Shown: positions 1-32,000 of the stretch, piece by piece | Position numbering within the stretch: position 1 is the first letter of the stretch | Layout: the number at the start of each line of letters is the position of its first letter | From: Candidatus Saccharimonadota bacterium | GTDB lineage: Bacteria; Patescibacteriota; Gracilibacteria; BD1-5; UBA2023 | Direction of reading: 5' to 3' | DNA length: 32,000 nt | Assembly (NCBI GenBank): GCA_042852035.1 | Contig: BAAFHK010000003.1 | Coordinates: forward strand, 1-32,000 | Position numbers and translations under genes: made by a program | The notes under the pieces: generated by a model | What the model was told of the DNA's origin: nothing | What the model saw: the letters and a program-made list of their open reading frames with translations, nothing else | The model's database searches: none

Positions 1-403
1 GGTATTTTACAGTTGCTGCATTGAGTCCACTCGTTGCATCTGAAGCTGAGAGAGTGATGGAGATATTCGCATTTCTCCAAGCAGCAGAAGTATTATTTGC
101 GGAGATAACTGGGCTTGTTTTATCGAGCTTATATTGGTTACTGTTCCATGTCTGACTGTTTCAGGCATTGTCTGTTGCACAGAGATAGAGAGTATGTTGT
201 CCTTCTGTTGAGAGAGTTATAACATTTCCGTTTGCAAAGACCGTTCCTCATCATACACAGTCTGCATTATCCCAACGGTATTTTACAGTTGCTGCATTGA
301 GTCCACTCGTTGCATCTGAAGCTGAGAGAGTGATGGAGATATTCGCATTTCTCCAAGCAGCAGAAGTATTATTTGCGGAGATAACTGGGCTTGTTTTATC
401 GAG
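1..403 (-). repeat. 276-bp-period direct repeat inside the surface-protein CDS, with perfect 127-nt copies at 1..127 and 277..403
   Basis: Positions 1..127 and 277..403 are identical base for base (ggtattttacagttgctgcattgag...gggcttgttttatcgag). The offset of 276 nt equals 92 codons. The remaining ~149 nt of each unit are clearly diverged, and a third, more diverged copy lies near 555..650. Confidence 0.9.
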
Positions 404-931
404 ACGATATTGACCATTCCAAGTGGATTGAATTCCAGCACCATCCTGTCCACAAAGATAGAGAGTATGATCTCCATCGGTAGTAACAGAACTCGAAAAA
501 CCATTCGAATAGTCAGTTCCTGCCCAACAGTTTGAATTATCGAGTCGATATCGTGATATAGCAATATTACTTCCTCAACCATCACTCGCAAAAGCCGTGA
601 AAGCAATATTGGCATTTCTCCAAGCAGCAGAATTATTATTGGCACTCACTGACGGAGCGGTAGAATCCCATCTCCAACATCGTACCTGCGCTCATAAATC
701 TGCATCTACCTTTGTCTGACCATCTGGGTACTGCACTCAAGAGCTTCCTCCATTTCAGGCATCAGAAGTTGTGGGACCAACAGCATCAGGAGAACCATCT
801 GGACTACAATGGACGGCCCCATTGGCTACCTTGTTGATATTGTATGATCCATACCAACCAGCATGCGTATCGCTCGTAGAAATAGCGAGAGAAAGTGAAA
901 GAAGAATTCACAGAAAAGTAATTTTTTTCAT
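1..931 (-). CDS. secreted surface protein with tandem ~92-aa beta-sandwich (Ig-like) repeats; C-terminus lies beyond the window start
   Basis: ATG at 931..929 on the minus strand. The code-25 translation starts MKKITFLGILLSLSLAISTSDTHA (Sec-type signal peptide) and stays open to position 1. It holds three copies of a unit ...KTSPVISANNTSAAWRNANISITLSASDATSGLNAATVKYRWDN...HTLYLCATDNAGNSQTW..YKLD. Track ORF 283..645 is an internal fragment that ends at a TAA in a non-coding frame. Confidence 0.7.
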
Positions 932-1046
932 AGAGTTTATATAATTACCGATAGCCTATCACAATTCGATATGTTTGGTCAAATTTTGAGTGAAATTCGT
1001 AGGAAATGGCTTAGGAAAGGATTCTTCAAAGTGAGAAGGATATTAT

Positions 1047-1074
1047 TTGATTTTTCTTCCTAAACCGATAATAT
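1047..1074 (+). promoter_or_regulatory. candidate sigma70-type promoter for cluster module 1
   Basis: TTGATT (1047..1052), a 16-nt spacer, then TAATAT (1069..1074), about 22 nt upstream of the ATG at 1096. It sits in the 164-bp divergent intergenic region. Supported by pattern match only. Confidence 0.3.
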
Positions 1075-1095
1075 TGATGGCGTAAAAAACTTTCT

Positions 1096-1596
1096 ATGAA
1101 TAATATTATTCGAATTTCTGAATCCCCATATCAGCTTGAGTTTAGCGTTGACCTCAATGTTTTTCCTCTCTCGATATGCCTACGTGCTGTTTACACGTTC
1201 CTCGATCGTGGATATTTCTTTTTTGAAAAAGATCAAACCAACAATAAACTCATAGTGAAAACAATCTCAAAAAATGACGCAAAGTGGTCCAGCGAAAAAC
1301 TCCTGTCTGACTTAAGCGATGAGCTGATTGCAACAACACTTCGTGCGAGCCTCGAAAAAGAAAATAAGACTATTCGCGATGCCATAGTTATGAAGGCTCT
1401 ATGGTGAATGGAAGACCACTCAAGAATTCCACAAGAAGAAAAGGAACAAAAAGAAGAATCACTTATCGACTTCACTCAGGATGTTGACCAACTTCTTAAA
1501 GAGATAGAAGAAATTACTGTTGAACCAAAAGAACCAGATATACGTATAAATGTTAACGGTGTCTTTCATGCAAAAAAAGCATTTAAAAATCGATAG
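1096..1596 (+). CDS. HxsD-like protein (copy 1)
   Basis: Track ORFs 1096..1407 and 1408..1596 share one frame and are joined by TGA (Gly) at 1405..1407, giving 166 aa. It is a clear paralog of 20933..21487: both share FLDRxYFFF, WSSE, SDELxATxLRxxLExxNKTIRxxIVMxAL and a C-terminal AKxxFxxR. The xLxDxxLR...IR pattern resembles the His-Xaa-Ser system protein HxsD (LLNDYxLRE family, from memory). Confidence 0.6.
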
Positions 1597-1756
1597 TTCA
1601 CTCTATCCTCCTTCTGCAATTGAAAAATGCATAGCACTCTTTGATGGCTATGATATTTCATTCCATGAAGAATCACAGACTCTTGAGATGCCTGACGATA
1701 ATCAACTCATTTTAGAGTTTTTTAATCATGCACTTCATCTTACCCTCGAAAAATAG
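1568..1756 (+). CDS. 62-aa conserved small protein of the Hxs-like module (copy 1)
   Basis: The ATG at 1568 lies inside the 3' end of the previous CDS (+1 frame, 29-nt overlap), and the stop is TAG 1754..1756. The product is MQKKHLKIDSSLYPPSAIEKCIALFDGYDISF...LILEFFNHALHLTLEK. A paralog at 20767..20961 has the same MQKK start, the same 29-nt overlap and a similar size. Confidence 0.5.
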   Translation: MQKKHLKIDSSLYPPSAIEKCIALFDGYDISFHEESQTLEMPDDNQLILEFFNHALHLTLEK

Positions 1757-1760
1757 CATC

Positions 1761-3221
1761 ATGACTCATCAAACCCTCACCCTCGATCTCGCAAAAAACC
1801 CACATAAGGATGTTGCATATTTTCGCTTTCGAAAGGAAGAGGATGGAAAATATCTCATGACAACTGATAATGGCCAGTTCACCATGCTCAATGGGGAAGA
1901 TTTTATAACACTACTCGAAACATGACGTGTCCCTCTCGAAGTGAAATATAAAGAATTATGTGAAAAGTGATTTATAAAAAGCGTCACGAACTATACTGAT
2001 GTTGAAACTCGCAATTATGCTCAAAGAAATAGCTTTCTGAATACTGGACCAGCTCTACATATGATTATTACTACCCTACGATGTAATCATAAGTGTAAGT
2101 ACTGTCATGCTGCCGTTGCTCCAATGACAGCAAAAGAGCTCGACATGAGCGTCGAAACGGCAAAGAAGGTCGTTGACACCATATTTTATACTACCAATCC
2201 TTCTATAACTATAGAATTCCAGTGAGGTGAATCACTCGTAAATTGGGATGTAGTAACTTTTGTCGTGGAATATTCCCAAAAAAAAGCAAAAATTCATAAT
2301 AAGCAGCTCTATCTCACTCTCGTGACAAACCTCTCCCTCATGACGGAGGAAAAATTACAATATCTAGTAAAAAATAGGGTTTGAGTCTGTACCTCTATGG
2401 ATGGCGATAAGGAAACTCATAACTGGCAGAGAACCTTTAAAGATGGAGACTCCTATGAGCTAGTAAACTATTGGATAAAACGAGCAAACGCTCTCTATAA
2501 GGAACACTGATCAACATATAGAGTTTGAGCTCTCCTTACGCTTACAAAGCCAGCGTTGGCTCATTATAAAAAAATTATTGACGCTTACGTCGATCTTTGA
2601 TTGTGATCTGTTTGACTCAGATGGCTTAATCCATACGGATTTGCAGCTGCTGAAAGGGAAAAATTTTATTTCGACACGGATGAATTTATCACATTTTTTC
2701 GCGATGCGATGGACTACATCATCGAAATTAATAAAAAATGATACCGCCTTCGAGAAATGCTTTCCTGAGTATACCTGACAAAAATACTCACCTGACAAGA
2801 TCCGAATTTTATGGATATCAGATCCCCGTCTTGACCAGCAATTGGCTGCCTCGCGTACAATTATGATGGATCCGTCTATGCTTCTGATGAATCTCGGATG
2901 CTTGCAAGAATGGGAATAAACGACTTCTGCCTGACACCTATGCTTGATTCCCCTGAAGAAACATACAAGGCCATCACCGAATCACCGGTCACAAATATCC
3001 TTATTCAGACAAGCACTCTAGATTGACTTCCTGGATATAACGATCACGTATATAAACCCTATATTGGAGCTGACACTCTTTTTTCTTTTACTCAATCGTG
3101 AAATCCATACTCTATTTTTTCAAAAGATGAAAGAAATGTGATGCAATTAGCACGACTCGATTATTTATTTGAAAAAATGTGAGATGAAACTATAATGGAA
3201 ATCTTTAGAAAATGGATTTAA
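1761..3221 (+). CDS. hxsB: HxsB-like radical SAM peptide maturase (copy 1)
   Basis: ATG 1761, TAA 3219..3221, 486 aa once many in-frame TGA are read as Gly. Motifs: LRCNHKCKYCHAA (Cx3Cx2C); IEFQ-G-GESLVNW with the first Gly encoded by TGA 2223..2225; VTNLSL; CTSMDGDKETHN; WLNPYGFA; AYNYDGSVYASDESRMLARMG. There is no complete Cx2Cx5Cx3C SPASM motif. It is highly similar to 19311..20759. The HxsB assignment is from memory of the family plus the HxsD-like and His-rich peptide neighbours. Confidence 0.75.
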
Positions 3222-3235
3222 TTACTCCCTACTAT

Positions 3236-3601
3236 ATGAAGAAAAAAATCCCACAACTCAAGAAAAAGCTTCATGGATTCATTACGAATGAAGACTGATC
3301 TATTCGACGTGAATCTATGGTGAAACTCTCCGTATGATGAGCTATGCTCCTCTGATGAGCTTCTGCTCTTCCTGATTCAGCAAATGCAGGACATTCAAAT
3401 GGGTATATTTCCTGCGCTCCAACTGGAAACACTCCAGCGATTAATGCAAGTATTGGTGTAAATACCTCCATAAATCTCAATGGTCACTTTAATGGAGTTT
3501 GATCATCCACACATGCCAATTACGGACACTGAAATTATAGTACCGCATGTTGGCAAAACATTCATGGATCTCACGGAAGCTGTGGATGATGATGTTGGTA
3601 A
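3236..3601 (+). CDS. precursor peptide A1 (HxsA-like; His/Asn/Gly/Ser-rich core with Cys-rich C-terminus)
   Basis: ATG 3236 is 14 nt after the hxsB-like stop, and the stop is TAA 3599..3601. 121 aa with 9 in-frame TGA by my count. Leader: MKKKIPQLKKKLHGFITNEDGSIRRESMVKLSVGGAMLLGGASALPDSANA. Core: GHSNGYISCAPTGNTPAINASIGVNTSINLNGHFNGVGSSTHANYGHGNYSTACWQNIHGSHGSCGGGCW. The leader and core motifs (VNTS, NGH[FY]N, GHGN) recur in 15444..15944. Confidence 0.6.
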
Positions 3602-3619
3602 TTGTTTTTCACTCTTTTT

Positions 3620-4585
3620 ATGAATCGATACCTCGCTCTTTTTCTATTTTTCGTTTCTCCGATAATCCTTCTCTCTTCATGTACATGAATTGGATTTAAA
3701 AGTGGGAAAGTAAGTTGGAGTGATGCTCAGAATTCCAGTACTACCTATTCTTCGAAGATTGGGTGACTCTTCAAGAAAGCTCTTGATGATCCACATACAA
3801 AACAAATTGCCGAGAGAATGTATACCGATTACTCTGCTGGGATTATTACTGAGAGTTTTTTTTATACCGCGCTTACTTACCTCAACGATAAACCATCACT
3901 TCCTTCATTTCTCGAGAACTACAAAAAAAATAAGTGAGTATTTTGAGAAGAATCTTCTGATACAGCATCGGATTATATCGGTGGATACATTTTTGCTTAT
4001 GCTTGAGTAAAGACTAGTGAATGTACGGAATACACAAATGCCCTAAGTGGAACATTTGTCGGGAAAAGAATTCATGAAGGATGCATCGATTCAACCCTTT
4101 TGTATAATGTACTGGGCGAAAAAAATGAAAAAACAATTGATATATTTAAAAAATCTTGAGATTTAAAAATTAACGAAAGCCTCTTTCGTTCTATTGCAAA
4201 AGGAGAAACAAAAGACTGTTGAAGTTGCTCCGTTATTATTGAATGAGCTGACCGAGAGAAAACATTTGGCGAGATATCAAATCTTCAAAAATCAGATTTA
4301 AAAGGAAAAACTGTTAATTTTAGCTTAAAGAATTTTAATATTCTTGCACTTAAGAGCGAAATTAAGCCAAACATGTCTGATAGGGAGAAGTTTGATCTCA
4401 CATACGATAGCTTCTTACTCTATAATGCCATTTATAAATCGGATACCTCGACATGTAAGAAGCTTCTAAATGAAACACTCTCAAGTACTTGCATAAAATA
4501 TATCGAAAAGGATCGTACTCAAAAACAAGAATATACAAATTATATTGAACCATATATCATCTACAGCTACCTCTACGAACTCTAA
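3620..4585 (+). CDS. lipoprotein, function unknown
   Basis: ATG 3620. The N-terminus MNRYLALFLFFVSPIILLSSC carries a lipobox (L-S-S-C). The frame stays open, reading TGA as Gly, through to the TAA at 4583..4585 and includes track ORF 4373..4585. 321 aa. The C-terminal part contains a C-x11-C pair (CKKLLNETLSSTC). Confidence 0.6.
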
Positions 4586-5732
4586 GAAATGTCTCTACAT
4601 TCATATTCCCTTTTGTCCGACAGGATGTAAGTTCTGCCATTTCTATCTGGATGAGAAAAAATCATCCGAGAATTATATTGGTTATCTAGAGAAGGAATTT
4701 CTCTTGCGGTTTTGAGATGAAAGGGTTTTTATCGATACGATTCACATAGGTTGATGAACTCCAAATATGCTATCACAAAAAGAATTGGAGAGTCTTTTTG
4801 TTTTCATTCATAAAAGGTTTTATTGATGGAGGGAGTTTTCCATGGAGCTTCACACCGATCTCCTGACATTTCCACAGCTCGATAGCCTAAAAAATGGCTG
4901 AGTTACTCGAATCTCCTTCTGAATTCAAACATTTGATGCTGAAATACTCAAACTTCATGCACGCGTCTCTAAGAATTATGAAAAACTCTGATCCTATATC
5001 GAATATGCGAAAGAAATCGGATTTGAGAAGATAAATTTTGATCTTATTTATGACCTTATCGGGGATTCTCCTGATAAAATTCGGAAAAATATCGAATTCG
5101 TAAAACAATATCAACCAACGAGCGTGAACTATTACTGACTCAGGCTCCTTACAGACTTTCTTCGGGAAAATCATACTATGAATTACAAACGAAGACTTGC
5201 CTATTACCTTCTCATCCGAGAAGAGCTTACGAAAATCTGATACATCCAGAAAAACGATGCTATTTACCATAAACCTTGATTCGAAAATGGAAGAAACTTC
5301 TTGTATGAAGATTATGTCTACTCTAAGTCCCATACAATCTATGGTTTAGGTGTTTCAGCAACGAGTGATAATAACGAAAGATTCGCGAAGAATGTTATCT
5401 CACTTGAGAAATACAAGAACCTTCTCGACAATAATGAGTCAACACAGGATTTCCATTTTAGCCTAAGTGAGAAACCTTATCTCCTCTATAGACTTTATTA
5501 TTGGCTACTTATGTATCCTACGATGAGTTTTGCAGACTATGAAGCTGAATACTGAACTGGAACTATTCTAAAAATAAAAGAAGATATGTCGCGCCTTGAG
5601 GGTGAGGGTCTTGTAAAGATTGAAGATAGCTCTATACGATTAACCCAGAAATGACTCTTCTACTTCATGGGTCTTGAAGATATTCTTATGAAGGACTATA
5701 CTTACGAGCTCTCACTTCTAAGAAAATTATAA
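4545..5732 (+). CDS. HemN/HemW-like radical SAM enzyme (coproporphyrinogen-III-oxidase family; possible class C radical SAM methyltransferase)
   Basis: CLYIHIPFCPTGCKFCHFY from 4590; IHIG-G-G-TP with TGA TGA at 4752..4757; RISFGIQTFD; INFDLIYDLIGDS; stop TAA 5730..5732. Track ORF 5301..5555 is an internal piece. The start is uncertain: the only canonical in-frame start upstream of the cluster motif is TTG 4545, which overlaps the previous CDS by 41 nt. Confidence 0.75.
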
Positions 5733-5774
5733 TGTGTCGTTTGATATTTTCTCTATTCGGATACAATAACTTTC

Positions 5775-6701
5775 ATGTGACCTTGAGATCTTCACATATT
5801 CTCTCTAAAAAAAGGAGCTATTATCAAAATCATTTACTGATGTAATCATAAATGTAGCTTTTGTCATGAAAAAGACAACATAGCATCGCTTGATTTTCGT
5901 TCCCTGAAGATTGAGAATCTCCAAGATATATATACATGGATACATTCAAATGGTTTTGATTATATTATACTATCTTGATGAGAGCCAACACTCCACCCTC
6001 ATTTAGTTGATTTTATAGTATTTTTTCAAGAAAAGGGCATTTATGTGGTAGTCGTCAATAATGGGACTCACCTTCATAAACACGATTTCTCAAAGGTAAA
6101 TAAAGATAAAATTACTTTTTATATATCTTATCACGGACAAAAGGAATATTACAATGATATTACAGGAAGTCATGACTTTGATATTGTAACTAAAAACATA
6201 AAAATGCTCGCTGAAAGATTTCCAGAAGTTATCCTTAGGTGTGTCCTAAATTATAAAAACCTTGAATCTATAGAAGATTTCACTCTTGAAGCTTTGAGCC
6301 TGAGCCCTTCGGTTTACCTAGAGTTTATCCTTCCTGAAGATTTGAAATATGAGCATGTAAATAAAGTCTCTATTCCTCTCAAAGAGTACCATGTTTTGGT
6401 TCTTAAATACCTCAAAAATAAACGAATACTTTTTGATGGATGAGCTGGGTGTTTCCATCCAAAGATATTCGAAATATTGGAAACACGTTTTGATCCATTA
6501 GTAAACACAATGATTGGACGAGTCAAAAAAGATAAAACTGGTCTCTTATTTAATATAAAGACTCAGGACTCTGAACATAATATCAAAAGCTTTTGGAAAA
6601 AATGCTCCCAATGCAAAAAGAAATCTTTTTGTCATTGATTTGATATTCTCTATTTGCAAAAATTTAGTAAAAATATCCCCATTGAGGATGGGAAAGTCTA
6701 A
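5775..6701 (+). CDS. radical SAM enzyme
   Basis: ATG 5775 gives MGPGDLHIFSLKKGAIIKIIYGCNHKCSFCHE (Cx3Cx2C). ILS-G-G-EPTLHP has both Gly encoded by TGA TGA. The C-terminus reads CSQCKKKSFCHG. Stop TAA 6699..6701, 308 aa. Track ORF 6045..6443 is an internal fragment in the same frame. Confidence 0.75.
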
Positions 6702-6933
6702 AGTCTAGAAATGCCCTTTCCTGATATGGAGAATATAGTTTGTGTTATCCATAAAATGACTTTACCATTTTTTAGGATTGAAAAAATAAATGACCAAAAG
6801 TCACATAATGAAATTTATAGAAAATTAATCTAGACCCAAAAAAGAAATAGTACTTATACTTGAAAGAAGATATATTTCGGTACAATCAAGGAAAATTAAG
6901 ACTAATTTAGAATCAAAATTGTGTTAAAATAAC

Positions 6934-7992
6934 ATGATCCCCAACCTCTTTTTCGCCATCAATGAAGACTGTAATCTCGATTGTACGTACTGTAACGTCA
7001 AAAAGTCGAAACAAAAACTCTCTCTAGAAAAAATCATAGAATGAGTCCTTTATTTTATTAAGTTTTTTCCGGAAGCTACAGGATACAACATCTTTTTTAC
7101 CTGAGGAGAACCCCTTCTCTCTTTTCGGGAAATTGTATCTGCTACTTACTTTTTGAAGAAACTTGAGAAAAAAATCGGAAGAAGTTTCTCGATTCATATA
7201 CCCACGAATGGCACACTCCTCACTGATGAACGTATAGCATTTTTTGTAAAAAATAATATTACCATTTCTTTAAGTATCGATAGTCTAGATATAGCGTATT
7301 CGGAACGTCCCTTTGTGTGAAAATCCCTAGTTCCATCCCAAAGTGTTATTGCAAAAATTTTCCCGAACATAAAAAAATACGCAAATATATTTCGAATAAA
7401 AATGGTTGCAACTCCTCAGGAAGTTCCATCTATAGAGCGGACATTCTGAGAATTCTACCAACTCTGATTCCGATTTATCAATATCCAACCTGCTCATGGA
7501 GTTTATTGGTCAAAGGAAGCTCAAGACAGCTATATCGAAACTCTACTTTCCCTCAGAAAGAATCTTGAAAATTTCCCCTGACTGGAATCAACAACCCTCA
7601 AAAAATCAGGTTCACATACTCACACCATGAAACGATGTGCAAAATGAATCTCTGAAATATGCATCGATAGCTATGGGAATATTCTTACCTGTGATGCCTT
7701 TCTTGCATATAGTCCCGATATAAGAAAGTCTTTTGCATTTGATTCACTTGAAAAACCTGGATTTGATAGAGAAAAATTTCGAAAAGGTTCCGACTGGAAA
7801 TACTGTCAGAATGAAATCATTGCGCATGTTGATGGAACTATAGATTATGATCTTACCCACTGCAAAACCTGTAATGAATCGATCTCTTGTACAAAGCTCT
7901 GTAATGCTGTCCCCATAAACGGTCAAGAACTCGATAGTACTATACTTCTATCAAACTTTGAATTATTTCGTAGAATAGATTCACTTATCTAA
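6934..7992 (+). CDS. radical SAM/SPASM-domain peptide-modifying enzyme
   Basis: ATG 6934 gives MIPNLFFAINEDCNLDCTYCN. FFT-G-GEPLLS has TGA at 7102..7104. Also IPTNGTLL and ISLSIDS. The C-terminal CAKGISEICIDSYGNILTCD plus CKTCNESISCTKLC (Cx2Cx5Cx3C) is a SPASM signature. Stop TAA 7990..7992, 352 aa. Track ORF 7317..7568 is an out-of-frame shadow. Confidence 0.8.
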
Positions 7993-7993
7993 T

Positions 7994-8980
7994 ATGGATT
8001 TTGCCTATTTTCAAGTTGTACGCATCTGTAACCAAAAATGCATCTTTTGTGCTCAACCATCGAATGGAAGAATTGAGTCGCTCAAAAAAATACAAGAAAG
8101 GATTGACTGGTATAAGGACCAATGATATGAGTGAATTATCCTCAACGGCGGAGAACCAACCCTTCATAAAGAGATTGTTAACATCATTAAGTATACCGCA
8201 CAAAAGTGAATATATTCAAAAATGATATCGAATGGGATAAATTTTTCAAATGCTGAACTTGCCAAGGCTTGTGTTGATGCCTGACTCAAGCAGATTCACA
8301 TATCATTCCACAGCTATATACCAGAAGTTGAAAATAACCTCATGAGATGAGATGTTTATGAAAAGCAGCTCAAATGACTCCTCAACATGCTTCTCCATAA
8401 AAACAAGATCGATGTCTGGGTGAATATTGTTATGAACCAGTACACAATACGTCATTTAGATAAAACTGTACTTTTTTTTCTCAAACTCTGAGTGCGAAAT
8501 TTTGTTATTAATAATCTAGAAGTCACTTGAGTATATCCAGAATATTTAGAGAAATTACTGTTTCGCTTGAAAGAAGCTGAAGAGCCCCTCAAAAAGGCAC
8601 TCCATCTTATCCGAAAATATGGAAACATCGCGCGCGTCTCGCGTATCCCCATGTGCTATCTACGATGATTTGAAGACTATTCACGAGATATCGAGTATTA
8701 TATCCTCCATACAAAAAAATATATTCATTACCTGAATGATGATAAACACCCCAAGCAATCCGATTTCGTAAGCGATGAAGTAAGTTGGCAAAGTGGTGAA
8801 GGATCGCCTACTTGAATGAGACGTTCTCGAACCGAAAATTGTAGTCATTGTGATCTTCGTCATATGTGCTCCTGATATGATCTGCTTGATTTTTTCCCAG
8901 GTGAAGACCCTCTTATTCGACAGAAAGTTGATAATGAAGAAATGCAGACTATACTGAACAACATCTTATGAAAAAAATAG
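7994..8980 (+). CDS. radical SAM enzyme, possibly HxsC-like (tandem paralog 1)
   Basis: ATG 7994 is one nt after the previous stop. Motifs: VRICNQKCIFCAQPSNG; ILNGGEPTLH; ISFHSY; C-terminal ENCSHCDLRHMCSG. Stop TAG 8978..8980, 328 aa. The CxxxCxFCAQP context recalls the CxxxCxMCSQPP of HxsC (from memory, unverified). Confidence 0.7.
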
Positions 8981-9924
8981 CATACCTTCAACTTCATAGA
9001 ATCTGCGATCAAGAGTGCGTTTTTTGTGCCCAACCCTCGAATGGATCAGTACTCGATTTCAAAGCCATAAAGAAACAAATAGATGCTTTTGTTCAAGATG
9101 GTTACTCAAAGGTTATTTTTTCTTGAGGAGAACCAAGTCTCAATAAAGATTTTTTTGAAGTTATTGCGTACGGTAAAAGTCTCGGCATCGAAATGACCAT
9201 TCTCTCAAATGGTCATCGATTTTCGGAGTATGATTTCGCAAAAAAATCCGTCGAATCATGACTTCTACAGTACCATATATCCCTCCATTCACATATATCA
9301 GATATACACGACGCCTTAGTAAAAAAACCATGATCCCTGAAACGATGTTTTCAAGCGCTTCATCATCTACTATCACTCTCTGCGCACATCACAATAAATA
9401 TAACGATTAATGCTTATAATGTATCCTATTTTGATAGGCTTATTAAAGCTATCCTCAAAGAATTCCCTTCTATTCATGGATTTATTATCAATAACCTTGA
9501 AACCTCTCAGATTCCTCGAGAGCATTATAGTGTTATAGCAAAACTTTCGGAGATAAAAAAAACCATTCCGAATACCCTTCAAATTTTAGAAAATTCTGGT
9601 AAAAAATTCCGTATAGAAAGGGTTCCTTTCTGCTATATTCGATGATACGAGCATCATTCTACCGATCTTGAGTACGTCATCGACGGGGAAGAAAAATTTC
9701 TTCACTATCTCTGAGAGTCAAGAGCGTCTCACAAGGTAAAAAAAGAAAACTACGTTCATAACTCCAAATATGGCGAATCATGCTCAGCATGTGATCTAAA
9801 ATGACTCTGTGCTGGTCAGGAAGGTCTCAATATCCACTACTTTCCCGAAGAGCTTATTCCACAGACCGTAAGTGAAGCTGAGAAAAAACAAATTATTCAA
9901 AAATTCTATGAATGTTATTGTTAA
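8968..9924 (+). CDS. radical SAM enzyme, possibly HxsC-like (tandem paralog 2)
   Basis: ATG 8968 overlaps the previous CDS by 13 nt. Motifs: HRICDQECVFCAQPSNG; IFS-G-GEPSL (first Gly is TGA); ISLHSH; ERVPFCYIRGYE (compare RIPMCYLRGFE in the paralog); SCSACDLKGLCAG. Stop TAA 9922..9924, 318 aa. Confidence 0.7.
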
Positions 9925-11434
9925 CATCTCATGAGATACCTGAACGAATACACCTCCAAAAATTGCAAGACTTCTGGAGCTTTGAGAGACCTTCCCTATT
10001 CCGAAAAGTATTTATTTCCCTCTCTCTTATATTTCGGACATGGATGATATTCTTCATGCGTACGAAACACTCATTCATGAAGAGAAATATATCGTGCGTT
10101 CAGCGGATAAAACTGAAGATGGAGATCATAAAAGTTATGCCGGAGTATATCTAACAAAAACAAATAAGTATTCCAAGAAGAACCTGAGAAATGATATTCT
10201 TTCAGTAGCTCTGGGACTGTCAGAAGGAGGCTTTATACTTATCCAAGAATATATTGAGGCAGATTTTTCATGAATATACTTTGGAAACATTGGTTATGAG
10301 AGGAGTTGAATTGAGTATATTGCTGGATGAAATGAATTATTAACAAACTGAAGTGAAGTTGGATCAAGTATAATCTTCGATAAAAATGGGAAGCAAATCG
10401 TAAGTGAGGTTCAATATCAAGATTCGATACTTAAAAACTCTCTTCAAAAAGAGGACTTTTGTTCTTATGCAAATATTCGCATGAGTGAAAGAGAAGCGAT
10501 AAAAGATACCCTCTTCAATCTAAAAACCACTTCCTGAAATAATATAGATGTGGAATGGGCTATAAAAAATGGTCGAGTGTACATACTCCAAATTCGTTCA
10601 ATCACAAAACCTCTCGCTTTACCTCAGGATAGAGTAGACAAAAATAACCTCATAAAACCCTTTCGAGAAATTCTCGGGAAATGCGCTTTCATGCAGATAT
10701 TTTTTCGGGAACTATGATTTGAATCTTCGAGTATTATCTATGATATGGGATGAGGACTTCTCTATTGTGGAGTCTTTGGGAACAATGCCCAACAAGAACA
10801 ATTAGTCCAGATTATCAATTCAGACAAGCTCTACATCCTCTTAGATCGTGAAGATCCTCAATATGAGAAAATATTTCAAGAAAATGAGCGAAATGAACTC
10901 CGGTTCAAAGACCAGCGACTCGAAAGTTTGTTTGAAAAATATAGAAAAGATACTGGCATAGCAATCTTTCTCGCACGACTTCGAGTACATTCTGACCTGA
11001 GTCTCTTTTGTGACTTTAGGTATCCTTGACTTTTTTTTCTCAAACAGGAAAAAACTTTTTCAAGTTTACTCGAAGAAAAAAATAAAAGCGAATGAACTCT
11101 CTCTCTAGGACTAGGAGATGAGATTCCTTTTTCGTCATCACATAACCTTGAATCTCTCGAGGAGAGAGAATTGAGTGTAACAAAAAATATACAAGTCACA
11201 TGATTCGAGAATTCTGTATTCGTTGGATTTGATATACGCGACTATAAAGTTCATCCAAATATAAAACTTCTCCTTTTGGAACGATCAAGTCATCTTTCAC
11301 ATGGTGCGATACTCGCCCGAGAAATTGGTATACCCTGCATATATGGAGTAAAATGAATTACATCTCATCTCAAATTATGACAGAGACTGGTAATTGACAA
11401 AATTAATTATAATATTAAAATATGTAAATACTAA
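9908..11434 (+). CDS. PEP-utilising-enzyme-like phosphotransferase (PPDK_N ATP-grasp domain + swivel phosphohistidine domain, no TIM-barrel domain)
   Basis: ATG 9908 overlaps the previous CDS by 17 nt. The N-terminus is MNVIVNISGDTGTNTPPKIARLLELGETFPIPK (GGK..L..G.P-type). IVRSADKTEDGDHKSYAGVYLT and DVEWAIKNGRVYILQIRSIT match PEP synthase / PPDK / rifampin-phosphotransferase ATP-grasp motifs. The C-terminal LLERSSHLSHGAILAREIGIPCIYGV is the mobile His domain. I translated codon by codon from 10262 to TAA 11432..11434 and found no TAA or TAG. 508 aa. Confidence 0.7.
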
Positions 11435-11449
11435 CTTAGTAATTGGGGT

Positions 11450-13090
11450 ATGAATCAACTATCAAGAAAATACACTCTCAGTGAAGAGATTTGAGAGTTT
11501 GATACATGAAAGAACCTCAAATGAGCTCCTTCTACAAGATTTCAGGTAGCCGCCCTTCTCGATGAATCTCAACAACGAATGAATGGGCATGCAACTCAAG
11601 AGATTTTAGACATGACTCCTCCAACTGTGCTCATCGCTGAATATGCCAGAGCAAAGTGAGTACTCAAGATTCAACATAATGGAAGGATTATTGAAATTCC
11701 CGGAGGAGAAATATGAGGTGATGAAATAGTTTATTTGAGTCAAAAAGCAATAGAAGTATCACCATGAATAAATGAATGGCTTCGTGAAAATCCAGACTGT
11801 ATAAGAATTGAGTGAGAGTATCTCGTAGCGATTCACTTACCTGAAGGAGGAAAACGGTGAGGATTCTTTGATATTGTTATGAAAGAATTTTCTTCTACAG
11901 CAACCTCTCCACTGAAGCACGACATCGTTGAGCTCCATCTATGAGCCTGAGACTCAAAATTTTCCACCGTTATGGAGTGAGTCACTCCAAGTATGTTAGG
12001 AAAAATGCTGCGAAGAAAATTTAACATCGGAAATAATCCTAACTGGCAAAGCGAGCGAACACGAGAAAATCATGAGCGTCATTATGAGAAACTTCTTTGA
12101 ATCCCCGGAATAAAACCTCCTCAAATCTATCTCACTCTTTCAGGAAAATCAGCTAATACTGCGGTAATTCGTGATGTTTCAAAGAGTACCCCACCAAACA
12201 CCCTAACTGTATATCCTGGTTATTTTTTTCTGAATGAACCCGATTTCCCAGAGGGTACAAAAAATACGATTCATGATACCACTCAGTGATTTTTTGCATC
12301 TGTAGAATCTTGATATGCAGGAATCCAAAAGGAAGAGTATGATGCATGACTTTTAGAAGCGGTGAGAAAAATGATTAATCTCGCCTCAAGAAACACAGGA
12401 ACTTCATATTCTATATCTCTTGATGTCACTTCTGATATTCTGTCTTTCCAAAAAAGTGAACTCTGACAACTCATTCAAAAAGCCCTTAAACTGCAAAATC
12501 TTCGGGTTATTATTACGAGCAGTCTGACGAAATATAATCGAAATGAACCGAACTATCATTTTGGAATTATTGCTGATTTTTCATGAGAAGACCCCCTCTC
12601 TCTTGATGTCCTTGTAGAAACATCATATGGCTGACTCTCACCACTTTGAATCCTCCAATACCCTCGTCTTAAGAAAAATGAACTTGAGTGACTCAAATCC
12701 CAATCACAAAAATCCTGAGAGGCTTTTCTCTCATGATTCAAGCAGGCTGTATGAGATATATGAAATGGGATTATAGAGATTGAATCTTATACCCCCTATA
12801 GCTATATTCGATTCCCGTGACTCCCCGAAGATAAACGAAATAGACTCGTAAGTGAATTTCTCAAAGAGAGAGCTATACGCCCCTATGTAGGAAGTTCATT
12901 TTACCTCGAAGACTTCCGGATATGCGATGTCCCCGATGTGAATTGTTCACGTTTCTGAACAAGTAGTGATCGTAGCTTTCGTAATAATATTCGAGTGAGT
13001 TTCCCAACTTGAGATAAAGACGCGGCAAAAATGGGATTACTGGTGGGAGAAAAAATCAGAAATCTACTACAAGAAGCCACTTTTTCATAG
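11450..13090 (+). CDS. PLP-dependent-enzyme-like protein (fold type I, Cys/Met-metabolism-like motifs)
   Basis: ATG 11450, TAG 13088..13090, 546 aa, open only with TGA = Gly. Motifs: LTLSGKSANTAVI; RVIITSSLTKYNRNEPNYHFGII (S-x-T-K lysine motif); C-terminal NNIRVSFPTGDKD (compare RLSVGLED). The functional call is motif-level only. Confidence 0.5.
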
Positions 13091-13145
13091 TGTAGAAGAA
13101 CTTACTGTGTGATTGTAAATTTTAAAAAAATCGTATAATCACACC

Positions 13146-15392
13146 ATGCCAAATCTTATTATTCGGGAAGAGGAATTCTCTTGAGTTCCTTCGACGATTA
13201 GTTTCCCCCAACTCGTTCTAATACTCAGTTTTCTCAAGAAAAGATGAGAGAATCAGATTCGAATCTGCTGAGTCCATCCACTCAAACATCCAGAAGTAAA
13301 GAAGATTGTTGAAGTAATTCGGCGAGGAGGATTCGATTCAACCTTTGTTCTTTCATCCGAAGAAATAAAACAATGCATATTTCCTGAGAATATCACTCAG
13401 GCTGAGATTATTGTTCACGATATCAACTCCCTTCGTGCTGAGGATATAAAAATCATTAAAAATACGACCGAAAATATCCTTCTTGAATTCGAAGTTCCAG
13501 CAGAAAAAGATACCTATAAAAAAATTATTAATTTCTGTGAAAGTACAGAAATTCGAGATATTCGATACCGAGTACATCATCCTGAATTTTGAGAGAAAGA
13601 GATTTCTACACTTCCAGAAGAAAGGATAAACTCTCTATTTGAACATATTGTTACTTATAAAAATTCCTTCAACATTTCCCTGAATTGTGGAATCAGTAGA
13701 GACTTATTTTCTTCATCCCAAAAAGAAAAATTGTCTCAAATTTCATACTTTTGGAATGAAGGATGCTCTGGGTATGTTTGAAGGTATGATATCTATCCAA
13801 ATGGCGAAATAAAAAAATGTAAGCCCCTTAAAAAACTCTATGGGATTGATGGACTCAGACTCGAAAATTTTGATTCTGAAAATGATCTCTTCTTGGCTAT
13901 TGATATTGAGGAAAGTACTTCAGGTTGCATTACAGAAAAGCCCTATCCAACAAAAGACGAAATGCCGTTCGATAATTATCCATGATTTTATGAAGAAGAT
14001 AATCGAAAAAATCGTCACGTCCTACGAACGACCAAGGAACTTATAGAAAAAAAGAATACCGTCGTTCTTCCACCAGAACTTGTTCGAGGAAAGTCTGTTC
14101 TTGATCTTGGATCTTGTATATGAGCGATGTGACAGTGGGCACTCTTTTATGGGGCCAAGTCATATACCTGAGTAGAAATTCAAGAATCGTATGCAAAAAC
14201 ATCCAGAAAACTCCTCGCTCACCACGGTGACAAAGTAAGAATCATACAAAGCAGTCTCGAGAAATTTCTTTCAACGAATACAGAAAAATTTGATATCGTA
14301 CTTTGTCTCTGAGTGATTTATGTTGCGATTGACTACTATTCGATACTGAGAAAAATCTCTGAAATATGTAACGATTTTACGGTTATCGAGTCATTCTACC
14401 CAGATAACAGACTCCTCGACACTAATGTACCATGAGTACTCTTTGTAAATGACCATGGGATTAATCTTTCGACTCATAATGCTTCTCTCATGTGAAGATG
14501 AAGTCATATTAGTCCAAGTGGCCTTGATTTTCTCATGTCATGACTCTGAATGACTTCAGAGTGAGACATCCTACAACCAATGAAGATCTATCAGTGAATC
14601 GATTCCTATAGAATCCGATGAGTATGAAGGTACATGAAACGTTATCATCAAGGGAAACAAAAAAGTCTCCCTTCTCTTTCTGAGAAACTCGAACATGGGA
14701 TTATTGATAGAATCAAGCCTTGGGAAATGATGCAAAACTGACTCGAACCTAAAGAAGTAAGTGGACCATGGGAATTTGGCAATAAAATTGCGCATAATTT
14801 TTTCGATCACGCAAAGAATCATATCCCAAATTATGAAAAAACCATAGATCTCTGCCTACAGATTGTCCAAAAATACCTCCCAAATAGAAGTTCAAGAATT
14901 CTTGAATTTTGAAGCGCAATTTGATATACCCTTGAGAAATTTGAAAGGGCAGGATACAGAAATATTCTTTGAATCGAAAAGTCAGAGTCGATGTATAACC
15001 AAAGTACAATGAAAGAACATGTACGAGTACGAGATACCTTAATAGATGAAGATGGTCTATTTTCTGCTATTTTAGCGAATTGGACACTTCATTTTATCGA
15101 GGAACGTGAACCTATCATACAATCATTTTACAATCATCTTGAAGTAGGATGAATCCTTATAATTACAGATAAGGTGTCCTCGTCTGGACTCTCACACGAA
15201 CTGTATATGGATTTTAAACGATCTAATTGACTTTCAGAAGATGAGATTCAAACAAAAACAAAGTCTCTTAAAGGAGTGCTCTTCCCATTCGATATTACTT
15301 GGTATTTTACTACCCTGAAGAAAATAGGATTCTCAAGCATCGATATCATCACGGCAAGTCCATCTTTTGTAACATTTCTCATACAGAAATAG
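13146..15392 (+). CDS. three-domain fusion: radical-SAM/SPASM-like domain lacking Cx3Cx2C + CmoB-like methyltransferase domain + CmoA-like (carboxy-SAM synthase family) domain
   Basis: ATG 13146, TAG 15390..15392, 748 aa in one frame. The N-terminal ~290 aa has radical-SAM-like strands (IRICGVHPLKHPEV..) and a twitch/SPASM-like NEGCSGYVGRYDIYPNGEIKKC, but no CxxxCxxC. The middle domain reads KSVLDLGSCI-G-AM-G (TGA at 14121 and 14130), ...FDIVLCLGVIYVA, compare CmoB TILDVGCGSGYH...FDTVFSMGVLYH. The C-terminal domain reads PWEFGNKIAHNFFDHAKNHIPNYEK...RILEF-G-SAI-G-YTL...NWTLHFIEE...GGILIITDK...[22 protein letters not shown], compare E. coli CmoA [24 protein letters not shown]...VYDLGCSLGAATL...NFTLQFLEP...GGALVLSEK...[22 protein letters not shown]. 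Confidence 0.65.
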
Positions 15393-15398
15393 AAATTC

Positions 15399-15426
15399 TT
15401 GATATTCTCATTTTTTAAAATATAAT
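15399..15426 (+). promoter_or_regulatory. near-consensus sigma70-type promoter directly upstream of precursor A2
   Basis: TTGATA (15399..15404), a 16-nt spacer, then TATAAT (15421..15426). The ATG at 15444 lies 18 nt downstream of the -10 box. The element sits in the 51-nt gap after the fusion CDS. Confidence 0.4.
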
Positions 15427-15443
15427 CCCCTAAATATTTCTAT

Positions 15444-15944
15444 ATGGAAAAAAAAGGAATCATCCCAAAGTTCAAAAAGAAACTTACCGCCTTCCTTACT
15501 GAAGAAGCCGGAAGTATTCGTAGAGAAGATATCCTCACCATCGGTGCGGCTACTCTTCTCGTAGCATGAGGACTTTCAGATCAGGCAAATGCCTATCTCA
15601 CTCTTGGTGACTGTCATACTAACCATAATAATTTCGTAAGTACATCAGATGGTTATACTCATTCGAGTGGATGGGTCCATTCAAACACGACTCCTGCGCC
15701 TCTCTGTATGCATGAGAACTACACAACCCCATCTGCCTGAGGACATGGAAATGCAGTAGCGGTAAATACCTCAACTGCCTGATCTGATAATAAAATCGTA
15801 AACTGACACTATAATCAGATTCCAAGCGCTGGAGCATCACACGTAAATCGTTGACATGCGAACGTAAACCCAGTATACTATGTTGCTCACAATGACGGAT
15901 ACGTTTATCATAGCAGTCATGCGAATCATTCGGATGGTGGTTAA
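15444..15944 (+). CDS. precursor peptide A2 (HxsA-like His-Xaa-Ser-rich peptide)
   Basis: ATG 15444, TAA 15942..15944, 166 aa with 5 in-frame TGA. Leader: MEKKGIIPKFKKKLTAFLTEEAGSIRREDILTIGAATLLVAGGLSDQANA, homologous to the A1 leader. The core has 13 His, including GYTHSSGWVHSNT and YVYHSSHANHSDGG (His-Ser-Ser / His-Xaa-Ser), and shares the GGHGNAVAVNTST and NGHYN motifs with A1. Confidence 0.65.
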
Positions 15945-15964
15945 GATTTTTAAGCTTTTATAAT

Positions 15965-16978
15965 ATGAAAGGAAGAAATATACTCATATTAATGATTTGA
16001 GTGGCTATTTTTGGGGTTTTTTTGTTTATAAACAACGAGGACAATTGAGCCTCTTCGTTATTTTCCACGAGAAAAAATCCTTTCTTAAACTGATCTTGAA
16101 ATAACCTTACTTCTGATACTACGAGCAAGGAGATTTTAAAAAATATTTATACTGCTTCAAAGTCAAACTCTGGCAGTCAAGATTCTTTTAGTTGAAGTCT
16201 TACCCAAGTAGAAATTATCTGAACCTTGCCTCAAGGTATTACTTCAGATATGAGTGGAAGTTGATTTTTTATATCAGGATCTACCGTCTATGGAGATAGA
16301 AGTCGTGTACTCGTACTCGAAGATGGTCGTATAATCATAGGATATGAGCCTTGGCAAGCAGCAAAAAACTGGAAAGAAATACAGGCACCAGAGTGATGGT
16401 GACTCGATAAAGACATTATACCTCGAAGATTCTATTATTATACCACTTGAATGACTGAGGAAAATCTCAAGAAGGTAGCTGAGAACGTACGATTGCGGTA
16501 TAATGTAATGCACAACCTCATTCATAATACGAATCAGGATGACATCCTCGTAAAACAAGGAAAGGAGTGCCTTACGCAAATAGACAAATCTTTTGAGTAC
16601 CCAAATACTCCTCAAGATGGATTTTTTAAGATATGTAAGCCCCCTGTAACGAATGAGAAACGTTTTAGCTCGGAGAAAGACCCTGCATTTGTGAGATACG
16701 CTTTTTCACTACTTTATAAAGCATCGCAAGAAAATGATATAAAAATCTGTGATAAGATTGGCGATATCTCATTTGATGTAAAAACCTATTCGAGTCAATT
16801 TAATCTTTGACAATACTCTCTTATATGTCGATGAATCATCGACTGAGGAGGACAAAAGATTCTTGATTACGTATATTGATTCACGGTTATAAGTGGCCTT
16901 TCGAACCGATGTGAACTCTATGCTGACGAAGAGAAAATTCAGAAAATTTGTGAATCAATTACAGATACCCTGAGGTAA
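15965..16978 (+). CDS. membrane-anchored hypothetical protein
   Basis: ATG 15965 gives MKGRNILILMIGVAIFGVFLFI (N-terminal TM/signal anchor). The frame stays open with TGA = Gly through track ORF 16451..16810 to TAA 16976..16978. 337 aa. No family recognised. Confidence 0.5.
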
Positions 16979-17011
16979 AAATTACTCCCTTCGTTATTAA
17001 CACGCGTCAAA

Positions 17012-18109
17012 ATGTCCACTATTCAAAGTTTCCCATACACTATTTGATACAACGATAACAAGGTATTAAATATTTATATAGAAAAATATAAGCAAATTCT
17101 CCACCATCTCGCCCAGAAGCACCTCGATAAAGACATCGCAGCTACTCCTGATATTCTCCAATTTTTATCAATTGGAGATATAGCATCAAACCTTTTATTA
17201 CTCGGGAAGCCTGAACCATGAAATGGCGCTGAGTATGCGAAGAAATTCTTAGAGAAAGAATGGGCGGAGTTTAAAATCGGTGGACTCCAAAATCTTTCGT
17301 CTGTCAAGTGATCAAAGATCCCAGGAACAAATATCCTTCTTACCAACAACGATTATACCCCAGGAGGCGTCGCGAGGATTAATCATCCAAGCCAAAAGGA
17401 TGGAGCTCAACTTACGGGATTTTCTTCGATTGAAGAAAAAGAGTGGCTTAACCTCTATGCTCAGGTTTTTGAAAAAATCCGTGAGATACATCCATGATTT
17501 TATACCGAATTAACAAGCGTCCTACAAAAAGTTGTCCCAATAGGAATATCTCGTGACTGTCATAACTCTGGATCATTCTCGGACTGTATCGGACACATAT
17601 ATATGAGCTACCCGATAGGGAATATTGAACCAGTGATTGCCGTACTTGAGGCAGTTATCCACGAGTACAATCATAATAAACTTCATATTATTATGATGTC
17701 TGATCCATTGATTCTCAACAGTGGTGAAGAAATATACTACTCTCCGTATAGGCCCGATGCGAGACACCTATATGGTATTTATGCGTGACTTCATGCTCTA
17801 TCCGCCGTTTTATATGTTATCTTTACTTGAATTCAAGAAGGCACTCTCACTTCACCAAGTAAGGACCTAATTCTGAAGTCGCTCCTCTACTTCATGAAAG
17901 ATGAGGCGTCAGTTCGGGTCCTAGAAAAATATGGGAAATTCTCCCCTCTCGGACAAGAGCTCCTCAATGAAATGAAAGCGGTACATAAGCATACCCTGGG
18001 AATTATAAAAGAGCTCCGATACGGTCATGAACTCTTAGAAGCTGCTTCTCGAGAATGCAGAAATCACTTCCTTGAAGCACAAAAAAATAACAAAAAAATC
18101 CTATACTAA
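17012..18109 (+). CDS. HExxH-motif domain protein (family of peptide-modifying, aKG-HExxH-type hydroxylase-like proteins)
   Basis: ATG 17012, TAA 18107..18109, 365 aa. The track fragments at 17280, 17603 and 17894 are mostly pieces of this gene or shadows of it. The core reads PVIAVLEAVIHEYNHNKLHIIMMSDPLILNSGEEIYYSPYRPDARHLYGIYAGLHALSAV. That is the HExxH..L...(~20)..SP.R.D.R...G pattern of the HEXXH motif domain found beside radical SAM/SPASM maturases (from memory). Confidence 0.65.
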
Positions 18110-19305
18110 AAGAAGAGCTTATCGAAAAGAGTGTAAGAATTATCAAGAAAAGCATACCACATATGTAGTGCTATATATGCTAAATTCTGCTGCATAACTA
18201 TCGTATAGAGAAATGCCATAAAAATAATATGTGCATATGGGTGATTATTATATACAATCATATACGTAGTAGTCTCATCCCTTCAGCACTTTTGAGCAAG
18301 TGCCTTTAGGAACCTTAAAGCATGTGAATCAACTGTCTTAGAGAAAACACTCTGAACTTCTTCTACCATACTATATCTCTCCTTTTCTTCGAAATCTGGT
18401 GCAAAAGTACCGATAATATGCTCTACATCAAGATTATCTCAAATCTTGATGTTTTTTATTGTTCTCGGAATTAAGTCATAACGACGAATAAATTTGGAGA
18501 ATAGATAAAGAAATCATGAAATGAGAGCCATAGTAGGAAGAGAATACTTTCCAAAGAAAAACAAATCGTAGATAAACCTATCAACTGACCGATAGTACAC
18601 AAAAAGGATAAGTATGACCGTTAGAGCTAGGATTAAGGTATAATTTACTCATTTTATTGCTGCTTTGCGAATATTCTTATTTATCAGTCGAAAAATACTC
18701 ACCACTGCAATGATCAGAGCTGGATAGAGAGGGCTTTTGGGGTCGCCTATAGAATAAAAATAGTTCACGAGTTTCTCACTGAACATCTGCAATAGACTGA
18801 ATGATAAAACAATAACGAGACTATATTGGATAATATTTAGTATCCATTCCTTTGTTGTTTTTTTCTTTACTTCATTTTTTGTATTCTTTTCCATTTTACT
18901 CGGATCGATTGCGTCTATAAATCTTGATTGGATAAGAGAAATAAGACATAAAATAACAATTGTGAAAACTGCAATATTTCCAGCAAAAGAAATATAACGT
19001 CCATCAAAAAGAAACATGGAGAGAACAATCGTATACTTTGCATCCCCTGCAGCCCATCAATTATAAAGATAGAGAAGAAATGAAACAACGAACGTAAACA
19101 AAATTGAAGTAAGGTAAAATCCCCACTGAAATCCACTAATAAAACCCAACTTTAGAGAAAGAGTGAGTAATATGGGCAACAAAAACAAGAGTGATAATAA
19201 AATGTAGTTTGGTATTACTTTAAACTTCCAATCTTTATAAACAAGAAAGAGGTTTAGAAAAAAGAATAAAGCCAGGAAAAACCAAAATGTAATCGAAAGG
19301 ATCAT
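18106..19305 (-). CDS. A24-family (prepilin-peptidase/CpaA-type) aspartic membrane protease with ~180-aa C-terminal extension
   Basis: The ATG at 19305 is 5 nt after the hxsB-like stop; an alternative TTG at 19320 would overlap it. Track pieces 19057..19320 and 18649..19017 share one frame and are joined by TGA. Motifs are VYKDWKFKVIPN (first Asp motif, D....IPN) and GWAAGDAKY (second Asp motif, G.GD.K). Reading TGA 18649..18651 as Gly extends the frame a further 181 codons without TAA or TAG to TAG 18106..18108, adding more TM segments and a soluble tail. My base indexing near 18650 and 18720 disagreed with the track by 1 nt, so I followed the track frame. Confidence 0.55.
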
Positions 19306-19310
19306 ACGAA

Positions 19311-20759
19311 TTAAAACCAAGAGCGAAATACTTTTTCGTTCTCTGGATCTTGTAATTTTTCAAAAATATAATCAAGCATAATTATCTGCATCTTATTTTT
19401 CTCATCTTTTGAAAAGTTCGAGAATATGGTCCCATACTGGGTGAAATTATAGAGTATATCTACTCCTATATAAGGTTTATAAACATGGTCATTATAACCT
19501 GGAAGACCATCAATAACCGATGATTCAAGAGCAGCTCGAGTTACGGTGCTTTGAGCCATAGCCTTCATAGTTTGATCCCCTGTTGCAAGCATTGGCGTAA
19601 GTAAGAAGTCTTCGATACCCATCCTTCCAAGCATACGAGCCTCATCACCAGCATAGACCTTTCCATCATAATTATAGGCAACTCATCCAACTGCAACTCA
19701 TGATGGAGAACGAATATCCATGAAGTTCCCATCGGCATTAAAGAATATCTTTGAGAGGTACACACTCGTTATCATTTCTCTTAATTTATAGCCCGATTTA
19801 TTAATCTCAATGACATAATCAAGTCATTTCTGGAAAAAATCAAGAAATTCAGTTGGGGTAAACTCCATACGTTCTCGTTCGACGGTAGCAAATCCATACG
19901 GATTAAGCCATCGAAATCAGATACTTCGCAGCCCAAGACTCACATACGTATCGATTATTTCTTTATATTGCTTAATACTCGTTTTCGTCCAGGTAGCAAG
20001 AGCTCCTATACTAAATGATTCTGGTGCTCCTCTGTATTTTATTTCCTCATTTATTCGTTTTATCCAGTAAGACACTGTATCGAAACTATCTCATTCTTTC
20101 CAAACTCTTTGTGCATTATGAACAAGCTTATCTCCGTCAAGAGACGTACATATCTCCACCTTATGATCCAAAAGCCATTTGAGTTTTTCTTCACTCATAA
20201 GCGTCAGATTCGATACGATACTCAGGAAAAGCTGTTTCGAAAGAGACTCTGCCTTTTGCCTAGCGTATTCAGTAATAAATTGCACCACCTCCCAATTGAC
20301 GAGAGATTCTCATCACTGAAACTCGATGGTTATACTTGGAGAGGAGCTAAAAAAAATGGTATCTACAACATTCTTTGCTGTCTCAAGAGTCATATCTAGT
20401 CATTTCGCTGTCATAGGTGCAACTGCAGCGTGGCAATATTCGCATTTATGATTGCAACGCAATGTTGTAACAATCATATGAAGCGTAGGACCATAGTAGA
20501 GAAATTTATTCTTTTCGAGGTACAGAGCAGCTAACTTTTCTTCATAGTCAGGAGTCTTATAGAAAAGTTTTTCTGTAAGTTCATCTTTTTTAGGTCAAGT
20601 AAGCTCCCCGGAGATAAATTTTTCAAAATCTCAAGAGGTGAGAAAAGAATATTTTCCGATATCATTCGTGATAAGTATATCTCAAGATTTCATTTTTTTA
20701 TAGCGAAAAAATGCTATCTCTTGGGAAAGATTCTCAATAGTTTTCAAAGTAAGACTCAT
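19311..20759 (-). CDS. hxsB: HxsB-like radical SAM peptide maturase (copy 2)
   Basis: ATG 20759, stop TAA at 19311..19313, 482 aa. It contains track pieces 19311..19634 and 20091..20288. Motifs: LRCNHKCEYCHAAVAPMTAK; IEFQGGESLVNWEVV; CTSLDGDKLVHN; WLNPYGFA; AYNYDGKVYAGDEARMLGRMG; GLPGYNDHVYKPYIG. It is collinear with 1761..3221 throughout but diverged at synonymous sites. Confidence 0.8.
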
Positions 20760-20766
20760 ATATTCC

Positions 20767-20961
20767 TTAGATTAATTTTTCATTATAAAGTGCGACACAG
20801 TAATTTGAAAATTCATCAAACAGTCATTGTGGATCCTCATCCTGAATTGAAATTCCATCTTGAATAGATTGAATATCAAAAGACTCAAATTCAGAGATTG
20901 CTTCTTCCAGAAGGGCTTGAGGATAGAAATTTTTATCGAGATTGAAATTTTTCTTTTGCAT
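20767..20961 (-). CDS. 64-aa conserved small protein of the Hxs-like module (copy 2)
   Basis: ATG 20961 lies inside the end of the HxsD-like CDS (29-nt overlap, other frame), and the stop TAA is at 20767..20769. The product MQKKNFNLDKNFYPQALLEEAISEFESFDIQS...GLFDEFSNYCVALYNEKLI is a paralog of 1568..1756. Confidence 0.5.
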
Positions 20962-21487
20962 TCTTAACTTTATTAGGATCTAACTGAGGGGTTTTCTTTG
21001 TTTGAGTTCCACTCATATCGACTTCAATTTCCTTCAAAATCCGATCTATCTCACCCTGATCAATCTTAAGCTCTGGATCATTTTCAATTTCTTTTAAGAT
21101 TTCATCAATATCCCTATCAAAGTCAATCTGTGGATTTGAATTCGAGATTTGATTTGGAACAAAATTTTGACTATCAACATACGAACCAAGAGCTCGCATA
21201 ACTATAGTTTCTCGAATCGTTTTATTATCTCTTTCAAGTTTATCACGAAGAAGGGTTGCAAGAAGTTCATCACTGTATTCAAGAGCAAACGCCTCACTAC
21301 TCCAACGTTGATTTTCTTTTGGATGAATTTGAACTAGGGTATTCTCCCCATCTCTCTTAAAAAAGAAATAGCATCGATCAAGAAACATATACGCCGCCTT
21401 CATGACGACTGCCTCTGAAAAGATTCCACCATCAATAAGAAGCTCTAGACGATTATTTTCCTGATTTTTTGAAAGAAAAGCAAACAT
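20933..21487 (-). CDS. HxsD-like protein (copy 2)
   Basis: This is an intact 184-aa ORF in the track with no internal TGA. MFAFLSKNQENNRLELLIDGGIFSEAVVMKAAYMFLDRCYFFF...WSSEAFALEYSDELLATLLRDKLERDNKTIRETIVMRAL. It is a paralog of 1096..1596. Confidence 0.65.
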   Translation of the reverse strand: MFAFLSKNQENNRLELLIDGGIFSEAVVMKAAYMFLDRCYFFFKRDGENTLVQIHPKENQRWSSEAFALEYSDELLATLLRDKLERDNKTIRETIVMRALGSYVDSQNFVPNQISNSNPQIDFDRDIDEILKEIENDPELKIDQGEIDRILKEIEVDMSGTQTKKTPQLDPNKVKNAKEKFQSR

Positions 21488-21536
21488 AGAATTATAAATT
21501 TTATATGAGAGAGAAATTCTGAATTTCCGAAGAGTT

Positions 21537-22529
21537 TTATTTTACGAATGATTGCTCACAGGAGATTCTAAGACTCTCGTCAACAAGTGATGAACAATCC
21601 GACTTTTTTCAGGACTTAATAATATCTGATATTCTGATTCTATCGAGACAGCTCTGTTTCATCTCTACGGCTTTAATTCTATTACAGAAATCCAATGATT
21701 GTTCTATCATCGCATTTTCAAAGAGACTTGAATCGGAAAGATCACCAATCGTAGTAAGACAGTGCGATTTGGTGTCTGGATTAACGATATTTTCACAGAT
21801 TTCAACATTCTGATTCGATTTCGCTCGAGAAAAATAGACTACATCATTACATTCTTGCTTGAGATCCTCTGTTGAAATATTTCCACAGCTTTCAGTACTC
21901 TGATTTGCAATTGCCTTCTCAAGAATTACTTTATCATTTGAAAGCTTTAAATCTGACTTGCATTGTTCTTTTGCAAGATCATTCGTGAAAGAATCACAAT
22001 CAACCTCTTCACCACTTTCTTCTCTATTATTTCTTATTTTTTCTCGAATGATTCGTATCTCAATCCCCTGAGTACATTTATCACGAGATCATGAGTTCGA
22101 AATTTTCAAACATTCATCAATTTTTCATGAAAGCTGGGCAAGGCGAAAATAAATTTGATCCCTACACTCAATAGCTCCAGTCTCTGAAAGGACATCACAC
22201 TTTGTTGGATCATTTTCTTTTAATGCCAGTGCAAGTCATGATTTCTCGATACATTCTTGCTTAAGTTCTGGTATGGATATTGTTTCGCATAGCGCAGGAT
22301 TAGCATTCAATATGGCAGAGTTTACCCTATCAATTGCTTGGGTAACCATCTGCTGTCTCTCCTCCTCAGTCATAACATGCTCCTGTCATTCTCAATCTTG
22401 TTGTTCACCACCACTGGAGAATCATGGTAACTCTCCTCAATCATCAGGAGATCGAGAGGAGTAGAGATAACCGAAGATTGCTACTCCTGCAATAAGCAGA
22501 AGAGAAATAATAGTATAGGATGTTTTCAT
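21537..22529 (-). CDS. membrane-anchored protein with eight C-x10/11-C repeats
   Basis: ATG 22529, TAA at 21537..21539, 330 aa. The N-terminal MKTSYTIISLLLIAGVAIFGYLY is a TM anchor. Eight Cys pairs follow: CETISIPELKQEC, CDVLSETGAIEC, CLKISNSGSRDKC, CDSFTNDLAKEQC, CGNISTEDLKQEC, CENIVNPDTKSHC, CNRIKAVEMKQSC and CSSLVDESLRISC. The CDS is open only with TGA = Gly. It lies 49 nt upstream of, and on the same strand as, the HxsD-like copy 2. Confidence 0.6.
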
Positions 22530-22677
22530 GCGATAATGGTACCCTCATAAAGAAGAAAATCAATCTGAATTAGGAGAGAATATATTGACTTTGTATAATA
22601 TTCATTCACCGAAATATTTAGAAAAGGAAATGCAAGGTTTCTCTCGACAGAAGTTACTTTTTTACCATAATGAAAGT

Positions 22678-23700
22678 ATGCATCTTCTCATCGATACACG
22701 CCTTACTTCCGCATCTGATATCCCATTTCTTCATTATGCTCTTCTTTGGGCTGATGTTTGGAAAATTTACCATCCTCATGATGATATTTCATTTCTCGCC
22801 CATGAAGATGATCCTCACATAAGTTACGATTGCATCCGTGTGAGAAAGACTTGGCACAATTTCTCAAAAAAGAAGATTGCCTCCCATAATCACTGACCAG
22901 AACGAGTCATTTCATTTTCGAGACTTCCACCATATGATAGAAGCATAAAACAGGTTAGCCATATAAGCGATATTGCTCCCATTTTATACCCTTCGAAACC
23001 ATTAAAGGGTATCGAATATAGATGGAGACTCCATGAATACAAAAATCTTCTTAGTCATAGCCATTCGATTATCATCCCTCATCGCGATACACTTTCAACC
23101 TTGAGTGAACTTTTTTCTCCAGAGGAAGAAAAGATAACAGTTATCCCCTACCTTCATCCACTTGATGATGAGGTCTATAAAATTAGAACTATTCTCCCTC
23201 ATGGAATTTTTGGTGACTACTTTATTACAGAAGGTGCCGAATGACTCGAATGGAGGCCTCTCGAACTCATCGAAGCCTATGCCACTTATGTTCATCGAAT
23301 GTGAGGGAAAGAAAAACTTATTATACTTTGAGATGTTGGGGACAATCTCTGAGTTATGAGTTCCATGATTCGAACATTAGATCTTCTTGATTCAATAAAG
23401 ATTATCGGAACACTCTCTCGTGAAGAAAGAGAACTTCTCTACGTCCACGCAATCGGATGGATATATGCTGGATCATACTATTCTCGTGGAGCAAGCATAG
23501 GCCTTGCATCATGATATAATATTCCTCTCTTCTTTACAGATATCTCCTGACTGCGTAACTATACCTGAATCTACTTCCACCCAAACCATCTTGAAAGACT
23601 CCCAGAGCTCCTTAGAAAAGAAAAAAATAAATACCAAATTCAAGTAAAAGCAAATAATGAAGCAATAATGGAAGTATACTCACGAATCATTAGTGAGTAA
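22678..23700 (+). CDS. glycosyltransferase, GT-B fold (GT1/GT4-like)
   Basis: It shares the frame of track ORF 22585..22896, which has a TTG start. The most GT-like start is ATG 22678 (MHLLIDTRLTSASDIPFLHY). I translated codon by codon to TAA 23698..23700. Motifs: LSHSHSIIIPHRDTLSTL; EKITVIPY; YFITEGAEGLEWRPLELIEAY; KLIILGDVG; IGTLSREERELLYVHAIGWIY. Confidence 0.65.
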
Positions 23701-23783
23701 AACTTGCAAAAGCAATGAAGTTGTATACCATAATCGCAAAGATTTCCCATTTCATTTTTGGCACCCTATAATTTCTTCTCATT

Positions 23784-24305
23784 ATGACAAAATTATTCTG
23801 AGTAAATAAAGTAAAAGCTCAGGCACCTTCTGAAACTCACCAAATCAGACATGTGAGCCATGATGATAATAATCATGGGAATCATCACCATCATCATGAA
23901 GATCATGATGATGTAGAAGAAAAGTATGAGGAAATCGATGAAATACACGATCATCATGATGAGGAACATAATGTAGACCTCGGCCAAATAGCTGTAGATG
24001 TTTTAGATCTTACAGATGAAATTATTATTGTAGCTCCAATTGCTTGAGTTGACCCAAGCGATATCGATATTGGTCTTTCACGAAATATTCTCACTCTTTC
24101 ATGAGAACGAAAAACTCCAAGCATCTATATGGACGCTAAAAGGATGCTCGTCGAAGAGTGTTTCTTTTGAGCATTTTCTCGATCAATAATTCTCCCAGAA
24201 AATTTGGCTTTTAATAAAATTCGTGCTACCGTAGAAGAAAATGTAATTATGGTACATGTGCCAAAACTTTCATTTTTTTCAAAGACTATTAAAGTTGAAA
24301 AATAG
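23784..24305 (+). CDS. Hsp20/alpha-crystallin small heat-shock protein with His-rich N-terminal region
   Basis: It shares the frame of track ORF 23853..24047. Upstream ATG at 23784, stop TAG 24303..24305. The alpha-crystallin core reads IAVDVLDLTDEIIIVAPIAGVDPSDIDIGLSRNILTLSGERK...EECFFGAFSRSIILPENLAFNKIRATVEENVIMVHVPK. The N-terminus reads HDDNNHGNHHHHHEDHDD...DHHDEEH. The start is uncertain. Confidence 0.75.
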
Positions 24306-24337
24306 AGTGAAAATACCGTCCCTTTTTTGTAGGAAAT

Positions 24338-24604
24338 ATGTTTTTTAAAAAGAAAGATACCATCCCAGAAGAAAATGTTGCGAAACAAAGTATCAAAAAA
24401 ATGGATCATGTTGTAACTGGCCTTCTTCTTGGTGGAGTTATTGCCTCAATTTATGGGGTAAAGAAACTCCATAATAAATGAAATCATGATGTTCACGAAT
24501 GATGAACTCAAGATGAGAATCATGCTCATGAAGAACATGGCAATCATCAAAGTGATAAAAAGAAGCAGGGCATAGTTTCTCGTCTCTTTTTTGGAAATAA
24601 GTAG
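24338..24604 (+). CDS. small membrane protein with His-rich C-terminal tail
   Basis: ATG 24338, TAG 24602..24604, 88 aa. It has one TM segment (VVTGLLLGGVIASIYGV) followed by HNKGNHDVHEGGTQDENHAHEEHGNHQSD. There are three in-frame TGA. Confidence 0.4.
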
Positions 24605-24606
24605 TT

Positions 24607-25287
24607 ATGATACGAAAAATTCTTACATTTCTTTGTATCCTAGTTGTCTCGATAGACGAAACAAGTGCGCTTATAGAGTATACAAAACCTACTAAAGCTG
24701 AGATTGATAGTGCTACGAAAGTATGTTTGGAGAAAGGAAAATCAAATAATGAAGAGAAATATACTTGTCCTAACGGATCATATCAAAAATCGGACGGAAG
24801 AGTACTCAGCCAACAAGTAGTAACATGTGGCGTAAAGATGGCACTTACTTTTAGTGCTATTGATGAATCAGCCAAAAAATGGATGAAAGAACTTCAAAAT
24901 CAGAGAAATCCTGACTTTAATGTTTGGAGTTGAGATATTGATACTACCGTTCAGGAACTGAATGATACCTATTCTTCTGTTTGCAAAACTATAACTTGGA
25001 CCAAGCGAGAAAATGACCAAGAAGTTGCCTGTGCAAACACTCAAGATTTCTTTTCTGAAACAGCCTGTGATGTAATTGCTCGAAAAAAATCAAGTGCATG
25101 GAAAAATGCCTGATATATCCTTGCAGCCAAAGGGATAGCAAAGAATGCTCAGAATGACAAAGATACCTTTGTTGACCAGAAAAAGACAAAATACAGTGAA
25201 CTTATCAACAAGTGGAATTCATATAAGCGAATAGTCGGGAATGCTGTTGCAAAGATGACAGCATATGTACGATCACCCGTAAAATAG
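24607..25287 (+). CDS. secreted hypothetical protein
   Basis: Track ORF 24607..24933 (MIRKILTFLCILVVSIDETSA signal peptide) continues through TGA 24931..24933 to TAG 25285..25287. 226 aa. No family recognised. Confidence 0.55.
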
Positions 25288-25291
25288 ATTT

Positions 25292-25702
25292 CTAGAGAAA
25301 ATCTCTTAGGTGAAGAAAAATATACTTCCATTTTTCAGGGTTCGTCATATTTCTCGTTGGTGATTGCATTTGAGCTTTCGTATTTGCCAGAACCTCATTT
25401 ACATCAATATCTTCATTCGCCTTTACATTGGACTCATCAACAATATTGGTAACCTCTTCTCATGCGAGCTTCTTATTTTGTGTTGCTTTTGCCACGTAGC
25501 TCTGGTACGCGTTCGTGCGGATATAGAGAGTAAGATCTTGTTTTCTCTCATTTCTTTCAGCTATCTTTTTATTAATATTCTCAAGTGAGCTCACATAACT
25601 ATTTGTCTGATACTGCTCATACTCATAATATACAATAAGATAAACCTCATAAATAAGTATAAAAATAAGTCAAACAAGTATGTAACGAAACTTACTATTC
25701 AT
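25292..25702 (-). CDS. septum-formation-initiator-like (FtsB/DivIC family) membrane protein
   Basis: ATG 25702, TAG at 25292..25294, 136 aa. It has an N-terminal TM segment (YILVGLIFILIYEVYLIVYY), then a coiled-coil segment and YIRTNAYQSYVAKATQNKKLAGEEV, which resembles the DivIC C-terminal motif (yie..AR..lg...pgE). Confidence 0.45.
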
Positions 25703-25805
25703 AGACGAAATTTGCTTTCACTTTTTGTTTCTCTACAATATCCATAAATATCATTTTTTCCAATCGGAGTGAACATAAAAATCCTCTAATTTTCCCTCAC
25801 CAATT

Positions 25806-26951
25806 ATGAATTTTCGCGCTATACTGTACACCCTTGCCTGACTTATAGGAATCTTTATTATCCTTTTTAGTTGGAGCGCTTATCAGTACTATGAAATTGT
25901 ACATGCTGACGATCCCATTCATCCAAAAATTGAAGCCACAATAGGAAAAAGCAAGATTGTTCGAGGCGATTATACCTATGAACTGAATGAAACTGAAACA
26001 TACAAACTTGAAAATAATGATATCATCGAGACTGGAAAAGAAAGTCGTGCAACAATTACATGGCCTGATAAAAGTATTACTCGTCTCTGACCAGCAACAA
26101 GAATAGTTATCGAAAAAATGTATGCAAGTACTGGATATGAGAACATTGCCATCTCGTATAAAATAGAACACTGAAAGGTTTGGAATACGGTTATTCGCTC
26201 ACTTATTTGAGATTCCTACTTTGAAGTAGAACTTCCAAGAGAAGGTGTCGTTGCTGGAGTGAGGGGGACTATTTTTGAGATTAACCTCGAAAATAAATAT
26301 ATTCACGCAGTCAATCATAATACTTCACTCACCCAAAAAAACCAGACAATTAACCTACTTCCTTGAGAGGTGGTCGATAGTGAAAATATACTTCTCAAGA
26401 AAGGGAAAGAATGGCTCGATACACGATGGAGCGAATGGAATGAAGCATCTGATGCTGTATATCAGTCTATCCAAAAGCTTAATCTTGATGCTCGATTCGA
26501 AAGCCTCACTAAAGATATTGGCAAGATAAATTTCTCAAATCTTACGAGAACTGTATTGGAAAATGTATGATGATTTGAAGATCTATCAATTGCTGAGTTA
26601 ATAAAAAGTAACCAACTTGATGAACTTAAAAAAATCTCAACCAATTCTCTTCTTTCATACTATCAGAAACTCTGAAACCTGAATAACAATGAATCGCGAG
26701 AAAAGTTAAGAAAAGCTCTTCTAGATTTGGAAGACGAATCTATCGCAAATATTCGCGAATCACTCCAAATACAGGAAATCTGGGAAAGTATCGATACATG
26801 AAAACTTACGGAAGGCACCAAAAAATATCTCGAAAGCAAGTGAGTGAATACCAATGAGTTTGCCACAAAATTTATGTCTGGAGCAAGCGCTGATATTACT
26901 GGTTTCAAAGAATTTCTTTCATGATGATTTAATAGAGTATTAAATCAATAA
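25806..26951 (+). CDS. FecR-domain membrane-anchored protein
   Basis: ATG 25806, TAA 26949..26951, 381 aa. The N-terminal TM is ILYTLAGLIGIFIILF. ATITWPDKSITRLGPATRIVIEK...ISYKIEHGKVWNTV...FEVELPREGVVAGVRGTIFEINLE matches the FecR beta-sandwich pattern (...agVRGT.F.v). Track ORF 25797..26171 on the minus strand is its antisense shadow. Confidence 0.5.
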
Positions 26952-26953
26952 TT

Positions 26954-28312
26954 CTAAAAAAGATAAATACCTGAAATTGTAAAAATTCAAAGTATTATGG
27001 AAAGCGCAAAACCAACAAATACTTTCTTTCCATATTCCTTCTCTCCAAATCTATACGCTATTGATGCTTTTACGGTATTATTAGACATTACAGCAAGAAG
27101 TATCGTTGTTGAGGCGATAAAGAGTGGGATTGATCCTTCTTTTGCTCACTCACTCATAGCAAAGTTCACAGCGTCTACATCAGCAAAACCTGATACAAGA
27201 CCGAGAAAATAGTTAGAAATCTCCTGTGGAACAATATCCTTATATACCTTTCCAAGAATAGCTATAAATTTTATTATCAAAATGAGTCCGGCAAACTGGA
27301 GAGCTGGAACCAATTGAAATGGACTTTCATAATTCCCTTCCTTTTCAGCCTTTATTACTGGTATTTTTTCTTGCCATGCGTTTAAGAGATGGAAGGCTGT
27401 TACTCATGCAAGCCCAAGAAACATCATAGCCCCTGGAAGAATAATCGAATCGAGTATATTGGGATAAATATATCCGGCTACAACAATCACACGAATAAAC
27501 ATAATACATGAAGCCAGAAGGGTTGCTGTGGCATATGAATTTCTGTGTTCTGGGTGCTCTACGCTTTTTCGTGTCATAGCAACCGTAGTGGCCGTTGAAG
27601 ATATAAGGCCTCACACCGCTCAGGAAGCAAGTATTCATCATTTATCACCAAGTGCCTTTCAAAGAAGAAATCCTGCATATTCAACTCCGGCCATAACAAC
27701 GACAAAAAACCAGATACCGTAAGGATTAAAAAACTTTGCTGTAAGGACTGGATGAACCCATGAAAGACTCCCATTCGCAAACCAATTCGCCATATCAACG
27801 AAAGAATACTTATCATCAGGAAGAAGTGGAAGAATAACCAAAGCGATTACTGCAAATTTTAGGCTATCACCAAGCTCTTCTCTGGAAAATCGAGATTTCA
27901 TCTTCGTGAAAAACTCCTTTGCTGAGAGAAGTAAAAGTAGCAGTATTGATAAAATAACTGCTGTTGTATACTGTCACATCATTGCAACGACTCAGATAAA
28001 GTACGTAATAAGTCATGCATATTCGCTTGTGGCACCCATTTTATTTTTTTCAAATGACGAATAGGCGTATGCCATAAGAATAAATACCCCTGAAATAATA
28101 GCTCCAAAGAGAGTCCAAAACTTCGTACCAAGCTTCATATCAATCCATGAAGCTATTGCTCCAAAAAATGCAATCGAAGCATACGTACGAATTCCTCAGA
28201 AACCAGTAGCTCCTCCAGGTTTAGTTCCAGACCATGGGAGTTCACGCTCCGTTCCGATAAGTCAACCAAGAGCAAGGGCAAGAAGAAAACCAATAAATAC
28301 TGAAGGCTCCAT
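26954..28312 (-). CDS. MgtC/SapB-family N-terminal domain + DUF4010 integral membrane protein
   Basis: ATG 28312, TAG at 26954..26956, 452 aa. MEPSVFIGFLLALALGGLIGTERE...GGIRTYASIAFFGA is the MgtC-type motif. The protein is polytopic and includes track ORF 27659..27901 (...VILPLLPDDKY...). All pieces share one frame when TGA = Gly. Confidence 0.7.
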
Positions 28313-28480
28313 AGAAAAGGTGAAGTTACGAATTGAAAATTATGAATACTTGGAATAATTTGAGAGATAATATCATAAATTCAGCGGGAAAGAAAGAAAT
28401 GAGAAAAAAACTCTCGTCAATGGAGAAATTTATGGAGGAATCATTTATTATAAATATGAGGATATTATGAATAAAGTATA

Positions 28481-28507
28481 AAAAAAACTCCCCTAAGGGG
28501 AGTTTTT
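28481..28507 (-). terminator. rho-independent terminator-like GC hairpin flanked by A and T runs (bidirectional shape)
   Basis: aaaaaaACTCCCCtaaGGGGAGTtttt: a 7-bp GC-rich stem (28487..28493 / 28497..28503) with a 3-nt loop, flanked by an A7 run on one side and a T run on the other. It lies 14 nt downstream of the stop of the minus-strand CDS 28517..29569. The GC stem stands out in this AT-rich DNA. Confidence 0.6.
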
Positions 28508-28516
28508 AAATTTCAT

Positions 28517-29569
28517 TTACTTTGTTTTTGCTTGATAAAGGTTACGTCCGACTCGCTCAATGTATCTCTTATTTTGAAGATTCATGTAGATGGTTGTTGT
28601 CTTTACTTGACGAACCTTAAGAACGCGAGCAGTAATCTCCTCAGTCGAGAGTGGAGCTCATGCTTTCTTAAAAATATCAAGTATAACATCAAGAACTGTA
28701 CCATCTTTGTATCCCCAATCTTTAAGTACATAGATACCACGACCTATAAGAACAAACTCTACATTTCGAATGAGCTCATTATGAATTGTGGAAATTTTTA
28801 CCGGCTCATTAAAGTATTCAGTAATAGCATTCGCAATGTCAAGAAAATGCATTGGCTCTTTCTTCTTTTTAAGAACATAGATGGCCTTATCTTTCAGGGT
28901 TGATGGATTTAAAATCTTCCACTTCTCAAGTCAGACAAATTTCTCTTCACCCTTTACAAGATCAAGATAAATATCAATAATCGAATCAATCATGATAGGT
29001 TCAATCTTTCCGAATTGTGCAAAGAGGTTAATCTTTATCATTTCGTAAAGTGTTGCATTCTCCATTATATCTCATTTCTTCTTGAGAATCTTAAGTGCTT
29101 CTTTATGTACCGATTCAATAAGCTTTTTCTGAATTTCAGGAAAGTGGTAGTATGTAACCGTTCCAAGTTGTGGTTTTGAACGTTGAAGATTGAAGTCAGC
29201 CTGAAGAAGTACATCGATAATGTTGTAGTTTACTTCATCTGTGAATCCAATCTCTGCAATTATAGCAGAAATAAGACGATCACGAGTCATTACTCCACCA
29301 TGAATTCTAAGTACCTTTTCTCATGCTTCTTGAATCTTCATGAGTGGACTTGAACGCATAATACGTCCAATCTTCTTTATTCCAACATCTTCTATCTGAC
29401 GAACTCTTTCACGAGTGATTCCATACGTATCACCGATTTCCTGAAGAGTTTCTCTATTCCCAATAAGCCCTATTCGACGTGAAATAACATTTCTCTCCTT
29501 TTCAGCTAGTGACTCGAGTATTGTGTGAAAAATATGTGATATATCAAATGGTGCTGTAGTAGCTGACAT
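28517..29569 (-). CDS. sigma-70 region-4 HTH + HARE-HTH domain protein (transcription factor / sigma-like)
   Basis: Track ORFs 29321..29569, 29072..29290 and 28658..28852 are all in one frame and joined by TGA. Stop TAA at 28517..28519, 350 aa. EKERNVISRRIGLIGNRETLQEIGDTYGITRERVRQIEDVGIKKI is a sigma70 region 4 HTH. MHFLDIANAITEYFNEPVKISTIHNELIRNVEFVLIGRGIYVLKDWGY is HARE-HTH-like, as in the RNAP delta subunit N-terminus. Confidence 0.65.
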
Positions 29570-29696
29570 AAGGGAAAGTATAAGTTCTAGATAAGGAAAA
29601 ACCTACAGAATTGTGTCAATTGCAAAAATCAAAAAGTATATTTTACGAATGACTCCTTAAGAGTCATACTATAGATTTTTTTTTAAAGTCAAGTTT

Positions 29697-30341
29697 TTAA
29701 ATAGGAAGAGTCATGTTGCCCTCTTTTTTCTTTTCTGTACTATGTTTTCCTCACTCTAGAATACCTTTATATTCATCGAGTTCACTCTGTTCTTTTTTAT
29801 CGAGATAGCTCATGCTCACAGCACGAGTTTTTTCTCATTGAGAAAAGAAATATGCTCAAATGTAAAGGAGAAAAATTGAGGAAATAGCAAGTTTAAGTCA
29901 GAATCACGGAATTACTTCTTGTGAAGATATTCTTGTATAGGCAAATGAAGCTACAGTAAAAGAAAGGATTGCCACTCAGAGAAGAGATGTCACAAACACA
30001 ACTGCTTGAGCATCGGAAAGGCGAAAAGGAACAAATGCACGAAATCGTTCTTTTTTTTCATGTGAAAGCAGAAAAAAAAGAATAAGAAGGATTGAAAGTA
30101 TAATCCCATATCAAACTCATCCAACATAGAGAGAAAAAGCAGAATAACCCGCTTCTCAAGCTCACAATGGCTTTTTGAAAATAAGCCAAGGAAAGAAAAG
30201 AGAGAGACCAAGCATACCAAGACAGAAAATAATTGTTTTTCCAGGAAGTCAGAGTCGATATGTTCAAAAATTCAGTCTTTGAAAGAATCCAAAAATTTGC
30301 GTTTTTAGTTTCCGATTTTTCGAATTCCGTATATAATCCAT
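29697..30341 (-). CDS. hypothetical polytopic membrane protein
   Basis: ATG 30341, TAA at 29697..29699, 214 aa in a frame that carries about 10 TGA and no TAA or TAG. It has several hydrophobic segments (IIFCLGMLGLSLFFPWLIF, GYGIILSILLILFFLL, AVVFVTSLLGVAILSFTVASF, LKLAISSIFLLYIGAYFF). The two track ORFs here (29990..30220 and 30058..30267) are in other frames and look low-complexity. Confidence 0.4.
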
Positions 30342-30363
30342 ATGGAAAATCTAATTTTAGATA

Positions 30364-30696
30364 ATGAGCTTTTCTCTAGAAAGAGAGAATGCCTTTAAAA
30401 GAAGCTATACATATATTCTTTTTTTGCAAGTGAAAATGCGGTCACCAAATGAAAATATTTACCTCATTCTCTTCTCAACCTTTGTTGAATGAGTAAAAAA
30501 AACATTCGAGAATATCACCCAACTTGTCTCATCTTGAAATTGAGATAGATCATGAATAATCTACAGCATATTTCATTACATATTTGTTGATTGACCAAAA
30601 AAATTTCGAAAAAATCCAACTGCTGTATCCATTGGAAGGGGTATATTTTCACCCTTCATATTTGTCTTTAAAAAATCGCAATGAAATTCAAAATAA
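30364..30696 (+). CDS. hypothetical small protein (weak call)
   Basis: ATG 30364 to TAA 30694..30696, 110 codons, open if six TGA are read as Gly. It overlaps the following pilin-like CDS by 16 nt. I recognised no motif. An open frame of this length is unusual in AT-rich DNA but is not proof of coding. Confidence 0.25.
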
Positions 30697-31913
30697 TACC
30701 ATCAATCTTTTTAAATAAATCAACTCGTCTAAAACATTGATTTACGTTATTTGAACTCATGCTTGGAATGACAATATTTTCCATGCTTATGGTATTCACT
30801 CTTCAGGCCGTATGAAACGTTACTATAGCAAGAACCCGGAGTATGAGCAGAATTACCCTCATTGAAGAACTTTACTTCTTTTCTGAAAAGCTCGCAACAC
30901 AAATTAAAGAAGGATGAATTATAGACTACGAGGAGTACTGGAACCGACAAATGCGGGAGGCGAGCCCAAGCCCAACAGCTACATGAACAGCATCATGACA
31001 CTACATCCTTCCAACAGGATTTGGAAATTATGGTGAAGGTGGGGCGAGCCCACTTTGAACTGGATCAACAAATTACTGAAGTGGCTATTATTATTGTAAA
31101 AGTGAAAATGCCTGAAATAAAATGGGAACCAATGGTTGTATCATTGATATCTTAAATAGTCCTGGTTGAGATCAGGCGGGTGACTATCAAAGATACTGAG
31201 AGTATAAGCTTCAATTTACAGACTATAATGGTAATGCTGATAATGATAATGGCATCCCTTGAGATGAGGACGAAGAAGGAAACATTCGCTGAGATGAAGA
31301 TGATAAAGATATTGGTGATGGGCCTCTAGTAATTACTTGATCTTCTCCAGAACTCTACCTCATAAATACTCTTTCGAAAGAAAGAACATACTTCCGACTC
31401 ACTTATAAACAAGATCCAAATCACCCGAATACCTGTAATTTTACTACTTTTGGAACGGGATGTCTTGGTAATATAGAAATGCTCAAACTAAAATGACTCG
31501 ATATAGGACTTGGGCATTCATGAGGACTCAACGATGCAAACAATCCAGGCGCATTTGATTGAGATATAGACACATGGGTTTGTCATCAGGACTGGACCTG
31601 TAATGGACCTACTCTCGCAAACAATTATGGCGTTCTCCCCACTGGAAGAGACAGTGAATGGGTTCCACTATTCCCAGATTATGTAAATGTAAAACAACTT
31701 ACTTTTAGTCTCTACCCACGAAAAGATCCTTGGAAATCCTGGGCTGCAATTGACTCTTTCAGCCCTGGAGCAGTGAGCCCCTTCCTTCACCCATATGTAC
31801 GAGTTCAGATGACTATGTGACTTGCTTGGGAAAAACGAAAACTTATCAATAACGATGATCCAACGATTTCTATCTCAACCACAATTAGCCTCTCAAATAG
31901 TATAACTGAATAA
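30681..31913 (+). CDS. type IV pilin / pseudopilin-like protein with prepilin-type N-terminal cleavage/methylation signal
   Basis: ATG 30681 gives MKFKIIPSIFLNKSTRLKH-G-FTLFELMLGMTIFSMLMVFTL. This is the class III signal G|FTLxE with Glu at +5, and the invariant -1 Gly is TGA 30738..30740. I translated codon by codon to TAA 31911..31913. 410 aa, with a large globular part that includes an Asp-rich loop. Confidence 0.7.
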
Positions 31914-31925
31914 TTTATCTTCTTC

Positions 31926-32000
31926 CATGAATTCTTCTCGACAGGGCTCTGCCCTACTCATATCGCTTATTGTTCTTACGCTCATGATGATAATGAGTAG
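31926..32000 (+). CDS. minor pseudopilin-like protein, N-terminal fragment (runs off the window end)
   Basis: ATG 31926 gives MNSSRQGSALLISLIVLTLMMIMS.... This is a short polar head followed by a hydrophobic helix, as in PilX/GspK-type minor pilins. It sits immediately downstream of the pilin-like CDS. Confidence 0.4.
   Translation, partial: HEFFSTGLCPTHIAYCSYAHDDNE

Follow-up and report, generated by a model that had tools for sequence, protein, structure and literature searches.

Genetic code 25 as the very likely decoding of a 32-kb chromosome segment from a Gracilibacteria-type bacterium

The code in which UGA means glycine (genetic code 25) was described for SR1 and Gracilibacteria (Campbell et al. 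2013 and Rinke et al. 2013, as cited in PMC8629427). In a BD1-5/SN-2 bacterium, proteomics yielded 97 glycine-specific versus 3 tryptophan-specific peptides (PMC4032931), and a Codetta genetic-code inference screen also supports the code in this clade (PMC8629427). The glycine identity elements of the cognate tRNA(UCA) are G1:C72, C2:G71, G3:C70 and U73 (PMC8629427). Two other codes are close to it. For Absconditabacteria (SR1), a CPR lineage that shares UGA = Gly, Codetta predicts an extended variant in which CGA and CGG encode Trp (PMC8629427). Code 4 of Mycoplasma/Spiroplasma and several insect endosymbionts likewise turned the UGA stop into a sense codon in AT-rich, reduced bacteria, but differs in the amino acid; by ORF statistics alone, codes 4 and 25 are indistinguishable.

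Here we analysed a stretch of 32,000 nucleotides (the window). Judged from its sequence, it almost certainly uses code 25, with UGA as an ordinary glycine codon and only UAA and UAG as terminators, and would represent a Gracilibacteria-type (BD1-5) CPR chromosome. As in the described systems, TGA is used often and as sense where glycine belongs, the stops are exclusively TAA and TAG, the nearest relatives are Candidatus Gracilibacteria, and the G+C content of 36% lies within the published range of 0.21-0.53; the evidence is in silico, like that of the original papers. There is no difference in kind. In the published genomes the code goes together with a tRNA-Gly(UCA) and the loss of release factor 2 (RF2).

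Open reading frames and termination codons

Under table 11, 33 ORFs in the window have a length of 100 aa or more, the longest reaching 202 aa; counted from stop to stop without overlap and from 80 aa upwards, ORFs account for 51% of the window, with a median length of 104 aa. When TGA is treated as sense, 33 tightly packed stop-to-stop ORFs cover 92% (median 322 aa, maximum 757 aa), and the 31 ORFs that start with ATG and have 80 aa or more cover 94.1%. Freeing TAG instead gave a coverage of 64% (maximum 202 aa) and freeing TAA 72% (maximum 363 aa), and 20 shuffled versions of the window, likewise read with sense TGA, never exceeded 42% in coverage or 235 aa in ORF length. Since coverage and median ORF length jump only when TGA is freed, these data support TGA as a sense codon, with TAA and TAG still acting as stops. 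The 31 ATG-started ORFs end at TAA (20), TAG (10) or the window edge (1). Altogether they hold 282 in-frame TGA codons among 10,041 codons (2.8%), distributed over 30 of the 31, and no in-frame TAA or TAG before the ORF ends. Pfam and NCBIfam domains cross many of these TGA codons from end to end, for example DUF4010 (1-210 of 210) and HxsB (2-466 of 466).

The first-pass annotation had proposed about 35 tightly packed coding sequences that end only in TAA or TAG. The packing and the stop usage of the complete ORFs stand, but the number comes down to about 33, i.e. the 31 ORFs, one of which (30364-30696) is doubtful, plus two conserved small ORFs at 1550-1756 (+) and 20767-20961 (-). The genes that bear on the decoding are compiled in Table 1. 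In the HemN-like gene g06, the first ATG (4767) comes only after the CxxxCxxC motif, and translation probably starts at a TTG codon at 4545.

Table 1. Features of the window that bear on the reading of TGA
Feature	Position	Strand	TGA codons and remarks
Whole window	1..32000	.	TGA = Gly, TAA/TAG stop (proposed reading); 31 ORFs (80 aa or more) and 2 small conserved ones
g01, repeat-containing surface-protein fragment	2..931	-	8 TGA; cut by window edge
g03, HxsB radical SAM maturase	1728..3221	+	16 TGA; FQ-TGA-GESL at 2223-2225
g06, HemN-like radical SAM	4545..5732	+	TGA TGA at 4752-4757
g07, HxsC-like/SPASM-type radical SAM	5775-6701	+	TGA in GGEP motif at 5976-5981
g08, HxsC-like/SPASM-type radical SAM	6934-7992	+	TGA in GGEP motif at 7102-7104
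g09, HxsC-like/SPASM-type radical SAM	7994-8980	+	TGA at 8282-8284
g10, HxsC-like/SPASM-type radical SAM	8968-9924	+	TGA in GGEP motif at 9124-9126
g13, two methyltransferase domains	13146..15392	+	25 TGA; 749 aa
g18, second HxsB	19311..20759	-	11 TGA; FQ-TGA-TGA-ESL at 20310-20315
g19, HxsD	20933..21487	-	only ORF without any TGA
g27, MgtC + DUF4010 membrane protein	26954..28312	-	13 in-frame TGA
g31, type IV pilin-like protein	30681..31913	+	17 TGA

The amino acid at TGA codons

The main test gene was g27, for which 75 standard-code orthologues and 13 TGA columns gave 975 cells. Glycine occupies 421 of them (43%) and tryptophan none; columns with GGN-coded glycine, as a baseline, hold 39% Gly in the same orthologues. 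Four of the 13 TGA columns are at least 93% Gly, namely 27992-27994 and 27635-27637 (74/75 each), 27620-27622 (70/75) and 27611-27613 (75/75). When all 20 amino acids are ranked by BLOSUM62 as the meaning of TGA, Gly comes out on top (+22.3) and Trp at the bottom (-29.2).

A second line of evidence comes from a relative, L083, which is syntenic over 17012..31913 (g16 to g31) and was compared codon by codon. Together with two paralogue pairs involving g02 and g03 (1096-3221), 4,953 aligned codons were counted. Opposite TGA stand GGN (76), TGA (30), TGG (1) and other codons (41), which means a single TGG among the 118 non-identical pairs, whereas TGG itself is paired with TGG in 54 of 66 cases. 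At identities of 45-98% between the proteins of the window and L083, TGA sites are thus kept or exchanged with GGN. Among paralogues within the window, 18 of 53 pairs are TGA-GGN, one is TGA-Cys and none is TGA-TGG. At about one third of the TGA positions relatives have a residue other than Gly, such as Ser, Ala, Asn or Glu, as is expected at variable glycine positions; GGN-coded glycine spreads likewise. The composition fits as well: the glycine content is 4.07% from GGN alone and a normal 6.88% when TGA is included, and TGA is the commonest Gly codon (282 versus 207 GGA; 41% of all Gly codons).

Curated profile HMMs point in the same direction, in agreement with the proposal of the first-pass annotation that TGA encodes glycine. 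In 8 of 8 domain comparisons the Gly translation scores best, by 7-31 bits over Trp and about 122 bits in sum, and the neutral X scores above Trp with the sole exception of g07. For the HxsB model TIGR03978, g03 scored 446.7 bits with Gly, 425.4 with X, 416.1 with Trp and 413.0 with Cys, and g18 scored 447.2, 433.7 and 425.9 (Gly, X and Trp, also below). The corresponding values in g27 are 160, 146.8 and 142.6 for DUF4010 and 59.2, 52.5 and 48.6 for MgtC; those for Radical_SAM are 71.3, 61.6 and 60.0 (g06), 77.4, 65.7 and 62.0 (g09), 75.1, 64.7 and 68.4 (g07), and 62.7, 55.1 and 53.9 (g10).

Individual sites can be inspected as well. Those that had been singled out beforehand (2223-2225, 7102-7104, 4752-4757, 14121-14123, 14130-14132 and 30738-30740) are all TGA and in frame in long ORFs. 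The TGA pair of g06, read earlier as IHIG-G-G-TP, stands opposite the GG of HWGGGTP in HemN of E. coli (1olt), and over this alignment TGA faces Gly at 6 of 11 positions and Trp at none. Further PDB alignments place TGA opposite Gly in motif I of CmoA and in the radical SAM 'DAGL' motif; the TGA at 8282-8284 faces Gly in three PDB radical SAM enzymes. In g13, both motif-I glycines of the two methyltransferase domains had been assigned to TGA. This holds for 14910 and 14922, which match both Gly of DLGCSLG in CmoA, and for 14121, the third Gly of GCGTG in PRMT1, but not for 14130, which faces Ser in PRMT1 and no canonical Gly; the TGA at 15228 corresponds to the Gly of KRANGYSE. In g31 the TGA at 30738-30740 occupies position -1 of the prepilin cleavage site x|FTLFE (Glu at +5), as had been noted, and the orthologue in L083 likewise has TGA there. 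The DNA-G-N element of the adhesin repeats also bears out, as the TGA at 161-163 in 'DNA-x-NSQTWN' of g01 meets the Gly of the sister repeat 'DGAGIQSTWN'.

Competing decodings and lineage

Tryptophan, the meaning of TGA in Mycoplasmatales/Entomoplasmatales and some insect endosymbionts, would fit a TGA that is clearly sense and a sequence of low G+C content, and a public protein collection already renders the relatives in this way. One TGA even faces a Trp of PRMT1 (SEWMGY), in a weak alignment (E = 0.007). However, every residue-level test in the window gives Gly and excludes Trp. The absence of Trp from the g27 columns and the lone TGG partner refute this decoding; the lower HMM scores and the last BLOSUM62 rank stand against it too, and tryptophan would rise from 0.94% to an implausible 3.74%, while glycine would stay at only 4.1%. 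The nearest relatives, moreover, are Gracilibacteria rather than Mollicutes. We regard code 4 as hardly conceivable here. Even less credible is the standard code, under which TGA would genuinely terminate translation and the window would consist of decayed pseudogenes, a faulty assembly, or genes with scattered selenocysteine or programmed read-through. Its only support is that table 11 is the default and that TGA can mean selenocysteine in rare genes. ORF statistics and conservation refute it: TGA interrupts nearly every ORF in the absence of premature TAA or TAG, full-length domain matches continue across it, and it is retained or replaced by GGN in L083. An assembly error is contradicted by two independent Logan assemblies that reproduce the sequence with 99.6-99.97% identity, the two contigs also encoding the exact g19 product. 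Selenocysteine or cysteine is disfavoured by the lowest HxsB score for Cys, by the high frequency of TGA and by the single TGA-Cys pairing among paralogues, and an Rfam search of the window found no SECIS and no other RNA element.

Ambiguous or context-dependent decoding, in which UGA is mainly Gly but sometimes acts as a stop or is read by a near-cognate tRNA-Trp to give a heterogeneous proteome, is very improbable, if somewhat less so than the two former cases. A few peptides of a BD1-5 bacterium fit Trp, Ala, Lys or Asp as the reading of UGA (PMC4032931), and the Codetta authors raised U34 wobble between UGA and UGG as a potential source (PMC8629427). Yet the window offers nothing in its favour. 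No ORF is better explained by an end at TGA, all 30 complete ORFs stop at TAA or TAG beside the next gene, and TGA occupies invariant catalytic or structural glycines (GGEP, GGGTP, motif I), at which a wrong residue would come at a cost.

In the window, TGA is read through in essentially every gene, stands where relatives have glycine, and is freely exchanged with GGN among close relatives, just as synonymous codons are. According to published work on the clade, decoding would involve a dedicated tRNA-Gly with the anticodon UCA, and RF2 would have been lost. We found no tRNA genes in the 32-kb window, in L083 or in related recoded loci, and no release factor among the 33 ORFs of the window, the scope of this search.

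The nearest named relatives by g27 protein similarity are labelled 'Candidatus Gracilibacteria bacterium', and, among species representatives, the closest at 62-65% identity are two MAGs, one from Gracilibacteria and one from the 'Patescibacteria group'; in-frame TGA occurs in each of them. CGA is common in the window (111 of 10,041 codons, 1.1%), compared with a published frequency below 37 per 10,000 in Absconditabacteria (PMC8629427). In the relative it is paired with Arg in 67 and Lys in 12 of 94 cases, and CGG with Arg in 11 and Lys in 5 of 21, a small sample. The extended reassignment of CGA and CGG to Trp was therefore rejected. Because both codons behave as Arg, the source that the first-pass annotation had given as Gracilibacteria/Absconditabacteria-type narrows to Gracilibacteria, an affiliation supported by protein similarity only.

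A His-Xaa-Ser locus and consequences for annotation

Much of the window (1096-22529) is taken up by an unusually large, duplicated locus that belongs to the His-Xaa-Ser (HXS) radical-SAM type and consists of two modules. It comprises two genes each for HxsB and HxsD, a further two small HxsD-like ORFs, four HxsC-like and one HemN-like radical SAM enzymes, an aKG-HExxH peptide beta-hydroxylase, a PEP-utilising enzyme, and a methyltransferase in which a CmoB-like and a CmoA-like part are fused. It also holds two short precursors of the HxsA3-like kind, rich in G-H-x-N/S repeats that are written in part with TGA. A 2026 study showed that the canonical HXS system, made up of four genes, keeps phage DNA from entering E. 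coli (PMC13128918). Therefore, the locus could give an episymbiotic CPR bacterium a new, far more elaborate variant of this system for defence or peptide maturation, an assignment that we put forward tentatively.

The recoding itself is an already known phenomenon and nothing new about the genetic code; the result adds one more confirmed case of code 25 and a contig assigned to Gracilibacteria, and raises no new genetic-code question. Its weight lies in annotation. A standard-code annotation of this region is wrong, as had been anticipated, since gene calling with table 11 shreds every gene of the window except one. Choosing table 4 by coding density would be wrong as well: it places a false Trp at about 2.8% of residues, among them the invariant catalytic glycines of GGEP, GGGTP and methyltransferase motif I. 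The rendering of the relatives with TGA as Trp in the public protein collection is likewise wrong, and for this clade the quality of homology searches, of structure prediction and of family assignment suffers from the mistranslation.

Open reading frames with TGA as a sense codon

Under the standard code the window (32,000 bp, 36.2% G+C) falls into short pieces. The longest table 11 ORF has 202 aa, and with a minimum of 80 aa, stop-to-stop ORFs that do not overlap account for 51% of the sequence. When TGA is read as sense, 94.1% of the window is occupied by 31 ORFs that start with ATG and have 80 aa or more, with small gaps between genes; TAA ends 20 of them and TAG ten, and one continues beyond the window start. 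Counted stop to stop, as in the comparison of codes that the first-pass annotation had proposed, reading TGA as sense gives 33 ORFs with 92% coverage, a maximum of 757 aa and a median of 322 aa, up from 104 aa under table 11. The lengthening is specific to TGA. Freeing TAG instead yields 64% coverage and a maximum of 202 aa, freeing TAA yields 72% and 363 aa, and among 20 shuffles of the window in which TGA is sense the highest values are 42% and 235 aa.

In-frame TGA accounts for 282 of the 10,041 codons of the 31 ORFs and is present at least once in 30 of them. Pfam and NCBIfam domains continue unbroken across these codons (DUF4010, 1-210 of 210; HxsB, 2-466 of 466). The first-pass annotation had described genes shredded under the standard code and coding sequences ending solely in TAA or TAG. 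Both descriptions hold, and at all the positions it listed there is an in-frame TGA within a long ORF. Its estimate of about 35 coding sequences was close; the count here is about 33, because two small ORFs, homologues of one another that fit an HxsD-like model, have to be added to the 31.

Glycine at the TGA positions

In all queries TGA was kept as X, a neutral residue, to guard against bias. GGN codons alone give a Gly content of 4.07%, which becomes 6.88%, an ordinary bacterial value, when TGA is included; Trp amounts to 0.94% from TGG and would amount to 3.74% if TGA were counted as Trp. With 282 occurrences TGA is the most used glycine codon, followed by GGA (207), GGT (106), GGG (56) and GGC (40).

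The MgtC/DUF4010 protein g27 (26954-28312, minus strand, 13 TGA) was used to query a set of genomes with a single representative for each species, and 80 loci were retrieved. Five have in-frame TGA of their own. The standard-code set consists of the remaining 75, which lack it and belong to archaea, Proteobacteria, Anaerolineae and further groups. In this set Gly occupies 421 of the 975 cells under the 13 TGA codons (43%) and Trp occupies none, compared with 39% Gly at the GGN-coded Gly columns of g27. At TGA 27992, 27635, 27620 and 27611, Gly is found in 74, 74, 70 and 75 of the 75 orthologues. BLOSUM62 scoring of all 20 candidate meanings of TGA gives Gly the highest value (+22.3), followed by Ala (+4.2), with Trp at the bottom (-29.2). 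Columns of database homologues were rejected as independent evidence because in the collection the TGA of recoded relatives is rendered as Trp, which creates artificial Gly/Trp mixtures; DNA-level comparisons and the orthologues without in-frame TGA took their place. A PDB search with g27 gave no match.

At the DNA level we compared the window with L083, a 58-kb Logan contig (41% G+C) that is syntenic to g16-g31 with protein identities from 45% to 98%. Over 4,953 aligned codons, TGA is paired with TGA 30 times, with GGN 76 times (GGA 40, GGT 16, GGG 14, GGC 6), with TGG once and with other codons 41 times, while TGG is conserved in 54 of 66 cases. The pairing profile of TGA is essentially that of GGA, and from these counts TGA behaves as a synonymous glycine codon. 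Among the paralogues of the window (two HxsB, HxsC-like and HxsD genes), 18 of 53 non-identical pairs are TGA-GGN and none is TGA-TGG. An exact look-up of g19 found only a pair of short Logan contigs, from the same organism and 99.6-99.97% identical to the window, which are uninformative about substitutions. Logan assemblies DRR350542, SRR14932559 and SRR30605902 contain the window sequence or its relative. The apparent differences at ATG and TGG in the codon table are artefacts of leaving out identical pairs, and additional reassignments of CGA, CGG, AGG and AGA were rejected, since all four act as Arg.

The exchange between TGA and GGN is asymmetric. Between 17012 and 31913 a TGA of the window faces a GGN of L083 61 times and the reverse is seen 15 times; at aligned sites the window has 114 TGA and L083 has 64, at 36% and 41% G+C, respectively. 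This asymmetry, together with the AT-richer window, suggests that GGN-to-TGA drift is still going on under AT pressure.

Profile scores favour Gly as well. Gly is the top translation in eight of eight comparisons with curated profiles, and the Gly-minus-Trp differences sum to about 122 bits. For g03, further translations gave 432.7 (Ser), 432.2 (Ala), 427.6 (Glu), 423.8 (Arg), 416.3 (Leu) and 413.0 bits (Cys).

Profile scores (bits) with TGA translated as Gly, X or Trp
Gene	Profile	Gly	X	Trp
g03	TIGR03978 (HxsB)	446.7	425.4	416.1
g18	TIGR03978 (HxsB)	447.2	433.7	425.9
g27	DUF4010	160.0	146.8	142.6
g27	MgtC	59.2	52.5	48.6
g06	Radical_SAM	71.3	61.6	60.0
g09	Radical_SAM	77.4	65.7	62.0
g07	Radical_SAM	75.1	64.7	68.4
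g10	Radical_SAM	62.7	55.1	53.9

In alignments with proteins of solved structure the TGA TGA at 4752-4757, assigned in the first pass to the GGGTP motif of the HemN-like enzyme, is indeed matched to GG in HWGGGTP of the E. coli enzyme (HemN, 1olt); of the 11 TGA in this alignment, six stand opposite Gly and none opposite Trp. TGA 8282 is opposite Gly in three radical SAM structures. The claim that the motif-I glycines of the methyltransferase domains are TGA stood in part: in CmoA (4gek) the two Gly of DLGCSLG are matched by 14910 and 14922, and a further Gly by 15228, and a weak alignment with PRMT1 (E = 0.007) puts 14121 against the final Gly of GCGTG but 14130 against Ser. The -1 Gly is invariant in type IV pilins. 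The TGA at the prepilin-like site x|FTLFE (30738-30740), where Glu stands at +5 and the L083 orthologue has TGA too, is consistent with this residue, though it is not independent evidence.

The same weak PRMT1 alignment (E = 0.007) places one TGA opposite the Trp of SEWMGY; translation of TGA as Trp (code 4) is ruled out by composition, orthologue columns, codon pairs, paralogues, profile scores and structures. Insertion of selenocysteine is ruled out by the frequency of TGA, by Cys having the lowest HMM score, and by Rfam, which at gathering thresholds matches nothing in the window. Interrupted pseudogenes or assembly errors are incompatible with the conservation of frame and with the 99.6-99.97% identity of two independent assemblies. 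A phage or plasmid origin is unlikely, the Pfam/NCBIfam matches being free of phage-like genes and the synteny being with a 58-kb contig of housekeeping-type genes. That UGA is decoded ambiguously at a low level we consider highly improbable. UGA thus regularly encodes glycine, translation ends at UAA and UAG alone, and the first-pass assignment of the window to genetic code 25 (NCBI translation table 25) is borne out by composition, orthologue columns, codon pairs, HMM scores and structures.

The HXS-type locus and other genes

Positions 1096-22529 hold a large, duplicated, two-part radical-SAM locus of the His-Xaa-Ser (HXS) type. Both HxsB proteins exceed the curated cut-off (446.7 and 447.2 against 370 bits). 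One HxsD gene lies above the cut-off of 50 (65.2) and the other just under it (47), and the HxsA3-like precursors stay under theirs of 65 (23.6 and 41.7 bits).

Features of the HXS-type locus
Gene	Feature	Location	Strand	Remark
g02	HxsD-like	1096-1596
	small HxsD-like ORF	1550-1756	+
g03	HxsB	1728-3221
g04	HxsA3-like precursor	3212-3601
g06	HemN-like radical SAM	HXS locus
	four HxsC-like radical SAM genes	5775-9924		below cut-off
g11	PEP-utilising enzyme	HXS locus
g12	547-aa protein, no family given	HXS locus
g13	fused CmoB-like/CmoA-like methyltransferase	HXS locus
g14	second HxsA3-like precursor	15444-15944
g16	aKG-HExxH peptide beta-hydroxylase	HXS locus		62.1 bits, cut-off 40
g17	A24-peptidase-like membrane protein	18106-19305	-	400 aa, N-terminal type IV prepilin peptidase (A24) domain
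g18	second HxsB	HXS locus	-
	small HxsD-like ORF	20767-20961	-
g19	HxsD	HXS locus	-

The canonical four-gene HxsABCD is a recently described anti-phage system that blocks phage DNA entry (PMC13128918). Compared with these four genes the locus of the window is far more elaborate, and its precursors are short peptides with G-H-x-N/S (His-x-Asn/Ser) repeats and without a peptidoglycan-binding domain; it merits a separate study. In g06 the CxxxCxxC cluster and the GGGTP motif lie upstream of the first ATG (4767). Its frame opens at 4497, and the sole canonical alternative start is TTG 4545; a gene beginning there would share 41 nt with the end of the one before it. The A24 peptidase protein g17 sits inside the second HXS module, 11 kb from a pilin-like protein with the class III signal (30681-31913, plus strand); its substrates may be either pilins or HxsA-like peptides.

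At the window edge a surface-protein fragment (2-931, minus strand) is cut off. It has internal repeats, in which the 40-residue segment DKTSPVISANNTSAAWRNANISITLSASDATSGLNAATVKY recurs unchanged, and its sole domain match, to DUF7743, is weak. The sigma-70 region 4/HARE-HTH protein at 28517-29569 (minus strand) is unusually strongly conserved, since it is 98% identical to its L083 orthologue whereas its neighbours are merely 45-89% identical.

Lineage, decoding and annotation

The named relatives of g27 are labelled 'Candidatus Gracilibacteria bacterium', and its nearest species representatives (62-65% identity), a MAG of Gracilibacteria and one labelled 'Patescibacteria group', both contain in-frame TGA. 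For Absconditabacteria, Codetta predicts CGA/CGG to Trp as an additional change (PMC8629427). The window differs: CGA makes up 1.1% of its codons, and CGA and CGG are paired with Arg/Lys codons (the CGG sample being small, n=21). For this reason the first-pass description of a Gracilibacteria/Absconditabacteria-type source can be narrowed to a Gracilibacterium. Two genomes labelled 'Candidatus Peribacteria' (L004, 10001-11329, CP060226.1; L006, 10001-11350) carry five and seven in-frame TGA, respectively, in the MgtC/DUF4010 orthologue. Peribacteria are generally described with the standard code; these two are either recoded as well or loosely labelled taxonomically.

In this clade the reassignment involves a tRNA-Gly with anticodon UCA and the loss of RF2 (PMC8629427), and in a BD1-5 bacterium 97 Gly-specific peptides were detected by proteomics at UGA, against three Trp-specific ones (PMC4032931). 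A search of the window, L083 and seven related CPR loci found no tRNA-Gly(UCA) and only one tRNA, a tRNA-Arg(GCG) in L004, and we therefore infer from the literature on the clade that UGA would be decoded by tRNA-Gly(UCA), with RF2 lost.

The UGA = Gly recoding is correct and not novel, as it has been known since 2013 and is included in the standard code tables. In a public protein collection the recoded relatives of g27 (P0001-P0120) are translated with TGA as Trp (code 4), so that invariant Gly columns appear as Gly/Trp mixtures and the Trp content reaches 3-5%. Sequence databases systematically mistranslate this clade, and the practical weight of the finding lies in annotation.

Follow-up and report, generated by a model that had tools for sequence, protein, structure and literature searches.

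A probable two-module expansion of the Gracilibacteria Hxs (His-Xaa-Ser) maturation locus, most likely maturing two exported His-rich proteins

The canonical four-gene HXS system acts against phages by blocking the entry of phage DNA (Li et al., 2026; PMC13128918). Its exported protein, HxsA, is matured by HxsB, HxsC and HxsD, which involves processing at the N-terminus and a change of +8 Da (PMC13128918). The statement in an earlier note on the DNA studied here that the His-Xaa-Ser system has no known product is thus superseded, since HXS is an antiphage system with an exported protein effector (PMC13128918). Within the window (the whole stretch of 32,000 nucleotides that was analysed), we read the block at 1096-21487, with a probability of roughly 0.7, as an expanded two-module member of a Hxs maturation variant that occurs across Gracilibacteria, and the block most likely matures two exported His-rich proteins. 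The canonical and window systems have HxsB, HxsD, His-rich repeats and an export signal in common, and the window's precursor family ends in HxS repeats followed by Trp, as does the canonical-type HxsA of locus L084. In contrast, the canonical gene order D-B-C-A is not kept in the window, and a peptidoglycan-binding domain is absent.

Under translation table 11 the window holds only 14 ORFs of at least 100 aa, while reading TGA as sense gives long ORFs that tile the region. TGA falls at the invariant Gly of the radical SAM motif GGEP, of the HemN motif GGGTP and of methyltransferase motif I, and is the commonest Gly codon in the block (187 vs. 133 for GGA); the genetic code of the window is therefore code 25, with TGA as glycine. 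ORF reading with this code and HMM searches recovered every gene that the earlier note had listed, in one contiguous block as it had described, with intergenic gaps of -53 to +55 nt and a sole exception of 232 nt at 6702-6933. All seven of the radical SAM enzymes that it had counted carry CxxxCxxC, and four of the seven carry CxxCx5C. Curated cut-offs were exceeded by HxsB1 and HxsB2 (TIGR03978), HxsD2 (TIGR03976) and the HExxH enzyme (TIGR04267), and the Radical_SAM, PPDK_N and PEP-utilizers models were matched, upholding the description as a radical-SAM-rich Hxs-type maturation cluster. The individual family labels fared unevenly: those of HxsB and HxsD2 stand, while the HxsC-like (83-104 bits vs. 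268) and HxsA-like (24-42 bits vs. 65) proteins fall short of their cut-offs.

The duplicated modules were also borne out, each type of gene (HxsD, small protein, HxsB and homologous precursor) being present twice. HxsD1 (1096..1596, + strand, 166 aa) scored 47 bits against TIGR03976 (E 2.5e-12), narrowly missing the cut-off of 50, and shares 40% identity with HxsD2 and 90% with its counterpart from locus L085; HxsD2 (20933..21487, - strand, 184 aa), which has no TGA codon, scored 65.2 bits. Small proteins 1 (1568..1756, +, 62 aa) and 2 (20767..20961, -, 64 aa) are homologous (32% identity, E 2e-11) and belong to a family that separates HxsD from HxsB in 63 loci. Profile-profile comparison of this family with HxsD gave a probability of 44% (E 2.4e-4, 57 columns), and the small protein is possibly a mini-HxsD paralogue. 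The radical SAM maturases HxsB1 (1728..3221, +, 497 aa; 446.7 bits) and HxsB2 (19311..20759, -, 482 aa; 447.2 bits) exceed the TIGR03978 cut-off of 370 and share 56% identity, HxsB2 being 75% identical to its L003 counterpart. CNHKCKYC stands at residue 119 of HxsB1. A search for CxxCx5C found it in neither HxsB, and reading of both sequences revealed no C-terminal CxxC like the second-cluster cysteines that were mutated in E. coli HxsB; HxsB2 contains four Cys in total.

The five remaining radical SAM enzymes lie together between the first module and the tailoring genes. A HemN-like enzyme of class C type (4545..5732, +; Radical_SAM 71 bits) has its best NCBIfam matches in the STM4012 family, HemN, HemW and HutW, at 117-141 bits and all below cut-offs. 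Radical SAM enzyme 3 (5775..6701, +; Radical_SAM 75, HxsC4 49 and HxsC 45 bits) had been called a plain radical SAM enzyme; it proved to be a third HxsC-like enzyme, as its C-terminal motif CSQCKKKSFC is of the CxxCx5C type shared with HxsC-like 1 (7994..8980, +, 328 aa) and HxsC-like 2 (8968..9924, +, 318 aa). The latter two are 34% identical and reached 83 and 104.5 bits against TIGR03977, below its cut-off of 268. All three are N-terminally truncated and keep the HxsC-type C-terminus; HxsC-like 1, compared with L084, lacks the canonical HxsC N-terminal domain of about 95 aa. The radical SAM/SPASM enzyme (6934..7992, +) is PapB-like (102 bits, cut-off 340) with a Cys-rich C-terminus, and more weakly matches cyclophane, ranthipeptide and sactipeptide maturases.

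Downstream of HxsC-like 2 lies a trio of genes. The first (9872..11434, +) encodes an RPH/PpsA-like phosphotransferase with an ATP-grasp domain and a phospho-His swivel domain (Pfam PPDK_N and PEP-utilizers); it has the motif LSH...AREIGIP and no PEP-binding domain. Its best PDB matches, 5fbs and 5hv1, which we take to be rifampin phosphotransferase, align over the His domain only. The second (11450..13090, +, 546 aa) had no sequence match in Pfam, NCBIfam or PDB. An AF2 model (pLDDT 64.6) gave 335 Foldseek matches at E<=1e-3, of which the best 50 were all PLP enzymes, bearing out the earlier guess; with Lys361 of SSSLTKY and Asp325 invariant, the protein is, on its predicted fold, a divergent fold-type-I PLP-dependent enzyme. 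The third (13146..15392, +, 748 aa), described before as a CmoB/CmoA fusion, proved to be tripartite, with a degenerate radical SAM domain ahead of two methyltransferases, one generic and one CmoA-like (two methyltransferase domains in Pfam). The CmoA likeness holds, with PDB matches 4gek and 1im8 (E 1e-12) as the best for the C-terminal domain, whereas the CmoB match is weak (25 bits). The N-terminal 265 aa belong to the R14 radical SAM family (E 1e-25 to 1e-27), with CxxxCxxC lost by an 11-aa deletion and GGEP lost too. R14 enzymes occur in 15 Hxs loci, mostly next to the HExxH gene, and the degenerate copy ties the methyltransferase fusion to the Hxs system. In other Hxs loci, non-homologous kinases (APH) and PLP enzymes (DegT) are found, so these chemistries recur. 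PLP enzymes normally require a free amine or carbonyl, and the phosphotransferase/PLP pair might therefore act on a small molecule instead.

The HExxH-domain protein (17012..18109, +) is an aKG-HExxH-type peptide hydroxylase (TIGR04267, 62.1 bits, cut-off 40) with the motif HEYNH, and its family occurs in nine Hxs loci. Enzymes of this type hydroxylate His, Asp, Gln and Asn in peptides (PMC12636437). The convergent A24-type aspartic peptidase (18106..19320, -; probable start 19305) has extra transmembrane and soluble domains and scored 26.4 bits against a Pfam cut-off of 26.5. Both Asp motifs, YKDWKFKVIPN and AAGDAKY, are present and are kept in nine of ten family members. The family occurs in ten Hxs loci, and it is convergent with the HExxH gene in five loci. 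At 30681-31910 there is a true pilin-like gene, and the A24 enzyme could therefore be a housekeeping prepilin peptidase.

Precursor A1 (3212..3601, +; probable start 3236, 121 aa) runs from the leader KKKLHGFITNEDGSIRRE through a hydrophobic stretch to a His/Asn-rich core ending in IHGSHGSCGGGCW, and is 90% identical to its L085 counterpart. Precursor A2 (15444..15944, +, 166 aa) has only degenerate HxS/HxN motifs; its orthologues in L003 and L004 (67-72% identity) keep all His positions. The two are 34% identical (E 1.7e-14) and match the HxsA3 model over its leader part at 23.6 and 41.7 bits, both under its cut-off (65). Among the ORFs of the window only these two have the leader motif, which across the family is the Lys-rich KKKLxxF[LI]TxExGSI; the family-wide core motif is (I/V)NGH(Y/F)(S/N), and (HGS)2-17 tails close the C-terminus alongside conserved His positions. 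Gly precedes the leader Phe in only about half of the family; most A24-bearing loci have N, K or S at this position, so a classical prepilin-type cut there is unlikely. In about 45 of 62 loci, the precursor gene is followed directly by one for an N-terminally anchored protein. In the window, A1 is followed by a lipoprotein (3602..4585, +; probable start 3620, lipobox LLSSC) with no match in Pfam or NCBIfam, and A2 by an N-terminally membrane-anchored protein (15965..16978, +, 337 aa) kept in L003 and L004; both are assigned by reading the sequence.

A simpler form of the locus occurs in at least 80 Gracilibacteria species (one locus counted per species), with the core order HxsD, mini-protein, HxsB and HxsA-like precursor followed by a variable radical SAM set. 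In 39 full-length loci the number of radical SAM genes per 21 kb has a median of 5 and a maximum of 8; loci with several are the rule, and size, which the earlier note had taken for a peculiarity, does not set the window apart. The earlier note's remark on genome share stands, as complete genomes of relatives measure 1.0-1.5 Mb, so that about 20 kb makes up 1.4-2% of such a genome. The synteny of the block with three independent metagenomic contigs (42-96% amino acid identity) shows that it is not a product of chance: L085 covers its left arm (78-96%), L003 the SPASM gene through g371 (42-75%) and L004 the phosphotransferase through the 337-aa membrane protein. In the data searched, the second module and the trio are the only parts confined to these close relatives. 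Neighbours of Hxs loci include type IV pilin arrays, a His-rich HSP20 and MgtC/FecR-domain genes.

As in canonical HXS, the products may form an envelope antiphage barrier, surface His-rich proteins binding incoming phage DNA and the variety of tailoring reflecting an arms race. This suggestion, tentative at best, draws on the shared components and the block to phage DNA entry by radical-SAM-matured exported HxsA (PMC13128918), on accessory enzyme sets that are hypervariable between species, and on the fast-evolving phosphotransferase and PLP genes (58-63% identity to L085, against 88-96% for their neighbours). However, the core directly follows atpC of the ATP synthase operon in about 24 loci and g371 in 17, and is present in every complete genome returned by the scan, a pattern expected more of a trait inherited vertically in the lineage than of a patchy defence island. 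PADLOC, whose library is older than the HXS discovery, gave only generic viperin-type radical SAM matches, and the missing peptidoglycan-binding domain also speaks against a barrier, as does the absence, to our knowledge, of evidence that Gracilibacteria have a classical periplasm. Lineage-wide presence at fixed loci is an argument for a housekeeping role, in which modified (HGS)n/His-rich proteins bind metal ions or mediate host-cell contact in these episymbiotic or predatory bacteria. The conserved His and C-terminal tails are typical of metal ligands, and the neighbouring genes named above point the same way. We consider this role rather unlikely, as the case is one of composition and context purely, the cluster has no metal-transport genes, and simple metal binding needs no heavy radical SAM tailoring.

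It is unlikely that leader-guided enzymes turn the two precursors into small bioactive peptides that are secreted, for example bacteriocins. The conserved leader and variable core, and the SPASM, HemN-like, aKG-HExxH and methyltransferase enzymes, are typical of RiPP pathways, and AsnB-like enzymes and 2OG oxygenases occur in other Hxs loci. Against this, the long cores (80-120 aa) and their 67-90% conservation among orthologues make the products resemble small modified proteins more than a short peptide natural product; the label RiPP-type is an inference. Moreover, a signal-like hydrophobic segment lies inside the precursors, what the canonical relative matures is a protein effector, and Pfam searches of the block gave no ABC exporter, peptidase-C39 or immunity gene. 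Least probable is that the trio and/or A24 are unrelated passengers, for example a small-molecule pathway and a housekeeping prepilin peptidase: the trio is found in the window, L003, L004 and L085 only (0 of 80 species loci), homologues of the PLP enzyme outside Hxs loci adjoin nrdD, and the pilin-like gene offers a substrate, but Hxs genes flank the trio on both sides with gaps of at most 55 nt, L003 and L004 keep it between HxsC-like 2 and precursor A2, one domain of the fusion descends from a radical SAM enzyme typical of the cluster, and 8 of the 80 loci have A24 within 10 kb of HxsB, where chance would give about 1.4.

If the block is a two-module Hxs maturation locus, HxsB, HxsD and the mini-protein would recognise the Lys-rich leader of each precursor in the cytoplasm and act on His-Xaa-Ser/Asn sites, such as the family core motif and the C-terminal HxS repeats. 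The HxsC-like, SPASM and HemN-like enzymes could add further radical cross-links or C-methylations, the HExxH enzyme could hydroxylate the beta-carbon of His, Asn or Asp, and the phosphotransferase, PLP enzyme and methyltransferases may provide lineage-specific decoration. The products would be exported via the hydrophobic segment behind the leader, which the A24 peptidase and/or signal peptidase might cut off, for instance at the ...ANA site. Outside the cell, each would work with the membrane-anchored protein whose gene directly follows that of its precursor, and the mature proteins, by analogy with canonical HXS, may be placed in the envelope. A membrane-anchored Cys-repeat protein just beyond the block (21537..22529, -, 330 aa) may be an extra member of the locus; it joins the anchored proteins encoded after precursors only weakly, by iterated profile search, and adjoins HxsD in the window and in L001, L003 and L008.

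HMM scans of the code-25 translations recovered every item on the gene list that the earlier note had drawn up from the DNA alone, and the core of the cluster (1096-21487) is of the Hxs type. HxsB1 and HxsB2 both align with TIGR03978 over the full model length and exceed its cut-off of 370 bits (446.7 and 447.2, respectively). Against TIGR03976 (cut-off 50), HxsD2 scores 65.2 and HxsD1 lies slightly under at 47.0, yet HxsD1 is 40% identical to HxsD2. Five radical SAM enzymes accompany the HxsB pair: one HemN-like, one PapB-like SPASM enzyme, and three HxsC-like enzymes, which score 83.2, 104.5 and 45.1 bits against TIGR03977 (cut-off 267.9) and lack the ~95-aa N-terminal domain of canonical HxsC. 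All seven carry CxxxCxxC. Toward the C-terminus, CxxCx5C is present in the SPASM enzyme and in each HxsC-like enzyme, as it is in the canonical HxsC of a Kiritimatiellae locus, L084. Identity within paralogue pairs is 56% for HxsB, 40% for HxsD, 34% for both the precursors and the HxsC-like enzymes, and 32% for the small proteins of 62-64 aa. hhalign gave a probability of 44% for the small protein against HxsD, and the mini-protein is possibly an HxsD paralogue. Neighboring genes overlap or are at most 55 nt apart, except at one 232-nt gap (6702-6933). PADLOC returned only generic viperin-type radical SAM matches, and Rfam and tRNA scans of the window gave no match.

In canonical HXS, an antiphage system, HxsB, HxsC and HxsD are needed for N-terminal processing and for a +8 Da change of the exported HxsA, and 99.7% of reported systems are in Pseudomonadota (PMC13128918). 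The window shares with these systems (Li et al., 2026, PMC13128918; TIGR03976-03979) an HxsB above the equivalog cut-off, an HxsD encoded before HxsB, radical SAM cores of the HxsC type that bear CxxCx5C at the C-terminus, and His-rich precursors whose N-terminal region resembles an export signal; precursors of the family also close with HxS repeats and a terminal Trp. It differs in its host, a code-25 Gracilibacterium, in gene order (D-small-B-A-...-C-C rather than D-B-C-A), in its extra conserved small protein, in its truncated HxsC-like enzymes, in precursors that fall under the HxsA3 and HxsA4 cut-offs and lack a peptidoglycan-binding domain, and in its doubled module, its five extra radical SAM enzymes and its tailoring genes. 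Leaders of both precursors (A1, 23.6 bits; A2, 41.7) and of ten tested family representatives align to positions 2-50 (up to 2-79) of HxsA3 (NF038309) with 24-45 bits vs. a cut-off of 65, the match being confined in A1 and A2 to the leader part. The HGS tails align to HxsA4 (NF038313) with 17-54 vs. 55, and the HxsC-like enzymes match HxsC4 (NF038332) with 49-80 vs. 500. Since all these scores are under their cut-offs, the Gracilibacteria set is an uncurated sister group. HXS membership is carried by HxsB and HxsD, and not by HxsC, HxsA, gene order or a peptidoglycan-binding domain; judged by homology, the locus appears to work like an Hxs system, yet it falls in an uncurated branch within Gracilibacteria. 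Full-text literature searches (Gracilibacteria with radical SAM; Hxs gene names) found no description of such a branch.

Under the standard bacterial code the window contains only 14 ORFs of at least 100 aa; with TGA as a sense codon it is tiled by long ORFs. TGA stands at the invariant Gly of the radical SAM GGEP motif in rSAM3 (5775-6701), the SPASM enzyme, the second HxsC-like enzyme, HxsB1 and HxsB2, as well as at the invariant Gly in HemN GGGTP and in methyltransferase motif I. Within the block no other Gly codon is used as often (187 TGA vs. 133 GGA). TGA is therefore read as Gly, as in code 25. In precursor A1 (3212-3601) it makes up nine of 129 codons, four of them inside the hydrophobic export segment, so the protein would be cut short by any gene caller or expression host that uses the standard code. 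Some relatives in public databases, for example P0005, have Trp in their translations at such positions. NCBI protein HHAS10_09780, from a “Candidatus Altimarinota” MAG, has the same sequence as precursor A2; taxid 363464 (Patescibacteria group) gives Altimarinota as the phylum name. This lineage was formerly named Gracilibacteria, the name on nearly all related genome records. An exact-sequence look-up of HxsD2 matched only contigs of 1-3 kb.

The leader motif occurs in only two ORFs of the window, A1 and A2, and neither has a Pfam domain. HxS content in A1 is limited to HGSHGS, and the protein terminates IHGSHGSCGGGCW; A2 is degenerate, with scattered HSS, HAN and HSD, and all its His residues are kept in orthologues. 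Across 72 family precursors we found a Lys-rich leader with F[LI][TS]DESGKI[TS]KKDALG in common, a short hydrophobic segment with an AxA-like site at its end, a variable core containing a conserved (I/V)VNGH(Y/F)(S/N)..P, and a C-terminal (HGS)2-17 tail with a final RW, QW, GGWC or ASY. A conserved leader and a variable core thus lie beside maturases, as in RiPP systems. The cores span 80-120 aa, and an A24 peptidase and AxA-like sites are present for a putative leader cleavage. In L084, an HxsA-like ORF ending ...SHRSGW adjoins full-length HxsB and HxsC. In three species (L039, 11469-12380; L040, 11460-12386; L058, 6538-7476) the leader and His-rich core of an Hxs-type precursor continue into a Pretoxin-HINT domain at the C-terminus, an intein-like autoprocessing module (PF07591, 36.8 bits in L039), and a second, normal precursor is encoded nearby.

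Two other routes for the leader were weighed. Both window precursors contain (G/A)|F..(N/E)E, with Glu at +5, beside an A24 peptidase, which prompted the idea of prepilin-type class III cleavage. Such a cut, reading the leader as G|F...E(+5), has a low probability: position -1 is Gly in only about half of the 72 precursors and N, K or S in most A24-bearing loci, and the hydrophobic stretch begins ~17 residues later. A twin-arginine signal was rejected, as SIRRE is confined to the window’s clade and relatives have KITKKD. The A24 peptidase scores 26.4 bits against PF01478 (cut-off 26.5) and lacks the N-terminal methyltransferase domain; it has both catalytic Asp motifs, D...IPN and GDxK, and these are kept in nine of ten relatives. 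A24 genes lie near HxsB in 8 of 80 loci, vs. ~1.4 expected, and are often convergent with HExxH genes. A pilin-like gene at 30681-31910 means that the window’s peptidase may have a housekeeping role. The HExxH and A24 genes of the window are convergent, and their 3′ ends overlap by 4 nt (18106-18109), leaving no room for a terminator between them.

Among the tailoring enzymes, the HExxH protein scores 62.1 bits against TIGR04267 (cut-off 40) and has a HEYNH motif, and it belongs to the aKG-HExxH family of peptide hydroxylases (IPR026337). Enzymes of this family act in multi-enzyme radical SAM RiPP pathways, including ChlBH-type triceptides, biphenomycin BpmH and PflC/PosC (PMC12636437). The window resembles these in having leader-bearing precursors beside a SPASM enzyme and an aKG-HExxH protein that passes TIGR04267, and it differs in that its maturase is HxsB/HxsD rather than a 3-CyFE enzyme, in that its cores are far longer, and in an internal signal-like segment.

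The phosphotransferase (9872-11434) combines PPDK_N with a mobile His domain and lacks the PEP/pyruvate-binding TIM barrel, an architecture shared with rifampin phosphotransferase/PigC-type enzymes and not with PEP synthase or PPDK. Its best PDB matches, through the swivel His domain, are 5fbs and 5hv1, both of rifampin phosphotransferase. The adjacent 546-aa protein (11450-13090) has no sequence match in Pfam, NCBIfam or PDB, and only five homologue clusters besides its own were found among 5.8 billion proteins. The suggestion that it was PLP-like was borne out at fold level: an AF2 model (pLDDT 64.6) gave 335 Foldseek matches in PDB at E ≤ 1e-3, and all 50 matches listed were PLP enzymes, including BesB, MppP, acetylornithine aminotransferase, cystathionine and methionine gamma-lyases, SepSecS and CndF. 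TM-scores stayed at 0.2-0.4, low values that reflect the medium quality of the model. K361 (in SSSLTKY) and D325 are invariant in the alignment, as expected for the Schiff-base Lys and pyridine-N Asp of fold-type-I PLP enzymes. Distant homologues (36-43% identity) lie outside any Hxs locus in L086 (647-2305) and L087 (1386-2675), next to genes for the anaerobic ribonucleotide reductase nrdD and ribosomal protein L25.

The 748-aa protein (13146-15392), which had been described as a CmoB/CmoA fusion, consists of three parts. The methyltransferase at its C-terminus can be aligned with almost all of CmoA, the Cx-SAM synthase, which also supplies the nearest solved structures (E 1e-12), and the middle methyltransferase domain is generic. 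Residues 1-265 are homologous to R14, a 306-aa radical SAM family found in 15 related loci (E 1e-25 to 1e-27), but CxxxCxxC is gone via an 11-residue deletion and GGEP is gone too, making this a dead radical SAM domain and, probably, a substrate-binding module. Both the phosphotransferase and the CmoA-like part score far under the equivalog cut-offs of their families (75 vs. 883, and 66.5 vs. 193 for TIGR00740), and they further differ from rifampin phosphotransferase/PigC-type enzymes and CmoA in being embedded in a peptide-maturation cluster and, for the methyltransferase, in being joined to the dead radical SAM domain.

The window’s special layout recurs on three metagenomic contigs, L085, L003 and L004. 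L085 matches from HxsD1 through the PLP enzyme at 78-96% identity, except that the phosphotransferase and PLP enzyme (window 9872-13090 vs. L085 8452-11632) are 58 and 63% identical. L003 matches from the SPASM gene through g371, a 371-aa protein gene at 22585-23700, at 42-75% identity, and contains the phosphotransferase, PLP enzyme, methyltransferase fusion, A2, anchored protein, HExxH, A24, HxsB2, small2 and HxsD2; the phosphotransferase and PLP genes are again the most diverged, at 42%. L004 covers the phosphotransferase through the anchored protein. The divergence of the phosphotransferase/PLP pair suggests fast evolution or recombination. Directly upstream of the SPASM gene in L003 there are no genes resembling the left module, so the window looks like an L003-type cluster with an added D1-small1-B1-A1-lipoprotein-HemN-rSAM3 module. 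The 232-nt gap coincides with the module junction. Within the data searched, the window’s own additions are the second module, the trio of phosphotransferase, PLP enzyme and pseudo-radical-SAM methyltransferase, and A24.

An HxsB alignment against one genome per species identified 80 loci, nearly all in Gracilibacteria (40-58% identity) and four of them in complete genomes of 1.0-1.5 Mb. The components are co-conserved. A core in fixed order, HxsD (71 loci), small protein (63), HxsB (83) and precursor (62), is followed by radical SAM genes whose set varies; among 39 loci of 21 kb their number had a median of 5 and a maximum of 8. Tailoring families include HemN-like (16), R14 (15), A24 (10) and HExxH (9) proteins, together with a GFO/IDH-type oxidoreductase, AsnB-like protein, 2OG oxygenase, double radical SAM, APH-type kinase and DegT-type PLP aminotransferase. 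Right after the precursor, about 45 of 62 loci encode an N-terminally anchored protein of 210-340 aa, a pattern that the window’s lipoprotein and 337-aa protein (15965-16978) match. By phmmer these proteins fall into several small groups rather than a single family; an iterated profile reaches 19 of 45, including the 337-aa protein and the Cys-repeat protein (21537-22529), but may drift on the TM helix, and is weak evidence for one family.

Location also follows clade. In ~24 species the Hxs core lies directly 3′ of atpC, the last F-type ATP synthase gene (e.g., L040, L048, L060, L075), while another clade (L020, L021, L026, L030, L034, L042) has four to five tandem type IV pilin-like genes upstream, with N_methyl and fibrinogen-C domains. 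In 17 loci of the window’s clade the system follows the g371 block; g371 has no Pfam or NCBIfam match and is divergent from the adjoining HxsD. The window’s HxsD2 arm occupies the ancestral g371 position, and the remainder of its cluster has the opposite orientation to that in relatives with the layout g371< D s B A ... C C R14 Hx.

By homology to canonical HXS (PMC13128918), maturation would begin with cytoplasmic, leader-guided radical modification of His-Xaa-Ser/Asn sites by HxsB. Further radical SAM chemistry by the remaining enzymes could follow, then beta-hydroxylation, by homology to aKG-HExxH enzymes (PMC12636437), clade-specific phospho/PLP/methyl decoration and, last, export and leader removal. 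For function, phage defence is the one analogy with experiments behind it, and variable tailoring would fit it; a fixed chromosomal position and wide presence agree no less well with a role at the core of the lineage, for example in metal binding or host contact. The boldest reading, to which we assign a probability of about 20%, is that Gracilibacteria pass on vertically a radical SAM “factory” derived from Hxs, in many cases next to the ATP synthase operon. Its accessory enzymes would be reshuffled between species to give differently and heavily modified His-rich surface proteins, on which an episymbiotic or predatory way of life, or resistance to phages, would centre. On this reading the trio would, in the window’s clade, install a modification new to ribosomal products, with phosphate-activated beta-replacement or transamination, then methylation or carboxymethylation, as candidates.

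A related HxsB/HxsD-based system is widespread across a candidate-phyla-radiation lineage that has recoded a stop codon. This version has a small protein as a fifth conserved component and a conserved partner anchored in the membrane, and its radical SAM and tailoring genes vary greatly. These loci form a natural panel of Hxs variants for HxsB/HxsC chemistry, with the phosphotransferase/PLP pair, the pseudo-radical-SAM-guided methyltransferase and the HINT-fused precursors as candidate sources of new modifications, and raise the question of why genomes of 1-1.5 Mb give 1-2% of their DNA to an Hxs locus.

The flanks hold further genes. At the left end (1-~960, minus strand), divergent from HxsD1, is the 5′ part of a secreted-protein gene that runs off the window, with a signal peptide (MKKITFLGILLSLSLAISTSDTHA) and ~92-aa repeats (DKTSPVISANNTSAAWRNANISITLSASDATSG...) that are Ig-like by eye; the 276-nt DNA repeats are 98% identical. 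On the right are an HSP20 whose N-terminal region is very rich in His (HGNHHHHHEDHDD...; 23784-24302) and the 410-aa type IV pilin-like protein (30681-31910), with a KHG|FTLFE class III signal (N_methyl); between them lie MgtC/DUF4010, FecR-domain and sigma-70 region 4/HARE-HTH genes.

Follow-up and report, generated by a model that had tools for sequence, protein, structure and literature searches.

We demonstrated that A1, a small gene lying directly behind an HxsB-like gene, is a real gene that can be read only with UGA as glycine. Its leader, its place after HxsB and the H-x-[S/N] context of its His residues are, as judged by sequence, common to a family of genes found across Gracilibacteria. 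The best explanation of the data as a whole, to which we assign a probability of roughly 0.65, is that A1 encodes a divergent HxsA-type substrate, which would be modified and then exported and cleaved. The analysis covered a stretch of 32,000 nucleotides (the window). The gene and its parts are the following:

3236..3601, forward strand: A1 gene, encoding a predicted 121-aa HxsA-type prepeptide, with its stop codon (code 25 translation, homology)
3236..3388, forward strand: leader and signal-like region, aa 1-51 (NF038309 profile match, leader HMM, family alignment)
3389..3598, forward strand: core, aa 52-121, 70 aa (translation, motif permutation test)
3563..3598, forward strand: two tandem HGS units (aa 110-115) and the tail CGGGCW (aa 116-121), the tail being common to the orthologue on metagenome contig L048
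3169..3196, forward strand: promoter-like site TTGAAA-16-TATAAT (11/12 match), inside the 3' end of hxsB, ending 39 nt before the ATG of A1

When UGA was translated as a sense codon, the A1 frame extended over 121 codons from ATG at 3236 to TAA at 3599-3601. The stop codon of HxsB copy 1 occupies positions 3219-3221, hence both the 121-aa ORF and the 14-nt gap reported in the initial annotation were reproduced. Another ATG, at 3212, is a possible start, but the family alignment favours 3236. The nine glycine UGA codons described previously were also found, at codons 21, 34, 35, 40, 41, 89, 99, 118 and 119, the last two encoding two of the three Gly residues (G118 and G119) of the terminal CGGGCW. 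These nine triplets interrupt the frame as stops under code 11, so the statement that A1 is invisible in the standard code stood as far as the frame is concerned; the gene itself had already been annotated, as the identical sequence is deposited in NCBI under code 25 as 'hypothetical protein HHAS10_09680 [Candidatus Altimarinota bacterium]'.

The decoding of UGA as glycine is visible throughout the window. ORFs of at least 100 aa amount to 4,038 aa in total under code 11 vs 21,602 aa when UGA is read through, and the genes terminate at TAA and TAG only. In the alignments of the window's four paralogue pairs, UGA faced a Gly residue 16 times (e.g., in the radical-SAM motif 'FQGGES') and Trp not once, which led to the assignment of code 25. 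In the genes of the window no Gly codon is used more often than TGA (277 out of 669), therefore its use for nine of the 20 Gly residues in A1 is ordinary. Code 25 is consistent with the name under which NCBI lists the identical protein, 'Candidatus Altimarinota' (Gracilibacteria, Patescibacteria group). No tRNA of any kind, including a UGA-reading tRNA-Gly, was found in the window, nor was a terminator found 3' of A1.

With only two stop codons left, code 25 gives long frames on both strands, among them two antisense ORFs (141 and 95 aa) that overlap A1. The idea that A1 is a chance open frame, or that the real gene is antisense, was nonetheless rejected, its probability being next to nil: the sense frame has homology to more than 40 sequences, with E values down to 1e-17, whereas the antisense frames have no independent homologues. 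Both A1 and the second precursor gene of the window, A2, have promoter-like sites of their own. Such sites (at least 10/12 matches within 80 nt upstream) precede 11 of 42 family genes vs 3.9% of random positions (p 4e-7); the enrichment is suggestive only, the control being imperfect as its positions were mostly coding.

The surroundings of A1 comprise the following genes:

1096..1596, forward strand: HxsD-like protein, copy 1 (TIGR03976, 47 bits vs cutoff 50)
1568..1756, forward strand: HxsD-related small protein, copy 1 (NF038315, 28.3 bits vs cutoff 41)
1761..3221, forward strand: HxsB copy 1, radical-SAM maturase (TIGR03978, 446.8 bits vs cutoff 370)
3620..4585, forward strand: lipoprotein with LLSSC lipobox, directly after A1 (no family match)
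7994..9924, forward strand: two HxsC-like radical-SAM genes, 7994-8980 and 8968-9924 (TIGR03977, 83 and 104 bits vs cutoff 268)
15444..15944, forward strand: A2, second predicted HxsA-type prepeptide, 166 aa (NF038309, 41.7 bits, E 7.6e-11)
18106..19305, reverse strand: A24-peptidase-like gene, where relatives carry the precursor after HxsB
19311..21487, reverse strand: second module HxsD / HxsD-related / HxsB, convergent (HxsB 447.2 bits and HxsD 65.2 bits, both above cutoff)

The cutoffs quoted are the curated ones, as are those of 65 bits for HxsA3 (NF038309) and 55 bits for HxsA4 (NF038313) used below. No precursor gene was found directly downstream of the HxsB2 module. The two HxsC-like genes are placed 4.4-6.3 kb downstream of A1 and do not adjoin HxsB; their products have no canonical N-terminal domain and possess the C-terminal CxxC..C motif as in canonical HxsC. 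Their orthologues sit downstream of the precursors in the relatives. The A2 protein aligned with A1 in BLASTP (E 2e-14), the similarity being strongest in the first 50 residues. Among the 13 His residues of A2, 11 occur in the H-x-[S/N] context, nine of them as H-x-N, and there is no HGS array.

In the first 51 residues of A1, a basic n-region (27 aa, net charge +5) is followed by a hydrophobic segment, with A-N-A occupying positions -3 to -1. By sequence rules all features of a Sec-type signal are present, i.e., the basic n-region, the hydrophobic h-region and small residues at -3 and -1. The best 12-mer of the hydrophobic segment reached a Kyte-Doolittle value of 1.66 (family median 2.1), and AlphaFold placed helices at aa 10-16 and 25-34. 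The n-region of the family, about 27-31 aa long, follows the consensus KKKxFPKxKKKLKGFLTDESGKITKKDAL, and residues P6, F15, E19, G21 and A51 of the leader are invariant. The signal-peptidase-like site is equally well kept across 41 leaders, with Ala at -1 in 40 of them and V, A, T, G or S at -3 in all 41.

Two other ways of processing or export were considered for this region and rejected. Tat export via the twin arginine of 'SIRRE' would require a motif that is limited to A1 and A2 (RR in 'GSIRRE'), the other 39 leaders having K-I-[ST]-K-[KE] instead. Prepilin-peptidase processing at 'KG|FxxxE' was dismissed as position -1 varies among G, N, S and A across the family and no hydrophobic stretch follows. 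The A24-peptidase-like gene after HxsB2, a candidate sign of such processing, is absent from the other loci.

The leader HMM recognized A1 with an E value of 7e-19, and positions 2-48 of the HxsA3 profile NF038309 matched the A1 leader (23.8 bits, E 2.8e-5). These profile matches make residues 1-51 a homologue of the leader that HxsA3 and HxsA4 have in common, at scores below the curated cutoffs: A1 (23.8 bits), A2 (41.7 bits) and the L048 orthologue (24.8 bits) all stay under the 65 bits of HxsA3. Ten typical Gracilibacteria relatives are sub-threshold for both models, with 23-53 bits for HxsA3 and 18-49 bits for HxsA4. Standard-code relatives with the same leader (L050, L045 and L053) pass HxsA4 with 64-92 bits (64, 87 and 92, respectively). 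The HxsA4 profile NF038313 did not match A1 or A2. The initial annotation had proposed a comparison with the HxsA family model (His_Ser_Rich), and this link had to be redirected: canonical HxsA (TIGR03979) gave no match to A1 or A2 even at E<=10, so membership of A1 in canonical HxsA was rejected, and the homology found is that to the HxsA3/HxsA4 leader, below threshold. No C-terminal peptidoglycan-binding domain of Pfam or NCBIfam was detected in A1, the protein stopping six residues past its repeats. Judged by the profiles, A1 belongs to the HxsA3/A4-type superfamily by homology and lies outside every modelled family by curated thresholds.

A1 shares with HxsA3 and HxsA4 the leader pattern P-x-[IL]-K-K-x-[IL]-x-x-F-[LI]-x-x-E-x-G-x-I-x-K, the hydrophobic segment ending in Ala, H-x-S motifs and the place directly after HxsB; tails such as QW, SY and GGWC also count among the likenesses. 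It differs from them in the number of tandem H-x-S units (two, where they have a long array), in the H-x-N form of four of its six motifs, in a longer non-repeat middle part and in the use of UGA for Gly, and the HxsA3 match spans the leader only.

The A1 core that follows ...SANA was confirmed to have 70 aa, with the C-terminal end HGSHGSCGGGCW, and to contain four Cys residues, at positions 60, 105, 116 and 120. It contains no K, R, D or E. The previous count of seven His was corrected to six (53, 84, 93, 98, 110 and 113), the seventh being situated in the leader (LHGF). The GH/HG units initially regarded as the repeat were replaced by another one, since the six His contexts (HSN, HFN, HAN, HGN, HGS and HGS) all conform to H-x-[S/N] (permutation p<=0.0005). 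Two are canonical HGS units, the other four H-x-N. The same rule applies to the family: outside the tandem array, Ser or Asn occupies position +2 in 206 of 218 His contexts (94%) vs a background of 25% for S and N together. The Cys residues were discarded as conserved modification sites, C116 alone of the four being shared with the L048 orthologue. AlphaFold, run with a shallow alignment, gave pLDDT 49 and pTM 0.13 for A1, with the core lacking secondary structure, in agreement with the earlier remark that no fold is recognizable. In this model the missing fold of the core is consistent with a peptide substrate, although it does not prove one.

An exhaustive search for relatives of the core among 1.84 billion representative proteins returned A1 itself only, as did a word-seeded search. 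The lone match fits the L048 orthologue being truncated in protein databases.

To place A1 among its relatives, 46 HxsB-anchored loci from GTDB genomes were translated with code 25; of these, 44 bear the label Gracilibacteria, Peribacteria, Patescibacteria group or unclassified, and the other two are Elusimicrobia. The absence of homologous small ORFs beside HxsB-like genes had been put forward as the finding that would speak against A1. Such ORFs, homologous to A1 or A2 with E values down to 3e-13, were found downstream of HxsB in 39 of the 46 loci, starting roughly 10-180 nt (mostly less than 100 nt) after it. The remaining seven loci comprise two cut inside HxsB, two with another gene after HxsB, one with a weak match and the two Elusimicrobia ones, which carry an HxsA4-type gene. 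The upstream position of HxsD is kept in all related loci, and an HxsD-related gene lies between HxsD and HxsB in most. Thus, as read from these loci, this gene type is fixed directly downstream of HxsD / HxsD-related / HxsB across Gracilibacteria. A precursor directly after HxsB was also seen in standard-code bacteria and in most metagenome loci. In many metagenome loci the gene 3' of HxsB encodes a full-length standard-code protein with this leader, these tails and (H-[GAS]-S)n arrays. The prediction that A1 is a modified-peptide substrate of the adjacent HxsB-like enzyme gains support from this synteny and from the HxsB score of 446.8 bits vs 370.

This conservation also bears on the reading of A1 as an ordinary Sec-secreted, unmodified His-rich protein, with a meaningless HxsB adjacency. 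The N-terminus is indeed signal-peptide-like, and modification of A1 is a prediction. Such a reading has a very slim chance, as the adjacency is kept in 39 of 46 loci of a phylum-level group and in standard-code bacteria, and the 27-31-aa conserved basic n-region, common to the HxsA3/A4 models, far exceeds the needs of export.

The precursors of the family have the same anatomy: a long basic leader, a signal-peptide-like segment ending in V/A-x-A and an almost uncharged core. The middle region is variable, almost uncharged and contains a motif like ASGIVNGHYS; the C-terminus mostly consists of 3-11 tandem HGS units followed by a short tail (RW, QW, SY, GGWC, CSGMC, CSW and others). No HGS units are present in L027, L032 and A2. 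The members of the Gracilibacteria precursor clade (e.g., L042 in the complete genome CP042461, L023 and L016) resemble A1 in the leader, the signal-peptidase-like site, the dispersed H-x-[S/N], the '[IL]-[VNT]-N-G-H-[YF]' motif (NLNGHFNG in A1), the HxsD / HxsD-related / HxsB context and an HxsB that has no auxiliary-cluster cysteines. They differ in that most end in 3-11 HGS units, while A1 and the L048 orthologue have two units, then CGGG(C/H)W, then a lipoprotein gene. A1 has the shortest complete core of the family (69-70 aa). By sequence comparison it appears as a repeat-poor, Asn-shifted outlier, and A2 is shifted likewise.

A search of 5.8 billion proteins with a leader profile yielded 133 matches, almost all of them 'hypothetical proteins' of 30-97 aa, and none of the 133 had an Hxs name. 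Many were fragments ending where a TGA would fall. The family is nearly absent from protein databases because code-11 gene callers stop at the first UGA. We found no paper naming HxsA3, HxsA4 or HxsC4, and none joining Gracilibacteria with radical SAM and RiPP. A Gracilibacteria-wide Hxs branch exists that no curated model captures and no paper found describes.

The best match to the leader of A1 itself among the leader-profile matches was P0082, encoded on contig L048. Its code-25 frame on this contig extends the protein to 124 aa with the end HGSHGSCGGGHW, and the extended orthologue is 42% identical to A1 (BLASTP, E 8e-17). The tail HGSHGSCGGG(C/H)W is common to both. As in the window, the 3' end of HxsB lies upstream of the orthologue and a lipoprotein gene downstream; the two lipoproteins are weakly similar (E 0.002), and no lipoprotein gene was found after the precursors in the other fetched loci. 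A metagenome scan anchored on the C-terminus of HxsB1 gave no further A1-type loci, only distant standard-code HxsB loci (24-39% identity). A separate co-lineage of HxsB1 and A1 was rejected, since the HxsB fragment of L048 is 70% identical to that of L004 and 64% to HxsB1.

The L048 orthologue is important when considering whether A1 is a decaying, non-functional duplicate of an (HGS)n substrate that has lost most of its repeats. Two HGS units vs 3-11 in most relatives and the shortest complete core would agree with decay. So would the state of the locus, which is rearranged relative to the relatives and whose HxsB1 has no close orthologue (identity to any fetched locus up to 58%), unlike HxsB2, which has close ones. 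We regard decay as improbable: the frame is uninterrupted, neither the leader nor the signal-peptidase site has been lost, all six His residues retain the H-x-[S/N] context and a strong promoter-like site lies upstream. Moreover, the orthologue from an independent metagenome keeps the same tail, the reduced repeat and the HxsB and lipoprotein neighbours, which argues that the repeat-poor CGGG(C/H)W form is a maintained subtype and not a one-off product of decay.

The enzymes paired with these precursors are also unusual. We aligned 45 HxsB sequences to Aeromonas HxsB, 43 of which are of the Gracilibacteria type, both copies of the window included. The CX3CX2C motif is kept in all of them, but the cysteines of the auxiliary cluster (SPASM-type Fe-S) are missing in 43 of 43 Gracilibacteria-type proteins. 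The equivalents of Aeromonas C422, C425, C431 and C455 are Y, H/S, I/L and K/T/R in all 43, and the canonical LPACAYCAYLPYCG aligns with LPGYNDHVYKPYIG. Elusimicrobia HxsB and 18 of 18 standard-code metagenome HxsB retain 4-8 Cys in the auxiliary region. In E. coli HxsB, mutation of two auxiliary-cluster cysteines reduced processing and abolished defence (PMC13128918). Because these cysteines are important there and absent here, the chemistry of HxsB, or the way in which it shares the work with the HxsC-like enzymes, may differ in the Gracilibacteria clade.

A survey of 2026 established Hxs as a broad antiphage defence and placed 99.7% of HxsA proteins in Pseudomonadota (PMC13128918). In E. 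coli HXS the matured HxsA is exported and blocks the entry of phage DNA (Li et al. 2026, PMC13128918). Both the N-terminal processing of E. coli HxsA and its covalent +8 Da modification, which falls on SHRSS in the last S-H-x-S-x unit, require HxsB, HxsC and HxsD; the Ser residues at this site are essential, and the protein carries five tandem H-x-S repeats (PMC13128918). The canonical loci (E. coli and the Aeromonas plasmid locus L047) resemble that of A1 in encoding HxsD, HxsB and a substrate that has a signal peptide as well as tandem H-x-S units. The differences are numerous. The canonical gene order is D-B-C-A, with the HxsC radical-SAM enzyme encoded together with the substrate, vs D-Drel-B-A at the A1 locus, where sub-threshold HxsC-like genes lie 4.4 kb off. 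Canonical HxsA has about 190-215 aa, a short signal peptide, basic HRS repeats and a C-terminal peptidoglycan-binding domain, whereas A1 has 121 aa, a long conserved leader and an uncharged core and does not possess this domain. E. coli HxsA has five tandem H-x-S, A1 two tandem HGS units and four dispersed H-x-N. Finally, canonical HxsB keeps the auxiliary-cluster cysteines that both HxsB copies of the window have lost. The electrostatic DNA-binding model of E. coli does not transfer to A1, because the A1 core has neither basic residues nor a peptidoglycan anchor.

For A1 as an HxsA-type substrate, we propose the following steps, given in order of falling confidence. The conserved basic part of the leader would serve in the cytoplasm as the recognition element for the HxsB/HxsD machinery. 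Radical-SAM chemistry would then modify one or more of the H-x-S/N sites, also in the cytoplasm; the terminal S-H-G-S-C of A1 parallels the S-H-R-S-S of E. coli HxsA that acquires +8 Da, and the many other tailoring enzymes of the cluster may also act on the peptide. The hydrophobic segment with A-N-A would direct Sec export and signal-peptidase cleavage, yielding a 70-aa peptide at the cell surface. There the peptide might act, conceivably by keeping phage out at the envelope, as E. coli HXS does, but an envelope antiphage role for A1 is only an analogy.

The final role is the sole point on which another reading departs from the one above, namely that A1 is the precursor of a diffusible, heavily tailored RiPP (a bacteriocin-like or metal-chelating His-rich peptide) and not an envelope effector. 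The cluster downstream of A1 invites such a view: besides the HxsC-like genes it encodes a HemN-like radical-SAM protein, two further radical-SAM proteins (one PapB-like), a PEP-utilising-type enzyme, a pseudo-rSAM / double methyltransferase and an aKG-HExxH peptide beta-hydroxylase, with about seven radical-SAM genes in the cluster. The A1 core is short, uncharged, unstructured and hypervariable between genomes, and the missing peptidoglycan-binding domain and the promoter-like sites of A1 and A2 point the same way. On the other hand, the A1 leader terminates in a standard signal-peptidase site, no typical bacteriocin-export transporter or leader-peptidase gene was found beside A1, and the sole experimentally studied Hxs system gives an envelope-located protein effector. 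We therefore consider a diffusible product unlikely, although it is the strongest competitor of the substrate described above.

A broader hypothesis can be raised, which is possible at best and which we put forward tentatively. Gracilibacteria may have a distinct, undescribed Hxs branch in which HxsB lost its auxiliary Fe-S clusters and the substrates became Sec-exported uncharged H-x-S/N peptides, with A1 and A2 as a His-x-Asn subtype. Such peptides could form an envelope antiphage barrier or fulfil another function at the surface of these bacteria with reduced genomes, and surveys would have missed the branch through UGA recoding.

Almost every sampled Gracilibacteria HxsB gene has a substrate gene behind it. 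The clade offers natural experiments on the chemistry of Hxs: its HxsB enzymes have no auxiliary clusters, its substrates carry neither basic residues nor a peptidoglycan anchor, and A1 and A2 show Asn instead of Ser at position +2. If A1 and A2 are modified, the chemistry would target His or tolerate Asn at +2, and Ser would not be required. As a short peptide with six sites and two canonical units, A1 would be a handy minimal substrate with which to reconstitute the modification. The value of the finding lies less in A1 alone than in a substrate family hidden by recoding and paired with an HxsB that has no auxiliary-cluster cysteines.

The leader of A1, the 121-aa HxsA-type prepeptide, carries a motif that is near-invariant across all leaders of the precursor family, and a second member of this family was found in the window:

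3263-3298, within A1 (+): leader motif K-G-F-[LI]-x-x-E-x-G
15444-15944 (+): A2, second HxsA-type precursor, 166 aa

A2 gave the top HxsA3 match within the window (41.7 bits). The HGS array (tandem His-Gly-Ser units) was absent from A2; 11 of its 13 His residues lie in H-x-[S/N], nine of these in H-x-N. A promoter-like site (11/12) precedes the A2 gene and ends about 17 nt short of the start ATG.

The leader motif resembles the type IV prepilin cleavage site in having G at -1, F at +1, and E at +5. Unlike that site, however, the precursor leaders vary at -1 (G/N/S/A) and no hydrophobic stretch follows. Because of these two differences, the motif is probably a recognition element for the maturase rather than a prepilin cleavage site. 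The A24-like peptidase following HxsB2 (the HxsB of the second module) could be no more than the general prepilin peptidase, given that the window also encodes a type IV pilin-like protein:

30681-31913 (+): type IV pilin-like protein with the classic prepilin motif KHG|FTLFE
18106-21487 (-): second HxsD / HxsD-rel / HxsB module plus the A24-domain gene
23784-24305 (+): HSP20-family protein, N-terminus rich in His (HGNHHHHHEDHDD...)

No precursor gene was found directly after the second module; the slot after HxsB2 that holds the precursor in the relatives is occupied by a 399-aa membrane protein with the A24 (prepilin peptidase) domain. The module together with its flank (unk25, HSP20, g27, and g28) has the same layout as in the HxsB-anchored loci L001-L011, so a rearrangement or duplication appears to have occurred here. 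In the closest relatives, L001-L011 and L040, synteny with the Hxs module extends to the HSP20-family gene and to three neighbouring genes without an assigned function (22630-25287).

Both HxsB copies in the window belong to the Gracilibacteria-type set, which comprises them and loci among L001-L043 and L046 (n = 43):

1761-3221 (+): HxsB, copy 1
19311-20759 (-): HxsB2

The alignment demonstrated that all 43 proteins retained the radical-SAM CX3CX2C motif and that the four C-terminal auxiliary-cluster cysteines were missing from every one of them, whereas Elusimicrobia and standard-code HxsB proteins possess these cysteines. The corresponding region reads LPGYNDHVYKPYIG in the Gracilibacteria-type HxsB and LPACAYCAYLPYCG in Aeromonas. 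Despite this absence, the Gracilibacteria-type proteins still exceed the HxsB model cutoff of 370 bits.

Tailoring genes atypical of Hxs loci are located between A1 and the second module:

9908-18109 (+): PEP-utilising / PPDK-like enzyme; pseudo-rSAM plus double methyltransferase fusion (748 aa); aKG-HExxH peptide beta-hydroxylase (62 bits, cutoff 40)

Orthologues of the beta-hydroxylase and the methyltransferase were found downstream of precursors in L008-L012.

Two further genes of the window are:

4497-5732 (+): HemN-like radical-SAM protein
1-931 (-): secreted protein, 5' end only, continuing past the left window edge

Since its CX3CX2C motif precedes the first in-frame ATG (4767), the HemN-like gene must use a start codon other than ATG, possibly a TTG around 4545, and must overlap the end of the lipoprotein gene. 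The secreted-protein gene contains 136-nt direct repeats (1-136 and 277-412; 98% identical, 276 nt apart), which code for repeated domains.

The precursor-family members in protein databases (leader-profile matches P0002-P0121) are mostly 30-97-aa fragments labelled 'hypothetical protein'. Their lengths are consistent with code 11 gene calling halted at the first TGA, and protein-database surveys would therefore undercount the precursor family.

What the first reader, a model, noticed from the sequence alone, without database searches (positions are those of the whole stretch)
3236..3388. The precursor leaders look like a hybrid of a prepilin-type cleavage site, an RR motif and an AxA signal-peptidase site
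A1 begins MKKKIPQLKKKLH-G|FITNE. A2 begins MEKKGIIPKFKKKLT-A|FLTEE. Each has a short Lys-rich head, a small residue, then Phe at +1, Thr at +3 and Glu at +5. The genuine pilin in this window reads ...NKSTRLKH-G|FTLFE. Unlike pilins, the next ~12 residues are polar. They contain GSIRRE (a twin-arginine-like pair), followed by a Gly/Ala-rich hydrophobic stretch and ...ANA. The leader could therefore be processed twice: by the cluster-encoded A24 protease at G/A|F, and by signal peptidase (Sec or Tat-like export) at ANA. I do not know of a RiPP leader processed by a prepilin peptidase.
Basis: inference. Interest (0 to 1): 0.7.

Follow-up and report, generated by a model that had tools for sequence, protein, structure and literature searches.

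The report
HxsA3 leader with partner A24 peptidase
The segment encodes the two-part leader (a conserved N-terminal tag plus an ordinary export signal) of a radical-SAM-modified His-rich peptide of the known HxsA3 family; the pilin-like and twin-arginine looks are largely superficial, but a prepilin-peptidase-like membrane protease turns out to be a conserved, so far uncurated partner of this family in many bacterial and archaeal lineages.

Summary
A1 (3236-3601) and A2 (15444-15944) begin with a Lys-rich head, G/A-F-x-T-x-E, GSIRRE, a hydrophobic stretch and ANA.

Both are divergent members of the curated HxsA3 precursor family of His-Xaa-Ser radical-SAM systems (306 relatives). Family-wide, F(+1), E(+5), G(+7) and P(-9) are near-invariant.
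- **Prepilin site:** the residue before Phe is not Gly-restricted (G/A/S about 61%, N/D 28%). The hydrophobic segment starts about 13 residues later, and no precursor matches the prepilin motif model.
- **Twin arginine:** "RR" is lineage-specific; the family has KK, with R at the second position in 2 of 149. It is the basic n-region of a Sec-type signal, not a Tat motif.
- **AxA:** a small-x-small site directly before the His-rich core is conserved.

A distinct A24 (GxGD) peptidase subfamily with both catalytic Asp invariant accompanies HxsA3 genes in CPR bacteria, DPANN archaea, Elusimicrobia, Omnitrophota and cultured Clostridium. In C. ljungdahlii the operon is hxsA3-hxsD-hxsD_rel-A24-hxsC-hxsB.

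The protease probably processes the leader, but the cleavage site is unknown. Verdict: partly supported; a new variant of a known system.

The parts
3236..3601 (+). A1 precursor gene (121 aa, code 25; 9 of its 20 Gly codons are TGA), a divergent HxsA3-type His-rich peptide
   Evidence: Translation. NCBIfam HxsA3 NF038309 matches residues 5-54 (E 2.8e-05, 23.8 bits, below the cutoff of 65). It is NCBI protein HHAS10_09680. Codon usage.
3236..3274 (+). Lys-rich head MKKKIPQLKKKLH (residues 1-13); part of the family-conserved block K-K-x-[FIL]-P-K-[ILF]-K-K-K-[LI]
   Evidence: Column statistics over 149 relatives: P(-9) 143, K(-6) 123, K(-5) 141, L/I(-3) 138.
3275..3292 (+). G14-F15-I-T-N-E19, the prepilin look-alike. 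F(+1) and E(+5) are family-invariant; the preceding residue is not
   Evidence: F 148/149 and E 146/149; -1 is W25 (TGA read as Trp), S24, G23, N21, D21, A19, K8. No N_methyl hit.
3296..3298 (+). TGA codon encoding the family-invariant Gly at +7 (G21)
   Evidence: The paralogue A2 uses GGA at the same column (15510-15512).
3305..3310 (+). R24-R25, the basic pair of the signal-peptide n-region (K-K in most relatives); not a conserved twin-arginine motif
   Evidence: +11 is K125/R18 and +12 is K98/E29/R2. In species-representative genomes +12 is never R.
3317..3370 (+). Gly/Ala-rich hydrophobic h-region MVKLSVGGAMLLGGASAL (residues 28-45)
   Evidence: Hydropathy. In relatives the best 12-residue hydrophobic window starts on average 16 residues after F.
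3371..3388 (+). c-region PDSANA with an A-x-A signal-peptidase-I-type site, immediately before the core (GHSNG...)
   Evidence: A small-x-small site lies 0-1 residue before the first His in 61 of 92 relatives. A-x-A occurs in 46/96, against 31.8 (maximum 41) in shuffles.
3389..3598 (+). A1 core peptide (His/Gly/Asn/Ser-rich, ending HGSHGSCGGGCW)
   Evidence: aligned with relatives.
15444..15944 (+). A2 precursor gene (166 aa). Its leader is 15444-15593 (A16|F17, R26-R27, ANA 48-50)
   Evidence: HxsA3 hit E 7.6e-11, 41.7 bits. It is HHAS10_09780.
18106..19305 (-). A24-family (GxGD) aspartyl peptidase-like membrane protein, 399 aa: catalytic D25 (YKDW..KVIPN) and D88 (AAGDAKY), a large inserted region, and a C-terminal HPYAHIIF block
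   Evidence: Pfam PF01478 27.3 bits against a cutoff of 26.5. D25/N33/G87/D88/K90 are invariant in 14 diverse homologues and in 35 HMM hits. 11 of 14 hit PF01478 and 3 hit PF06819.
1728..3221 (+). HxsB radical SAM/SPASM maturase (copy 1), directly upstream of A1
   Evidence: TIGR03978 446.7 bits against a cutoff of 370.
19311..20759 (-). HxsB paralogue (copy 2), adjacent to the A24-like gene
   Evidence: Translation; Radical_SAM and Fer4_12; syntenic in L001.
1096..1596 (+). HxsD-like protein (copy 1)
   Evidence: TIGR03976 47 bits against a cutoff of 50, E 2.5e-12.
20933..21487 (-). HxsD-like protein (copy 2)
   Evidence: Its orthologue in L001 carries Pfam HxsD PF27806.
20767..20961 (-). Small HxsD-related protein (64 aa); a second copy lies at 1550-1756 (+)
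   Evidence: NF038315 HxsD_rel E 1.3e-06, 28.4 bits against a cutoff of 41.
7994..9924 (+). Two HxsC-like radical SAM genes (7994-8980 and 8968-9924)
   Evidence: TIGR03977 83 bits and HxsC4 80 bits, both below their cutoffs; Radical_SAM.
30681..31913 (+). Genuine type IV pilin-like gene (…LKHG|FTLFE followed directly by a hydrophobic helix), used for comparison
   Evidence: Pfam N_methyl 24.9 bits against a cutoff of 21.2, at residues 17-39.

Best explanation
Region 3236-3388 encodes the bipartite leader of an HxsA3-type precursor of a His-Xaa-Ser (Hxs) radical-SAM system, in a UGA=Gly Gracilibacteria-lineage genome.

Module 1 (about residues 1-27) is a family-specific, Lys-rich cytoplasmic tag: K-K-x-F-P-K-I-K-K-K-L-x-x-F-L-T-[DE]-E-x-G-x-I. 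Module 2 is an ordinary Sec-type signal peptide. It has a basic n-region (the 'RR', K-K in most relatives), a hydrophobic h-region, and a small-x-small (ANA) site directly before the His-rich core.

Inferred pathway: the cytoplasmic radical-SAM enzymes (HxsB, HxsC-like proteins and other tailoring enzymes, with HxsD) modify the core while module 1 serves as the recognition or handling tag. The peptide is then inserted and exported through Sec with its N-terminus inside. The cluster's dedicated A24-type (GxGD) membrane aspartyl protease acts on module 1 at the cytoplasmic face of the membrane. Signal peptidase I cuts at AxA to release the core outside.

Shown: family membership, conservation of each motif, non-conservation of Gly(-1) and of RR, integrity of the A24 catalytic residues, and the A24/HxsA3 gene linkage across phyla. 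Inferred: that the A24-like enzyme cuts the HxsA3 leader, where it cuts (x|F is one candidate, requiring non-canonical P1 tolerance), the order of steps, and the use of Sec.
For: Family and leader homology:
- HxsB passes its NCBIfam cutoff, and A1 and A2 match the HxsA3 leader region.
- An exhaustive HMMER search found 306 relatives, aligned from their own N-termini. 61 of 63 sampled hit HxsA3.
- Leader columns: P-9 143, K-5 141, F+1 148, E+5 146, G+7 144 of 149.

Sec-type module:
- K/R at +11, a hydrophobic window about 16 residues after F, and a small-x-small site 0-1 residue before the first His in 61 of 92. A-x-A is enriched over shuffles.

A24 linkage:
- The peptidase is syntenic in L001.
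- A24-like genes with both Asp motifs occur in L008, L004/L005, L006, L129 and L132. That is 7 of 8 informative loci with about 10 kb of context.
- 25 of 91 species-representative 8-kb blocks carry one, plus 5 more blocks; most are 0.5-4 kb away on the same strand.
- Catalytic D/D are invariant. 11 of 14 hit Pfam A24.
- C. ljungdahlii has the compact operon hxsA3-hxsD-hxsD_rel-A24-hxsC-hxsB, in which the precursor is the only evidently exported product.
- Reverse test: of 64 metagenomic loci of at least 5 kb anchored on the A24-like signature, 27 show Hxs components and 50 show a CxxxCxxC ORF. With at least 3 kb on both sides the figures are 8 of 12 and 11 of 12.

Context from experiment: E. 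coli HxsA is periplasmic and undergoes a non-canonical N-terminal cleavage whose protease is unknown (PMC13128918).
Against: - No biochemical data exist for any HxsA3 system.
- All characterised A24 peptidases, to my knowledge, need Gly (or Ala/Ser in archaea) at P1 and a hydrophobic helix right after the site. Here -1 is often Asp or Asn (7 of 26 Asp in A24-containing loci), and the helix starts about 13 residues later.
- In metagenomic locus L208 the A24-like gene sits next to three canonical pilin genes as well as an rSAM cluster, so it could be a pilin peptidase in some genomes.
- Small N-terminally anchored membrane proteins next to the precursors are alternative substrates.
- L130 has no A24-like gene in its 13 kb.
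- The co-occurrence estimates rest on truncated 8-kb blocks.
- A1 and A2 score below the curated HxsA3 cutoff.
Confidence: 0.6

Rival explanations
1. The leader carries a canonical prepilin (class III) cleavage site, cut by the cluster A24 peptidase exactly at G14|F15 (A1) and A16|F17 (A2). It also carries a Tat-like RR export motif and a second cleavage by signal peptidase at ANA.
For: In this genome the resemblance is close: A1 has ...KKLHG|FITNE and the pilin has ...RLKHG|FTLFE. Only A1, A2 and the pilin fit the pattern in the window. The closest relatives keep a small residue (A, A, S) at -1. Family-wide, 61% have G/A/S at -1 and 89% have G/A/S/N/D. The A24-like gene is conserved in the clusters.
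Against: - The -1 residue is Asp, Asn or Lys in about a third of relatives, including A24-containing loci and all the Clostridium operons.
- The conservation pattern (F+1 and E+5 invariant, -1 variable) is the reverse of what, to my knowledge, PilD-type recognition needs.
- There is no hydrophobic helix directly after the site, and no precursor hits N_methyl.
- RR is K-K in the family, with R at +12 in 2 of 149.
- The residues after RR are acidic or polar (E-S-M, E-D-I) rather than x-F-L-K.
- Gracilibacteria are not among the CPR classes in which a freshwater survey found Tat (PMC9166423).
Confidence: 0.2
2. Module 1 is only a RiPP-type recognition sequence, bound by an N-terminal recognition domain of HxsB and/or by HxsD. 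The leader is removed by signal peptidase I alone. The A24-like protein has another job: processing pilins or the small membrane-anchored proteins encoded beside the precursors, or acting like a signal-peptide peptidase that clears the long leader remnant from the membrane after the SPase I cut.
For: - The conserved block extends far beyond a cleavage site (-12 to +15), as expected for a binding motif.
- The -1 residue preference (S, D, N, G, T) matches helix N-cap preferences (own knowledge).
- HxsB has about 100 residues before its radical-SAM core.
- L208 shows the A24-like gene beside canonical pilins.
- Small TM-anchored proteins flank the precursors.
- To my knowledge, GxGD proteases of the related A22 family cut type II-oriented signal-peptide remnants.
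Against: In the minimal Clostridium operon the A24-like gene lies between hxsD_rel and hxsC, with no pilin gene in the block. The linkage holds in archaea and in bacteria of several phyla. This subfamily has its own signature and an inserted domain, distinct from generic A24 models (no NCBIfam hit). The remnant-clearing variant still makes the HxsA3 leader the substrate, so it overlaps with the best explanation.
Confidence: 0.3
3. The hydrophobic stretch is a permanent membrane anchor rather than a cleaved signal. The mature product stays tethered, pilin-like, after cytoplasmic-side trimming by the A24-like enzyme, and displays the His-rich core on the cell surface.
For: The N-in topology, basic residues before the helix, and an A24 partner resemble pilin biogenesis. 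E. coli HxsA acts at the envelope (PMC13128918).
Against: A small-x-small motif is conserved exactly at the helix/core junction. The h-region is short (about 15-19 residues) and rich in Gly, Ala and Ser, which is typical of cleaved signals.
Confidence: 0.1

Closest known systems
HxsA3 precursors of His-Xaa-Ser (Hxs) radical-SAM systems (NCBIfam NF038309, with HxsB TIGR03978, HxsC TIGR03977, HxsD TIGR03976, HxsD_rel NF038315)
   Same: The leader is homologous to the N-terminal part of the HxsA3 model. An HxsB above cutoff lies directly upstream. HxsD, HxsD_rel and HxsC-like genes are present. The core is His-rich with some H-x-S units.
   Different: A1 and A2 score below the curated HxsA3 cutoff. 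Their cores are longer and poorer in regular HxS repeats. There are two cassettes plus many extra tailoring genes: a HemN-like rSAM, a PEP-utilising enzyme, methyltransferases and an aKG-HExxH hydroxylase. The organism uses UGA=Gly. The associated A24-like peptidase is not part of the curated model set.
HXS anti-phage system of E. coli (HxsABCD; Nat Commun 2026, PMC13128918)
   Same: A radical-SAM-matured, exported His-x-Ser effector. Its N-terminal processing is not simple signal-peptide removal and depends on the maturases.
   Different: [quoted passage not shown] The system has four genes and no A24 peptidase. A defence role for HxsA3 systems is untested, and PADLOC has no match.
Type IV prepilins / class III signal peptides and their A24 peptidases (PilD, TadV/CpaA, archaeal FlaK/PibD/EppA)
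   Same: A short basic head, Phe at +1 and Glu at +5 in the precursors. The cluster enzyme has the two catalytic Asp motifs, D...IPN and GD.K, and the Pfam A24 domain.
   Different: The -1 residue is not Gly-restricted. About 12 polar residues separate the site from the hydrophobic segment. There is no N_methyl match. The enzyme forms its own subfamily, with a roughly 200-residue insertion that includes a conserved soluble domain (LKPGM...) and no N-terminal methyltransferase region.
Twin-arginine (Tat) signal peptides (S/T-R-R-x-F-L-K)
   Same: S-I-R-R-E followed by a moderately hydrophobic Gly/Ala-rich h-region and A-x-A in A1 and A2. Export after cytoplasmic modification would suit Tat.
   Different: RR is replaced by KK in homologous leaders. 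The residues after RR are polar. There is no Tat-signal model hit. Tat is not reported for Gracilibacteria in PMC9166423.
Signal-peptide peptidase / presenilin-type GxGD proteases (family A22), as a mechanistic analogy
   Same: Polytopic GxGD aspartyl proteases that cut N-in (type II) oriented hydrophobic peptides such as signal-peptide remnants (own knowledge). The HxsA3 leader has that orientation.
   Different: No sequence membership was tested beyond A24. The analogy is a lead only.

Membership tests
His-Xaa-Ser (Hxs) system | HxsB radical SAM/SPASM maturase (TIGR03978) at or above the curated cutoff | tested here: met
   Gene 1728-3221 scores 446.7 bits against a cutoff of 370.
His-Xaa-Ser (Hxs) system | HxsD (TIGR03976 / Pfam PF27806) present | tested here: inconclusive
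   47 bits against a cutoff of 50, E 2.5e-12. The L001 orthologue of the second copy carries PF27806.
His-Xaa-Ser (Hxs) system | HxsC radical SAM maturase (TIGR03977) at or above cutoff | tested here: not met
   The best window gene scores 83 bits against a cutoff of 267.9, so it is HxsC-like only. The C. ljungdahlii homologue passes with 315 bits.
HxsA3 precursor family (NF038309) | Score at or above the curated cutoff (65 bits) | tested here: not met
   A1 scores 23.8 bits and A2 41.7 bits. Homology is still clear: the E-values are significant, and 61 of 63 relatives found with an A1/A2-derived profile hit HxsA3, best 4e-35.
HxsA3 precursor family (NF038309) | Conserved N-terminal leader followed by a hydrophobic segment and a His-rich or HxS core | tested here: met
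Type IV prepilin / class III signal peptide | Invariant Gly (Ala/Ser tolerated in some systems) at -1 of the cleavage site | tested here: not met
   A1 has Gly and A2 has Ala. Family-wide, -1 is W(TGA)25, S24, G23, N21, D21, A19, K8. In loci with the A24-like gene it is S8, D7, A3, G2, N2, T2.
Type IV prepilin / class III signal peptide | Hydrophobic helix of about 20 residues starting at +1, with Glu at +5 inside it; match to the N_methyl model (PF07963) | tested here: not met
   Glu at +5 is present (146/149), but +4 to +13 are polar or charged and the hydrophobic window starts about 16 residues after F. None of 63 precursors hits N_methyl at E<=10, whereas the window's pilin does.
Tat signal peptide | Conserved twin arginine in an S/T-R-R-x-F-L-K context | tested here: not met
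   RR occurs only in the window's close relatives. The family has K125/R18 at +11 and K98/E29/R2 at +12. The following residues are E-S-M and E-D-I. There is no Tat-signal model hit.
Tat signal peptide | TatA/TatC encoded in the genome | not testable with these tools
   Only 32 kb of the 256-kb contig is available. The literature lists Tat in other CPR classes and not in Gracilibacteria (PMC9166423).
Sec-type (signal peptidase I) signal peptide | Basic n-region, h-region of about 12-20 residues, small residues at -3 and -1 of the c-region | tested here: met
   A1 has RR, an 18-residue h-region and ANA. The family has -3 A40/V29/S10 and -1 A53/S22/G17, located 0-1 residue before the first His in 61 of 92. 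No dedicated predictor such as SignalP was available.
Peptidase family A24 (for gene 18106-19305) | Pfam PF01478 at or above the gathering score, and two catalytic Asp (the second in a G-x-G-D-type motif) | tested here: met
   27.3 bits against 26.5. D25 and D88 are invariant in 14 and in 35 homologues. 11 of 14 homologues hit PF01478. A PDB sequence search found no FlaK match, and the AF2 model was too poor to test the fold.

The most novel reading that the evidence does not exclude
A dedicated prepilin-peptidase-like (A24, GxGD) intramembrane aspartyl protease is the leader peptidase of HxsA3 precursors. It would cut a non-pilin, radical-SAM-modified secreted peptide at or near the conserved x|F-L-T-x-E-E-G motif, with a relaxed P1 specificity. 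As far as I could find, this would be the first RiPP-like leader removed by an A24 enzyme. It would define a six-component Hxs variant spread across CPR bacteria, DPANN archaea, Elusimicrobia, Omnitrophota and Clostridia.
Probability: 0.4. Interest if true: 0.75.

Novelty: new variant of a known kind. Interest (0 to 1): 0.62.

Why it matters
Hxs systems were recently shown in E. coli to be anti-phage systems. Their exported effector needs a non-canonical N-terminal cleavage, and the protease responsible is unknown (PMC13128918).

The HxsA3 branch carries its own membrane aspartyl protease inside the cassette. That gives a concrete and testable candidate for leader processing, and it would widen the known substrate range of prepilin-type peptidases beyond pilins and pseudopilins.

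The system occurs in cultured Clostridium species, including C. ljungdahlii, for which (to my knowledge) genetic tools exist, so the test is feasible. It is also one of few elaborate peptide-modification clusters shared between ultra-small CPR bacteria and DPANN archaea.

For annotation, the result warns against calling Tat or prepilin signals from short motifs. It also shows that the A24-like gene is an uncurated component of these systems.

Tried and rejected
- **Table-11 ORF calling:** fragments every gene. I replaced it with code 25.
- **First word-indexed searches:** these found only 5 precursors and 3 A24-like proteins. The exhaustive HMMER search was needed.
- **The search for related loci with alignments A5, A6 and A7:** I used hand-made degenerate DNA patterns instead. 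Those return blocks of about 8 kb that truncate neighbourhoods, so the co-occurrence rates are lower bounds.
- **PDB sequence and profile searches with the A24-like protein:** only spurious weak hits, and no FlaK.
- **AlphaFold2 of the A24-like protein from a 3-sequence alignment:** mean pLDDT 48, pTM 0.36. This is too poor for fold comparison, so I did not run fold search.
- **Correlation of the -1 residue with A24 presence:** no enrichment of Gly where the peptidase is present.
- **Gly(+7) as an alternative canonical cleavage site:** considered and rejected, because it is preceded by acidic residues and followed by K-I-T-K-K-D, unlike any known A24 site.
- **PADLOC:** no Hxs-specific model, only weak viperin-like hits for HxsB.
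- **Literature:** no paper mentions HxsA3, and none links RiPP leaders to prepilin peptidases. The searchable library is limited to open-access papers and bioRxiv.
Full report
**1. The observation**

The window is recoded. Table 11 gives 8 ORFs of at least 100 aa, whereas reading TGA as sense gives 58. Under code 25 the finding's coordinates (3236-3388) are exactly the first 51 codons of a 121-aa ORF:
- A1 (3236-3601): MKKKIPQLKKKLHGFITNEDGSIRRESMVKLSVGGAMLLGGASALPDSANA|GHSNG...
- A2 (15444-15944): MEKKGIIPKFKKKLTAFLTEEAGSIRREDILTIGAATLLVAGGLSDQANA|YLT...
- The pilin (30681-31913)...NKSTRLKHGFTLFE.

TGA encodes Gly rather than Trp. The family-invariant Gly at +7 (numbering Phe as +1) is TGA in A1 (3296-3298) and GGA in A2. 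Among 396 Met-starts in the window, only A1, A2 and the pilin fit 'basic head, small residue, F, E at +5', against 0.7 expected by shuffling. So the description is accurate. The only correction is that Thr is at +3 in A1 and A2 but at +2 in the pilin.

The source is a 'Candidatus Altimarinota bacterium' (Gracilibacteria lineage) contig of 256 kb. A1 is HHAS10_09680, A2 is HHAS10_09780, and the A24-like protein is HHAS10_09810.

**2. What the genes are**

The neighbourhood is a double His-Xaa-Ser (Hxs) radical-SAM cassette.
- HxsB (1728-3221) scores 446.7 bits against a cutoff of 370.
- HxsD-like genes lie at 1096-1596 and 20933-21487, with small HxsD-related ORFs beside them.
- A second HxsB lies at 19311-20759, and there are several HxsC-like and other radical-SAM genes.
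- Further tailoring genes include a HemN-like enzyme, a PEP-utilising enzyme, a double methyltransferase and an aKG-HExxH hydroxylase.

A1 and A2 both match the N-terminal (leader) part of NCBIfam HxsA3 (NF038309), below its cutoff. An exhaustive HMMER search with a profile of five precursors found 306 significant relatives, nearly all aligned from their own N-terminus. 61 of 63 sampled relatives hit HxsA3, best E 4e-35. The leader is therefore the HxsA3 family leader, not an invention of this genome.

**3. Motif by motif**

Over 149 anchored relatives the conserved block runs from -12 to +15:

| Position | Residues (of 149) |
|---|---|
| -9 | P 143 |
| -6 / -5 | K 123 / K 141 |
| -3 | L/I 138 |
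| -1 | W25 (TGA mis-read), S24, G23, N21, D21, A19, K8 |
| +1 | F 148 |
| +2 | L 130 |
| +3 | T/S 115 |
| +4 | D/E 128 |
| +5 | E 146 |
| +7 | G 144 (including 27 W from TGA) |
| +9 | I 126 |
| +11 | K125 / R18 |
| +12 | K98 / E29 / R2 |

*The -1 position.* Phe(+1) and Glu(+5) are real and invariant. The one position that characterised A24 peptidases depend on (Gly at P1, from my own knowledge of PilD, FlaK and PibD) is the least conserved.

*The 'RR'.* It occupies +11/+12. The second Arg occurs in 2 of 149 relatives, and never in 96 precursors from species-representative genomes.

*The export signal.* After +13 comes a hydrophobic stretch (the best 12-residue window starts about 16 residues after Phe) and then a small-x-small site. 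Position -3 is A40/V29/S10 and -1 is A53/S22/G17. The site lies 0-1 residue before the first His in 61 of 92 precursors. Exact A-x-A occurs in 46 of 96, against 31.8 (maximum 41) in composition-matched shuffles.

*Model matches.* None of 63 precursors hits Pfam N_methyl or a Tat-signal model even at E<=10, while the window's pilin does hit N_methyl. A freshwater CPR survey reports Tat in Microgenomatia, Paceibacteria and Saccharimonadia but does not list Gracilibacteria (PMC9166423).

*Conclusion.* The leader is a family-specific N-terminal tag followed by a Sec-type signal. The twin arginine is a lineage-specific K-to-R variant of the n-region. The prepilin look is only partial.

**4.

The window's gene 18106-19305 (-) just passes Pfam A24 (27.3 against 26.5 bits) and has D25 (YKDW..KVIPN) and D88 (AAGDAKY). 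I tested whether such a gene accompanies HxsA3 precursors elsewhere.

*Loci with about 10 kb of context.*

| Locus | A24-like gene |
|---|---|
| L001 | Present, syntenic with the window |
| L008 | Present, adjacent to the precursor; Pfam 29.8 bits |
| L004/L005 | Present; motifs intact, Pfam 17.8 bits (sub-threshold) |
| L006 | Present; Pfam A24 at the cluster edge |
| L129 | Present |
| L132 | Present, in the operon hxsD-small-A24-rSAM-HxsB-small-HxsA3 |
| L130 | None in its 13 kb |

*Species-representative genomes.* A degenerate DNA pattern of the leader returned 120 blocks of about 8 kb, containing 96 true precursors in 91 loci. These span Gracilibacteria, Peribacteria, Saccharibacteria and other CPR groups; Woese-, Aenigm-, Nano-, Micr- and Iainarchaeota; Elusimicrobia; Omnitrophota; and Clostridia. 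An iterated HMM of the A24-like N-terminal domain found the gene in 25 of the 91 loci, plus 5 further blocks. It usually lies 0.5-4 kb away on the same strand. Both aspartates are invariant: SYxD[IF]KxGKIxN and W[ST]AGDxKL. 11 of 14 diverse members hit PF01478, and 3 also hit the archaeal A24 C-terminal domain PF06819.

*Cultured Clostridium.* In C. ljungdahlii ERI-2 the operon is hxsA3-hxsD-hxsD_rel-A24-hxsC-hxsB. The precursor scores 103 bits on HxsA3 and HxsC scores 315 bits on its model. The A24-like protein has no NCBIfam or PADLOC model.

*Reverse test.* A pattern for W[ST]AGDAKLF in metagenome contigs gave 117 confirmed A24-likes. Of the 64 loci of at least 5 kb, 27 show an HxsA3 leader, HxsD or HxsB, and 50 show a CxxxCxxC ORF. 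With at least 3 kb on both sides the figures are 8 of 12 and 11 of 12. One 'negative', L161, is simply a truncated rSAM cluster.

The linkage is far above what one or two A24 genes per genome would give by chance. That baseline is a rough expectation from my own knowledge, not a measured control.

**5. What this does and does not show**

It shows that an A24-type GxGD protease subfamily is a conserved component of HxsA3 systems. It does not show the substrate or the cleavage site.

In loci that carry the peptidase, the residue before Phe is S8, D7, A3, G2, N2, T2, V1, R1, and it is Asp in all the Clostridium operons. So if the enzyme cuts at x|F, it does so with a P1 tolerance unknown for the family. 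Alternatively it cuts elsewhere, or it clears the leader remnant after signal peptidase I.

The -1 preference for S/D/N/G/T also fits a helix N-cap, and the length of the conserved block fits a recognition sequence for HxsB or HxsD. These are inferences.

Two observations keep a rival alive. L208 has the A24-like gene between an rSAM cluster and three canonical pilin genes. Small N-terminally anchored proteins also sit beside the precursors.

**6. Relation to what is known**

Hxs systems are curated in NCBIfam. The E. coli HxsABCD system was recently shown to be an anti-phage system whose periplasmic effector HxsA needs an HxsBCD-dependent, non-canonical N-terminal cleavage (PMC13128918). That four-gene system has a plain signal peptide and no A24 gene.

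I found no paper mentioning HxsA3, and none linking a RiPP-type leader to a prepilin peptidase.

I therefore file the finding as a new variant of a known kind. The leader itself belongs to a known family. The RR/Tat and canonical prepilin readings are not supported. The A24 partnership is real and apparently undescribed.

**7. Verdict**

- Observation: confirmed.
- Interpretation: partly supported.
- Best explanation (confidence 0.6): a bipartite HxsA3 leader, made of a recognition or handling tag plus a Sec-type signal with an AxA site, processed with the help of a dedicated A24-like membrane protease at an undetermined position.
- Literal G/A|F plus Tat model: about 0.2.
- Interest: 0.62. 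The probability that the A24-like enzyme is truly the leader peptidase is about 0.4, which would merit about 0.75.

Noticed in passing
window 3296-3298 versus 15510-15512: Direct evidence for UGA=Gly (code 25). The Gly that is invariant in standard-code homologues is TGA in A1 and GGA in its paralogue A2. TGA is the commonest Gly codon in 12 long genes of the window (153 TGA against 101 GGA).
   Followed up: yes
L100 (Clostridium ljungdahlii ERI-2, NZ_LITT01000008.1 48001-56000); also L103, L116, L037, L110: Cultured Clostridia (C. ljungdahlii, C. drakei, C. thailandense, Anaerotruncus sp. MC2020, Jingyaoa shaoxingensis) carry a compact hxsA3-hxsD-hxsD_rel-A24-hxsC-hxsB operon. This makes them usable experimental models for the system.
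   Followed up: partly
L011, L013, L018, L028, L034, L045, L046, L055, L065, L081, L121 and others: The same leader and the same A24-like subfamily occur in DPANN archaea (Woese-, Aenigm-, Nano-, Micr- and Iainarchaeota) as well as in CPR bacteria. This suggests horizontal exchange of the cassette between ultra-small bacteria and archaea. Three A24-likes also hit the archaeal A24 C-terminal domain PF06819.
   Followed up: partly
L012, L023, L125 (also L114): Some proteins with the HxsA3-type leader and signal have Cys/Gly-rich cores (for example GCGCSCGCGCSCGCGC) instead of His-rich ones. The same leader may therefore serve more than one class of core peptide.
   Followed up: no
L113 (precursor of 328 aa): An HxsA3-type leader is fused to a poly-Gly stretch followed by ...CFAAGTMITMADRSKKPIEEVKIGDLVLGYD..., which looks like a Hint/intein-type domain.
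   Followed up: no
L208 3023-5769: An A24-like gene of this subfamily lies directly between a radical-SAM cluster and three canonical type IV pilin-like genes (…QRG|VTLIELL, …EQG|FGLMEV, …EQG|FTLIELL). In some CPR genomes the enzyme may therefore also, or instead, serve pilins.
   Followed up: partly
window 18106-19305 (residues about 280-345); consensus in alignment A7: The A24-like proteins carry a conserved soluble insertion (motif LKPGM...L[ST]xxE) between transmembrane segments. It is absent from ordinary A24 peptidases. Its role is unknown; leader binding is one possibility.
   Followed up: partly
window 3620-4585, 15965-16978, 21537-22529; L004 10385-11209; L006 9377-10150: Cys-rich proteins with an N-terminal membrane anchor or lipoprotein-like signal recur next to the precursors. 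There is no family match and their function is unknown.
   Followed up: no
window 1-931 (-): A truncated secreted protein with near-identical tandem domains of about 95 aa (…TSPVISANNTSAAWRNANISITLSASDATSGLNAATVKY…); probably a surface repeat protein.
   Followed up: no
L031, L047, L066, L070, L073, L076, L092, L093, L095, L108: The only false positives of the leader DNA pattern were about 180-250-aa proteins in Clostridia, which I take from memory (no family search was run) to be Cas5-like. None of these blocks contained the A24-like gene, which gives a small incidental negative control.
   Followed up: partly

Follow-up and report, generated by a model that had tools for sequence, protein, structure and literature searches.

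A pseudo-radical-SAM, methyltransferase and CmoA-like fusion protein in an expanded His-Xaa-Ser peptide cluster of Gracilibacteria: a candidate carboxymethylating enzyme

Results

Genes of the locus

The window, which is the whole stretch of 32,000 nucleotides analysed here from a Gracilibacteria genome, contains an expanded His-Xaa-Ser (Hxs) peptide cluster. Within it is a long open reading frame (ORF) with three domains: an N-terminal radical-SAM/SPASM-like domain, a middle class I methyltransferase (N-MT) and a C-terminal CmoA-like domain (Table 1). Both HxsB copies scored above the cutoff of 370 bits (446.7 and 447.2 bits), and the two HxsD copies scored above and below the cutoff of 50 (65.2 and 47 bits, respectively). 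The HxsC-like radical SAM (rSAM) enzymes (83-104 bits, cutoff 268) and the HxsA3 domains of the two precursors (41.7 and 23.6 bits, cutoff 65) were below theirs. Both precursors are HxsA3-like and have leader- or signal-like N-termini.

Table 1. Features of the cluster in the window and of the three-domain protein
Feature	Position	Strand	Basis or remark
HxsD	1096-1596	+	
HxsB	1728-3221	+	
HxsA3-like precursor A1	3212-3601	+	
Putative lipoprotein	3602-4585	+	
HemN-like rSAM	4545-5732	+	
rSAM	5775-6701	+	
PapB-like rSAM/SPASM	6934-7992	+	
HxsC-like rSAM, first	7994-8980	+	
HxsC-like rSAM, second	8968-9924	+	
PEP-utilising / PPDK_N / PigC-like ATP-dependent enzyme	9872-11434	+	
546-aa protein directly upstream of the three-domain ORF	11450-13090	+	
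Whole three-domain ORF	13146-15392	+	code 25, 748 aa
Pseudo-radical-SAM/SPASM(twitch)-like domain, aa 1-~270	13146-13955	+	AF2/Foldseek, weak TIGR04150 match
Middle class I methyltransferase (N-MT), aa ~272-512	13959-14681	+	Pfam, AF2/Foldseek, hhalign, residue census
CmoA-like domain, aa ~534-748	14745-15389	+	NCBIfam, PDB, family profile
HxsA3-like precursor/effector A2, 166 aa, presumed substrate	15444-15944	+	NF038309 41.7 bits, below cutoff 65
aKG-HExxH-type peptide beta-hydroxylase	17012-18109	+	TIGR04267 62.1 bits, above cutoff 40
Peptidase_A24-like membrane protein	18106-19320	-	
Second HxsB	19311-20759	-	
Second HxsD	20933-21487	-	

The three-domain gene lies directly 5' of precursor A2, as the preliminary description of this DNA had placed it, and the cluster is conserved. 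Another Gracilibacteria locus (L004) is syntenic with the window over ~20 genes, the three-domain gene likewise being located between the maturases and the precursor, with an A2 orthologue (67% identical) in the same position. Homologues of the 546-aa protein were found only beside CmoA-like genes, in L004 and upstream of a stand-alone CmoA-like gene in L028; a PDB sequence search with this protein returned no meaningful match. Of the other neighbours, the PEP-utilising enzyme may activate a group on the peptide, and the beta-hydroxylase may create a nucleophile. The sole PADLOC match in the window was that of a generic methyltransferase to mad2.

Genetic code and integrity of the gene

The ORF can be read only in genetic code 25 (TGA = Gly), which is required across the whole window and not just here; translation with table 11 gave fragments only. 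It contains 25 in-frame TGA codons and no in-frame TAA, and it ends at a single TAG. In the alignment with code-11 homologues, 84 of the 138 cells at TGA columns were Gly and none was Trp, and 11 TGA positions corresponded to Gly in nearly all seven homologues, among them the motif I glycines of the two methyltransferase domains. TGA as Trp (code 4) was rejected, as the code-11 homologues have no Trp at these columns. The possibility of separate genes joined by a missed stop was also rejected, because every internal stop is a TGA aligned with Gly. Code-11 relatives carry the methyltransferase and the CmoA-like domain in one uninterrupted ORF, so the single gene described earlier was retained, and all peptide strings quoted for it were found in the 748-aa translation.

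The protein is identical to the NCBI entry 'MAG: hypothetical protein HHAS10_09770 [Candidatus Altimarinota bacterium]'. All three domains are also present in three other Gracilibacteria proteins, P0002-P0004 (43-57% identity), of which P0003 is encoded at L004. In public databases, P0002-P0004 are translated with W at TGA, which is an artefact. A 769-aa protein with the three domains (45% identity) is encoded at a further locus, L013, and may be the same protein as P0004; its gene adjoins ftsZ on a short contig.

The N-terminal domain

For the N-terminal domain, the AlphaFold2 (AF2) model (pLDDT 72.7; poor beyond residue 200) was closest in Foldseek to the SPASM/twitch enzymes SuiB (3.6e-6, TMq 0.58), BlsE (1e-5, 0.63) and PqqE (5.8e-5, 0.59), in agreement with the radical SAM/twitch scaffold first suggested for it. 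TIGR04150 matched weakly, hhalign with the HxsC-like rSAM of the cluster gave a faint match in register, and a PDB sequence search with the domain found no meaningful match. The CX3CX2C motif of radical SAM enzymes is absent, with no Cys in residues 1-40. The ORF has no upstream in-frame extension, and the homologues likewise begin with MPN(L/I).

The domain had been called cluster-less, which holds for the radical-SAM cluster but not beyond it: C210, C236, C254 and C291 are invariant in 4/4 homologues, therefore an auxiliary-cluster site may survive. The seven-Cys SPASM motif (CX9-15GX4C ... CX2CX5CX3C ... C) is incomplete, with the first hairpin kept (C236-x17-C254) in addition to C210 and C291, and CX2CX5CX3C missing from the domain. 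Among the family members, this domain is limited to Gracilibacteria proteins, and it probably serves as a peptide-docking or partner-binding module.

The middle methyltransferase domain

N-MT is marked by the family motif F-x3-D-x-R-x2-R, by the motif I LDLGSCxGAxGxW and by Y392 and R495. Pfam assigned it only to generic class I methyltransferase models. It had been described as CmoB-like, and this kinship appears to be real but remote, both by profile alignment and in the predicted fold. In hhalign, N-MT was aligned to CmoB with a probability of 97.6% (E 3.6e-12) over CmoB residues 91-323, i.e. to the C-terminus. CmoB (7ct8_B) was also the top Foldseek match of the AF2 model (pLDDT 80.7), at 3.4e-11, with the generic methyltransferases UbiG, NmbA and XrdM within 5-fold. 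In the alignment, Y200 of CmoB corresponds to Y392 (Y in 57 of 90 family members) and R315 to R495 (R or K in 88 of 90).

The resemblance is nevertheless weaker than had been suggested. PF08003 (Methyltransf_9) gave 15.3 bits (threshold 23.8) and PRK15068 gave 25.3 bits (threshold 209); one relative, P0044, clears PF08003 with 37.5 bits. In a profile-to-sequence search, protein arginine methyltransferases (PRMTs) and ToxA/XrdM ranked above CmoB. The N-domain of CmoB (~90-100 aa) is missing, as the alignment opens at CmoB residue 91, where the short-form proteins begin. The residue census found no counterpart of CmoB K91, most members beginning 2-4 residues ahead of the aligned Phe. In CmoB, K91, Y200 and R315 form the triad for the carboxylate of carboxy-SAM (Cx-SAM), and K91 is essential for Cx-SAM selectivity (PMC4482062). 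N-MT is likely to be a carboxymethyl (or methyl) transferase.

The C-terminal CmoA-like domain

The resemblance of the C-terminal domain to CmoA, already pointed out in the preliminary description, was borne out. The best NCBIfam match of the ~215 aa was CmoA (TIGR00740, E 2.8e-18, model positions 13-230 of 239), although its score of 66.5 bits is below the equivalog cutoff of 193.3. The top matches of a PDB sequence search were three CmoA entries, and the family profile matched the CmoA structures 1IM8 and 4GEK at 7e-29 and 2e-28, the next family following at 8e-12. Judged from its sequence, the domain is a genuine full-length CmoA homologue and a putative carboxy-SAM synthase. PDB 8K5L ('tRNA (cmo5U34)-methyltransferase') was considered as a closer solved relative and set aside; it is more distant, it does not have the family motifs and no paper on it was found.

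Across 122 members, Y39, D/E62, G64, D/E89, N132, F137, D/E164, K165, K185 and K198 (CmoA numbering) are conserved or exchanged between D and E. The SAM-binding residues (Y39, D62, G64, D89, N132, F137 and E164, or the D/E equivalent) are among them. The lid (helices alpha6-alpha7), which in CmoA shuts the active site against macromolecules (PMC3663124), is present and is the best-conserved segment of the family.

Of the residues expected for Cx-SAM formation, the SAM-binding positions, K185 and K198 are kept, but Arg199, F133, Q136 and H181 are not. Arg199 of CmoA forms a salt bridge to the Cx-SAM carboxylate (PMC3663124); position 199 is T in the window protein, and across the family it is most often E (44) or A (25), then K (13), T (12) or R (6), with no basic residue at 199, 200 or 203 in 32 of the 122 members. 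The loss of Arg199 was dropped as a disqualifier because the validated phage enzyme SpCmoA also lacks it, reading K198-E199-K200-E201-L202-R203 where the window protein has K198-T199-K200-S201-L202-K203. F133, Q136 and H181 are common to E. coli and phage CmoA and are replaced in the family by invariant W133, H136 and Y181, of which H136 and Y181 are H649 and Y687 of the window protein; the pocket around the sulfonium substituent is therefore predicted to differ from that of validated CmoAs.

The methyltransferase and CmoA-like family

The methyltransferase and CmoA-like pair is a large, uncharacterised family, with 290 representatives (clusters) at E<1e-30. In ~30 loci, a second methyltransferase is either fused to the CmoA-like gene or located directly 5' of it, and the order is methyltransferase then CmoA-like without exception. 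The hosts are sulfur-oxidising Gammaproteobacteria, Alphaproteobacteria, Bdellovibrionales and at least five CPR lineages (Gracilibacteria, Saccharibacteria, Peribacteria, Parcubacteria and Adlerbacteria).

Recurrent neighbours of the pair are cupins and Asn-synthetase/PP-loop ligases. An Asn_synthase protein (70.5 bits) is immediately downstream in seven loci, PP-loop proteins are present in nine, and in one relative the methyltransferase is fused to a PP-loop domain. Three Bdellovibrionales genomes encode a 98-aa chorismate mutase (CM_2, 75.9 bits) on the same strand as the pair and 3 nt upstream of it, with a DAHP synthase divergent from the mutase. Chorismate mutase produces prephenate, the co-substrate of CmoA. 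Searches of the window and of all loci, based on three seeds and one profile, detected chorismate mutase in Bdellovibrionales only and not in the window. Locus L006 contains an FkbO-like chorismatase. The gene context of the relatives favours carboxy-SAM chemistry over plain methylation, because of the chorismate mutase upstream in Bdellovibrionales and the Asn-synthetase-like/PP-loop ligases alongside.

Most family members are located outside peptide clusters, next to cupin, PP-loop/AsnB-like, acyl-carrier-like, PMT_2, B12-rSAM, FA-desaturase and PEMT genes; in a Peribacteria locus the module occurs together with two HxsB homologues. The question raised earlier, whether relatives are unlinked to peptide clusters, has a divided answer: the two-domain module is mostly in other contexts, but the Hxs position of the three-domain gene is conserved in L004.

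Discussion

We give a probability of roughly 0.5 to the reading in which this protein acts as a trifunctional tailoring enzyme in the expanded Hxs cluster, combining Cx-SAM synthesis with carboxymethyl transfer to an HxsA-like peptide. The CmoA-like domain would convert SAM to Cx-SAM, prephenate supplying both the CO2 and the base, and the fused methyltransferase would take Cx-SAM directly and carboxymethylate a nucleophile of the downstream HxsA3-like precursor. Candidates for this nucleophile are a His or Cys side chain and a hydroxyl that the adjacent HExxH beta-hydroxylase would introduce. Docking of the peptide or of the Hxs maturases would fall to the dead radical-SAM domain. An ATP-dependent enzyme may next activate the new carboxylate, a step that Asn-synthetase-like ligases seem to carry out in relatives.

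In favour of this model, the fixed pairing mirrors cmoA/cmoB, tglE/tglF, mccS/mccB and cmoA/cmoX (PMC10491745, PMC12783734), and the CmoA homology is specific and full length, with conserved SAM-binding residues and lid. The alignment of N-MT from CmoB residue 91, the equivalents Y392 and R495 and the top Foldseek match to CmoB point the same way, as do the Bdellovibrionales chorismate mutase, the Asn_synthase/PP-loop neighbours and the peptide context kept in L004. Against it are the missed CmoA cutoff, the loss of Arg199, F133, Q136, H181 and CmoB K91, the ranking of PRMTs and ToxA/XrdM above CmoB and the lack of a chorismate mutase in the window; the chorismate-pathway genes near relatives could supply a substrate instead. 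Prephenate may not be available in the host, because amino-acid biosynthesis in Gracilibacteria is limited (PMC11452946). From the carboxy-SAM and peptide interpretation in the preliminary description, the CmoA homology, the fixed pairing, the dead radical-SAM scaffold and the Hxs cluster remain, but the closeness to CmoB, the lack of any cluster and the novelty of the chemistry were overstated; Arg199 is missing, and the two-domain module is not specific to peptide clusters.

Both class I domains could instead use ordinary SAM, on the precursor or on two acceptors, the CmoA-like fold having been re-purposed. This we regard as unlikely, even though both domains match only generic Pfam methyltransferase models, the curated CmoA and CmoB cutoffs are widely missed, the five residues listed above are unconserved, the profile neighbours of N-MT are PRMTs and the small-molecule N-methyltransferases ToxA/XrdM, and the CmoB K91A mutant is itself a plain methyltransferase (PMC4482062). 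A cofactor-burying lid as the most conserved part is a poor fit with a peptide or macromolecular acceptor (PMC3663124), and the obligate pairing in fixed order, the chorismate mutase and the carboxylate-activating ligases would be left unexplained.

The CmoA-like domain could also make another SAM-derived cofactor, or Cx-SAM from a donor other than prephenate, with the partner methyltransferase transferring the group. The invariant W133/H136/Y181 and the loss of Arg199 suggest a pocket remodelled at the sulfonium substituent, the module is found in many CPR lineages, which usually have no amino-acid biosynthesis (PMC11452946), and the 546-aa protein, whose association with the CmoA-like gene is restricted to Gracilibacteria, might provide a different donor. 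No positive evidence was found for any other cofactor, however; the Bdellovibrionales chorismate mutase points to prephenate and validated SpCmoA likewise has no Arg199, making this quite improbable. In a broader version, which we hold to be a similarly long shot, the family would be a widespread sister of CmoA that makes an undescribed SAM-derived alkyl donor (not Cx-SAM, or Cx-SAM without prephenate in shikimate-less CPR). Its obligate partner methyltransferase, the cupin and the Asn-synthetase-like ligases would complete a general, hitherto unrecognised group-transfer pathway, recruited in Gracilibacteria onto an HXS-type, possibly antiphage, effector.

The module might also act on a small molecule, a lipid or a glycan and lie in the cluster by chance or for the sake of another product. 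This would suit the majority of members, which are outside peptide clusters, and the L013 gene beside ftsZ but seems quite improbable, as the pseudo-rSAM/SPASM domain is confined to Gracilibacteria proteins and has peptide maturases as its nearest folds, the position between maturases and precursor is kept in L004 and the Peribacteria module is co-located with HxsB homologues.

If the carboxymethylation model is correct, the three-domain form would be a case of a dead radical-SAM/SPASM domain reused to recruit a substrate, and His-Xaa-Ser systems, which are antiphage defences in Pseudomonadota, would also exist in greatly elaborated form in CPR bacteria. In the literature, we found four natural uses of carboxy-SAM: tRNA cmo5U, 3-thiaglutamate, a microcin C-like compound and phage DNA. 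Should the whole family consist of Cx-SAM synthase/transferase pairs, biological carboxymethylation would be far commoner than is now thought. By holding synthase and transferase together, covalent fusion would offer a natural means of channelling a scarce cofactor where SAM is in large excess, and engineered bioalkylation could benefit from this.

Compared with CmoA (E. coli P76290, PDB 4GEK/1IM8; phage SpCmoA), the window domain is likewise full length with the lid helices, the SAM-binding residues and K185/K198, and CmoA is likewise always paired with a transferase gene. SpCmoA shares the absence of Arg199 and a basic residue at 203 (R203 versus K203). The differences are the score (66.5 bits against 193), W133/H136/Y181 in place of F133/Q136/H181 and the fusion of the synthase C-terminal to its partner; the E. 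coli order of cmoA then cmoB was stated correctly at the outset, and the fused domains are in the opposite order. CmoB, the tRNA U34 carboxymethyltransferase (PF08003, PDB 4QNU/7CT8), resembles N-MT in its class I fold and CmoA-type partner, but it has the ~90-aa N-domain and K91 that N-MT lacks, N-MT is below its Pfam threshold and the acceptor is tRNA rather than a presumed peptide. The family of the window protein also has its own D-x-R-x2-R motif.

TglE/TglF and MccS/MccB-CTD (microcin C-like) resemble the proposal in that a Cx-SAM synthase and a carboxymethyltransferase act, within a cluster, on a substrate derived from a ribosomal peptide (PMC10491745). TglE/TglF carboxymethylate a peptide thiol with Cx-SAM in the 3-thiaglutamate pathway (PMC10491745). 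With these two precedents, the chemistry can no longer be called new to RiPPs, as had been suggested. By description, TglE and TglF are separate proteins with high identity to CmoA and CmoB, and the MccB transferase is unrelated to CmoB; unlike the window protein, neither system has a pseudo-radical-SAM domain.

Phage DNA hypermodification by CmoA/CmoX/CmoY (PMC12783734) resembles the family in bringing together a synthase of the CmoA type, a methyltransferase put to a new use and an amide ligase similar to Asn synthetase. CmoY is the ATP-dependent ligase that elaborates the new carboxylate, and in phage S-B43 the validated cassette has the order CmoA, CmoY, then CmoX (PMC12783734). SpCmoY had no detectable sequence similarity to the neighbouring ligases of the family, the parallel being at the level of the Pfam family only. 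The phage acceptor differs as well, being DNA cytosine C5, with a C5-MTase as the transferase.

The HXS antiphage system HxsD-HxsB-HxsC-HxsA shares with the window HxsB (in two copies), HxsD, HxsC-like rSAMs and HxsA3-like precursors (PMC13128918). Canonical HXS systems consist of four genes and are found almost exclusively (99.7%) in Pseudomonadota (PMC13128918). The window version differs in occupying ~20 kb with ~18 genes in a CPR host, and it adds five extra rSAM enzymes, the hydroxylase, the PEP-utilising enzyme and the three-domain protein.

Reading frame and genetic code

Under the standard bacterial code, the region encoding the 748-aa protein (N-terminal pseudo-radical-SAM, middle methyltransferase and C-terminal CmoA-like domains) gives short ORFs alone, with 25 stops inside its direct translation. 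All 25 are TGA and none is TAA, and the frame is closed by one TAG. In relatives from standard-code organisms, the TGA positions are Gly in 84 of 138 aligned cells and Trp in none; 11 positions, among them the motif-I glycines in each methyltransferase domain, are nearly all Gly. The other genes of the window all require TGA as a sense codon too, and standard-code ORF calling over positions 1-32,000 recovered only 7 ORFs of at least 120 aa. Because the stops are all TGA, fall on glycine positions of relatives and must be read through window-wide, the code in use is genetic code 25 (TGA = Gly). No tRNA genes were found in window 1-32,000. The strings quoted in the preliminary description were all present in the protein, and the missed stop it allowed for is countered by these glycine positions and by standard-code relatives, in which one unbroken ORF spans both methyltransferase domains.

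The product is identical to a hypothetical protein deposited for a Candidatus Altimarinota (Gracilibacteria) MAG. Three more Gracilibacteria proteins, P0002-P0004, match its three-domain length at 43-57% identity, and their public entries were translated with TGA as Trp, resulting in spurious W at glycine positions. P0003 is encoded at locus L004; the 769-aa three-domain protein of locus L013 equals P0004 in length and may be the same protein.

Domains of the 748-aa protein

For the C-terminal domain, the CmoA model TIGR00740 ranked first in NCBIfam (E 2.8e-18, nearly the full model covered), with 66.5 bits being far under the equivalog cutoff of 193, and the top PDB sequence matches were three CmoA crystal structures. 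An 8-member family profile matched CmoA structures at 7e-29 and 2e-28 and the next family, phosphoethanolamine N-methyltransferase, at 8e-12. Judged by this gap, the homology to CmoA is specific and includes the alpha6-alpha7 lid, in agreement with the likeness first described.

Of the residues that Byrne et al. (PMC3663124) list as touching the ligand in E. coli CmoA, ten are kept across 122 family members: Y39, D/E62, G64, D/E89, N132, F137, D/E164, K165, K185 and K198 (E. coli numbering). Arg199, which forms a salt bridge to the carboxylate and was called a family hallmark (PMC3663124), is Thr in the 748-aa protein and mainly Glu or Ala in the family. Its loss was dropped as a disqualifier, since SpCmoA from Synechococcus phage S-B43, experimentally shown to be a very active carboxy-SAM (Cx-SAM) synthase (PMC12783734), has E199 and a basic residue at 203 (K198-E199-K200-E201-L202-R203). 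The same shift occurs in other phage CmoA genes adjoining cytosine methylase genes, and the 748-aa protein likewise has its basic residue one helical turn on (K198-T199-K200-S201-L202-K203). A basic residue at 199, 200 or 203 is missing from 32 of the 122 members, and invariant W133, H136 and Y181 stand in place of the F, Q and H found in the two validated CmoAs, which still argues for a distinct subfamily. The residues expected of a Cx-SAM enzyme were found in part, with the ten contacts in place but Arg199, F133, Q136 and H181 replaced.

The middle domain, initially likened to CmoB, matched generic class I methyltransferase models alone in Pfam, and CmoB models from NCBIfam scored no higher than UbiG or BchM. 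PRMTs, ToxA/XrdM and others came ahead of CmoB in the PDB profile-to-sequence ranking, in which CmoB gave the longest aligned stretch. Foldseek with the AlphaFold2 model (pLDDT 80.7) placed Vibrio CmoB best and much of the top 50 were CmoB entries, with UbiG, NmbA and XrdM less than five-fold behind and TM-scores of 0.5-0.6 throughout. With CmoB as the sole family compared, hhalign of the 90-sequence family alignment against three CmoB sequences gave 97.6% probability (E 3.6e-12) from CmoB 91 to the C-terminus. Here Y200 aligned with Y392 (Tyr in 57 of 90 members), R315 with R495 (Arg or Lys in 88) and the arginine of 'TEWRSD' with invariant R287. The N-terminal domain of CmoB is missing, as is a counterpart of K91, the only residue that CmoB cannot lose without ceasing to use Cx-SAM (PMC4482062); most family proteins start 2-4 residues before the aligned Phe. 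One relative, P0044, exceeds the Pfam CmoB-family threshold. A remote relationship to CmoB is plausible, although these comparisons do not discriminate it from generic methyltransferases. That the pair is simply two ordinary methyltransferases would fit such scores and the missing K91, and is unlikely beside the strongly conserved CmoA lid, the obligate pairing in a fixed order, the chorismate mutase next to some relatives and the recurrent carboxylate-activating ligases. PADLOC also matched aa 311-408 to mad2 (MADS defence system) with 74 bits; the match covers the methyltransferase cores in two stretches and appears generic.

The N-terminal domain has no Cys in residues 1-40 and the ORF has no upstream extension, so the radical-SAM cluster site is gone and the described loss of Cx3Cx2C holds. 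The domain matched the pseudo-rSAM family TIGR04150 weakly (NCBIfam). Its predicted structure (pLDDT 72.7, reliable up to about residue 200) shows beta/alpha repeats; the SPASM/twitch enzymes SuiB, BlsE and PqqE were the best PDB structure matches and the twitch-like hairpin described earlier is present, as expected of the proposed scaffold. Compared by hhalign with the cluster's HxsC-like enzyme, the domain gave a faint match in register, in which residue 9 falls just past where CX3CX2C would be. 'Cluster-less' may nevertheless be too broad a term, as C210, C236, C254 and C291 are invariant in four homologues and could hold an auxiliary cluster. The domain is confined to Gracilibacteria proteins.

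Gene cluster and wider family

The gene lies in an expanded His-Xaa-Ser (HXS)-type cluster containing two HxsB, two HxsD and two HxsA3-like precursors, and synteny with another Gracilibacterium (L004) extends across about 20 genes. An HxsA3-like gene directly follows the three-domain gene, bearing out the placement beside a peptide precursor. The 546-aa protein has no match in Pfam, NCBIfam or PDB sequences and has homologues at L004 and L028 only; at L028 the gene right after it is a CmoA-like one that stands alone. Its 'SSLTKY' stretch is reminiscent of the PLP-lysine motif of Cys/Met-metabolism enzymes. Elsewhere in the window, a secreted protein with near-identical ~90-aa repeats (…SPVISANNTSAAWRNANISITLSASDATSGLNAATVKY…) runs off the window end, and an Hsp20-family small heat-shock protein, kept in L004, is extended at its N-terminus by a strongly His/Asp/Glu-rich stretch (…HGNHHHHHEDHDD…HDHHDEEH…).

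Location and composition of the features discussed (positions in the window unless a relative's locus is named)
Feature	Location	Strand	Composition or setting
Expanded His-Xaa-Ser-type cluster	1096-21487	both	about 18 genes: HxsD, HxsB, HxsA3-like precursor; five further radical-SAM enzymes, two HxsC-like; PEP-utilising/PigC-like enzyme, then 546-aa protein; three-domain protein, then second HxsA3-like precursor; uncharacterised protein, aKG-HExxH peptide beta-hydroxylase, Peptidase_A24-like (prepilin-peptidase-like) membrane protein; second HxsB/HxsD pair (opposite strand)
546-aa protein	11450-13090; L004 8313-9917; L028 2160-3836		directly upstream of CmoA-like genes
Three-domain protein (748 aa)	13146-15392	+	
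Second HxsA3-like precursor	15444-15944	+	
Second HxsB	19311-20759	opposite	
Secreted repeat protein	2-931	-	
Hsp20-family protein	23784-24305	+	
Bdellovibrionales loci	L010 9701-11473; L015; L016		operon-like: chorismate mutase, methyltransferase/CmoA-like fusion, 240-aa protein, two PP-loop, 196-aa protein, acyl-carrier-like 112-aa protein
Candidatus Peribacteria locus	L029 4420-18440		module, cupin and two HxsB homologues within 14 kb
Stand-alone CmoA-like gene	L011 6284-7606		followed by PEMT/ICMT-like membrane methyltransferase
Thiocapsa marina 5811 ORF	L044 9533-10678		382 aa as called
Giant environmental proteins	P0066, P0071, P0073, P0078		1056-1812 aa; long N-terminal regions plus methyltransferase/CmoA-like pair

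An exhaustive profile search gave 290 representative proteins at E<1e-30. About 60 have both domains (450-520 aa); CmoA-like proteins on their own (205-230 aa) are numerous, as are lone partner methyltransferases (250-280 aa), and there are also giant fusions with a C-terminal cupin. This cupin is found in P0066, P0071 and P0073, and P0078 has no Pfam cupin match; these giant proteins could be of eukaryotic origin. Hosts include Thiocapsa, Parabeggiatoa, Thiolinea, Bdellovibrionales, Alphaproteobacteria and, among CPR bacteria, Saccharibacteria, Peribacteria, Parcubacteria and Gracilibacteria. The cultured isolate T. marina 5811, in which a 382-aa ORF carries the CmoA-like domain, is a possible experimental entry point; the ~165-aa N-terminal region of this ORF does not match the partner methyltransferase and may stem from the first-start-codon rule of ORF calling.

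Of 40 loci in species-representative genomes, about 20 have the pair fused and 8 have it as adjacent genes, always methyltransferase first; about 14 have a CmoA-like gene on its own. Neighbour clustering showed a metal-site cupin at 13 loci and PP-loop 'SGGIDS' proteins at 9; one relative is a methyltransferase fused to a PP-loop domain. At 7 loci Asn_synthase comes immediately downstream. Elsewhere, CapK-like ligases accompany a PLP decarboxylase, an ATP-grasp enzyme occurs together with an FkbO-like chorismatase, or a PEMT-like membrane methyltransferase is found beside an Asp/Arg hydroxylase.

In three Bdellovibrionales genomes, the pair is preceded on the same strand, at a distance of 3 nt, by a chorismate mutase; this enzyme was found neither in the window nor at the other family loci. 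At L010, L015 and L016, a divergent DAHP synthase lies upstream and a cupin on the opposite strand just downstream of what resembles a complete pathway able to supply its own prephenate. The L029 HxsB homologues are 47% and 33% identical to the second HxsB of the window, and the odd N-terminus of the called module ORF could reflect a frameshift or assembly error. At L011, the CmoA-like gene and the membrane methyltransferase after it lie among three fatty-acid desaturase genes and an Asp/Arg hydroxylase, which suggests that CmoA-like enzymes can also work with another transferase on a lipid. A substrate other than a peptide would fit most relatives, whose genes lie outside peptide clusters, and is improbable for the window protein, with its dead radical-SAM domain and its conserved place next to a precursor.

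Proposed function and comparison with known systems

We favour, at a probability of about 0.5, a function in which the C-terminal domain would make Cx-SAM and the middle domain would transfer its carboxymethyl group, based on a partner pattern like that of phage CmoA/CmoX/CmoY and on the adjacent chorismate mutase. Its presence in these predatory bacteria suggests that the co-substrate is prephenate. A fused transferase would more easily capture rare Cx-SAM amid excess SAM. The dead radical-SAM domain and the conserved place next to a precursor suggest that the HxsA3-like protein would be the acceptor. From the frequent hydroxylase partners (cupin, Asp/Arg hydroxylase and, in the window, the HExxH beta-hydroxylase) and by analogy with ho5U to cmo5U, we speculate that a hydroxylated residue might be O-carboxymethylated.

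Weighing most against the Cx-SAM model are pocket residues that differ from those of CmoA, the absence of K91 and a prephenate supply that is only presumed in a CPR bacterium (PMC11452946); the chorismate genes near relatives could also possibly supply a substrate instead of the cofactor. Another SAM-derived cofactor, or another donor, would suit the altered pocket and is doubtful beside the Bdellovibrionales chorismate mutase and the lack of Arg199 in validated SpCmoA as well.

The preliminary description expected new RiPP chemistry. This was not upheld, as TglE/TglF already carboxymethylate a peptide with Cx-SAM and MccS/MccB use it on a peptidyl-nucleotide (PMC10491745), so the proposed chemistry would not be new in kind. 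What appears new is the fused architecture (transferase then synthase), the family's size, phylogenetic spread and conserved partners, the pseudo-radical-SAM fusion, and recruitment of the three-domain protein to an expanded HXS cluster in CPR bacteria. The literature searched gave no description of the family or of HXS in CPR bacteria.

The four-gene HXS system defends against phages through a periplasmic effector matured by HxsB/HxsC, and 99.7% of known examples are in Pseudomonadota (PMC13128918). It contains no methyltransferase, whereas the cluster of about 18 genes includes the methyltransferase/CmoA-like protein. The validated phage cassette CmoA/CmoX/CmoY, in which CmoY is an asparagine-synthetase homologue (PMC12783734), shares its logic with the family: a CmoA-type enzyme, an obligate second methyltransferase and an ATP-dependent carboxylate-activating enzyme.

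Follow-up and report, generated by a model that had tools for sequence, protein, structure and literature searches.

A2, a divergent HxsA3-family gene encoding thirteen H-x-[N/S/D] triplets, as a probable substrate gene of an Hxs radical-SAM system in a code-25 bacterium

Near the middle of the 32,000-nt stretch of DNA analysed here (the window), the initial annotation had placed a gene, A2, for a histidine-rich precursor resembling a second one, A1, encoded farther upstream. This locus raises the question of whether A2 is a genuine gene and, if so, what kind of product it encodes and which enzymes could act on it. The two reading frames are as follows.

15444..15944, plus strand: A2 coding sequence, 166 aa under genetic code 25 with five TGA codons read as Gly; by profile match, a divergent HxsA3-family precursor with H-x-[N/S/D] repeats
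3236..3601, plus strand: A1, a paralogous precursor of 121 aa (NCBI HHAS10_09680), directly after HxsD1-HxsB1

Five in-frame TGA codons interrupt the A2 frame under table 11, and ORF calling with that table broke every gene in the window; code-25 calling was used instead. When TGA was counted as a sense codon, the ORF total of the window rose from 4,038 to 21,602 aa, and the single plus-strand ORF of 166 aa that had been assigned to 15444-15944 was recovered. In the radical-SAM GGEP motifs, TGA stands at the invariant glycine positions. Across the window, the positions opposite TGA codons in orthologs are TGA in 69 cases, Gly in 67 and Trp in one, which rules out code 4 (TGA = Trp), and GGN is found in orthologs opposite four of the five TGA codons of A2. 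The code-25 translation of A2 is 100% identical to the NCBI protein HHAS10_09780 (Candidatus Altimarinota). These data demonstrate that TGA encodes glycine (code 25) in this DNA.

The comparison loci were two metagenome loci syntenic with the window (L001 and L002) and one distant relative (L003). No tRNA or Rfam match was obtained in the window or in these three loci, and tRNA-Gly(UCA) was thus not found there. Both syntenic clusters carry an A2-like ORF, with 67-70% identity to A2, so that one refuting observation named in the initial annotation, the absence of such ORFs from syntenic clusters, is not borne out, and in all three loci (window, L001 and L002) the gene lies between the methyltransferase and X2/HExxH. 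For A2 as a whole, dN/dS is 0.09-0.13, with the leader at 0.04 and the core at 0.19, in a comparison where pS is 0.64-0.86 and the synonymous sites of the flanking genes are saturated. Among the three orthologs, 34 of 50 leader columns and 59 of 115 core columns are invariant, and the division into a conserved leader and a more variable core that had been anticipated is therefore seen by both measures.

The likeness of the A2 leader to that of A1 was also borne out: the two proteins are related at a BLASTP E value of 2e-14 with 34% identity, and their leaders agree nearly motif for motif. A1 ends at 3601, which puts 11.8 kb between the two genes, close to the 12 kb given before. L003 likewise has two separated precursor genes; in the L001 genome, no A1 ortholog was found within the 10-kb flanks, and the left end of that locus is unlike that of the window. 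From these results, we conclude that A2 is a real, conserved gene, a second precursor (substrate) gene paralogous to A1. The interruption of the frame under table 11 would invite another reading, in which A2 is a spurious ORF or pseudogene, a chance open stretch in AT-rich DNA with five TGA stops. That reading is already refuted, and its likelihood is negligible, given the code demonstrated for the window, the purifying selection on the frame, the existence of orthologs and of a family of 138 clusters, and the identical protein annotated by NCBI.

A2 matches the HxsA3 model NF038309 with E = 7.6e-11 and 41.7 bits over profile positions 2-74 of 81, a score that does not reach the cutoff of 65, and A1 matches it with E = 3.3e-5 and 23.6 bits. 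A profile of A1 and A2 retrieved 138 clusters of small proteins, and 136 of 141 sequences match HxsA3. Judged by these profile matches, A2 is a divergent member of the catalogued HxsA3 family, part of the Hxs system, and is neither a new class nor an undescribed type of precursor. A2 shares with HxsA3 proteins the N-terminal box, the hydrophobic segment and the small-x-small site, together with a core rich in His-x-Ser/Asn that carries a (V/I)NGHY motif, and HxsB and HxsD are encoded nearby. It differs in that 9 of its 13 triplets are H-x-N and 2 are H-x-S, which puts it at the Asn-rich extreme of the family, and in that it is longer than most members, uses TGA for Gly and ends in ...HSDGG, without the (HGS)n...GGWC tail of the A1-like and L003 members. 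The His-Xaa-Ser system, with HxsA/B/C/D and the models TIGR03976-03979, was reportedly described by Haft and Basu in 2011. To our knowledge, Hxs chemistry, and the role of the system outside E. coli, are still unsolved, and we know of no chemistry for any HxsA3 protein.

The A2 protein can be divided into three parts.

15462..15527, plus strand: leader recognition box, aa 7-28 (IPKFKKKLTAFLTEEAGSIRRE), common to A1 and the whole HxsA3 family
15528..15593, plus strand: signal-peptide-like part of the leader, with a hydrophobic helix at aa 30-44 (ILTIGAATLLVAGGL), then SDQ-ANA, the AxA site being aa 48-50
15594..15941, plus strand: core, aa 51-166, with 13 H-x-[N/S/D] triplets and 2 Cys, slightly acidic and predicted to be unstructured

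In a 141-sequence alignment of the family, P8, K12, F17 and E21 of A2 lie in columns that are at least 90% conserved, and the F-x-x-x-E motif is present in 127 of 136 HxsA3-family members. A Sec-type signal peptide combines a positive n-region with a hydrophobic h-region (10-15 aa) and a c-region whose -3 and -1 residues are small. The N terminus of A2 contains 8 K/R residues, the ILTIGAATLLVAGGL segment and ANA, with an n-region that is unusually long (∼29 aa). The 15-mer has a mean Kyte-Doolittle hydropathy of 2.08, and the AlphaFold2 (AF2) model of A2 places a helix at residues 27-43 (pLDDT ∼93). A hydrophobic 12-mer follows the Phe by 12-22 aa in all 127 family members tested, and a small-x-small site lies past the hydrophobic segment in 125 of the 127. 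The initial annotation was right about a conserved leader, which also includes a signal-peptide-like helix and an AxA site. On these features, export of a modified A2 protein appears no less likely than the release of a small RiPP, and the two-part leader of HxsA3 proteins, a recognition box with a putative export signal behind it, offers a testable model of coupled modification and secretion. A Tat signal ("SIRRE") was ruled out, as the Arg-Arg pair is unconserved and most family members have "GKITKKD" in its place. The F-x-x-x-E of the leader is reminiscent of the +1 Phe and +5 Glu of prepilins.

All 13 His residues of A2 lie in the core. The motifs previously listed for this region were all found in A2: THSSG, VHSNT and YHSSHANHSDGG, along with GHGN, VNTS and NGH[FY]N, which are common to A1 and A2. 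The core length of 115 aa given with them becomes 116 aa if cleavage follows ANA. At position +2 from His, the residue is N, S or D in 13 of 13 cases (permutation p < 1e-5), with 9 N, 2 S and 2 D, and the corresponding counts in the sequences tested are 13/13, 15/15, 13/13 and 6/6. A2 had been called His-Xaa-Ser-rich; the His-triplet repeats are there, but they read H-x-[N/S/D] and are mostly of the Asn form. Across the three orthologs, all 13 His residues of A2 are invariant and the +2 residue is exchanged within N/S/D alone, whereas the +1 residue varies freely. In the HxsA3 family as a whole, His+2 is Ser in 57%, Asn in 27% and Asp in 3% of cases, against a background of 28%. The case for H-x-[N/S/D] as a conserved unit rests on this evolutionary evidence, and an invariant His with a +2 residue limited to N/S/D would narrow Hxs chemistry to something common to these three side chains.

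His makes up 11% of the core, Asn and Asp are also abundant, and there are 2 K+R compared with 6 D+E, for a net charge of -3 at pH 7. In the low-confidence AF2 model, the core has a pLDDT of ∼50 and lacks secondary structure (mean pLDDT for the whole of A2, 58.6). No Pfam domain, including a peptidoglycan-binding domain, was detected in A2.

The region directly upstream of A2 contains one further feature.

15393..15426, plus strand: conserved intergenic block (stop codon to -10 element) with a putative σ70-type promoter, 28 of its 34 positions being invariant

The promoter-like element consists of TTGATA (-35, 15399-15404), a 16-nt spacer and TATAAT (-10, 15421-15426), exactly as first annotated, and matches the consensus at 11 of 12 positions. 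In the window, L001 and L002, the spacer length of 16 nt and all 12 hexamer positions are the same, compared with just 3 of 17 invariant positions between the -10 element and the ATG and just 6 of 18 invariant third-codon positions. It had been singled out as the best element in the cluster, but it is one of four equal 11/12 matches, the others starting at 3169 (upstream of A1), 11394 and 15851; the one ahead of A1 reads TTGAAA-16-TATAAT (3169-3196). Promoter-like sites are not enriched in the window (79 versus 71.5 ± 9.6 expected), and matches of at least 11/12 number 4 versus 1.6 ± 1.3 expected. The A2 promoter therefore goes beyond chance because it is conserved across loci, not because of the match itself. 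This conservation supports the presence of a promoter-like element under selection directly 5' of A2. A1 and the second L003 precursor gene likewise have promoter-like elements (at least 10/12) ahead of them. The 11/12 site at 15851-15879, within A2 and ahead of X2, is unconserved in L001/L002 and probably arose by chance.

Which enzymes might act on A2 was addressed from the genes of its neighbourhood.

1096-1596, plus strand: HxsD1, TIGR03976 at 47 bits (cutoff 50)
1728-3221, plus strand: HxsB1, TIGR03978 at 446.7 bits (cutoff 370)
5775-6701, plus strand: first of four further radical SAM genes at 5775..9924, a group with Pfam Radical_SAM matches
6934-7992, plus strand: SPASM/PapB-like radical SAM gene
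7994-8980 and 8968-9924, plus strand: HxsC-like radical SAM genes, best match TIGR03977 (HxsC) at 83 and 104 bits
9908-11434, plus strand: PEP-utilising/PPDK_N-like enzyme, syntenic in L001 and L002
11450-13090, plus strand: unknown protein of 546 aa, syntenic in L001 and L002
13146-15392, plus strand: double class-I methyltransferase of 748 aa, ending 51 nt before A2, syntenic in L001 and L002
15965..16978, plus strand: X2, an orphan protein of 337 aa with a TM or signal segment at its N terminus, separated from A2 by 20 nt
17012..18109, plus strand: αKG-HExxH-type peptide β-hydroxylase, TIGR04267 at 62.1 bits (cutoff 40), conserved in L001
18106..19305, minus strand: Peptidase_A24 (prepilin-peptidase-like) membrane protein, PF01478 at 27.3 bits (cutoff 26.5), conserved in L001
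19311-20759, minus strand: HxsB2, TIGR03978 at 447.2 bits (cutoff 370)
20933-21487, minus strand: HxsD2, TIGR03976 at 65.2 bits (cutoff 50)

A single enzyme set had been proposed for A1 and A2. Instead, there are two HxsB/HxsD pairs, and A2 heads an apparent sub-operon of its own. The second pair is on the strand opposite A2, 3.4 kb downstream; HxsB2 and HxsD2 share 75% and 65% identity with their L001 orthologs, and the values against the single L003 pair are 62% and 60%. This L003 pair resembles pair 2, yet it adjoins an A1-like precursor gene. L001 and L003 show the same HxsB/HxsD neighbourhood. The scores of both HxsC-like genes fall below the TIGR03977 cutoff of 267.9, so the cluster contains no bona fide HxsC. 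Family profile searches of the cluster detected neither a dedicated leader protease of the RiPP type nor an ABC exporter.

Orthologs of X2 with 51-52% identity occupy the same place in L001 and L002. X2 has no Pfam, NCBIfam or PADLOC match, and just one homolog was found among 5.8 billion proteins; BLASTP detected no mutual similarity among X1, X2 and the Cys-rich protein at 21537-22529. No terminator-like site was found between A2 and X2, and the layout suggests that the two are probably co-transcribed, with the αKG-HExxH hydroxylase as the third gene of the apparent A2-headed sub-operon. The Peptidase_A24 gene sits between the hydroxylase gene and HxsB2, and its link to A2 is uncertain. That its product acts as the A2 leader protease is speculative and stays so because the residue before the leader Phe (-1) is Gly in merely about one-quarter of family members and a pilin-like gene is nearby. 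This type IV pilin-like gene, at 30681-31913, is an ordinary substrate option for the Peptidase_A24 protein.

Based on these results, we consider it rather probable that A2 is a separately promoted, divergent HxsA3-class substrate gene of an Hxs radical-SAM maturation system in a code-25, Gracilibacteria-type host. Three observations count against an HxsA3/Hxs assignment: the score of 41.7 versus the 65-bit cutoff, the His-x-Ser form of just 2 of 13 triplets, and the subthreshold HxsC candidates. For docking, chemistry, co-transcription, export and function, we infer the following course. The conserved σ70-type promoter at 15399-15426 would drive a short-leader A2 mRNA that probably runs on into X2 and the αKG-HExxH hydroxylase gene. 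The N-terminal box (IPKFKKKLxxFLTEExGSI) may dock A2 on the HxsB/HxsD machinery and the HxsC-like enzymes, and the 13 invariant H-x-[N/S/D] triplets of the unstructured 116-aa core would then be the sites of modification. The strict i/i+2 spacing is suggestive of a reaction that joins His to the i+2 side chain, like that of three-residue His cyclophanes. Tailoring could follow by β-hydroxylation through the HExxH enzyme and by methylation. The hydrophobic helix and ANA site would direct export and leader removal, and the mature, slightly acidic, His/Asn-rich product might have an extracytoplasmic role, in the cell envelope or farther out, possibly as a phage or competitor barrier or as a metal-binding factor.

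The Hxs system with an experimentally defined role is the type-1 system of E. coli, which is an antiphage system (Nat Commun 2026; PMC13128918). There, HxsA needs HxsB, HxsC and HxsD for N-terminal processing, a +8-Da change in an HxS motif and export, and the matured protein, a basic, peptidoglycan-binding effector, binds phage DNA electrostatically in the envelope and blocks its entry (PMC13128918). The +8-Da change ("+C -4H"), seen in one E. coli protein and of unknown structure, is the sole measured Hxs modification (PMC13128918). The window likewise encodes the radical-SAM maturases HxsB and HxsD, and A2 likewise has a predicted N-terminal export signal and repeated H-x-S-type motifs; by analogy, N-terminal processing and export of the modified E. 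coli protein would be the closest experimentally supported model for A2. The four-gene D-B-C-A module accounts for >99% of HXS systems, 99.7% of those being in Pseudomonadota (PMC13128918), whereas the host of the window belongs to the Patescibacteria group. A2 differs from the E. coli protein in its 50-aa composite leader, its 13 triplets, its acidic core and its lack of a peptidoglycan-binding domain. The cluster in the window spans ∼20 kb and has two HxsB/HxsD pairs, distant HxsC-like genes and many extra enzymes, with the order HxsD1-HxsB1-A1 and A2 11.8 kb away.

A second point of comparison is the triceptides, in which radical-SAM/SPASM 3-CyFEs link His-C2 to the Cβ of the third residue (X3) on H-x-x motifs, the His cases being HtkB (H-T-K) and HaaB (H-A-A) (PMC11499958). 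Peptide β-hydroxylases of the αKG-HExxH type act on His, Asp, Asn and Gln of RiPPs and are often fused to radical-SAM cyclophane synthases (PMC12636437); the ChlBH-type fusions, as cited in that paper, carry such hydroxylases. A2 appears to repeat aromatic-X-X3 units of this kind, here H-x-[N/S/D] triplets under selection, and the window contains SPASM-type radical-SAM maturases and an αKG-HExxH β-hydroxylase in the same cluster. HxsB1 and HxsB2 match the cyclophane-synthase models weakly (E about 1e-11 to 1e-14), scoring 37-52 bits against YhhB, AmcB, XyeB and GrrM (cutoffs 310-450), and match the thioether-type PapB, CcpM and SCIFF models better. By the model cutoffs, neither is assigned to the 3-CyFE clade, and the E. 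coli Hxs change is +8 Da, compared with -2 Da for a simple cyclophane (PMC13128918).

Several other readings of A2 were weighed against an exported Hxs substrate. We regard it as unlikely that A2 is a classical small RiPP that, once modified, loses its leader and sets its core free, whole or in fragments, to diffuse as a bioactive peptide (an antimicrobial or a metallophore, for example), with A1 and A2 giving two products from shared enzymes. The layout of a leader and an unstructured core would fit such a product, as would the RiPP-type tailoring genes (several radical SAM, methyltransferases, the HExxH hydroxylase and the PEP-utilising/ATP-grasp-like enzyme), and at least two precursors per cluster are common in RiPPs and present in L003. 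However, 116 aa is long for a RiPP core, and the invariance of 13 of 13 triplets along it suggests that the whole polypeptide is the product. The Sec-type helix and AxA site of the leader, the failure to detect a leader protease or ABC exporter, the presence of two HxsB/HxsD pairs rather than one shared set and the fact that the sole characterised Hxs product is a protein effector (PMC13128918) all speak against release of a small peptide. Still less probable is that matured A2 is a canonical HXS antiphage effector, sited in the envelope and blocking phage DNA entry electrostatically. The HxsB/HxsD machinery, the His-x-Ser/Asn repeats, the predicted export-type N terminus and the demonstration of HXS defence in E. 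coli (PMC13128918) speak for it. Against it, a core with 2 K+R, 6 D+E and a net charge of -3 is acidic and has no peptidoglycan-binding domain or other Pfam match, so DNA trapping as in E. coli is not directly transferable to A2. Gene order and content are also far from the D-B-C-A module (PMC13128918), and PADLOC, with a 2023 library lacking an HXS model, returned generic radical-SAM-to-viperin matches alone and no defence system in the window.

It is highly improbable that A2 is instead an unmodified, secreted or membrane-anchored His-rich binder of Zn, Ni or Cu, the radical-SAM enzymes acting on A1 or on other proteins. A core that is 11% His and Asn- and Asp-rich, His-rich segments in neighbouring proteins and the weak ZnuA match of one family member are consistent with metal binding. 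Metal binding, however, needs no strict +2 N/S/D rule, and an ordinary signal peptide would have no need of the leader box, which is kept in A1 and in 127 of 136 HxsA3 members (dN/dS 0.04 in the A2 leader); the position of A2 between the methyltransferase and X2/HExxH is, moreover, fixed in three loci. The His-rich segments elsewhere in the window are those of the HSP20 N terminus and of 24338-24604. Beyond the Hxs-substrate reading that we prefer, a more detailed proposal is a tentative possibility: A2 might be the precursor of an undescribed, heavily modified and exported polypeptide in which Hxs radical-SAM enzymes turn the 13 triplets into small His-centred macrocycles or bridged units that are then β-hydroxylated (αKG-HExxH) and methylated. 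The result could be an acidic, metal-binding or surface-shielding "poly-triplet" protein at the cell surface of a code-25 candidate-phylum episymbiont, with A1 and A2, each with its own HxsB/HxsD pair, giving two chemically distinct products from one locus. If so, the function of A2 would differ from that of the DNA-trapping E. coli HxsA.

An Hxs system in reduced-genome Patescibacteria with TGA = Gly, comprising at least seven radical-SAM-type genes plus hydroxylase and methyltransferase genes, is an enlarged Hxs gene set and, for genomes this small, a large investment. Precursors of this kind are hidden from genome mining that uses the standard code, and several database entries carry Trp at TGA: in P0002, P0003 and P0005, the Trp residues are TGA codons that were wrongly translated.

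When ORFs were called with translation table 11, the window yielded short ORFs only and every gene was fragmented; the frame of the precursor gene A2 (15444-15944, + strand) contains five in-frame TGA codons. With TGA read as a sense codon, the ORFs of 100 or more amino acids in the window grew in total from 4,038 to 21,602 amino acids, and the longest one from 202 to 757. In radical-SAM "GGEP" motifs, TGA encodes the invariant glycines, and across 17 ortholog pairs the window TGA codons were aligned with TGA 69 times, with Gly 67 times, and with Trp once. In addition, translating A2 with code 25 (TGA = Gly) gives exactly the NCBI hypothetical protein HHAS10_09780 (Candidatus Altimarinota, Patescibacteria group). 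Based on these observations, we conclude that code 25 is used across the whole window (1-32000), and the protein statements below rest on our own code 25 translations of its genes. An antisense ORF at 15072-15929 (− strand; 285 amino acids, 10 TGA codons when TGA is sense) overlaps A2 and the end of the preceding methyltransferase gene; selection analysis favors the A2 frame, and we consider this ORF an artefact of scarce stop codons.

Translated in this way, the window holds a dense cluster, running from HxsD1 to HxsD2, of the His-Xaa-Ser (Hxs) type, a system first defined bioinformatically by Haft and Basu (as cited in PMC9062424).

Genes of the Hxs cluster
1096-1596 (+), HxsD1
1728-3221 (+), HxsB1
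3236-3601 (+), A1 precursor
3620-4585 (+), X1, protein of no assigned family with a lipoprotein-type signal
4767-5732 (+), HemN-like fragment
5775-9924 (+), four radical SAM genes, the last two HxsC-like
9908-11434 (+), PEP-utilising/PPDK_N-like enzyme
11450-13090 (+), 546-aa protein of no assigned family
13146-15392 (+), double methyltransferase, 748 aa
15444-15944 (+), A2 precursor
15965-16978 (+), X2, orphan protein
17012-18109 (+), αKG-HExxH peptide β-hydroxylase
18106-19305 (−), A24-peptidase-like membrane protein
19311-20759 (−), HxsB2
20933-21487 (−), HxsD2

As described in the initial annotation, A2 encodes 166 amino acids with 13 His residues, all beyond residue 50, and the motifs quoted there are present. 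Its proposed kinship with A1 also holds, as the two are paralogs (BLASTP E = 2e-14) with almost collinear leaders and the common core motifs GHGN, VNTS, and NGH[FY]N. Searched against a 5.8-billion-protein collection (E ≤ 0.01), a joint profile for A1, A2, and two A2 orthologs matched only five sequences, namely A2, the two orthologs, A1, and one A1-like protein. Both orthologs (70 and 67% identity) lie in loci syntenic with the window, L001 (a Logan contig) and L002 (an activated-sludge contig). The order methyltransferase, A2, X2 is common to all three loci, and in L001 it continues with the HExxH hydroxylase, the A24-like gene, HxsB2, and HxsD2. Conservation of A2 matches that of the core enzymes (HxsB2, 75%; HxsC-like, 70-74%) and exceeds that of its neighbors X2, HExxH, and the methyltransferase (51-57%). 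Among the A2 orthologs, synonymous differences are saturated (pS 0.64-0.86) and non-synonymous ones few (pN 0.11-0.26), with dN/dS of ∼0.04 in the leader and 0.19 in the core, the contrast between conserved leader and variable core that had been anticipated. On this comparative evidence, we consider A2 to be a real gene.

The NCBIfam model NF038309 ("His-Xaa-Ser repeat protein HxsA3") matches A2 with E = 7.6e-11 and 41.7 bits, below its cutoff of 65, and A1 with E = 3.3e-5. A search of 1.84 billion cluster representatives with the profile of A1, A2, and the two orthologs (E ≤ 1e-3) returned 138 clusters, all of small proteins (43-306 aa) matching from the N-terminus; 136 of 141 such sequences match NF038309 (best E-value 4e-35). 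These matches, together with that of A2 itself, indicate that A2 is a divergent member of the already catalogued family HxsA3, part of the His-Xaa-Ser system. The A2-specific core motifs CHTN, THSN-PAP, and INGHYN-P recur in the database entry P0006 (164 aa), so that an A2-like subtype is present beyond the three orthologs. What sets A2 apart is its Asn-dominated triplets, long acidic core, composite leader, expanded enzyme cluster, and code 25 host. More than 5% Trp is found in 28 of 136 HxsA3-like members; in the cases checked at the DNA level, including entries P0002, P0003, and P0005, the Trp residues are TGA codons mistranslated by code 4. Many HxsA3-like clusters in public databases show Trp where the DNA reads TGA.

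The A2 leader (the first 50 residues) is tripartite. Residues 7-28 form a basic box containing F-x-x-x-E, which is conserved across the HxsA3 family, with P8, K12, F17, and E21 at least 90% conserved and F-x-x-x-E present in 127/136 members. The box is followed by a hydrophobic helix, ILTIGAATLLVAGGL (mean hydropathy 2.08), which is the sole confidently modelled element of A2 in AlphaFold2 (pLDDT ∼93), and by a small-x-small site, ANA. In all 127 family members tested, a hydrophobic segment lies 12-22 residues past the Phe; the small-x-small site comes next in 125 of them, and the median distance from the segment to the first His is 9 residues. The A2 leader thus resembles a recognition sequence joined to a signal peptide of the Sec type; the family does not conserve the RR pair, which makes a Tat signal unlikely. 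No structure was predicted for the core (aa 51-166; pLDDT ∼50), as would be expected for an enzyme-modified peptide substrate.

Every core His has Asn, Ser, or Asp at +2 (A2, 13/13; its orthologs, 15/15 and 13/13; A1, 6/6) against a background fraction of 0.27-0.28 for these residues (permutation p <1e-5 per A2 sequence, 2.5e-4 for A1). Family-wide, the +2 residue is Ser in 57%, Asn in 27%, and Asp in 3% of cases (combined background 28%); in A2 it is Asn nine times, Ser twice, and Asp twice, making A2 more a His-x-Asn than a His-x-Ser protein. In the three orthologs, 13 of 13 His columns are invariant, compared with 51% of all core columns. The +2 residue varies in 7/13 columns, among N, S, and D only, and the +1 position swaps unlike residues (T/N, A/G, H/N/Y, A/S/V). 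With His invariant, +2 restricted, and +1 free, it is the triplet H-x-[N/S/D] that is the target of selection.

The promoter-like element reported upstream of A2, TTGATA-16-TATAAT, was located exactly at 15399-15426. The initial annotation had called it the best seen in the cluster; it is one of four 11/12 matches in the window rather than the single best, and promoter-like matches in the window are not enriched as a class (79 versus 71.5 ± 9.6). The claim that A2 has its own promoter is supported most strongly by conservation of the hexamers and their spacing. The upstream regions of the window, L001, and L002 align without ambiguity; 28/34 positions are invariant from the methyltransferase stop codon to the end of the -10, including 12/12 in the two hexamers, compared with 3/17 between the -10 and the ATG and 6/18 third-codon positions in the first 54 nt of A2. 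The 16-nt spacing is kept in 3/3 loci, and in L001, 6 nt are deleted between -10 and ATG. A functional promoter would be expected to leave such a footprint. Matches of 10/12 or better are likewise found upstream of A1 (3169-3196) and of the second precursor in L003, a distant relative's cluster; the L003 element shares the TATAAT-CCC-TAAA continuation. Another 11/12 match (TTGACA-17-TATACT, 15851-15879), within the 3' part of A2 and 86 nt upstream of X2, is absent from L001 and L002 and is probably a chance match. The predicted A2 5' UTR is ∼4-11 nt without a Shine-Dalgarno sequence, which is normal here because only 3/30 window genes have such a motif. TATAAT also stands 0-20 nt ahead of the ATG of several genes (13146, 15965, 20933 on the minus strand, and 23784), and leaderless or very short-leader mRNAs may be common in this organism. 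No terminator-like site was found in the 20-nt gap between A2 and X2, and A2, X2, and the HExxH gene probably form one transcription unit.

The proposal of two diverged substrates for one enzyme set stands for the substrates only, since the window holds two HxsB/HxsD pairs (55.9 and 39.7% identity between pairs). L003 (in the code 25 Patescibacteria MAG JAVKLJ010000007) has one such pair, nearer to pair 2, and two HxsA3-type precursor genes in one cluster, encoding 133 and 136 aa: 3987-4388 directly after HxsD-HxsB, and 9962-10372 5.5 kb downstream past further enzyme genes. Both are A1-like, with (HGS)n tails of (HGS)6-7 repeats. The split two-precursor layout therefore recurs, and the strong A1/A2 divergence and second HxsB/HxsD pair are specific to the lineage of the window. 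The next gene after each precursor encodes a protein with a signal or TM segment (X1 after A1, X2 after A2, and likewise for both precursors in L003).

In the sole experimental study of an Hxs system, the Hxs maturation proteins were needed for a +8 Da shift inside an SHRSS motif and for HxsA to accumulate in the periplasm, and mature HxsA blocked phage DNA entry (PMC13128918); a type-1 relative of the A2 family thus has a demonstrated function. By homology, the leader box would dock A2 to HxsB/HxsD-type machinery, and the triplets would be modified before export and trimming at the AxA site. rSAM/SPASM enzymes join His-C2 to X3-Cβ in three-residue cyclophanes (PMC11499958), and the i/i+2 rule of A2 fits their Ω1-X2-X3 logic. 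αKG-HExxH enzymes, which occur most often as fusions with rSAM cyclophane synthases, β-hydroxylate His, Asp, Asn, and Gln in RiPPs (PMC12636437), and such a gene lies two genes downstream of A2. For these reasons, a His-to-(+2) bridge plus β-hydroxylation is the most economical hypothesis, although HxsB is not close to cyclophane synthase models and the +8 Da of the E. coli system is not a simple -2 Da cross-link. The A2 locus thereby sharpens a hypothesis for the unsolved Hxs chemistry and represents a heavy RiPP-type investment by a reduced-genome candidate-phylum bacterium.

Unlike E. coli HXS, A2 has an acidic core (K+R = 2, D+E = 6, net -3 at pH 7) and lacks a peptidoglycan-binding domain, and its cluster is about five times as large as the four-gene module. 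No gene of the window cluster reaches the HxsC cutoff, and Pseudomonadota account for 99.7% of canonical HXS systems (PMC13128918). Electrostatic DNA trapping would therefore not be the default function for A2; it could equally serve as a surface shield, in metal binding, or in antagonism.

Several other genes of the window were noted. Family profiles match the HemN/HemW-like radical SAM homolog (4767-5732) from about position 100 on, and the CxxxCxxC cluster-binding N-terminus, present in its L003 counterpart (11101-12411, 436 aa), is absent; the copy in the window could be a truncated or split gene, or a pseudo-enzyme. An HSP20 protein (23784-24305; L001 ortholog, 77% identity) bears a His/Asp-rich N-terminal extension, HVSHDDNNHGNHHHHHEDHDD, and adjoins a small TM protein (24338-24604) with a His-rich tail; the two may be connected with metal handling close to the cluster. 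A partial secreted protein (2-931, − strand) carries a signal peptide, has ∼40-residue internal repeats, in which KTSPVISANNTSAAWRNANISITLSASDATSGLNAATVKY occurs twice, and is probably a surface protein. The Peptidase_A24 (prepilin-peptidase-like) membrane protein (18106-19305, − strand) between the HExxH hydroxylase and HxsB2 is kept in L001, and a type IV pilin-like gene (30681-31913, + strand; N_methyl motif KHG|FTLFE) lies 11 kb from it. There is a loose resemblance between the F-x-x-[DE]-E motif of HxsA3 leaders and the prepilin +1 Phe/+5 Glu, with the -1 Gly not conserved.

What the first reader, a model, noticed from the sequence alone, without database searches (positions are those of the whole stretch)
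18106..19305. An A24 prepilin-peptidase-type protease is embedded in, and coupled to, the maturase operon
The gene starts 5 nt after the second HxsB-like gene (or overlaps it if TTG 19320 is used), so it belongs to that transcription unit and not to the pilin genes 11 kb away. Both catalytic Asp contexts are recognisable (KDWKFKVIPN and GWAAGDAKY). With UGA = Gly the protein does not stop at 18649. It continues for ~180 more residues with extra TM segments and a soluble tail not seen in ordinary PilD/CpaA enzymes. It is a candidate leader peptidase for A1/A2. Alternatively it is simply the prepilin peptidase for the cell that happens to sit here.
Basis: partly seen in the sequence, partly recalled or inferred. 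Interest (0 to 1): 0.65.

Follow-up and report, generated by a model that had tools for sequence, protein, structure and literature searches.

The report
Prepilin-peptidase-like protease in radical-SAM peptide cluster
A real, conserved 399-residue membrane aspartyl protease of the prepilin-peptidase (A24) family is built into a giant radical-SAM peptide-maturation gene cluster of a UGA=Gly bacterium, and its relatives sit next to the same maturation genes in other Gracilibacteria and in DPANN archaea, so it is probably a dedicated processing enzyme for the cluster's His/Ser/Gly-repeat precursors, not simply the cell's pilin peptidase.

Summary
With UGA read as Gly (code 25), window 18106-19305(-) is one 399-aa ORF. 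It starts 5 nt after an HxsB radical-SAM maturase gene. Full-length homologues at 83% and 46% identity have the same length and synteny, so the part beyond 18649 is real.

It passes Pfam Peptidase_A24 marginally (27.3 bits against a cut-off of 26.5). D25 and D88 (AGDAKY) are invariant in about 30 relatives.

The "extension" is not a tail. It is an insertion of extra TM helices plus a cytoplasmic domain, placed before the conserved last A24 helix. Archaeal homologues carry Pfam Arc_PepC at that position.

Relatives as low as ~20% identity were found in Gracilibacteria, Peribacteria and two archaeal-type contigs. All but one of the informative loci place the gene directly beside HxsD/HxsB, HxsC-like rSAM genes, an HExxH hydroxylase or an HxsA3-like precursor. 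At least five different gene orders occur, which argues for functional coupling.

The precursors (>230 found) have a conserved cationic leader (…KKKLKxFLTDESGKITKKDALG), then a hydrophobic stretch, then a VxA signal-peptidase-I-type site. The residue before Phe is not a conserved Gly, so the cleavage site is unresolved.

I could not test whether the genome also has a canonical PilD. Verdict: a new variant of a known protease family in a new context. The mechanism is inferred.

The parts
18106..19305 (-). A24-like aspartyl membrane protease gene, 399 aa under code 25. In-frame TGA (Gly) codons lie at 19057-19059, 18649-18651, 18514-18516, 18439-18441 and 18283-18285.
18952..19269 (-). Peptidase_A24 core (aa 13-118). 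Putative catalytic D25 is at codon 19231-19233 and D88 at codon 19042-19044, within AGDAKY.
   Evidence: Pfam hit. Invariant columns. hhalign probability 98.9% to archaeal A24 homologues.
18490..18951 (-). Insertion of about five extra TM helices (aa ~119-272), including a Lys-rich loop at aa 130-152.
   Evidence: Hydropathy. AF2 secondary structure. Conserved in the family.
18241..18489 (-). Predicted cytoplasmic alpha/beta domain (aa ~273-355) with the conserved LKxGDxxD motif (D293 invariant). It occupies the position of the Arc_PepC domain in archaeal homologues.
   Evidence: Arc_PepC is not detected directly in the target.
18109..18240 (-). Last TM helix with HPYAHIIFMAF plus a C-terminal helix. 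HPYAHIIFMAF is the counterpart of PFAP/PFGP in other A24 enzymes.
19311..20759 (-). HxsB2 radical SAM/SPASM maturase. It ends 5 nt before the A24-like start codon.
   Evidence: TIGR03978, 447 bits against a cut-off of 370
20767..20961 (-). 64-aa HxsD-like small protein. It overlaps the 3' end of HxsD2 by 29 nt.
   Evidence: Conserved in L001-L003 and L008-L011.
20933..21487 (-). HxsD2
   Evidence: TIGR03976, 65 bits against a cut-off of 50
21537..22529 (-). Membrane-anchored Cys-rich repeat protein, probably the first gene of the minus-strand unit. Analogous Cys-rich proteins follow the precursor in the archaeal loci.
17012..18109 (+). aKG-HExxH-type peptide beta-hydroxylase. It is convergent with the A24-like gene, with a 4-nt overlap. 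Its homologue is the commonest direct neighbour of A24-like genes elsewhere.
   Evidence: TIGR04267, 62 bits against a cut-off of 40. Synteny.
15444..15944 (+). Precursor A2 (HxsA3-like, 166 aa). Leader is KKKLTA-FLTEEAGSIRRED, then a hydrophobic stretch, then QANA.
   Evidence: NF038309, 41.7 bits, below the cut-off of 65. Family alignment.
3236..3601 (+). Precursor A1 (HxsA3-like, 121 aa from the second Met). Leader is KKKLHG-FITNEDGSIRRES, then a hydrophobic stretch, then SANA.
   Evidence: (P0067)
1096..15392 (+). Remainder of the plus-strand maturation cluster. It holds an HxsD-like gene, HxsB1, a Cys-rich protein, a HemN-like rSAM, four further rSAM genes (HxsC-like or SPASM), a PPDK/PEP-utilizer-like protein, an unknown 546-aa protein and a 748-aa double methyltransferase.

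Best explanation
The gene encodes a divergent GxGD-type (A24 family) intramembrane aspartyl protease. It is a dedicated component of an Hxs-related, multi-radical-SAM maturation system for secreted His/Ser/Gly-repeat ('HxsA3-like') proteins.

Proposed mechanism:
1. The precursors (A1, A2) are modified in the cytoplasm by HxsB, HxsC-like rSAM enzymes, the HExxH hydroxylase and the methyltransferases. During this step they are held by their conserved cationic N-terminal leader.
2. The protease has both Asp residues and an Arc_PepC-like domain at the cytoplasmic membrane face. It clips the N-terminal leader. Two sites are candidates. One is just before the pilin-like F-L-T-x-E (F+1/E+5). The other is at the boundary between the charged region and the hydrophobic stretch, as class III signal peptides are cut.
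3. This releases or licenses the remaining Sec-type signal for export, and signal peptidase I cuts at VxA.

Shown: family membership at the sequence level; integrity and conservation of the ORF; operon coupling; conserved cross-domain gene neighbourhood; the architecture of the precursor leader.

Inferred: catalytic activity, membrane topology, the substrate, the cleavage site and the order of events.
For: (1) A24 assignment. Pfam scores 27.3 bits, above the gathering score of 26.5. 25 of 29 relatives also hit the model. D25 and D88 are invariant. hhalign gives 98.9% probability and E 2e-17 to archaeal and clostridial-type A24 proteins.

(2) The protein is real and under selection over its full length.

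(3) There is a 5-nt gap to HxsB2. The unit HxsD / HxsD' / HxsB / A24 is identical in orthologous contigs.

(4) Relatives at about 20% identity are directly adjacent to 5-8 rSAM genes, HExxH or precursors. This holds in L004-L007, in the GTDB loci L012, L013, L016 and L017, and in 14 of 14 metagenome loci.

(5) The gene order varies. A24 follows HxsB in the window. A24 precedes HxsD in a tight operon A24 / HxsD / HxsD' / HxsB / precursor in a Woesearchaeota MAG and a second archaeal-type contig. A24 overlaps HExxH co-directionally in L028. It follows an HxsC-like rSAM gene in L029. It is divergent from a precursor in L031. It is convergent on the rSAM cluster in most other loci. Repeated independent juxtaposition argues for function and against inherited synteny.

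(6) L004 carries two paralogues 9.5 kb apart, each beside modification genes. That is atypical for a housekeeping peptidase.

(7) All 120 listed precursor sequences have a long Lys-rich N-terminal leader with F/M(+1) and E(+5) (112 match the F..E anchor, the other 8 carry variants). 112 were aligned. A hydrophobic segment follows.

(8) In E. coli HXS, the N-terminal cleavage of HxsA is non-canonical and its protease is unknown (PMC13128918).

(9) There is a precedent for a large, substrate-dedicated second A24 enzyme: EppA in methanogens (PMC4371748).
Against: (1) The Pfam score is marginal. No NCBIfam model matches, and there is no PDB match by sequence or by fold.

(2) The residue before the conserved Phe is Gly in only about 37% of precursors. 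Ser, Asn, Lys and others occur, and canonical prepilin peptidases need Gly or Ala there. The window's own A1/A2 lack a D-A or K-G pair at the charged/hydrophobic boundary.

(3) The precursors already carry a good signal-peptidase-I site: Ala at -1 in 75%, and Val/Ala/Thr at -3. A second protease is therefore not obviously required.

(4) Two precursor-anchored Gracilibacteria-type loci (L009, L011) have HxsD / HxsB / precursor but no A24-like gene within 10 kb.

(5) One A24-like locus (L014) has no rSAM or HExxH neighbour.

(6) Pilin-like genes with canonical G/A|FT(L/I)xE sites lie 5-11 kb away in the window, L006 and L007. Whether these genomes have another prepilin peptidase is unknown.
Confidence: 0.5

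Rival explanations
1. It is the lineage's general (housekeeping) prepilin peptidase. It processes the type IV pilins and pseudopilins of the cell, and its position beside the maturation cluster is inherited synteny without functional meaning. It might also be shared between the two roles.
For: These organisms encode pilins with canonical class III signals: window 30681 LKHG|FTLFE, L006 KKA|FTLVE, L007 QKA|FTIPE. They therefore need an A24 enzyme. No other A24 gene is seen in the 32-kb window or in any fetched locus. L014 has the gene without rSAM neighbours. L005, L006, L007 and L014 share DnaG / RpoD / surface-protein / A24 synteny, which could be vertical inheritance. A closed Gracilibacteria genome was reported to have one 'PilD' (PMC6851277).
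Against: No pilB, pilC or pilM lies adjacent in any locus. The association with Hxs, rSAM or HExxH genes recurs in at least five different gene orders and in archaea. L004 has two paralogues. The protein lacks the N-terminal methyltransferase/DiS_P_DiS region of bacterial PilD, because it starts directly with TM1. The family is small, with 42 clusters at 50% identity among 1.84 billion representatives, against more than 230 precursor clusters. This suggests it is not universal in the class. Search sensitivities differ, so that last point is weak.
Confidence: 0.2
2. It belongs to the system but does not cut the precursor leader. Possibilities:
- It acts like a signal-peptide peptidase and clears the long leader/signal remnant after signal peptidase I cleavage.
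- It processes other membrane-anchored cluster proteins, such as the Cys-rich proteins or the 337-aa protein starting MKG|RNIL...
- It serves as a membrane scaffold, exporter partner or immunity protein.
For: The neighbourhood evidence is the same as for the best explanation. The precursors have a strong VxA site, which makes signal peptidase I the likely liberating enzyme. A24 enzymes share the GxGD mechanism with SPP and presenilin (established knowledge). In L010 an SPP-family gene (PF06550) lies next to the A24-like gene. Cys-rich signal-anchored proteins are conserved cluster members. The ten-helix body is much larger than is needed for an A24 core.
Against: Nothing here favours these substrates over the precursors. 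The N-termini of the Cys-rich and 337-aa proteins are not conserved between orthologues. Both Asp residues are strictly conserved, which argues for catalysis and against a purely structural role.
Confidence: 0.22
3. It is a decayed or mis-called gene. On this view the A24 similarity is chance similarity between hydrophobic sequences, and the long ORF is an artefact of reading TGA as sense.
For: The Pfam score is only 0.8 bit above threshold. Similarity to E. coli GspO is insignificant in a direct profile-to-sequence comparison. There is no structural match.
Against: There are full-length orthologues at 46-83% identity with conserved blocks throughout. TGA aligns to GGN at conserved positions. 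The family-wide Pfam hits, invariant Asp residues and hhalign E of 2e-17 to archaeal A24 proteins all point the same way.
Confidence: 0.03

Closest known systems
Type IV prepilin / preflagellin peptidases (MEROPS A24; Pfam PF01478: PilD, GspO, TadV/CpaA, FlaK, PibD)
   Same: It is a polytopic membrane protein. It has two Asp residues in the contexts D-x5-IPN and (G/A)-G-D-x-K, placed after TM1 and TM3 at the predicted cytoplasmic face. Its last helix is related to PF(G/A)P. The Pfam model is passed.
   Different: It has no N-terminal methyltransferase/Cys domain as in PilD. It is about twice the size of CpaA or FlaK, because five extra TM helices and a cytoplasmic domain are inserted between the GxGD helix and the last helix. 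The motif is AGDAKY, not GGGDVKL. It is not encoded with type IV filament genes. Its proposed substrates are not pilins.
Large archaeal A24 peptidases with the Arc_PepC domain (Pfam PF06819); functionally, EppA of Methanococcus maripaludis, a second, larger, substrate-restricted prepilin peptidase (PMC4371748)
   Same: The architecture is an A24 core plus a C-terminal cytoplasmic domain. The Woesearchaeota homologue L008 passes Arc_PepC (25.8 bits, cut-off 23.4) and aligns with the target family over that region. The concept is also shared: a dedicated A24 paralogue serving a specific substrate family encoded nearby.
   Different: Arc_PepC is not detected directly in the target or its Gracilibacteria relatives. 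Relatedness to EppA itself was not tested. EppA substrates are pilins with Gln at +1. Here the neighbours are rSAM maturases and HxS-repeat precursors.
His-Xaa-Ser (HXS) system HxsA-D, an anti-phage system in E. coli in which HxsB/C/D mature and N-terminally process the periplasmic effector HxsA (PMC13128918)
   Same: HxsB (two copies) and HxsD pass the NCBIfam equivalog cut-offs. A small HxsD-like protein, HxsC-like rSAM genes and secreted precursors with His-x-Ser/Ser-His-Gly repeats are present. N-terminal processing of the precursor is expected.
   Different: The canonical system has four genes (D-B-C-A) and no protease gene. This cluster has at least 8 rSAM genes, an HExxH hydroxylase, methyltransferases, a PPDK-like protein and Cys-rich proteins. 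Its precursors score below the HxsA3 cut-off and no gene reaches the HxsC cut-off. Its precursors lack a peptidoglycan-binding domain.
Signal peptide peptidase / presenilin (A22, GxGD intramembrane proteases)
   Same: Both use a GxGD-type aspartyl mechanism in the membrane. A role in disposing of signal-peptide remnants is conceivable.
   Different: There is no sequence match to PF06550 or PF01080. The topology and motifs are A24-like.

Membership tests
Peptidase A24 (Pfam PF01478, type IV leader peptidase family) | Match to the family HMM at or above the curated gathering score | tested here: met
   27.3 bits against 26.5, E 5e-6, aa 13-118. This is marginal. 25 of 29 relatives hit at E <= 0.01, with the best at 32 bits.
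Peptidase A24 (Pfam PF01478, type IV leader peptidase family) | Two catalytic aspartates, the second in a GxGD-type motif | tested here: met
   D25 (KDWKFKVIPN) and D88 (WAAGDAKY) are invariant in the 29- and 19-sequence alignments. The motif is A-A-G-D, so only the Gly next to the Asp is kept. D25 aligns with the first Asp of E. coli GspO, but in a statistically weak alignment.
Peptidase A24 (Pfam PF01478, type IV leader peptidase family) | Polytopic membrane protein with both Asp residues at the cytoplasmic face | tested here: inconclusive
   Hydropathy and AF2 give TM1 at 2-22, TM2 at 34-53 and TM3 at 61-80, with Lys-rich segments after TM1. The topology is inferred from the positive-inside rule only.
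Peptidase A24 (Pfam PF01478, type IV leader peptidase family) | Cleaves class III (prepilin-type) signal peptides after Gly/Ala at -1, N-terminal to the hydrophobic segment | not testable with these tools
   The candidate substrates have F(+1)/E(+5), but the -1 residue is variable: Gly 37%, Ser 18%, Asn 13%.
Bacterial PilD-type bifunctional prepilin peptidase (A24A) | N-terminal cytoplasmic Cys-containing/methyltransferase region (Pfam DiS_P_DiS) before the A24 domain | tested here: not met
   The protein begins directly with TM1. No such Pfam hit appears even at E <= 1.
Bacterial PilD-type bifunctional prepilin peptidase (A24A) | Encoded with, or serving, a type IV filament machinery (pilB/pilC/pilins) | tested here: inconclusive
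   There is no pilB/pilC in the window or in about 30 related loci. Single pilin-like genes lie 5-11 kb away in three loci.
Archaeal A24 peptidase with C-terminal domain (Pfam PF06819 Arc_PepC) | Match to the Arc_PepC HMM C-terminal to the A24 core | tested here: not met
   There is no hit in the target or in 7 relatives at E <= 10. The archaeal homologue L008 passes (25.8 bits against 23.4), and L010 scores 17.5. The correspondence to target aa ~270-350 is indirect, through the family HMM alignment.
His-Xaa-Ser system (HxsA/B/C/D) | HxsB (TIGR03978) and HxsD (TIGR03976) above their cut-offs | tested here: met
   HxsB1 scores 446.7 and HxsB2 447.2 bits (cut-off 370). HxsD2 scores 65.2 (cut-off 50). 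HxsD1 scores 47.0, just below.
His-Xaa-Ser system (HxsA/B/C/D) | HxsC (TIGR03977) and an HxsA-type precursor above their cut-offs, in four-gene D-B-C-A organisation | tested here: not met
   The best HxsC score is 104.5 against 267.9. HxsA3 scores 41.7 and 23.6 against 65. The organisation is a cluster of more than 20 genes on two strands.

The most novel reading that the evidence does not exclude
A branch of the prepilin-peptidase family has been recruited, in CPR bacteria and DPANN archaea alike, as the leader-processing or export-licensing protease of radical-SAM-modified His/Ser/Gly-repeat secreted proteins. The pilin-like K-rich / F(+1) / E(+5) leader of these precursors would be its recognition element. 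This would be a new, non-pilin substrate class for A24 enzymes and the first membrane GxGD protease in a RiPP-like or Hxs-type pathway. It would also suggest what kind of enzyme performs the unexplained N-terminal cleavage in HXS-type systems.
Probability: 0.35. Interest if true: 0.75.

Novelty: new variant of a known kind. Interest (0 to 1): 0.6.

Why it matters
A24 aspartyl proteases are known only as maturases of type IV pilins, pseudopilins, Flp pilins and archaellins. A conserved branch tied to radical-SAM peptide or protein maturation would widen their substrate range. It would add a new kind of leader protease to RiPP-like biosynthesis.

It also gives a concrete candidate and a testable design for the N-terminal processing step of Hxs-type systems. 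That step was recently shown to be non-canonical in the E. coli anti-phage HXS system, and no protease has been identified for it (PMC13128918).

The cluster is one of the largest rSAM assemblies in organisms with about 1-Mb genomes, and it is shared between CPR bacteria and DPANN archaea. This hints at horizontal transfer of a cell-surface or defence function among episymbionts.

The gene is currently annotated only as 'hypothetical protein' in Gracilibacteria MAGs.

Tried and rejected
- PDB sequence searches with the 3-sequence and 29-sequence profiles found no A24 structure.
- AF2 with a 3-sequence alignment was unusable (pLDDT 48). With 19 sequences the model was acceptable (pLDDT 75, pTM 0.60). 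Foldseek against the PDB then gave only noise, E >= 1.4. There is therefore no structural confirmation.
- hhalign of the family profile against a single E. coli GspO sequence aligned only the first Asp region, without significance.
- The first search for related loci attempt, with the 29-sequence alignment, failed for lack of a conserved stretch.
- Looking up the window's own protein to walk along its 256-kb contig failed because it is not on record. The test for a second pilD in the same genome could therefore not be run. The supplements of the closed Gracilibacteria genome paper held nothing on PilD.
- The promoter/terminator scan of 17.8-22.8 kb gave counts at or below shuffle expectation. 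It neither supports nor contradicts co-transcription.
- Locus L018, a third non-Gracilibacteria precursor, is cut 0.9 kb upstream and was uninformative.
- The idea that the residue before F in the precursor leader is a conserved prepilin Gly(-1) was tested on 112 sequences and rejected.
- A direct Arc_PepC assignment for the target was tested and not obtained.
- Literature searches found no description of this protease family or of Gracilibacteria rSAM clusters.
Full report
**1. The sequence and the genetic code**

Under table 11 the window is shattered into short ORFs. ORFs of at least 100 aa cover 12 kb. Treating TGA as sense raises this to 65 kb, far more than treating TAG or TAA as sense does.

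TGA encodes Gly. In HxsB2 both glycines of the radical-SAM 'FQGGE' motif are TGA. In the target gene, TGA codons 83 and 289 align with GGA and GGT in a 46%-identical orthologue, and a TGA in the 83% orthologue aligns with GGA in the window. The organism therefore uses code 25 (Gracilibacteria/Absconditabacteria). Homologues are annotated 'Candidatus Gracilibacteria bacterium'.

**2. The observation**

Window 18106-19305(-) is a single 399-codon ORF with five in-frame TGA codons.

The ATG lies 5 nt (TTCGT) after the TAA of a gene that scores 447 bits on TIGR03978 (HxsB, cut-off 370). Upstream on the same strand are:
- a 64-aa HxsD-like ORF (20767-20961; NF038315, 28 bits)
- HxsD2 (20933-21487; 65 bits, cut-off 50)
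- a membrane-anchored Cys-rich protein (21537-22529)

The 3' end overlaps by 4 nt the stop of a convergent aKG-HExxH peptide beta-hydroxylase gene (17012-18109, TIGR04267). That gene closes a 17-kb plus-strand cluster with:
- a second HxsD/HxsB pair
- two HxsA3-like precursors: A1 at 3236-3601 and A2 at 15444-15944
- five further rSAM genes
- a PPDK/PEP-utilizer-like protein
- a double methyltransferase

**3. Is it an A24 protease, and is the long product real?**

Pfam Peptidase_A24 matches aa 13-118 at E 5e-6 and 27.3 bits, just above the gathering score of 26.5. NCBIfam has no model for it.

Two orthologues (P0002 at 83% identity and 399 aa; P0003 at 46% and 394 aa) align end to end. They share invariant blocks in the C-terminal third: KYS.PTM, R.YDLIP, TYM.VYNNHPYAHIIF. 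Synonymous differences occur along the whole gene. An indel artefact near 18650 is therefore excluded.

A profile search of 1.84 billion representative proteins found 42 relatives. Most are 400-450 aa and come from UGA-recoded organisms. In 29 of them D25, I31, N33, W84, D88, K90 and Y91 are invariant, and 25 of the 29 hit Peptidase_A24 on their own.

A profile-profile comparison with two archaeal homologues and a 343-aa protein from a non-recoded organism gives 98.9% probability and E 2e-17 over the A24 core.

**4. Architecture**

Hydropathy and an AF2 model (19-sequence alignment, pLDDT 75, pTM 0.60) indicate about ten TM helices. The layout is:
- D25 just after TM1 and D88 just after TM3
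- a Lys-rich loop at aa 130-152
- four to five additional helices
- a small alpha/beta domain at aa ~273-355, carrying the conserved LKxGDxxD motif with D293 invariant
- a last helix containing HPYAHIIFMAF

In relatives this last helix reads TFAFxxYIFxGF. In the archaeal homologues it reads LPFAPLLFMG. In a CpaA-like hit it reads IPVPYGVAI. It is therefore the counterpart of the PFGP helix that ends ordinary A24 enzymes (E. coli GspO has IAFGPWLALG).

So the 'extension' is an insertion inside the A24 fold, not a tail.

The Woesearchaeota homologue passes Pfam Arc_PepC ('Archaeal Peptidase A24 C-terminal domain', 25.8 bits against 23.4) exactly where the target has its soluble domain. The target itself does not hit that model, so the equivalence is indirect.

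By the positive-inside rule both Asp residues and the soluble domain face the cytoplasm. This is an inference.

PDB sequence and fold searches gave nothing.

**5. Gene neighbourhood in relatives**

This is the key evidence.
- *Orthologous contigs* repeat HxsD / HxsD' / HxsB / A24, convergent on HExxH.
- *Distant relatives* at about 20% identity (L004-L007) each lie against clusters of 5-8 rSAM genes, with YcaO, aminotransferase or 2OG-oxygenase genes. In L005 and L006 the gene is divergent from an HExxH homologue. L004 and L006 have HxsA3-like precursors next door. L004 has two paralogues.
- *GTDB genomes* gave six loci from Gracilibacteria and Peribacteria. L013, L016 and L017 are convergent on eight rSAM genes. 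L012 and L017 are divergent from HExxH. L014 is the single exception: it has RpoD and a 902-aa surface protein on one side and a membrane transporter and DnaK on the other.
- *Metagenome loci*: all fourteen have HExxH and/or HxsC-like rSAM genes or a precursor close by, usually as the next gene. In L028 the HExxH gene overlaps A24 by 4 nt on the same strand. In L029 an HxsC-like gene precedes it on the same strand. In L031 a precursor is divergent from it.
- *Loci reached from the precursor side*: a Woesearchaeota MAG (L008) and a second archaeal-type contig (L010) carry a tight operon A24-like / HxsD / HxsD' / HxsB / precursor / Cys-rich protein. It is followed by rSAM genes and, in L008, a PPDK-like gene.
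- *Counter-examples*: two Gracilibacteria-type loci (L009, L011) have HxsD / HxsD' / HxsB / precursor but no A24-like gene within 10 kb.

No locus has pilB/pilC-type genes beside the protease. Isolated pilin-like genes occur 5-11 kb away in the window, L006 and L007.

The same partners recur in at least five arrangements and in two domains of life. I read this as functional coupling, not inherited synteny.

**6. The candidate substrates**

A profile of five precursors retrieved more than 230 proteins of 100-175 aa. 112 were aligned on the F-L-T-x-E motif. The consensus is:

M..KKK[IL]FPK[LI]KKK[LI]Kx-FLTDESGKITKKDALG-[LI][AS]AGAxLL[AS]G[VA][ED][ED]VxA-[AG]H...

A core follows with C.H.SG.VNGH.S, and then a tail (SHG)n-S-[RG]-W(C).

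Phe(+1) and Glu(+5) are essentially invariant, like the hallmark of bacterial type IV pilins, and the preceding region is Lys-rich. Three features depart from the pilin pattern:
- The -1 residue is Gly in only about 37% (counting TGA). Otherwise it is Ser, Asn, Lys, Asp and others.
- The hydrophobic stretch starts 13 residues later and is only about 14 residues long.
- That stretch ends in a good signal-peptidase-I site, with Val/Ala/Thr at -3 and Ala at -1 in 75%.

The leader therefore looks like a conserved cationic extension fused to a Sec-type signal peptide. A1 (..LHG-FITNE..SANA) and A2 (..LTA-FLTEE..QANA) fit this pattern.

Where an A24 enzyme would cut cannot be decided from sequence. 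One option is before Phe. The other is at the charged/hydrophobic boundary: KKDA|LG in most precursors, K[AT]G| in the archaeal subgroup.

**7. Interpretation**

*Best explanation (confidence 0.5).* This is a dedicated A24-family protease of an Hxs-related multi-rSAM maturation system. It acts at the cytoplasmic membrane face on the N-terminal leader of the HxsA3-like precursors, before or in concert with Sec export and signal peptidase I.

Two points from the literature fit this reading. HxsA in the E. coli anti-phage HXS system undergoes non-canonical N-terminal cleavage by an unidentified protease (PMC13128918). Methanogens have a larger second prepilin peptidase, EppA, restricted to its own substrate family (PMC4371748).

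*Rivals:*
- Housekeeping prepilin peptidase, merely syntenic or dual-use: 0.2.
- System component with another substrate or an SPP-like or scaffold role: 0.22.
- Artefact: 0.03.

The housekeeping rival survives mainly because I could not inspect the rest of the genome.

**8. Novelty and score**

The protease family is known. This branch is not described in Pfam or NCBIfam annotations or in the searched literature. What defines the branch is the inserted helices, the Arc_PepC-like domain, the AGDAKY motif, and its fixed association with rSAM, HExxH and HxS-repeat precursor genes in CPR bacteria and DPANN archaea. Members are labelled 'hypothetical protein'.

I rate it a new variant of a known kind, interest 0.6. 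The genomic association is solid. The biochemical role is inferred.

Noticed in passing
window 20767-20961 (-): A 64-aa ORF overlaps the 3' end of HxsD2 by 29 nt and ends 7 nt before HxsB2. It is an HxsD-like small protein (NF038315, 28 bits, below cut-off; the archaeal copy in L008 scores 50.7, above cut-off). A 64-77-aa copy sits between HxsD and HxsB in every Hxs-type locus examined (L001-L003, L008-L011).
   Followed up: partly
window 3236-3601 (+) and 15444-15944 (+); P0064-P0183: There is a large, unannotated family (>230 clusters) of 100-175-aa precursors. They share a highly conserved Lys-rich leader (FPKLKKKLKxFLTDESGKITKKDALG), a Sec-like h-region with a VxA site, a C.H.SG.VNGH.S core motif and a C-terminal (SHG)n-S-R/G-W(C) tail. 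They score below the HxsA3/A4 cut-offs. Members occur in Gracilibacteria and in DPANN archaea.
   Followed up: partly
window 18425-18452 (+): A perfect 11-bp hairpin followed by a T-run lies on the plus strand, inside the A24-like ORF (antisense) and 316 nt after the stop of the convergent HExxH gene. It could be the terminator of the plus-strand operon, embedded in the opposing gene. The overall terminator count in the region is no higher than in shuffles.
   Followed up: no
L004 1-523 and 10001-11287: Two paralogues of the A24-like family lie 9.5 kb apart. The first is convergent on 2OG-Fe(II) oxygenase and asparagine-synthase-like genes. The second is convergent on eight rSAM genes.
   Followed up: partly
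L010 5282-6220 (-): In the archaeal-type locus, a presenilin/SPP-family protease gene (PF06550) lies immediately upstream of, and divergent from, the A24-like / HxsD / HxsB operon. That puts two GxGD proteases side by side.
   Followed up: no
window 9908-11434 (+); L001 17848-19548; L008 17256-19187; L013 18924-19697: A PPDK_N / PEP-utilizer mobile-domain protein is a conserved member of the cluster in both bacteria and archaea. This suggests ATP- or phosphoryl-dependent chemistry on the precursor. An adjacent 546-aa protein has no family match.
   Followed up: no
window 2-931 (-); L004 7245-9830; L005 6296-8758; L006 5782-8244; L007 5713-9210; L014 7199-9907; L024 1-879: Large secreted proteins (820-1165 aa, Sec signal, Cys-containing N-terminal module, Ig-like repeats) flank the cluster. 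In several Gracilibacteria they are the direct upstream neighbour of the A24-like gene. In L014 this protein is the only conserved neighbour left.
   Followed up: partly
window 1096-22529: The window holds duplicated HxsD/HxsB pairs, the two HxsB paralogues both scoring about 447 bits, and at least eight radical-SAM genes within 22 kb. The organism's genome is expected to be only about 1 Mb. No gene reaches the HxsC equivalog cut-off.
   Followed up: partly
P0002, P0004 and many database relatives: Public gene calls for this family are often translated with code 4 (TGA = Trp), giving spurious Trp residues such as NWWAAGDAKY. Others are truncated at TGA under code 11. This fragments the family in protein databases and lowers search sensitivity.
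   Followed up: yes
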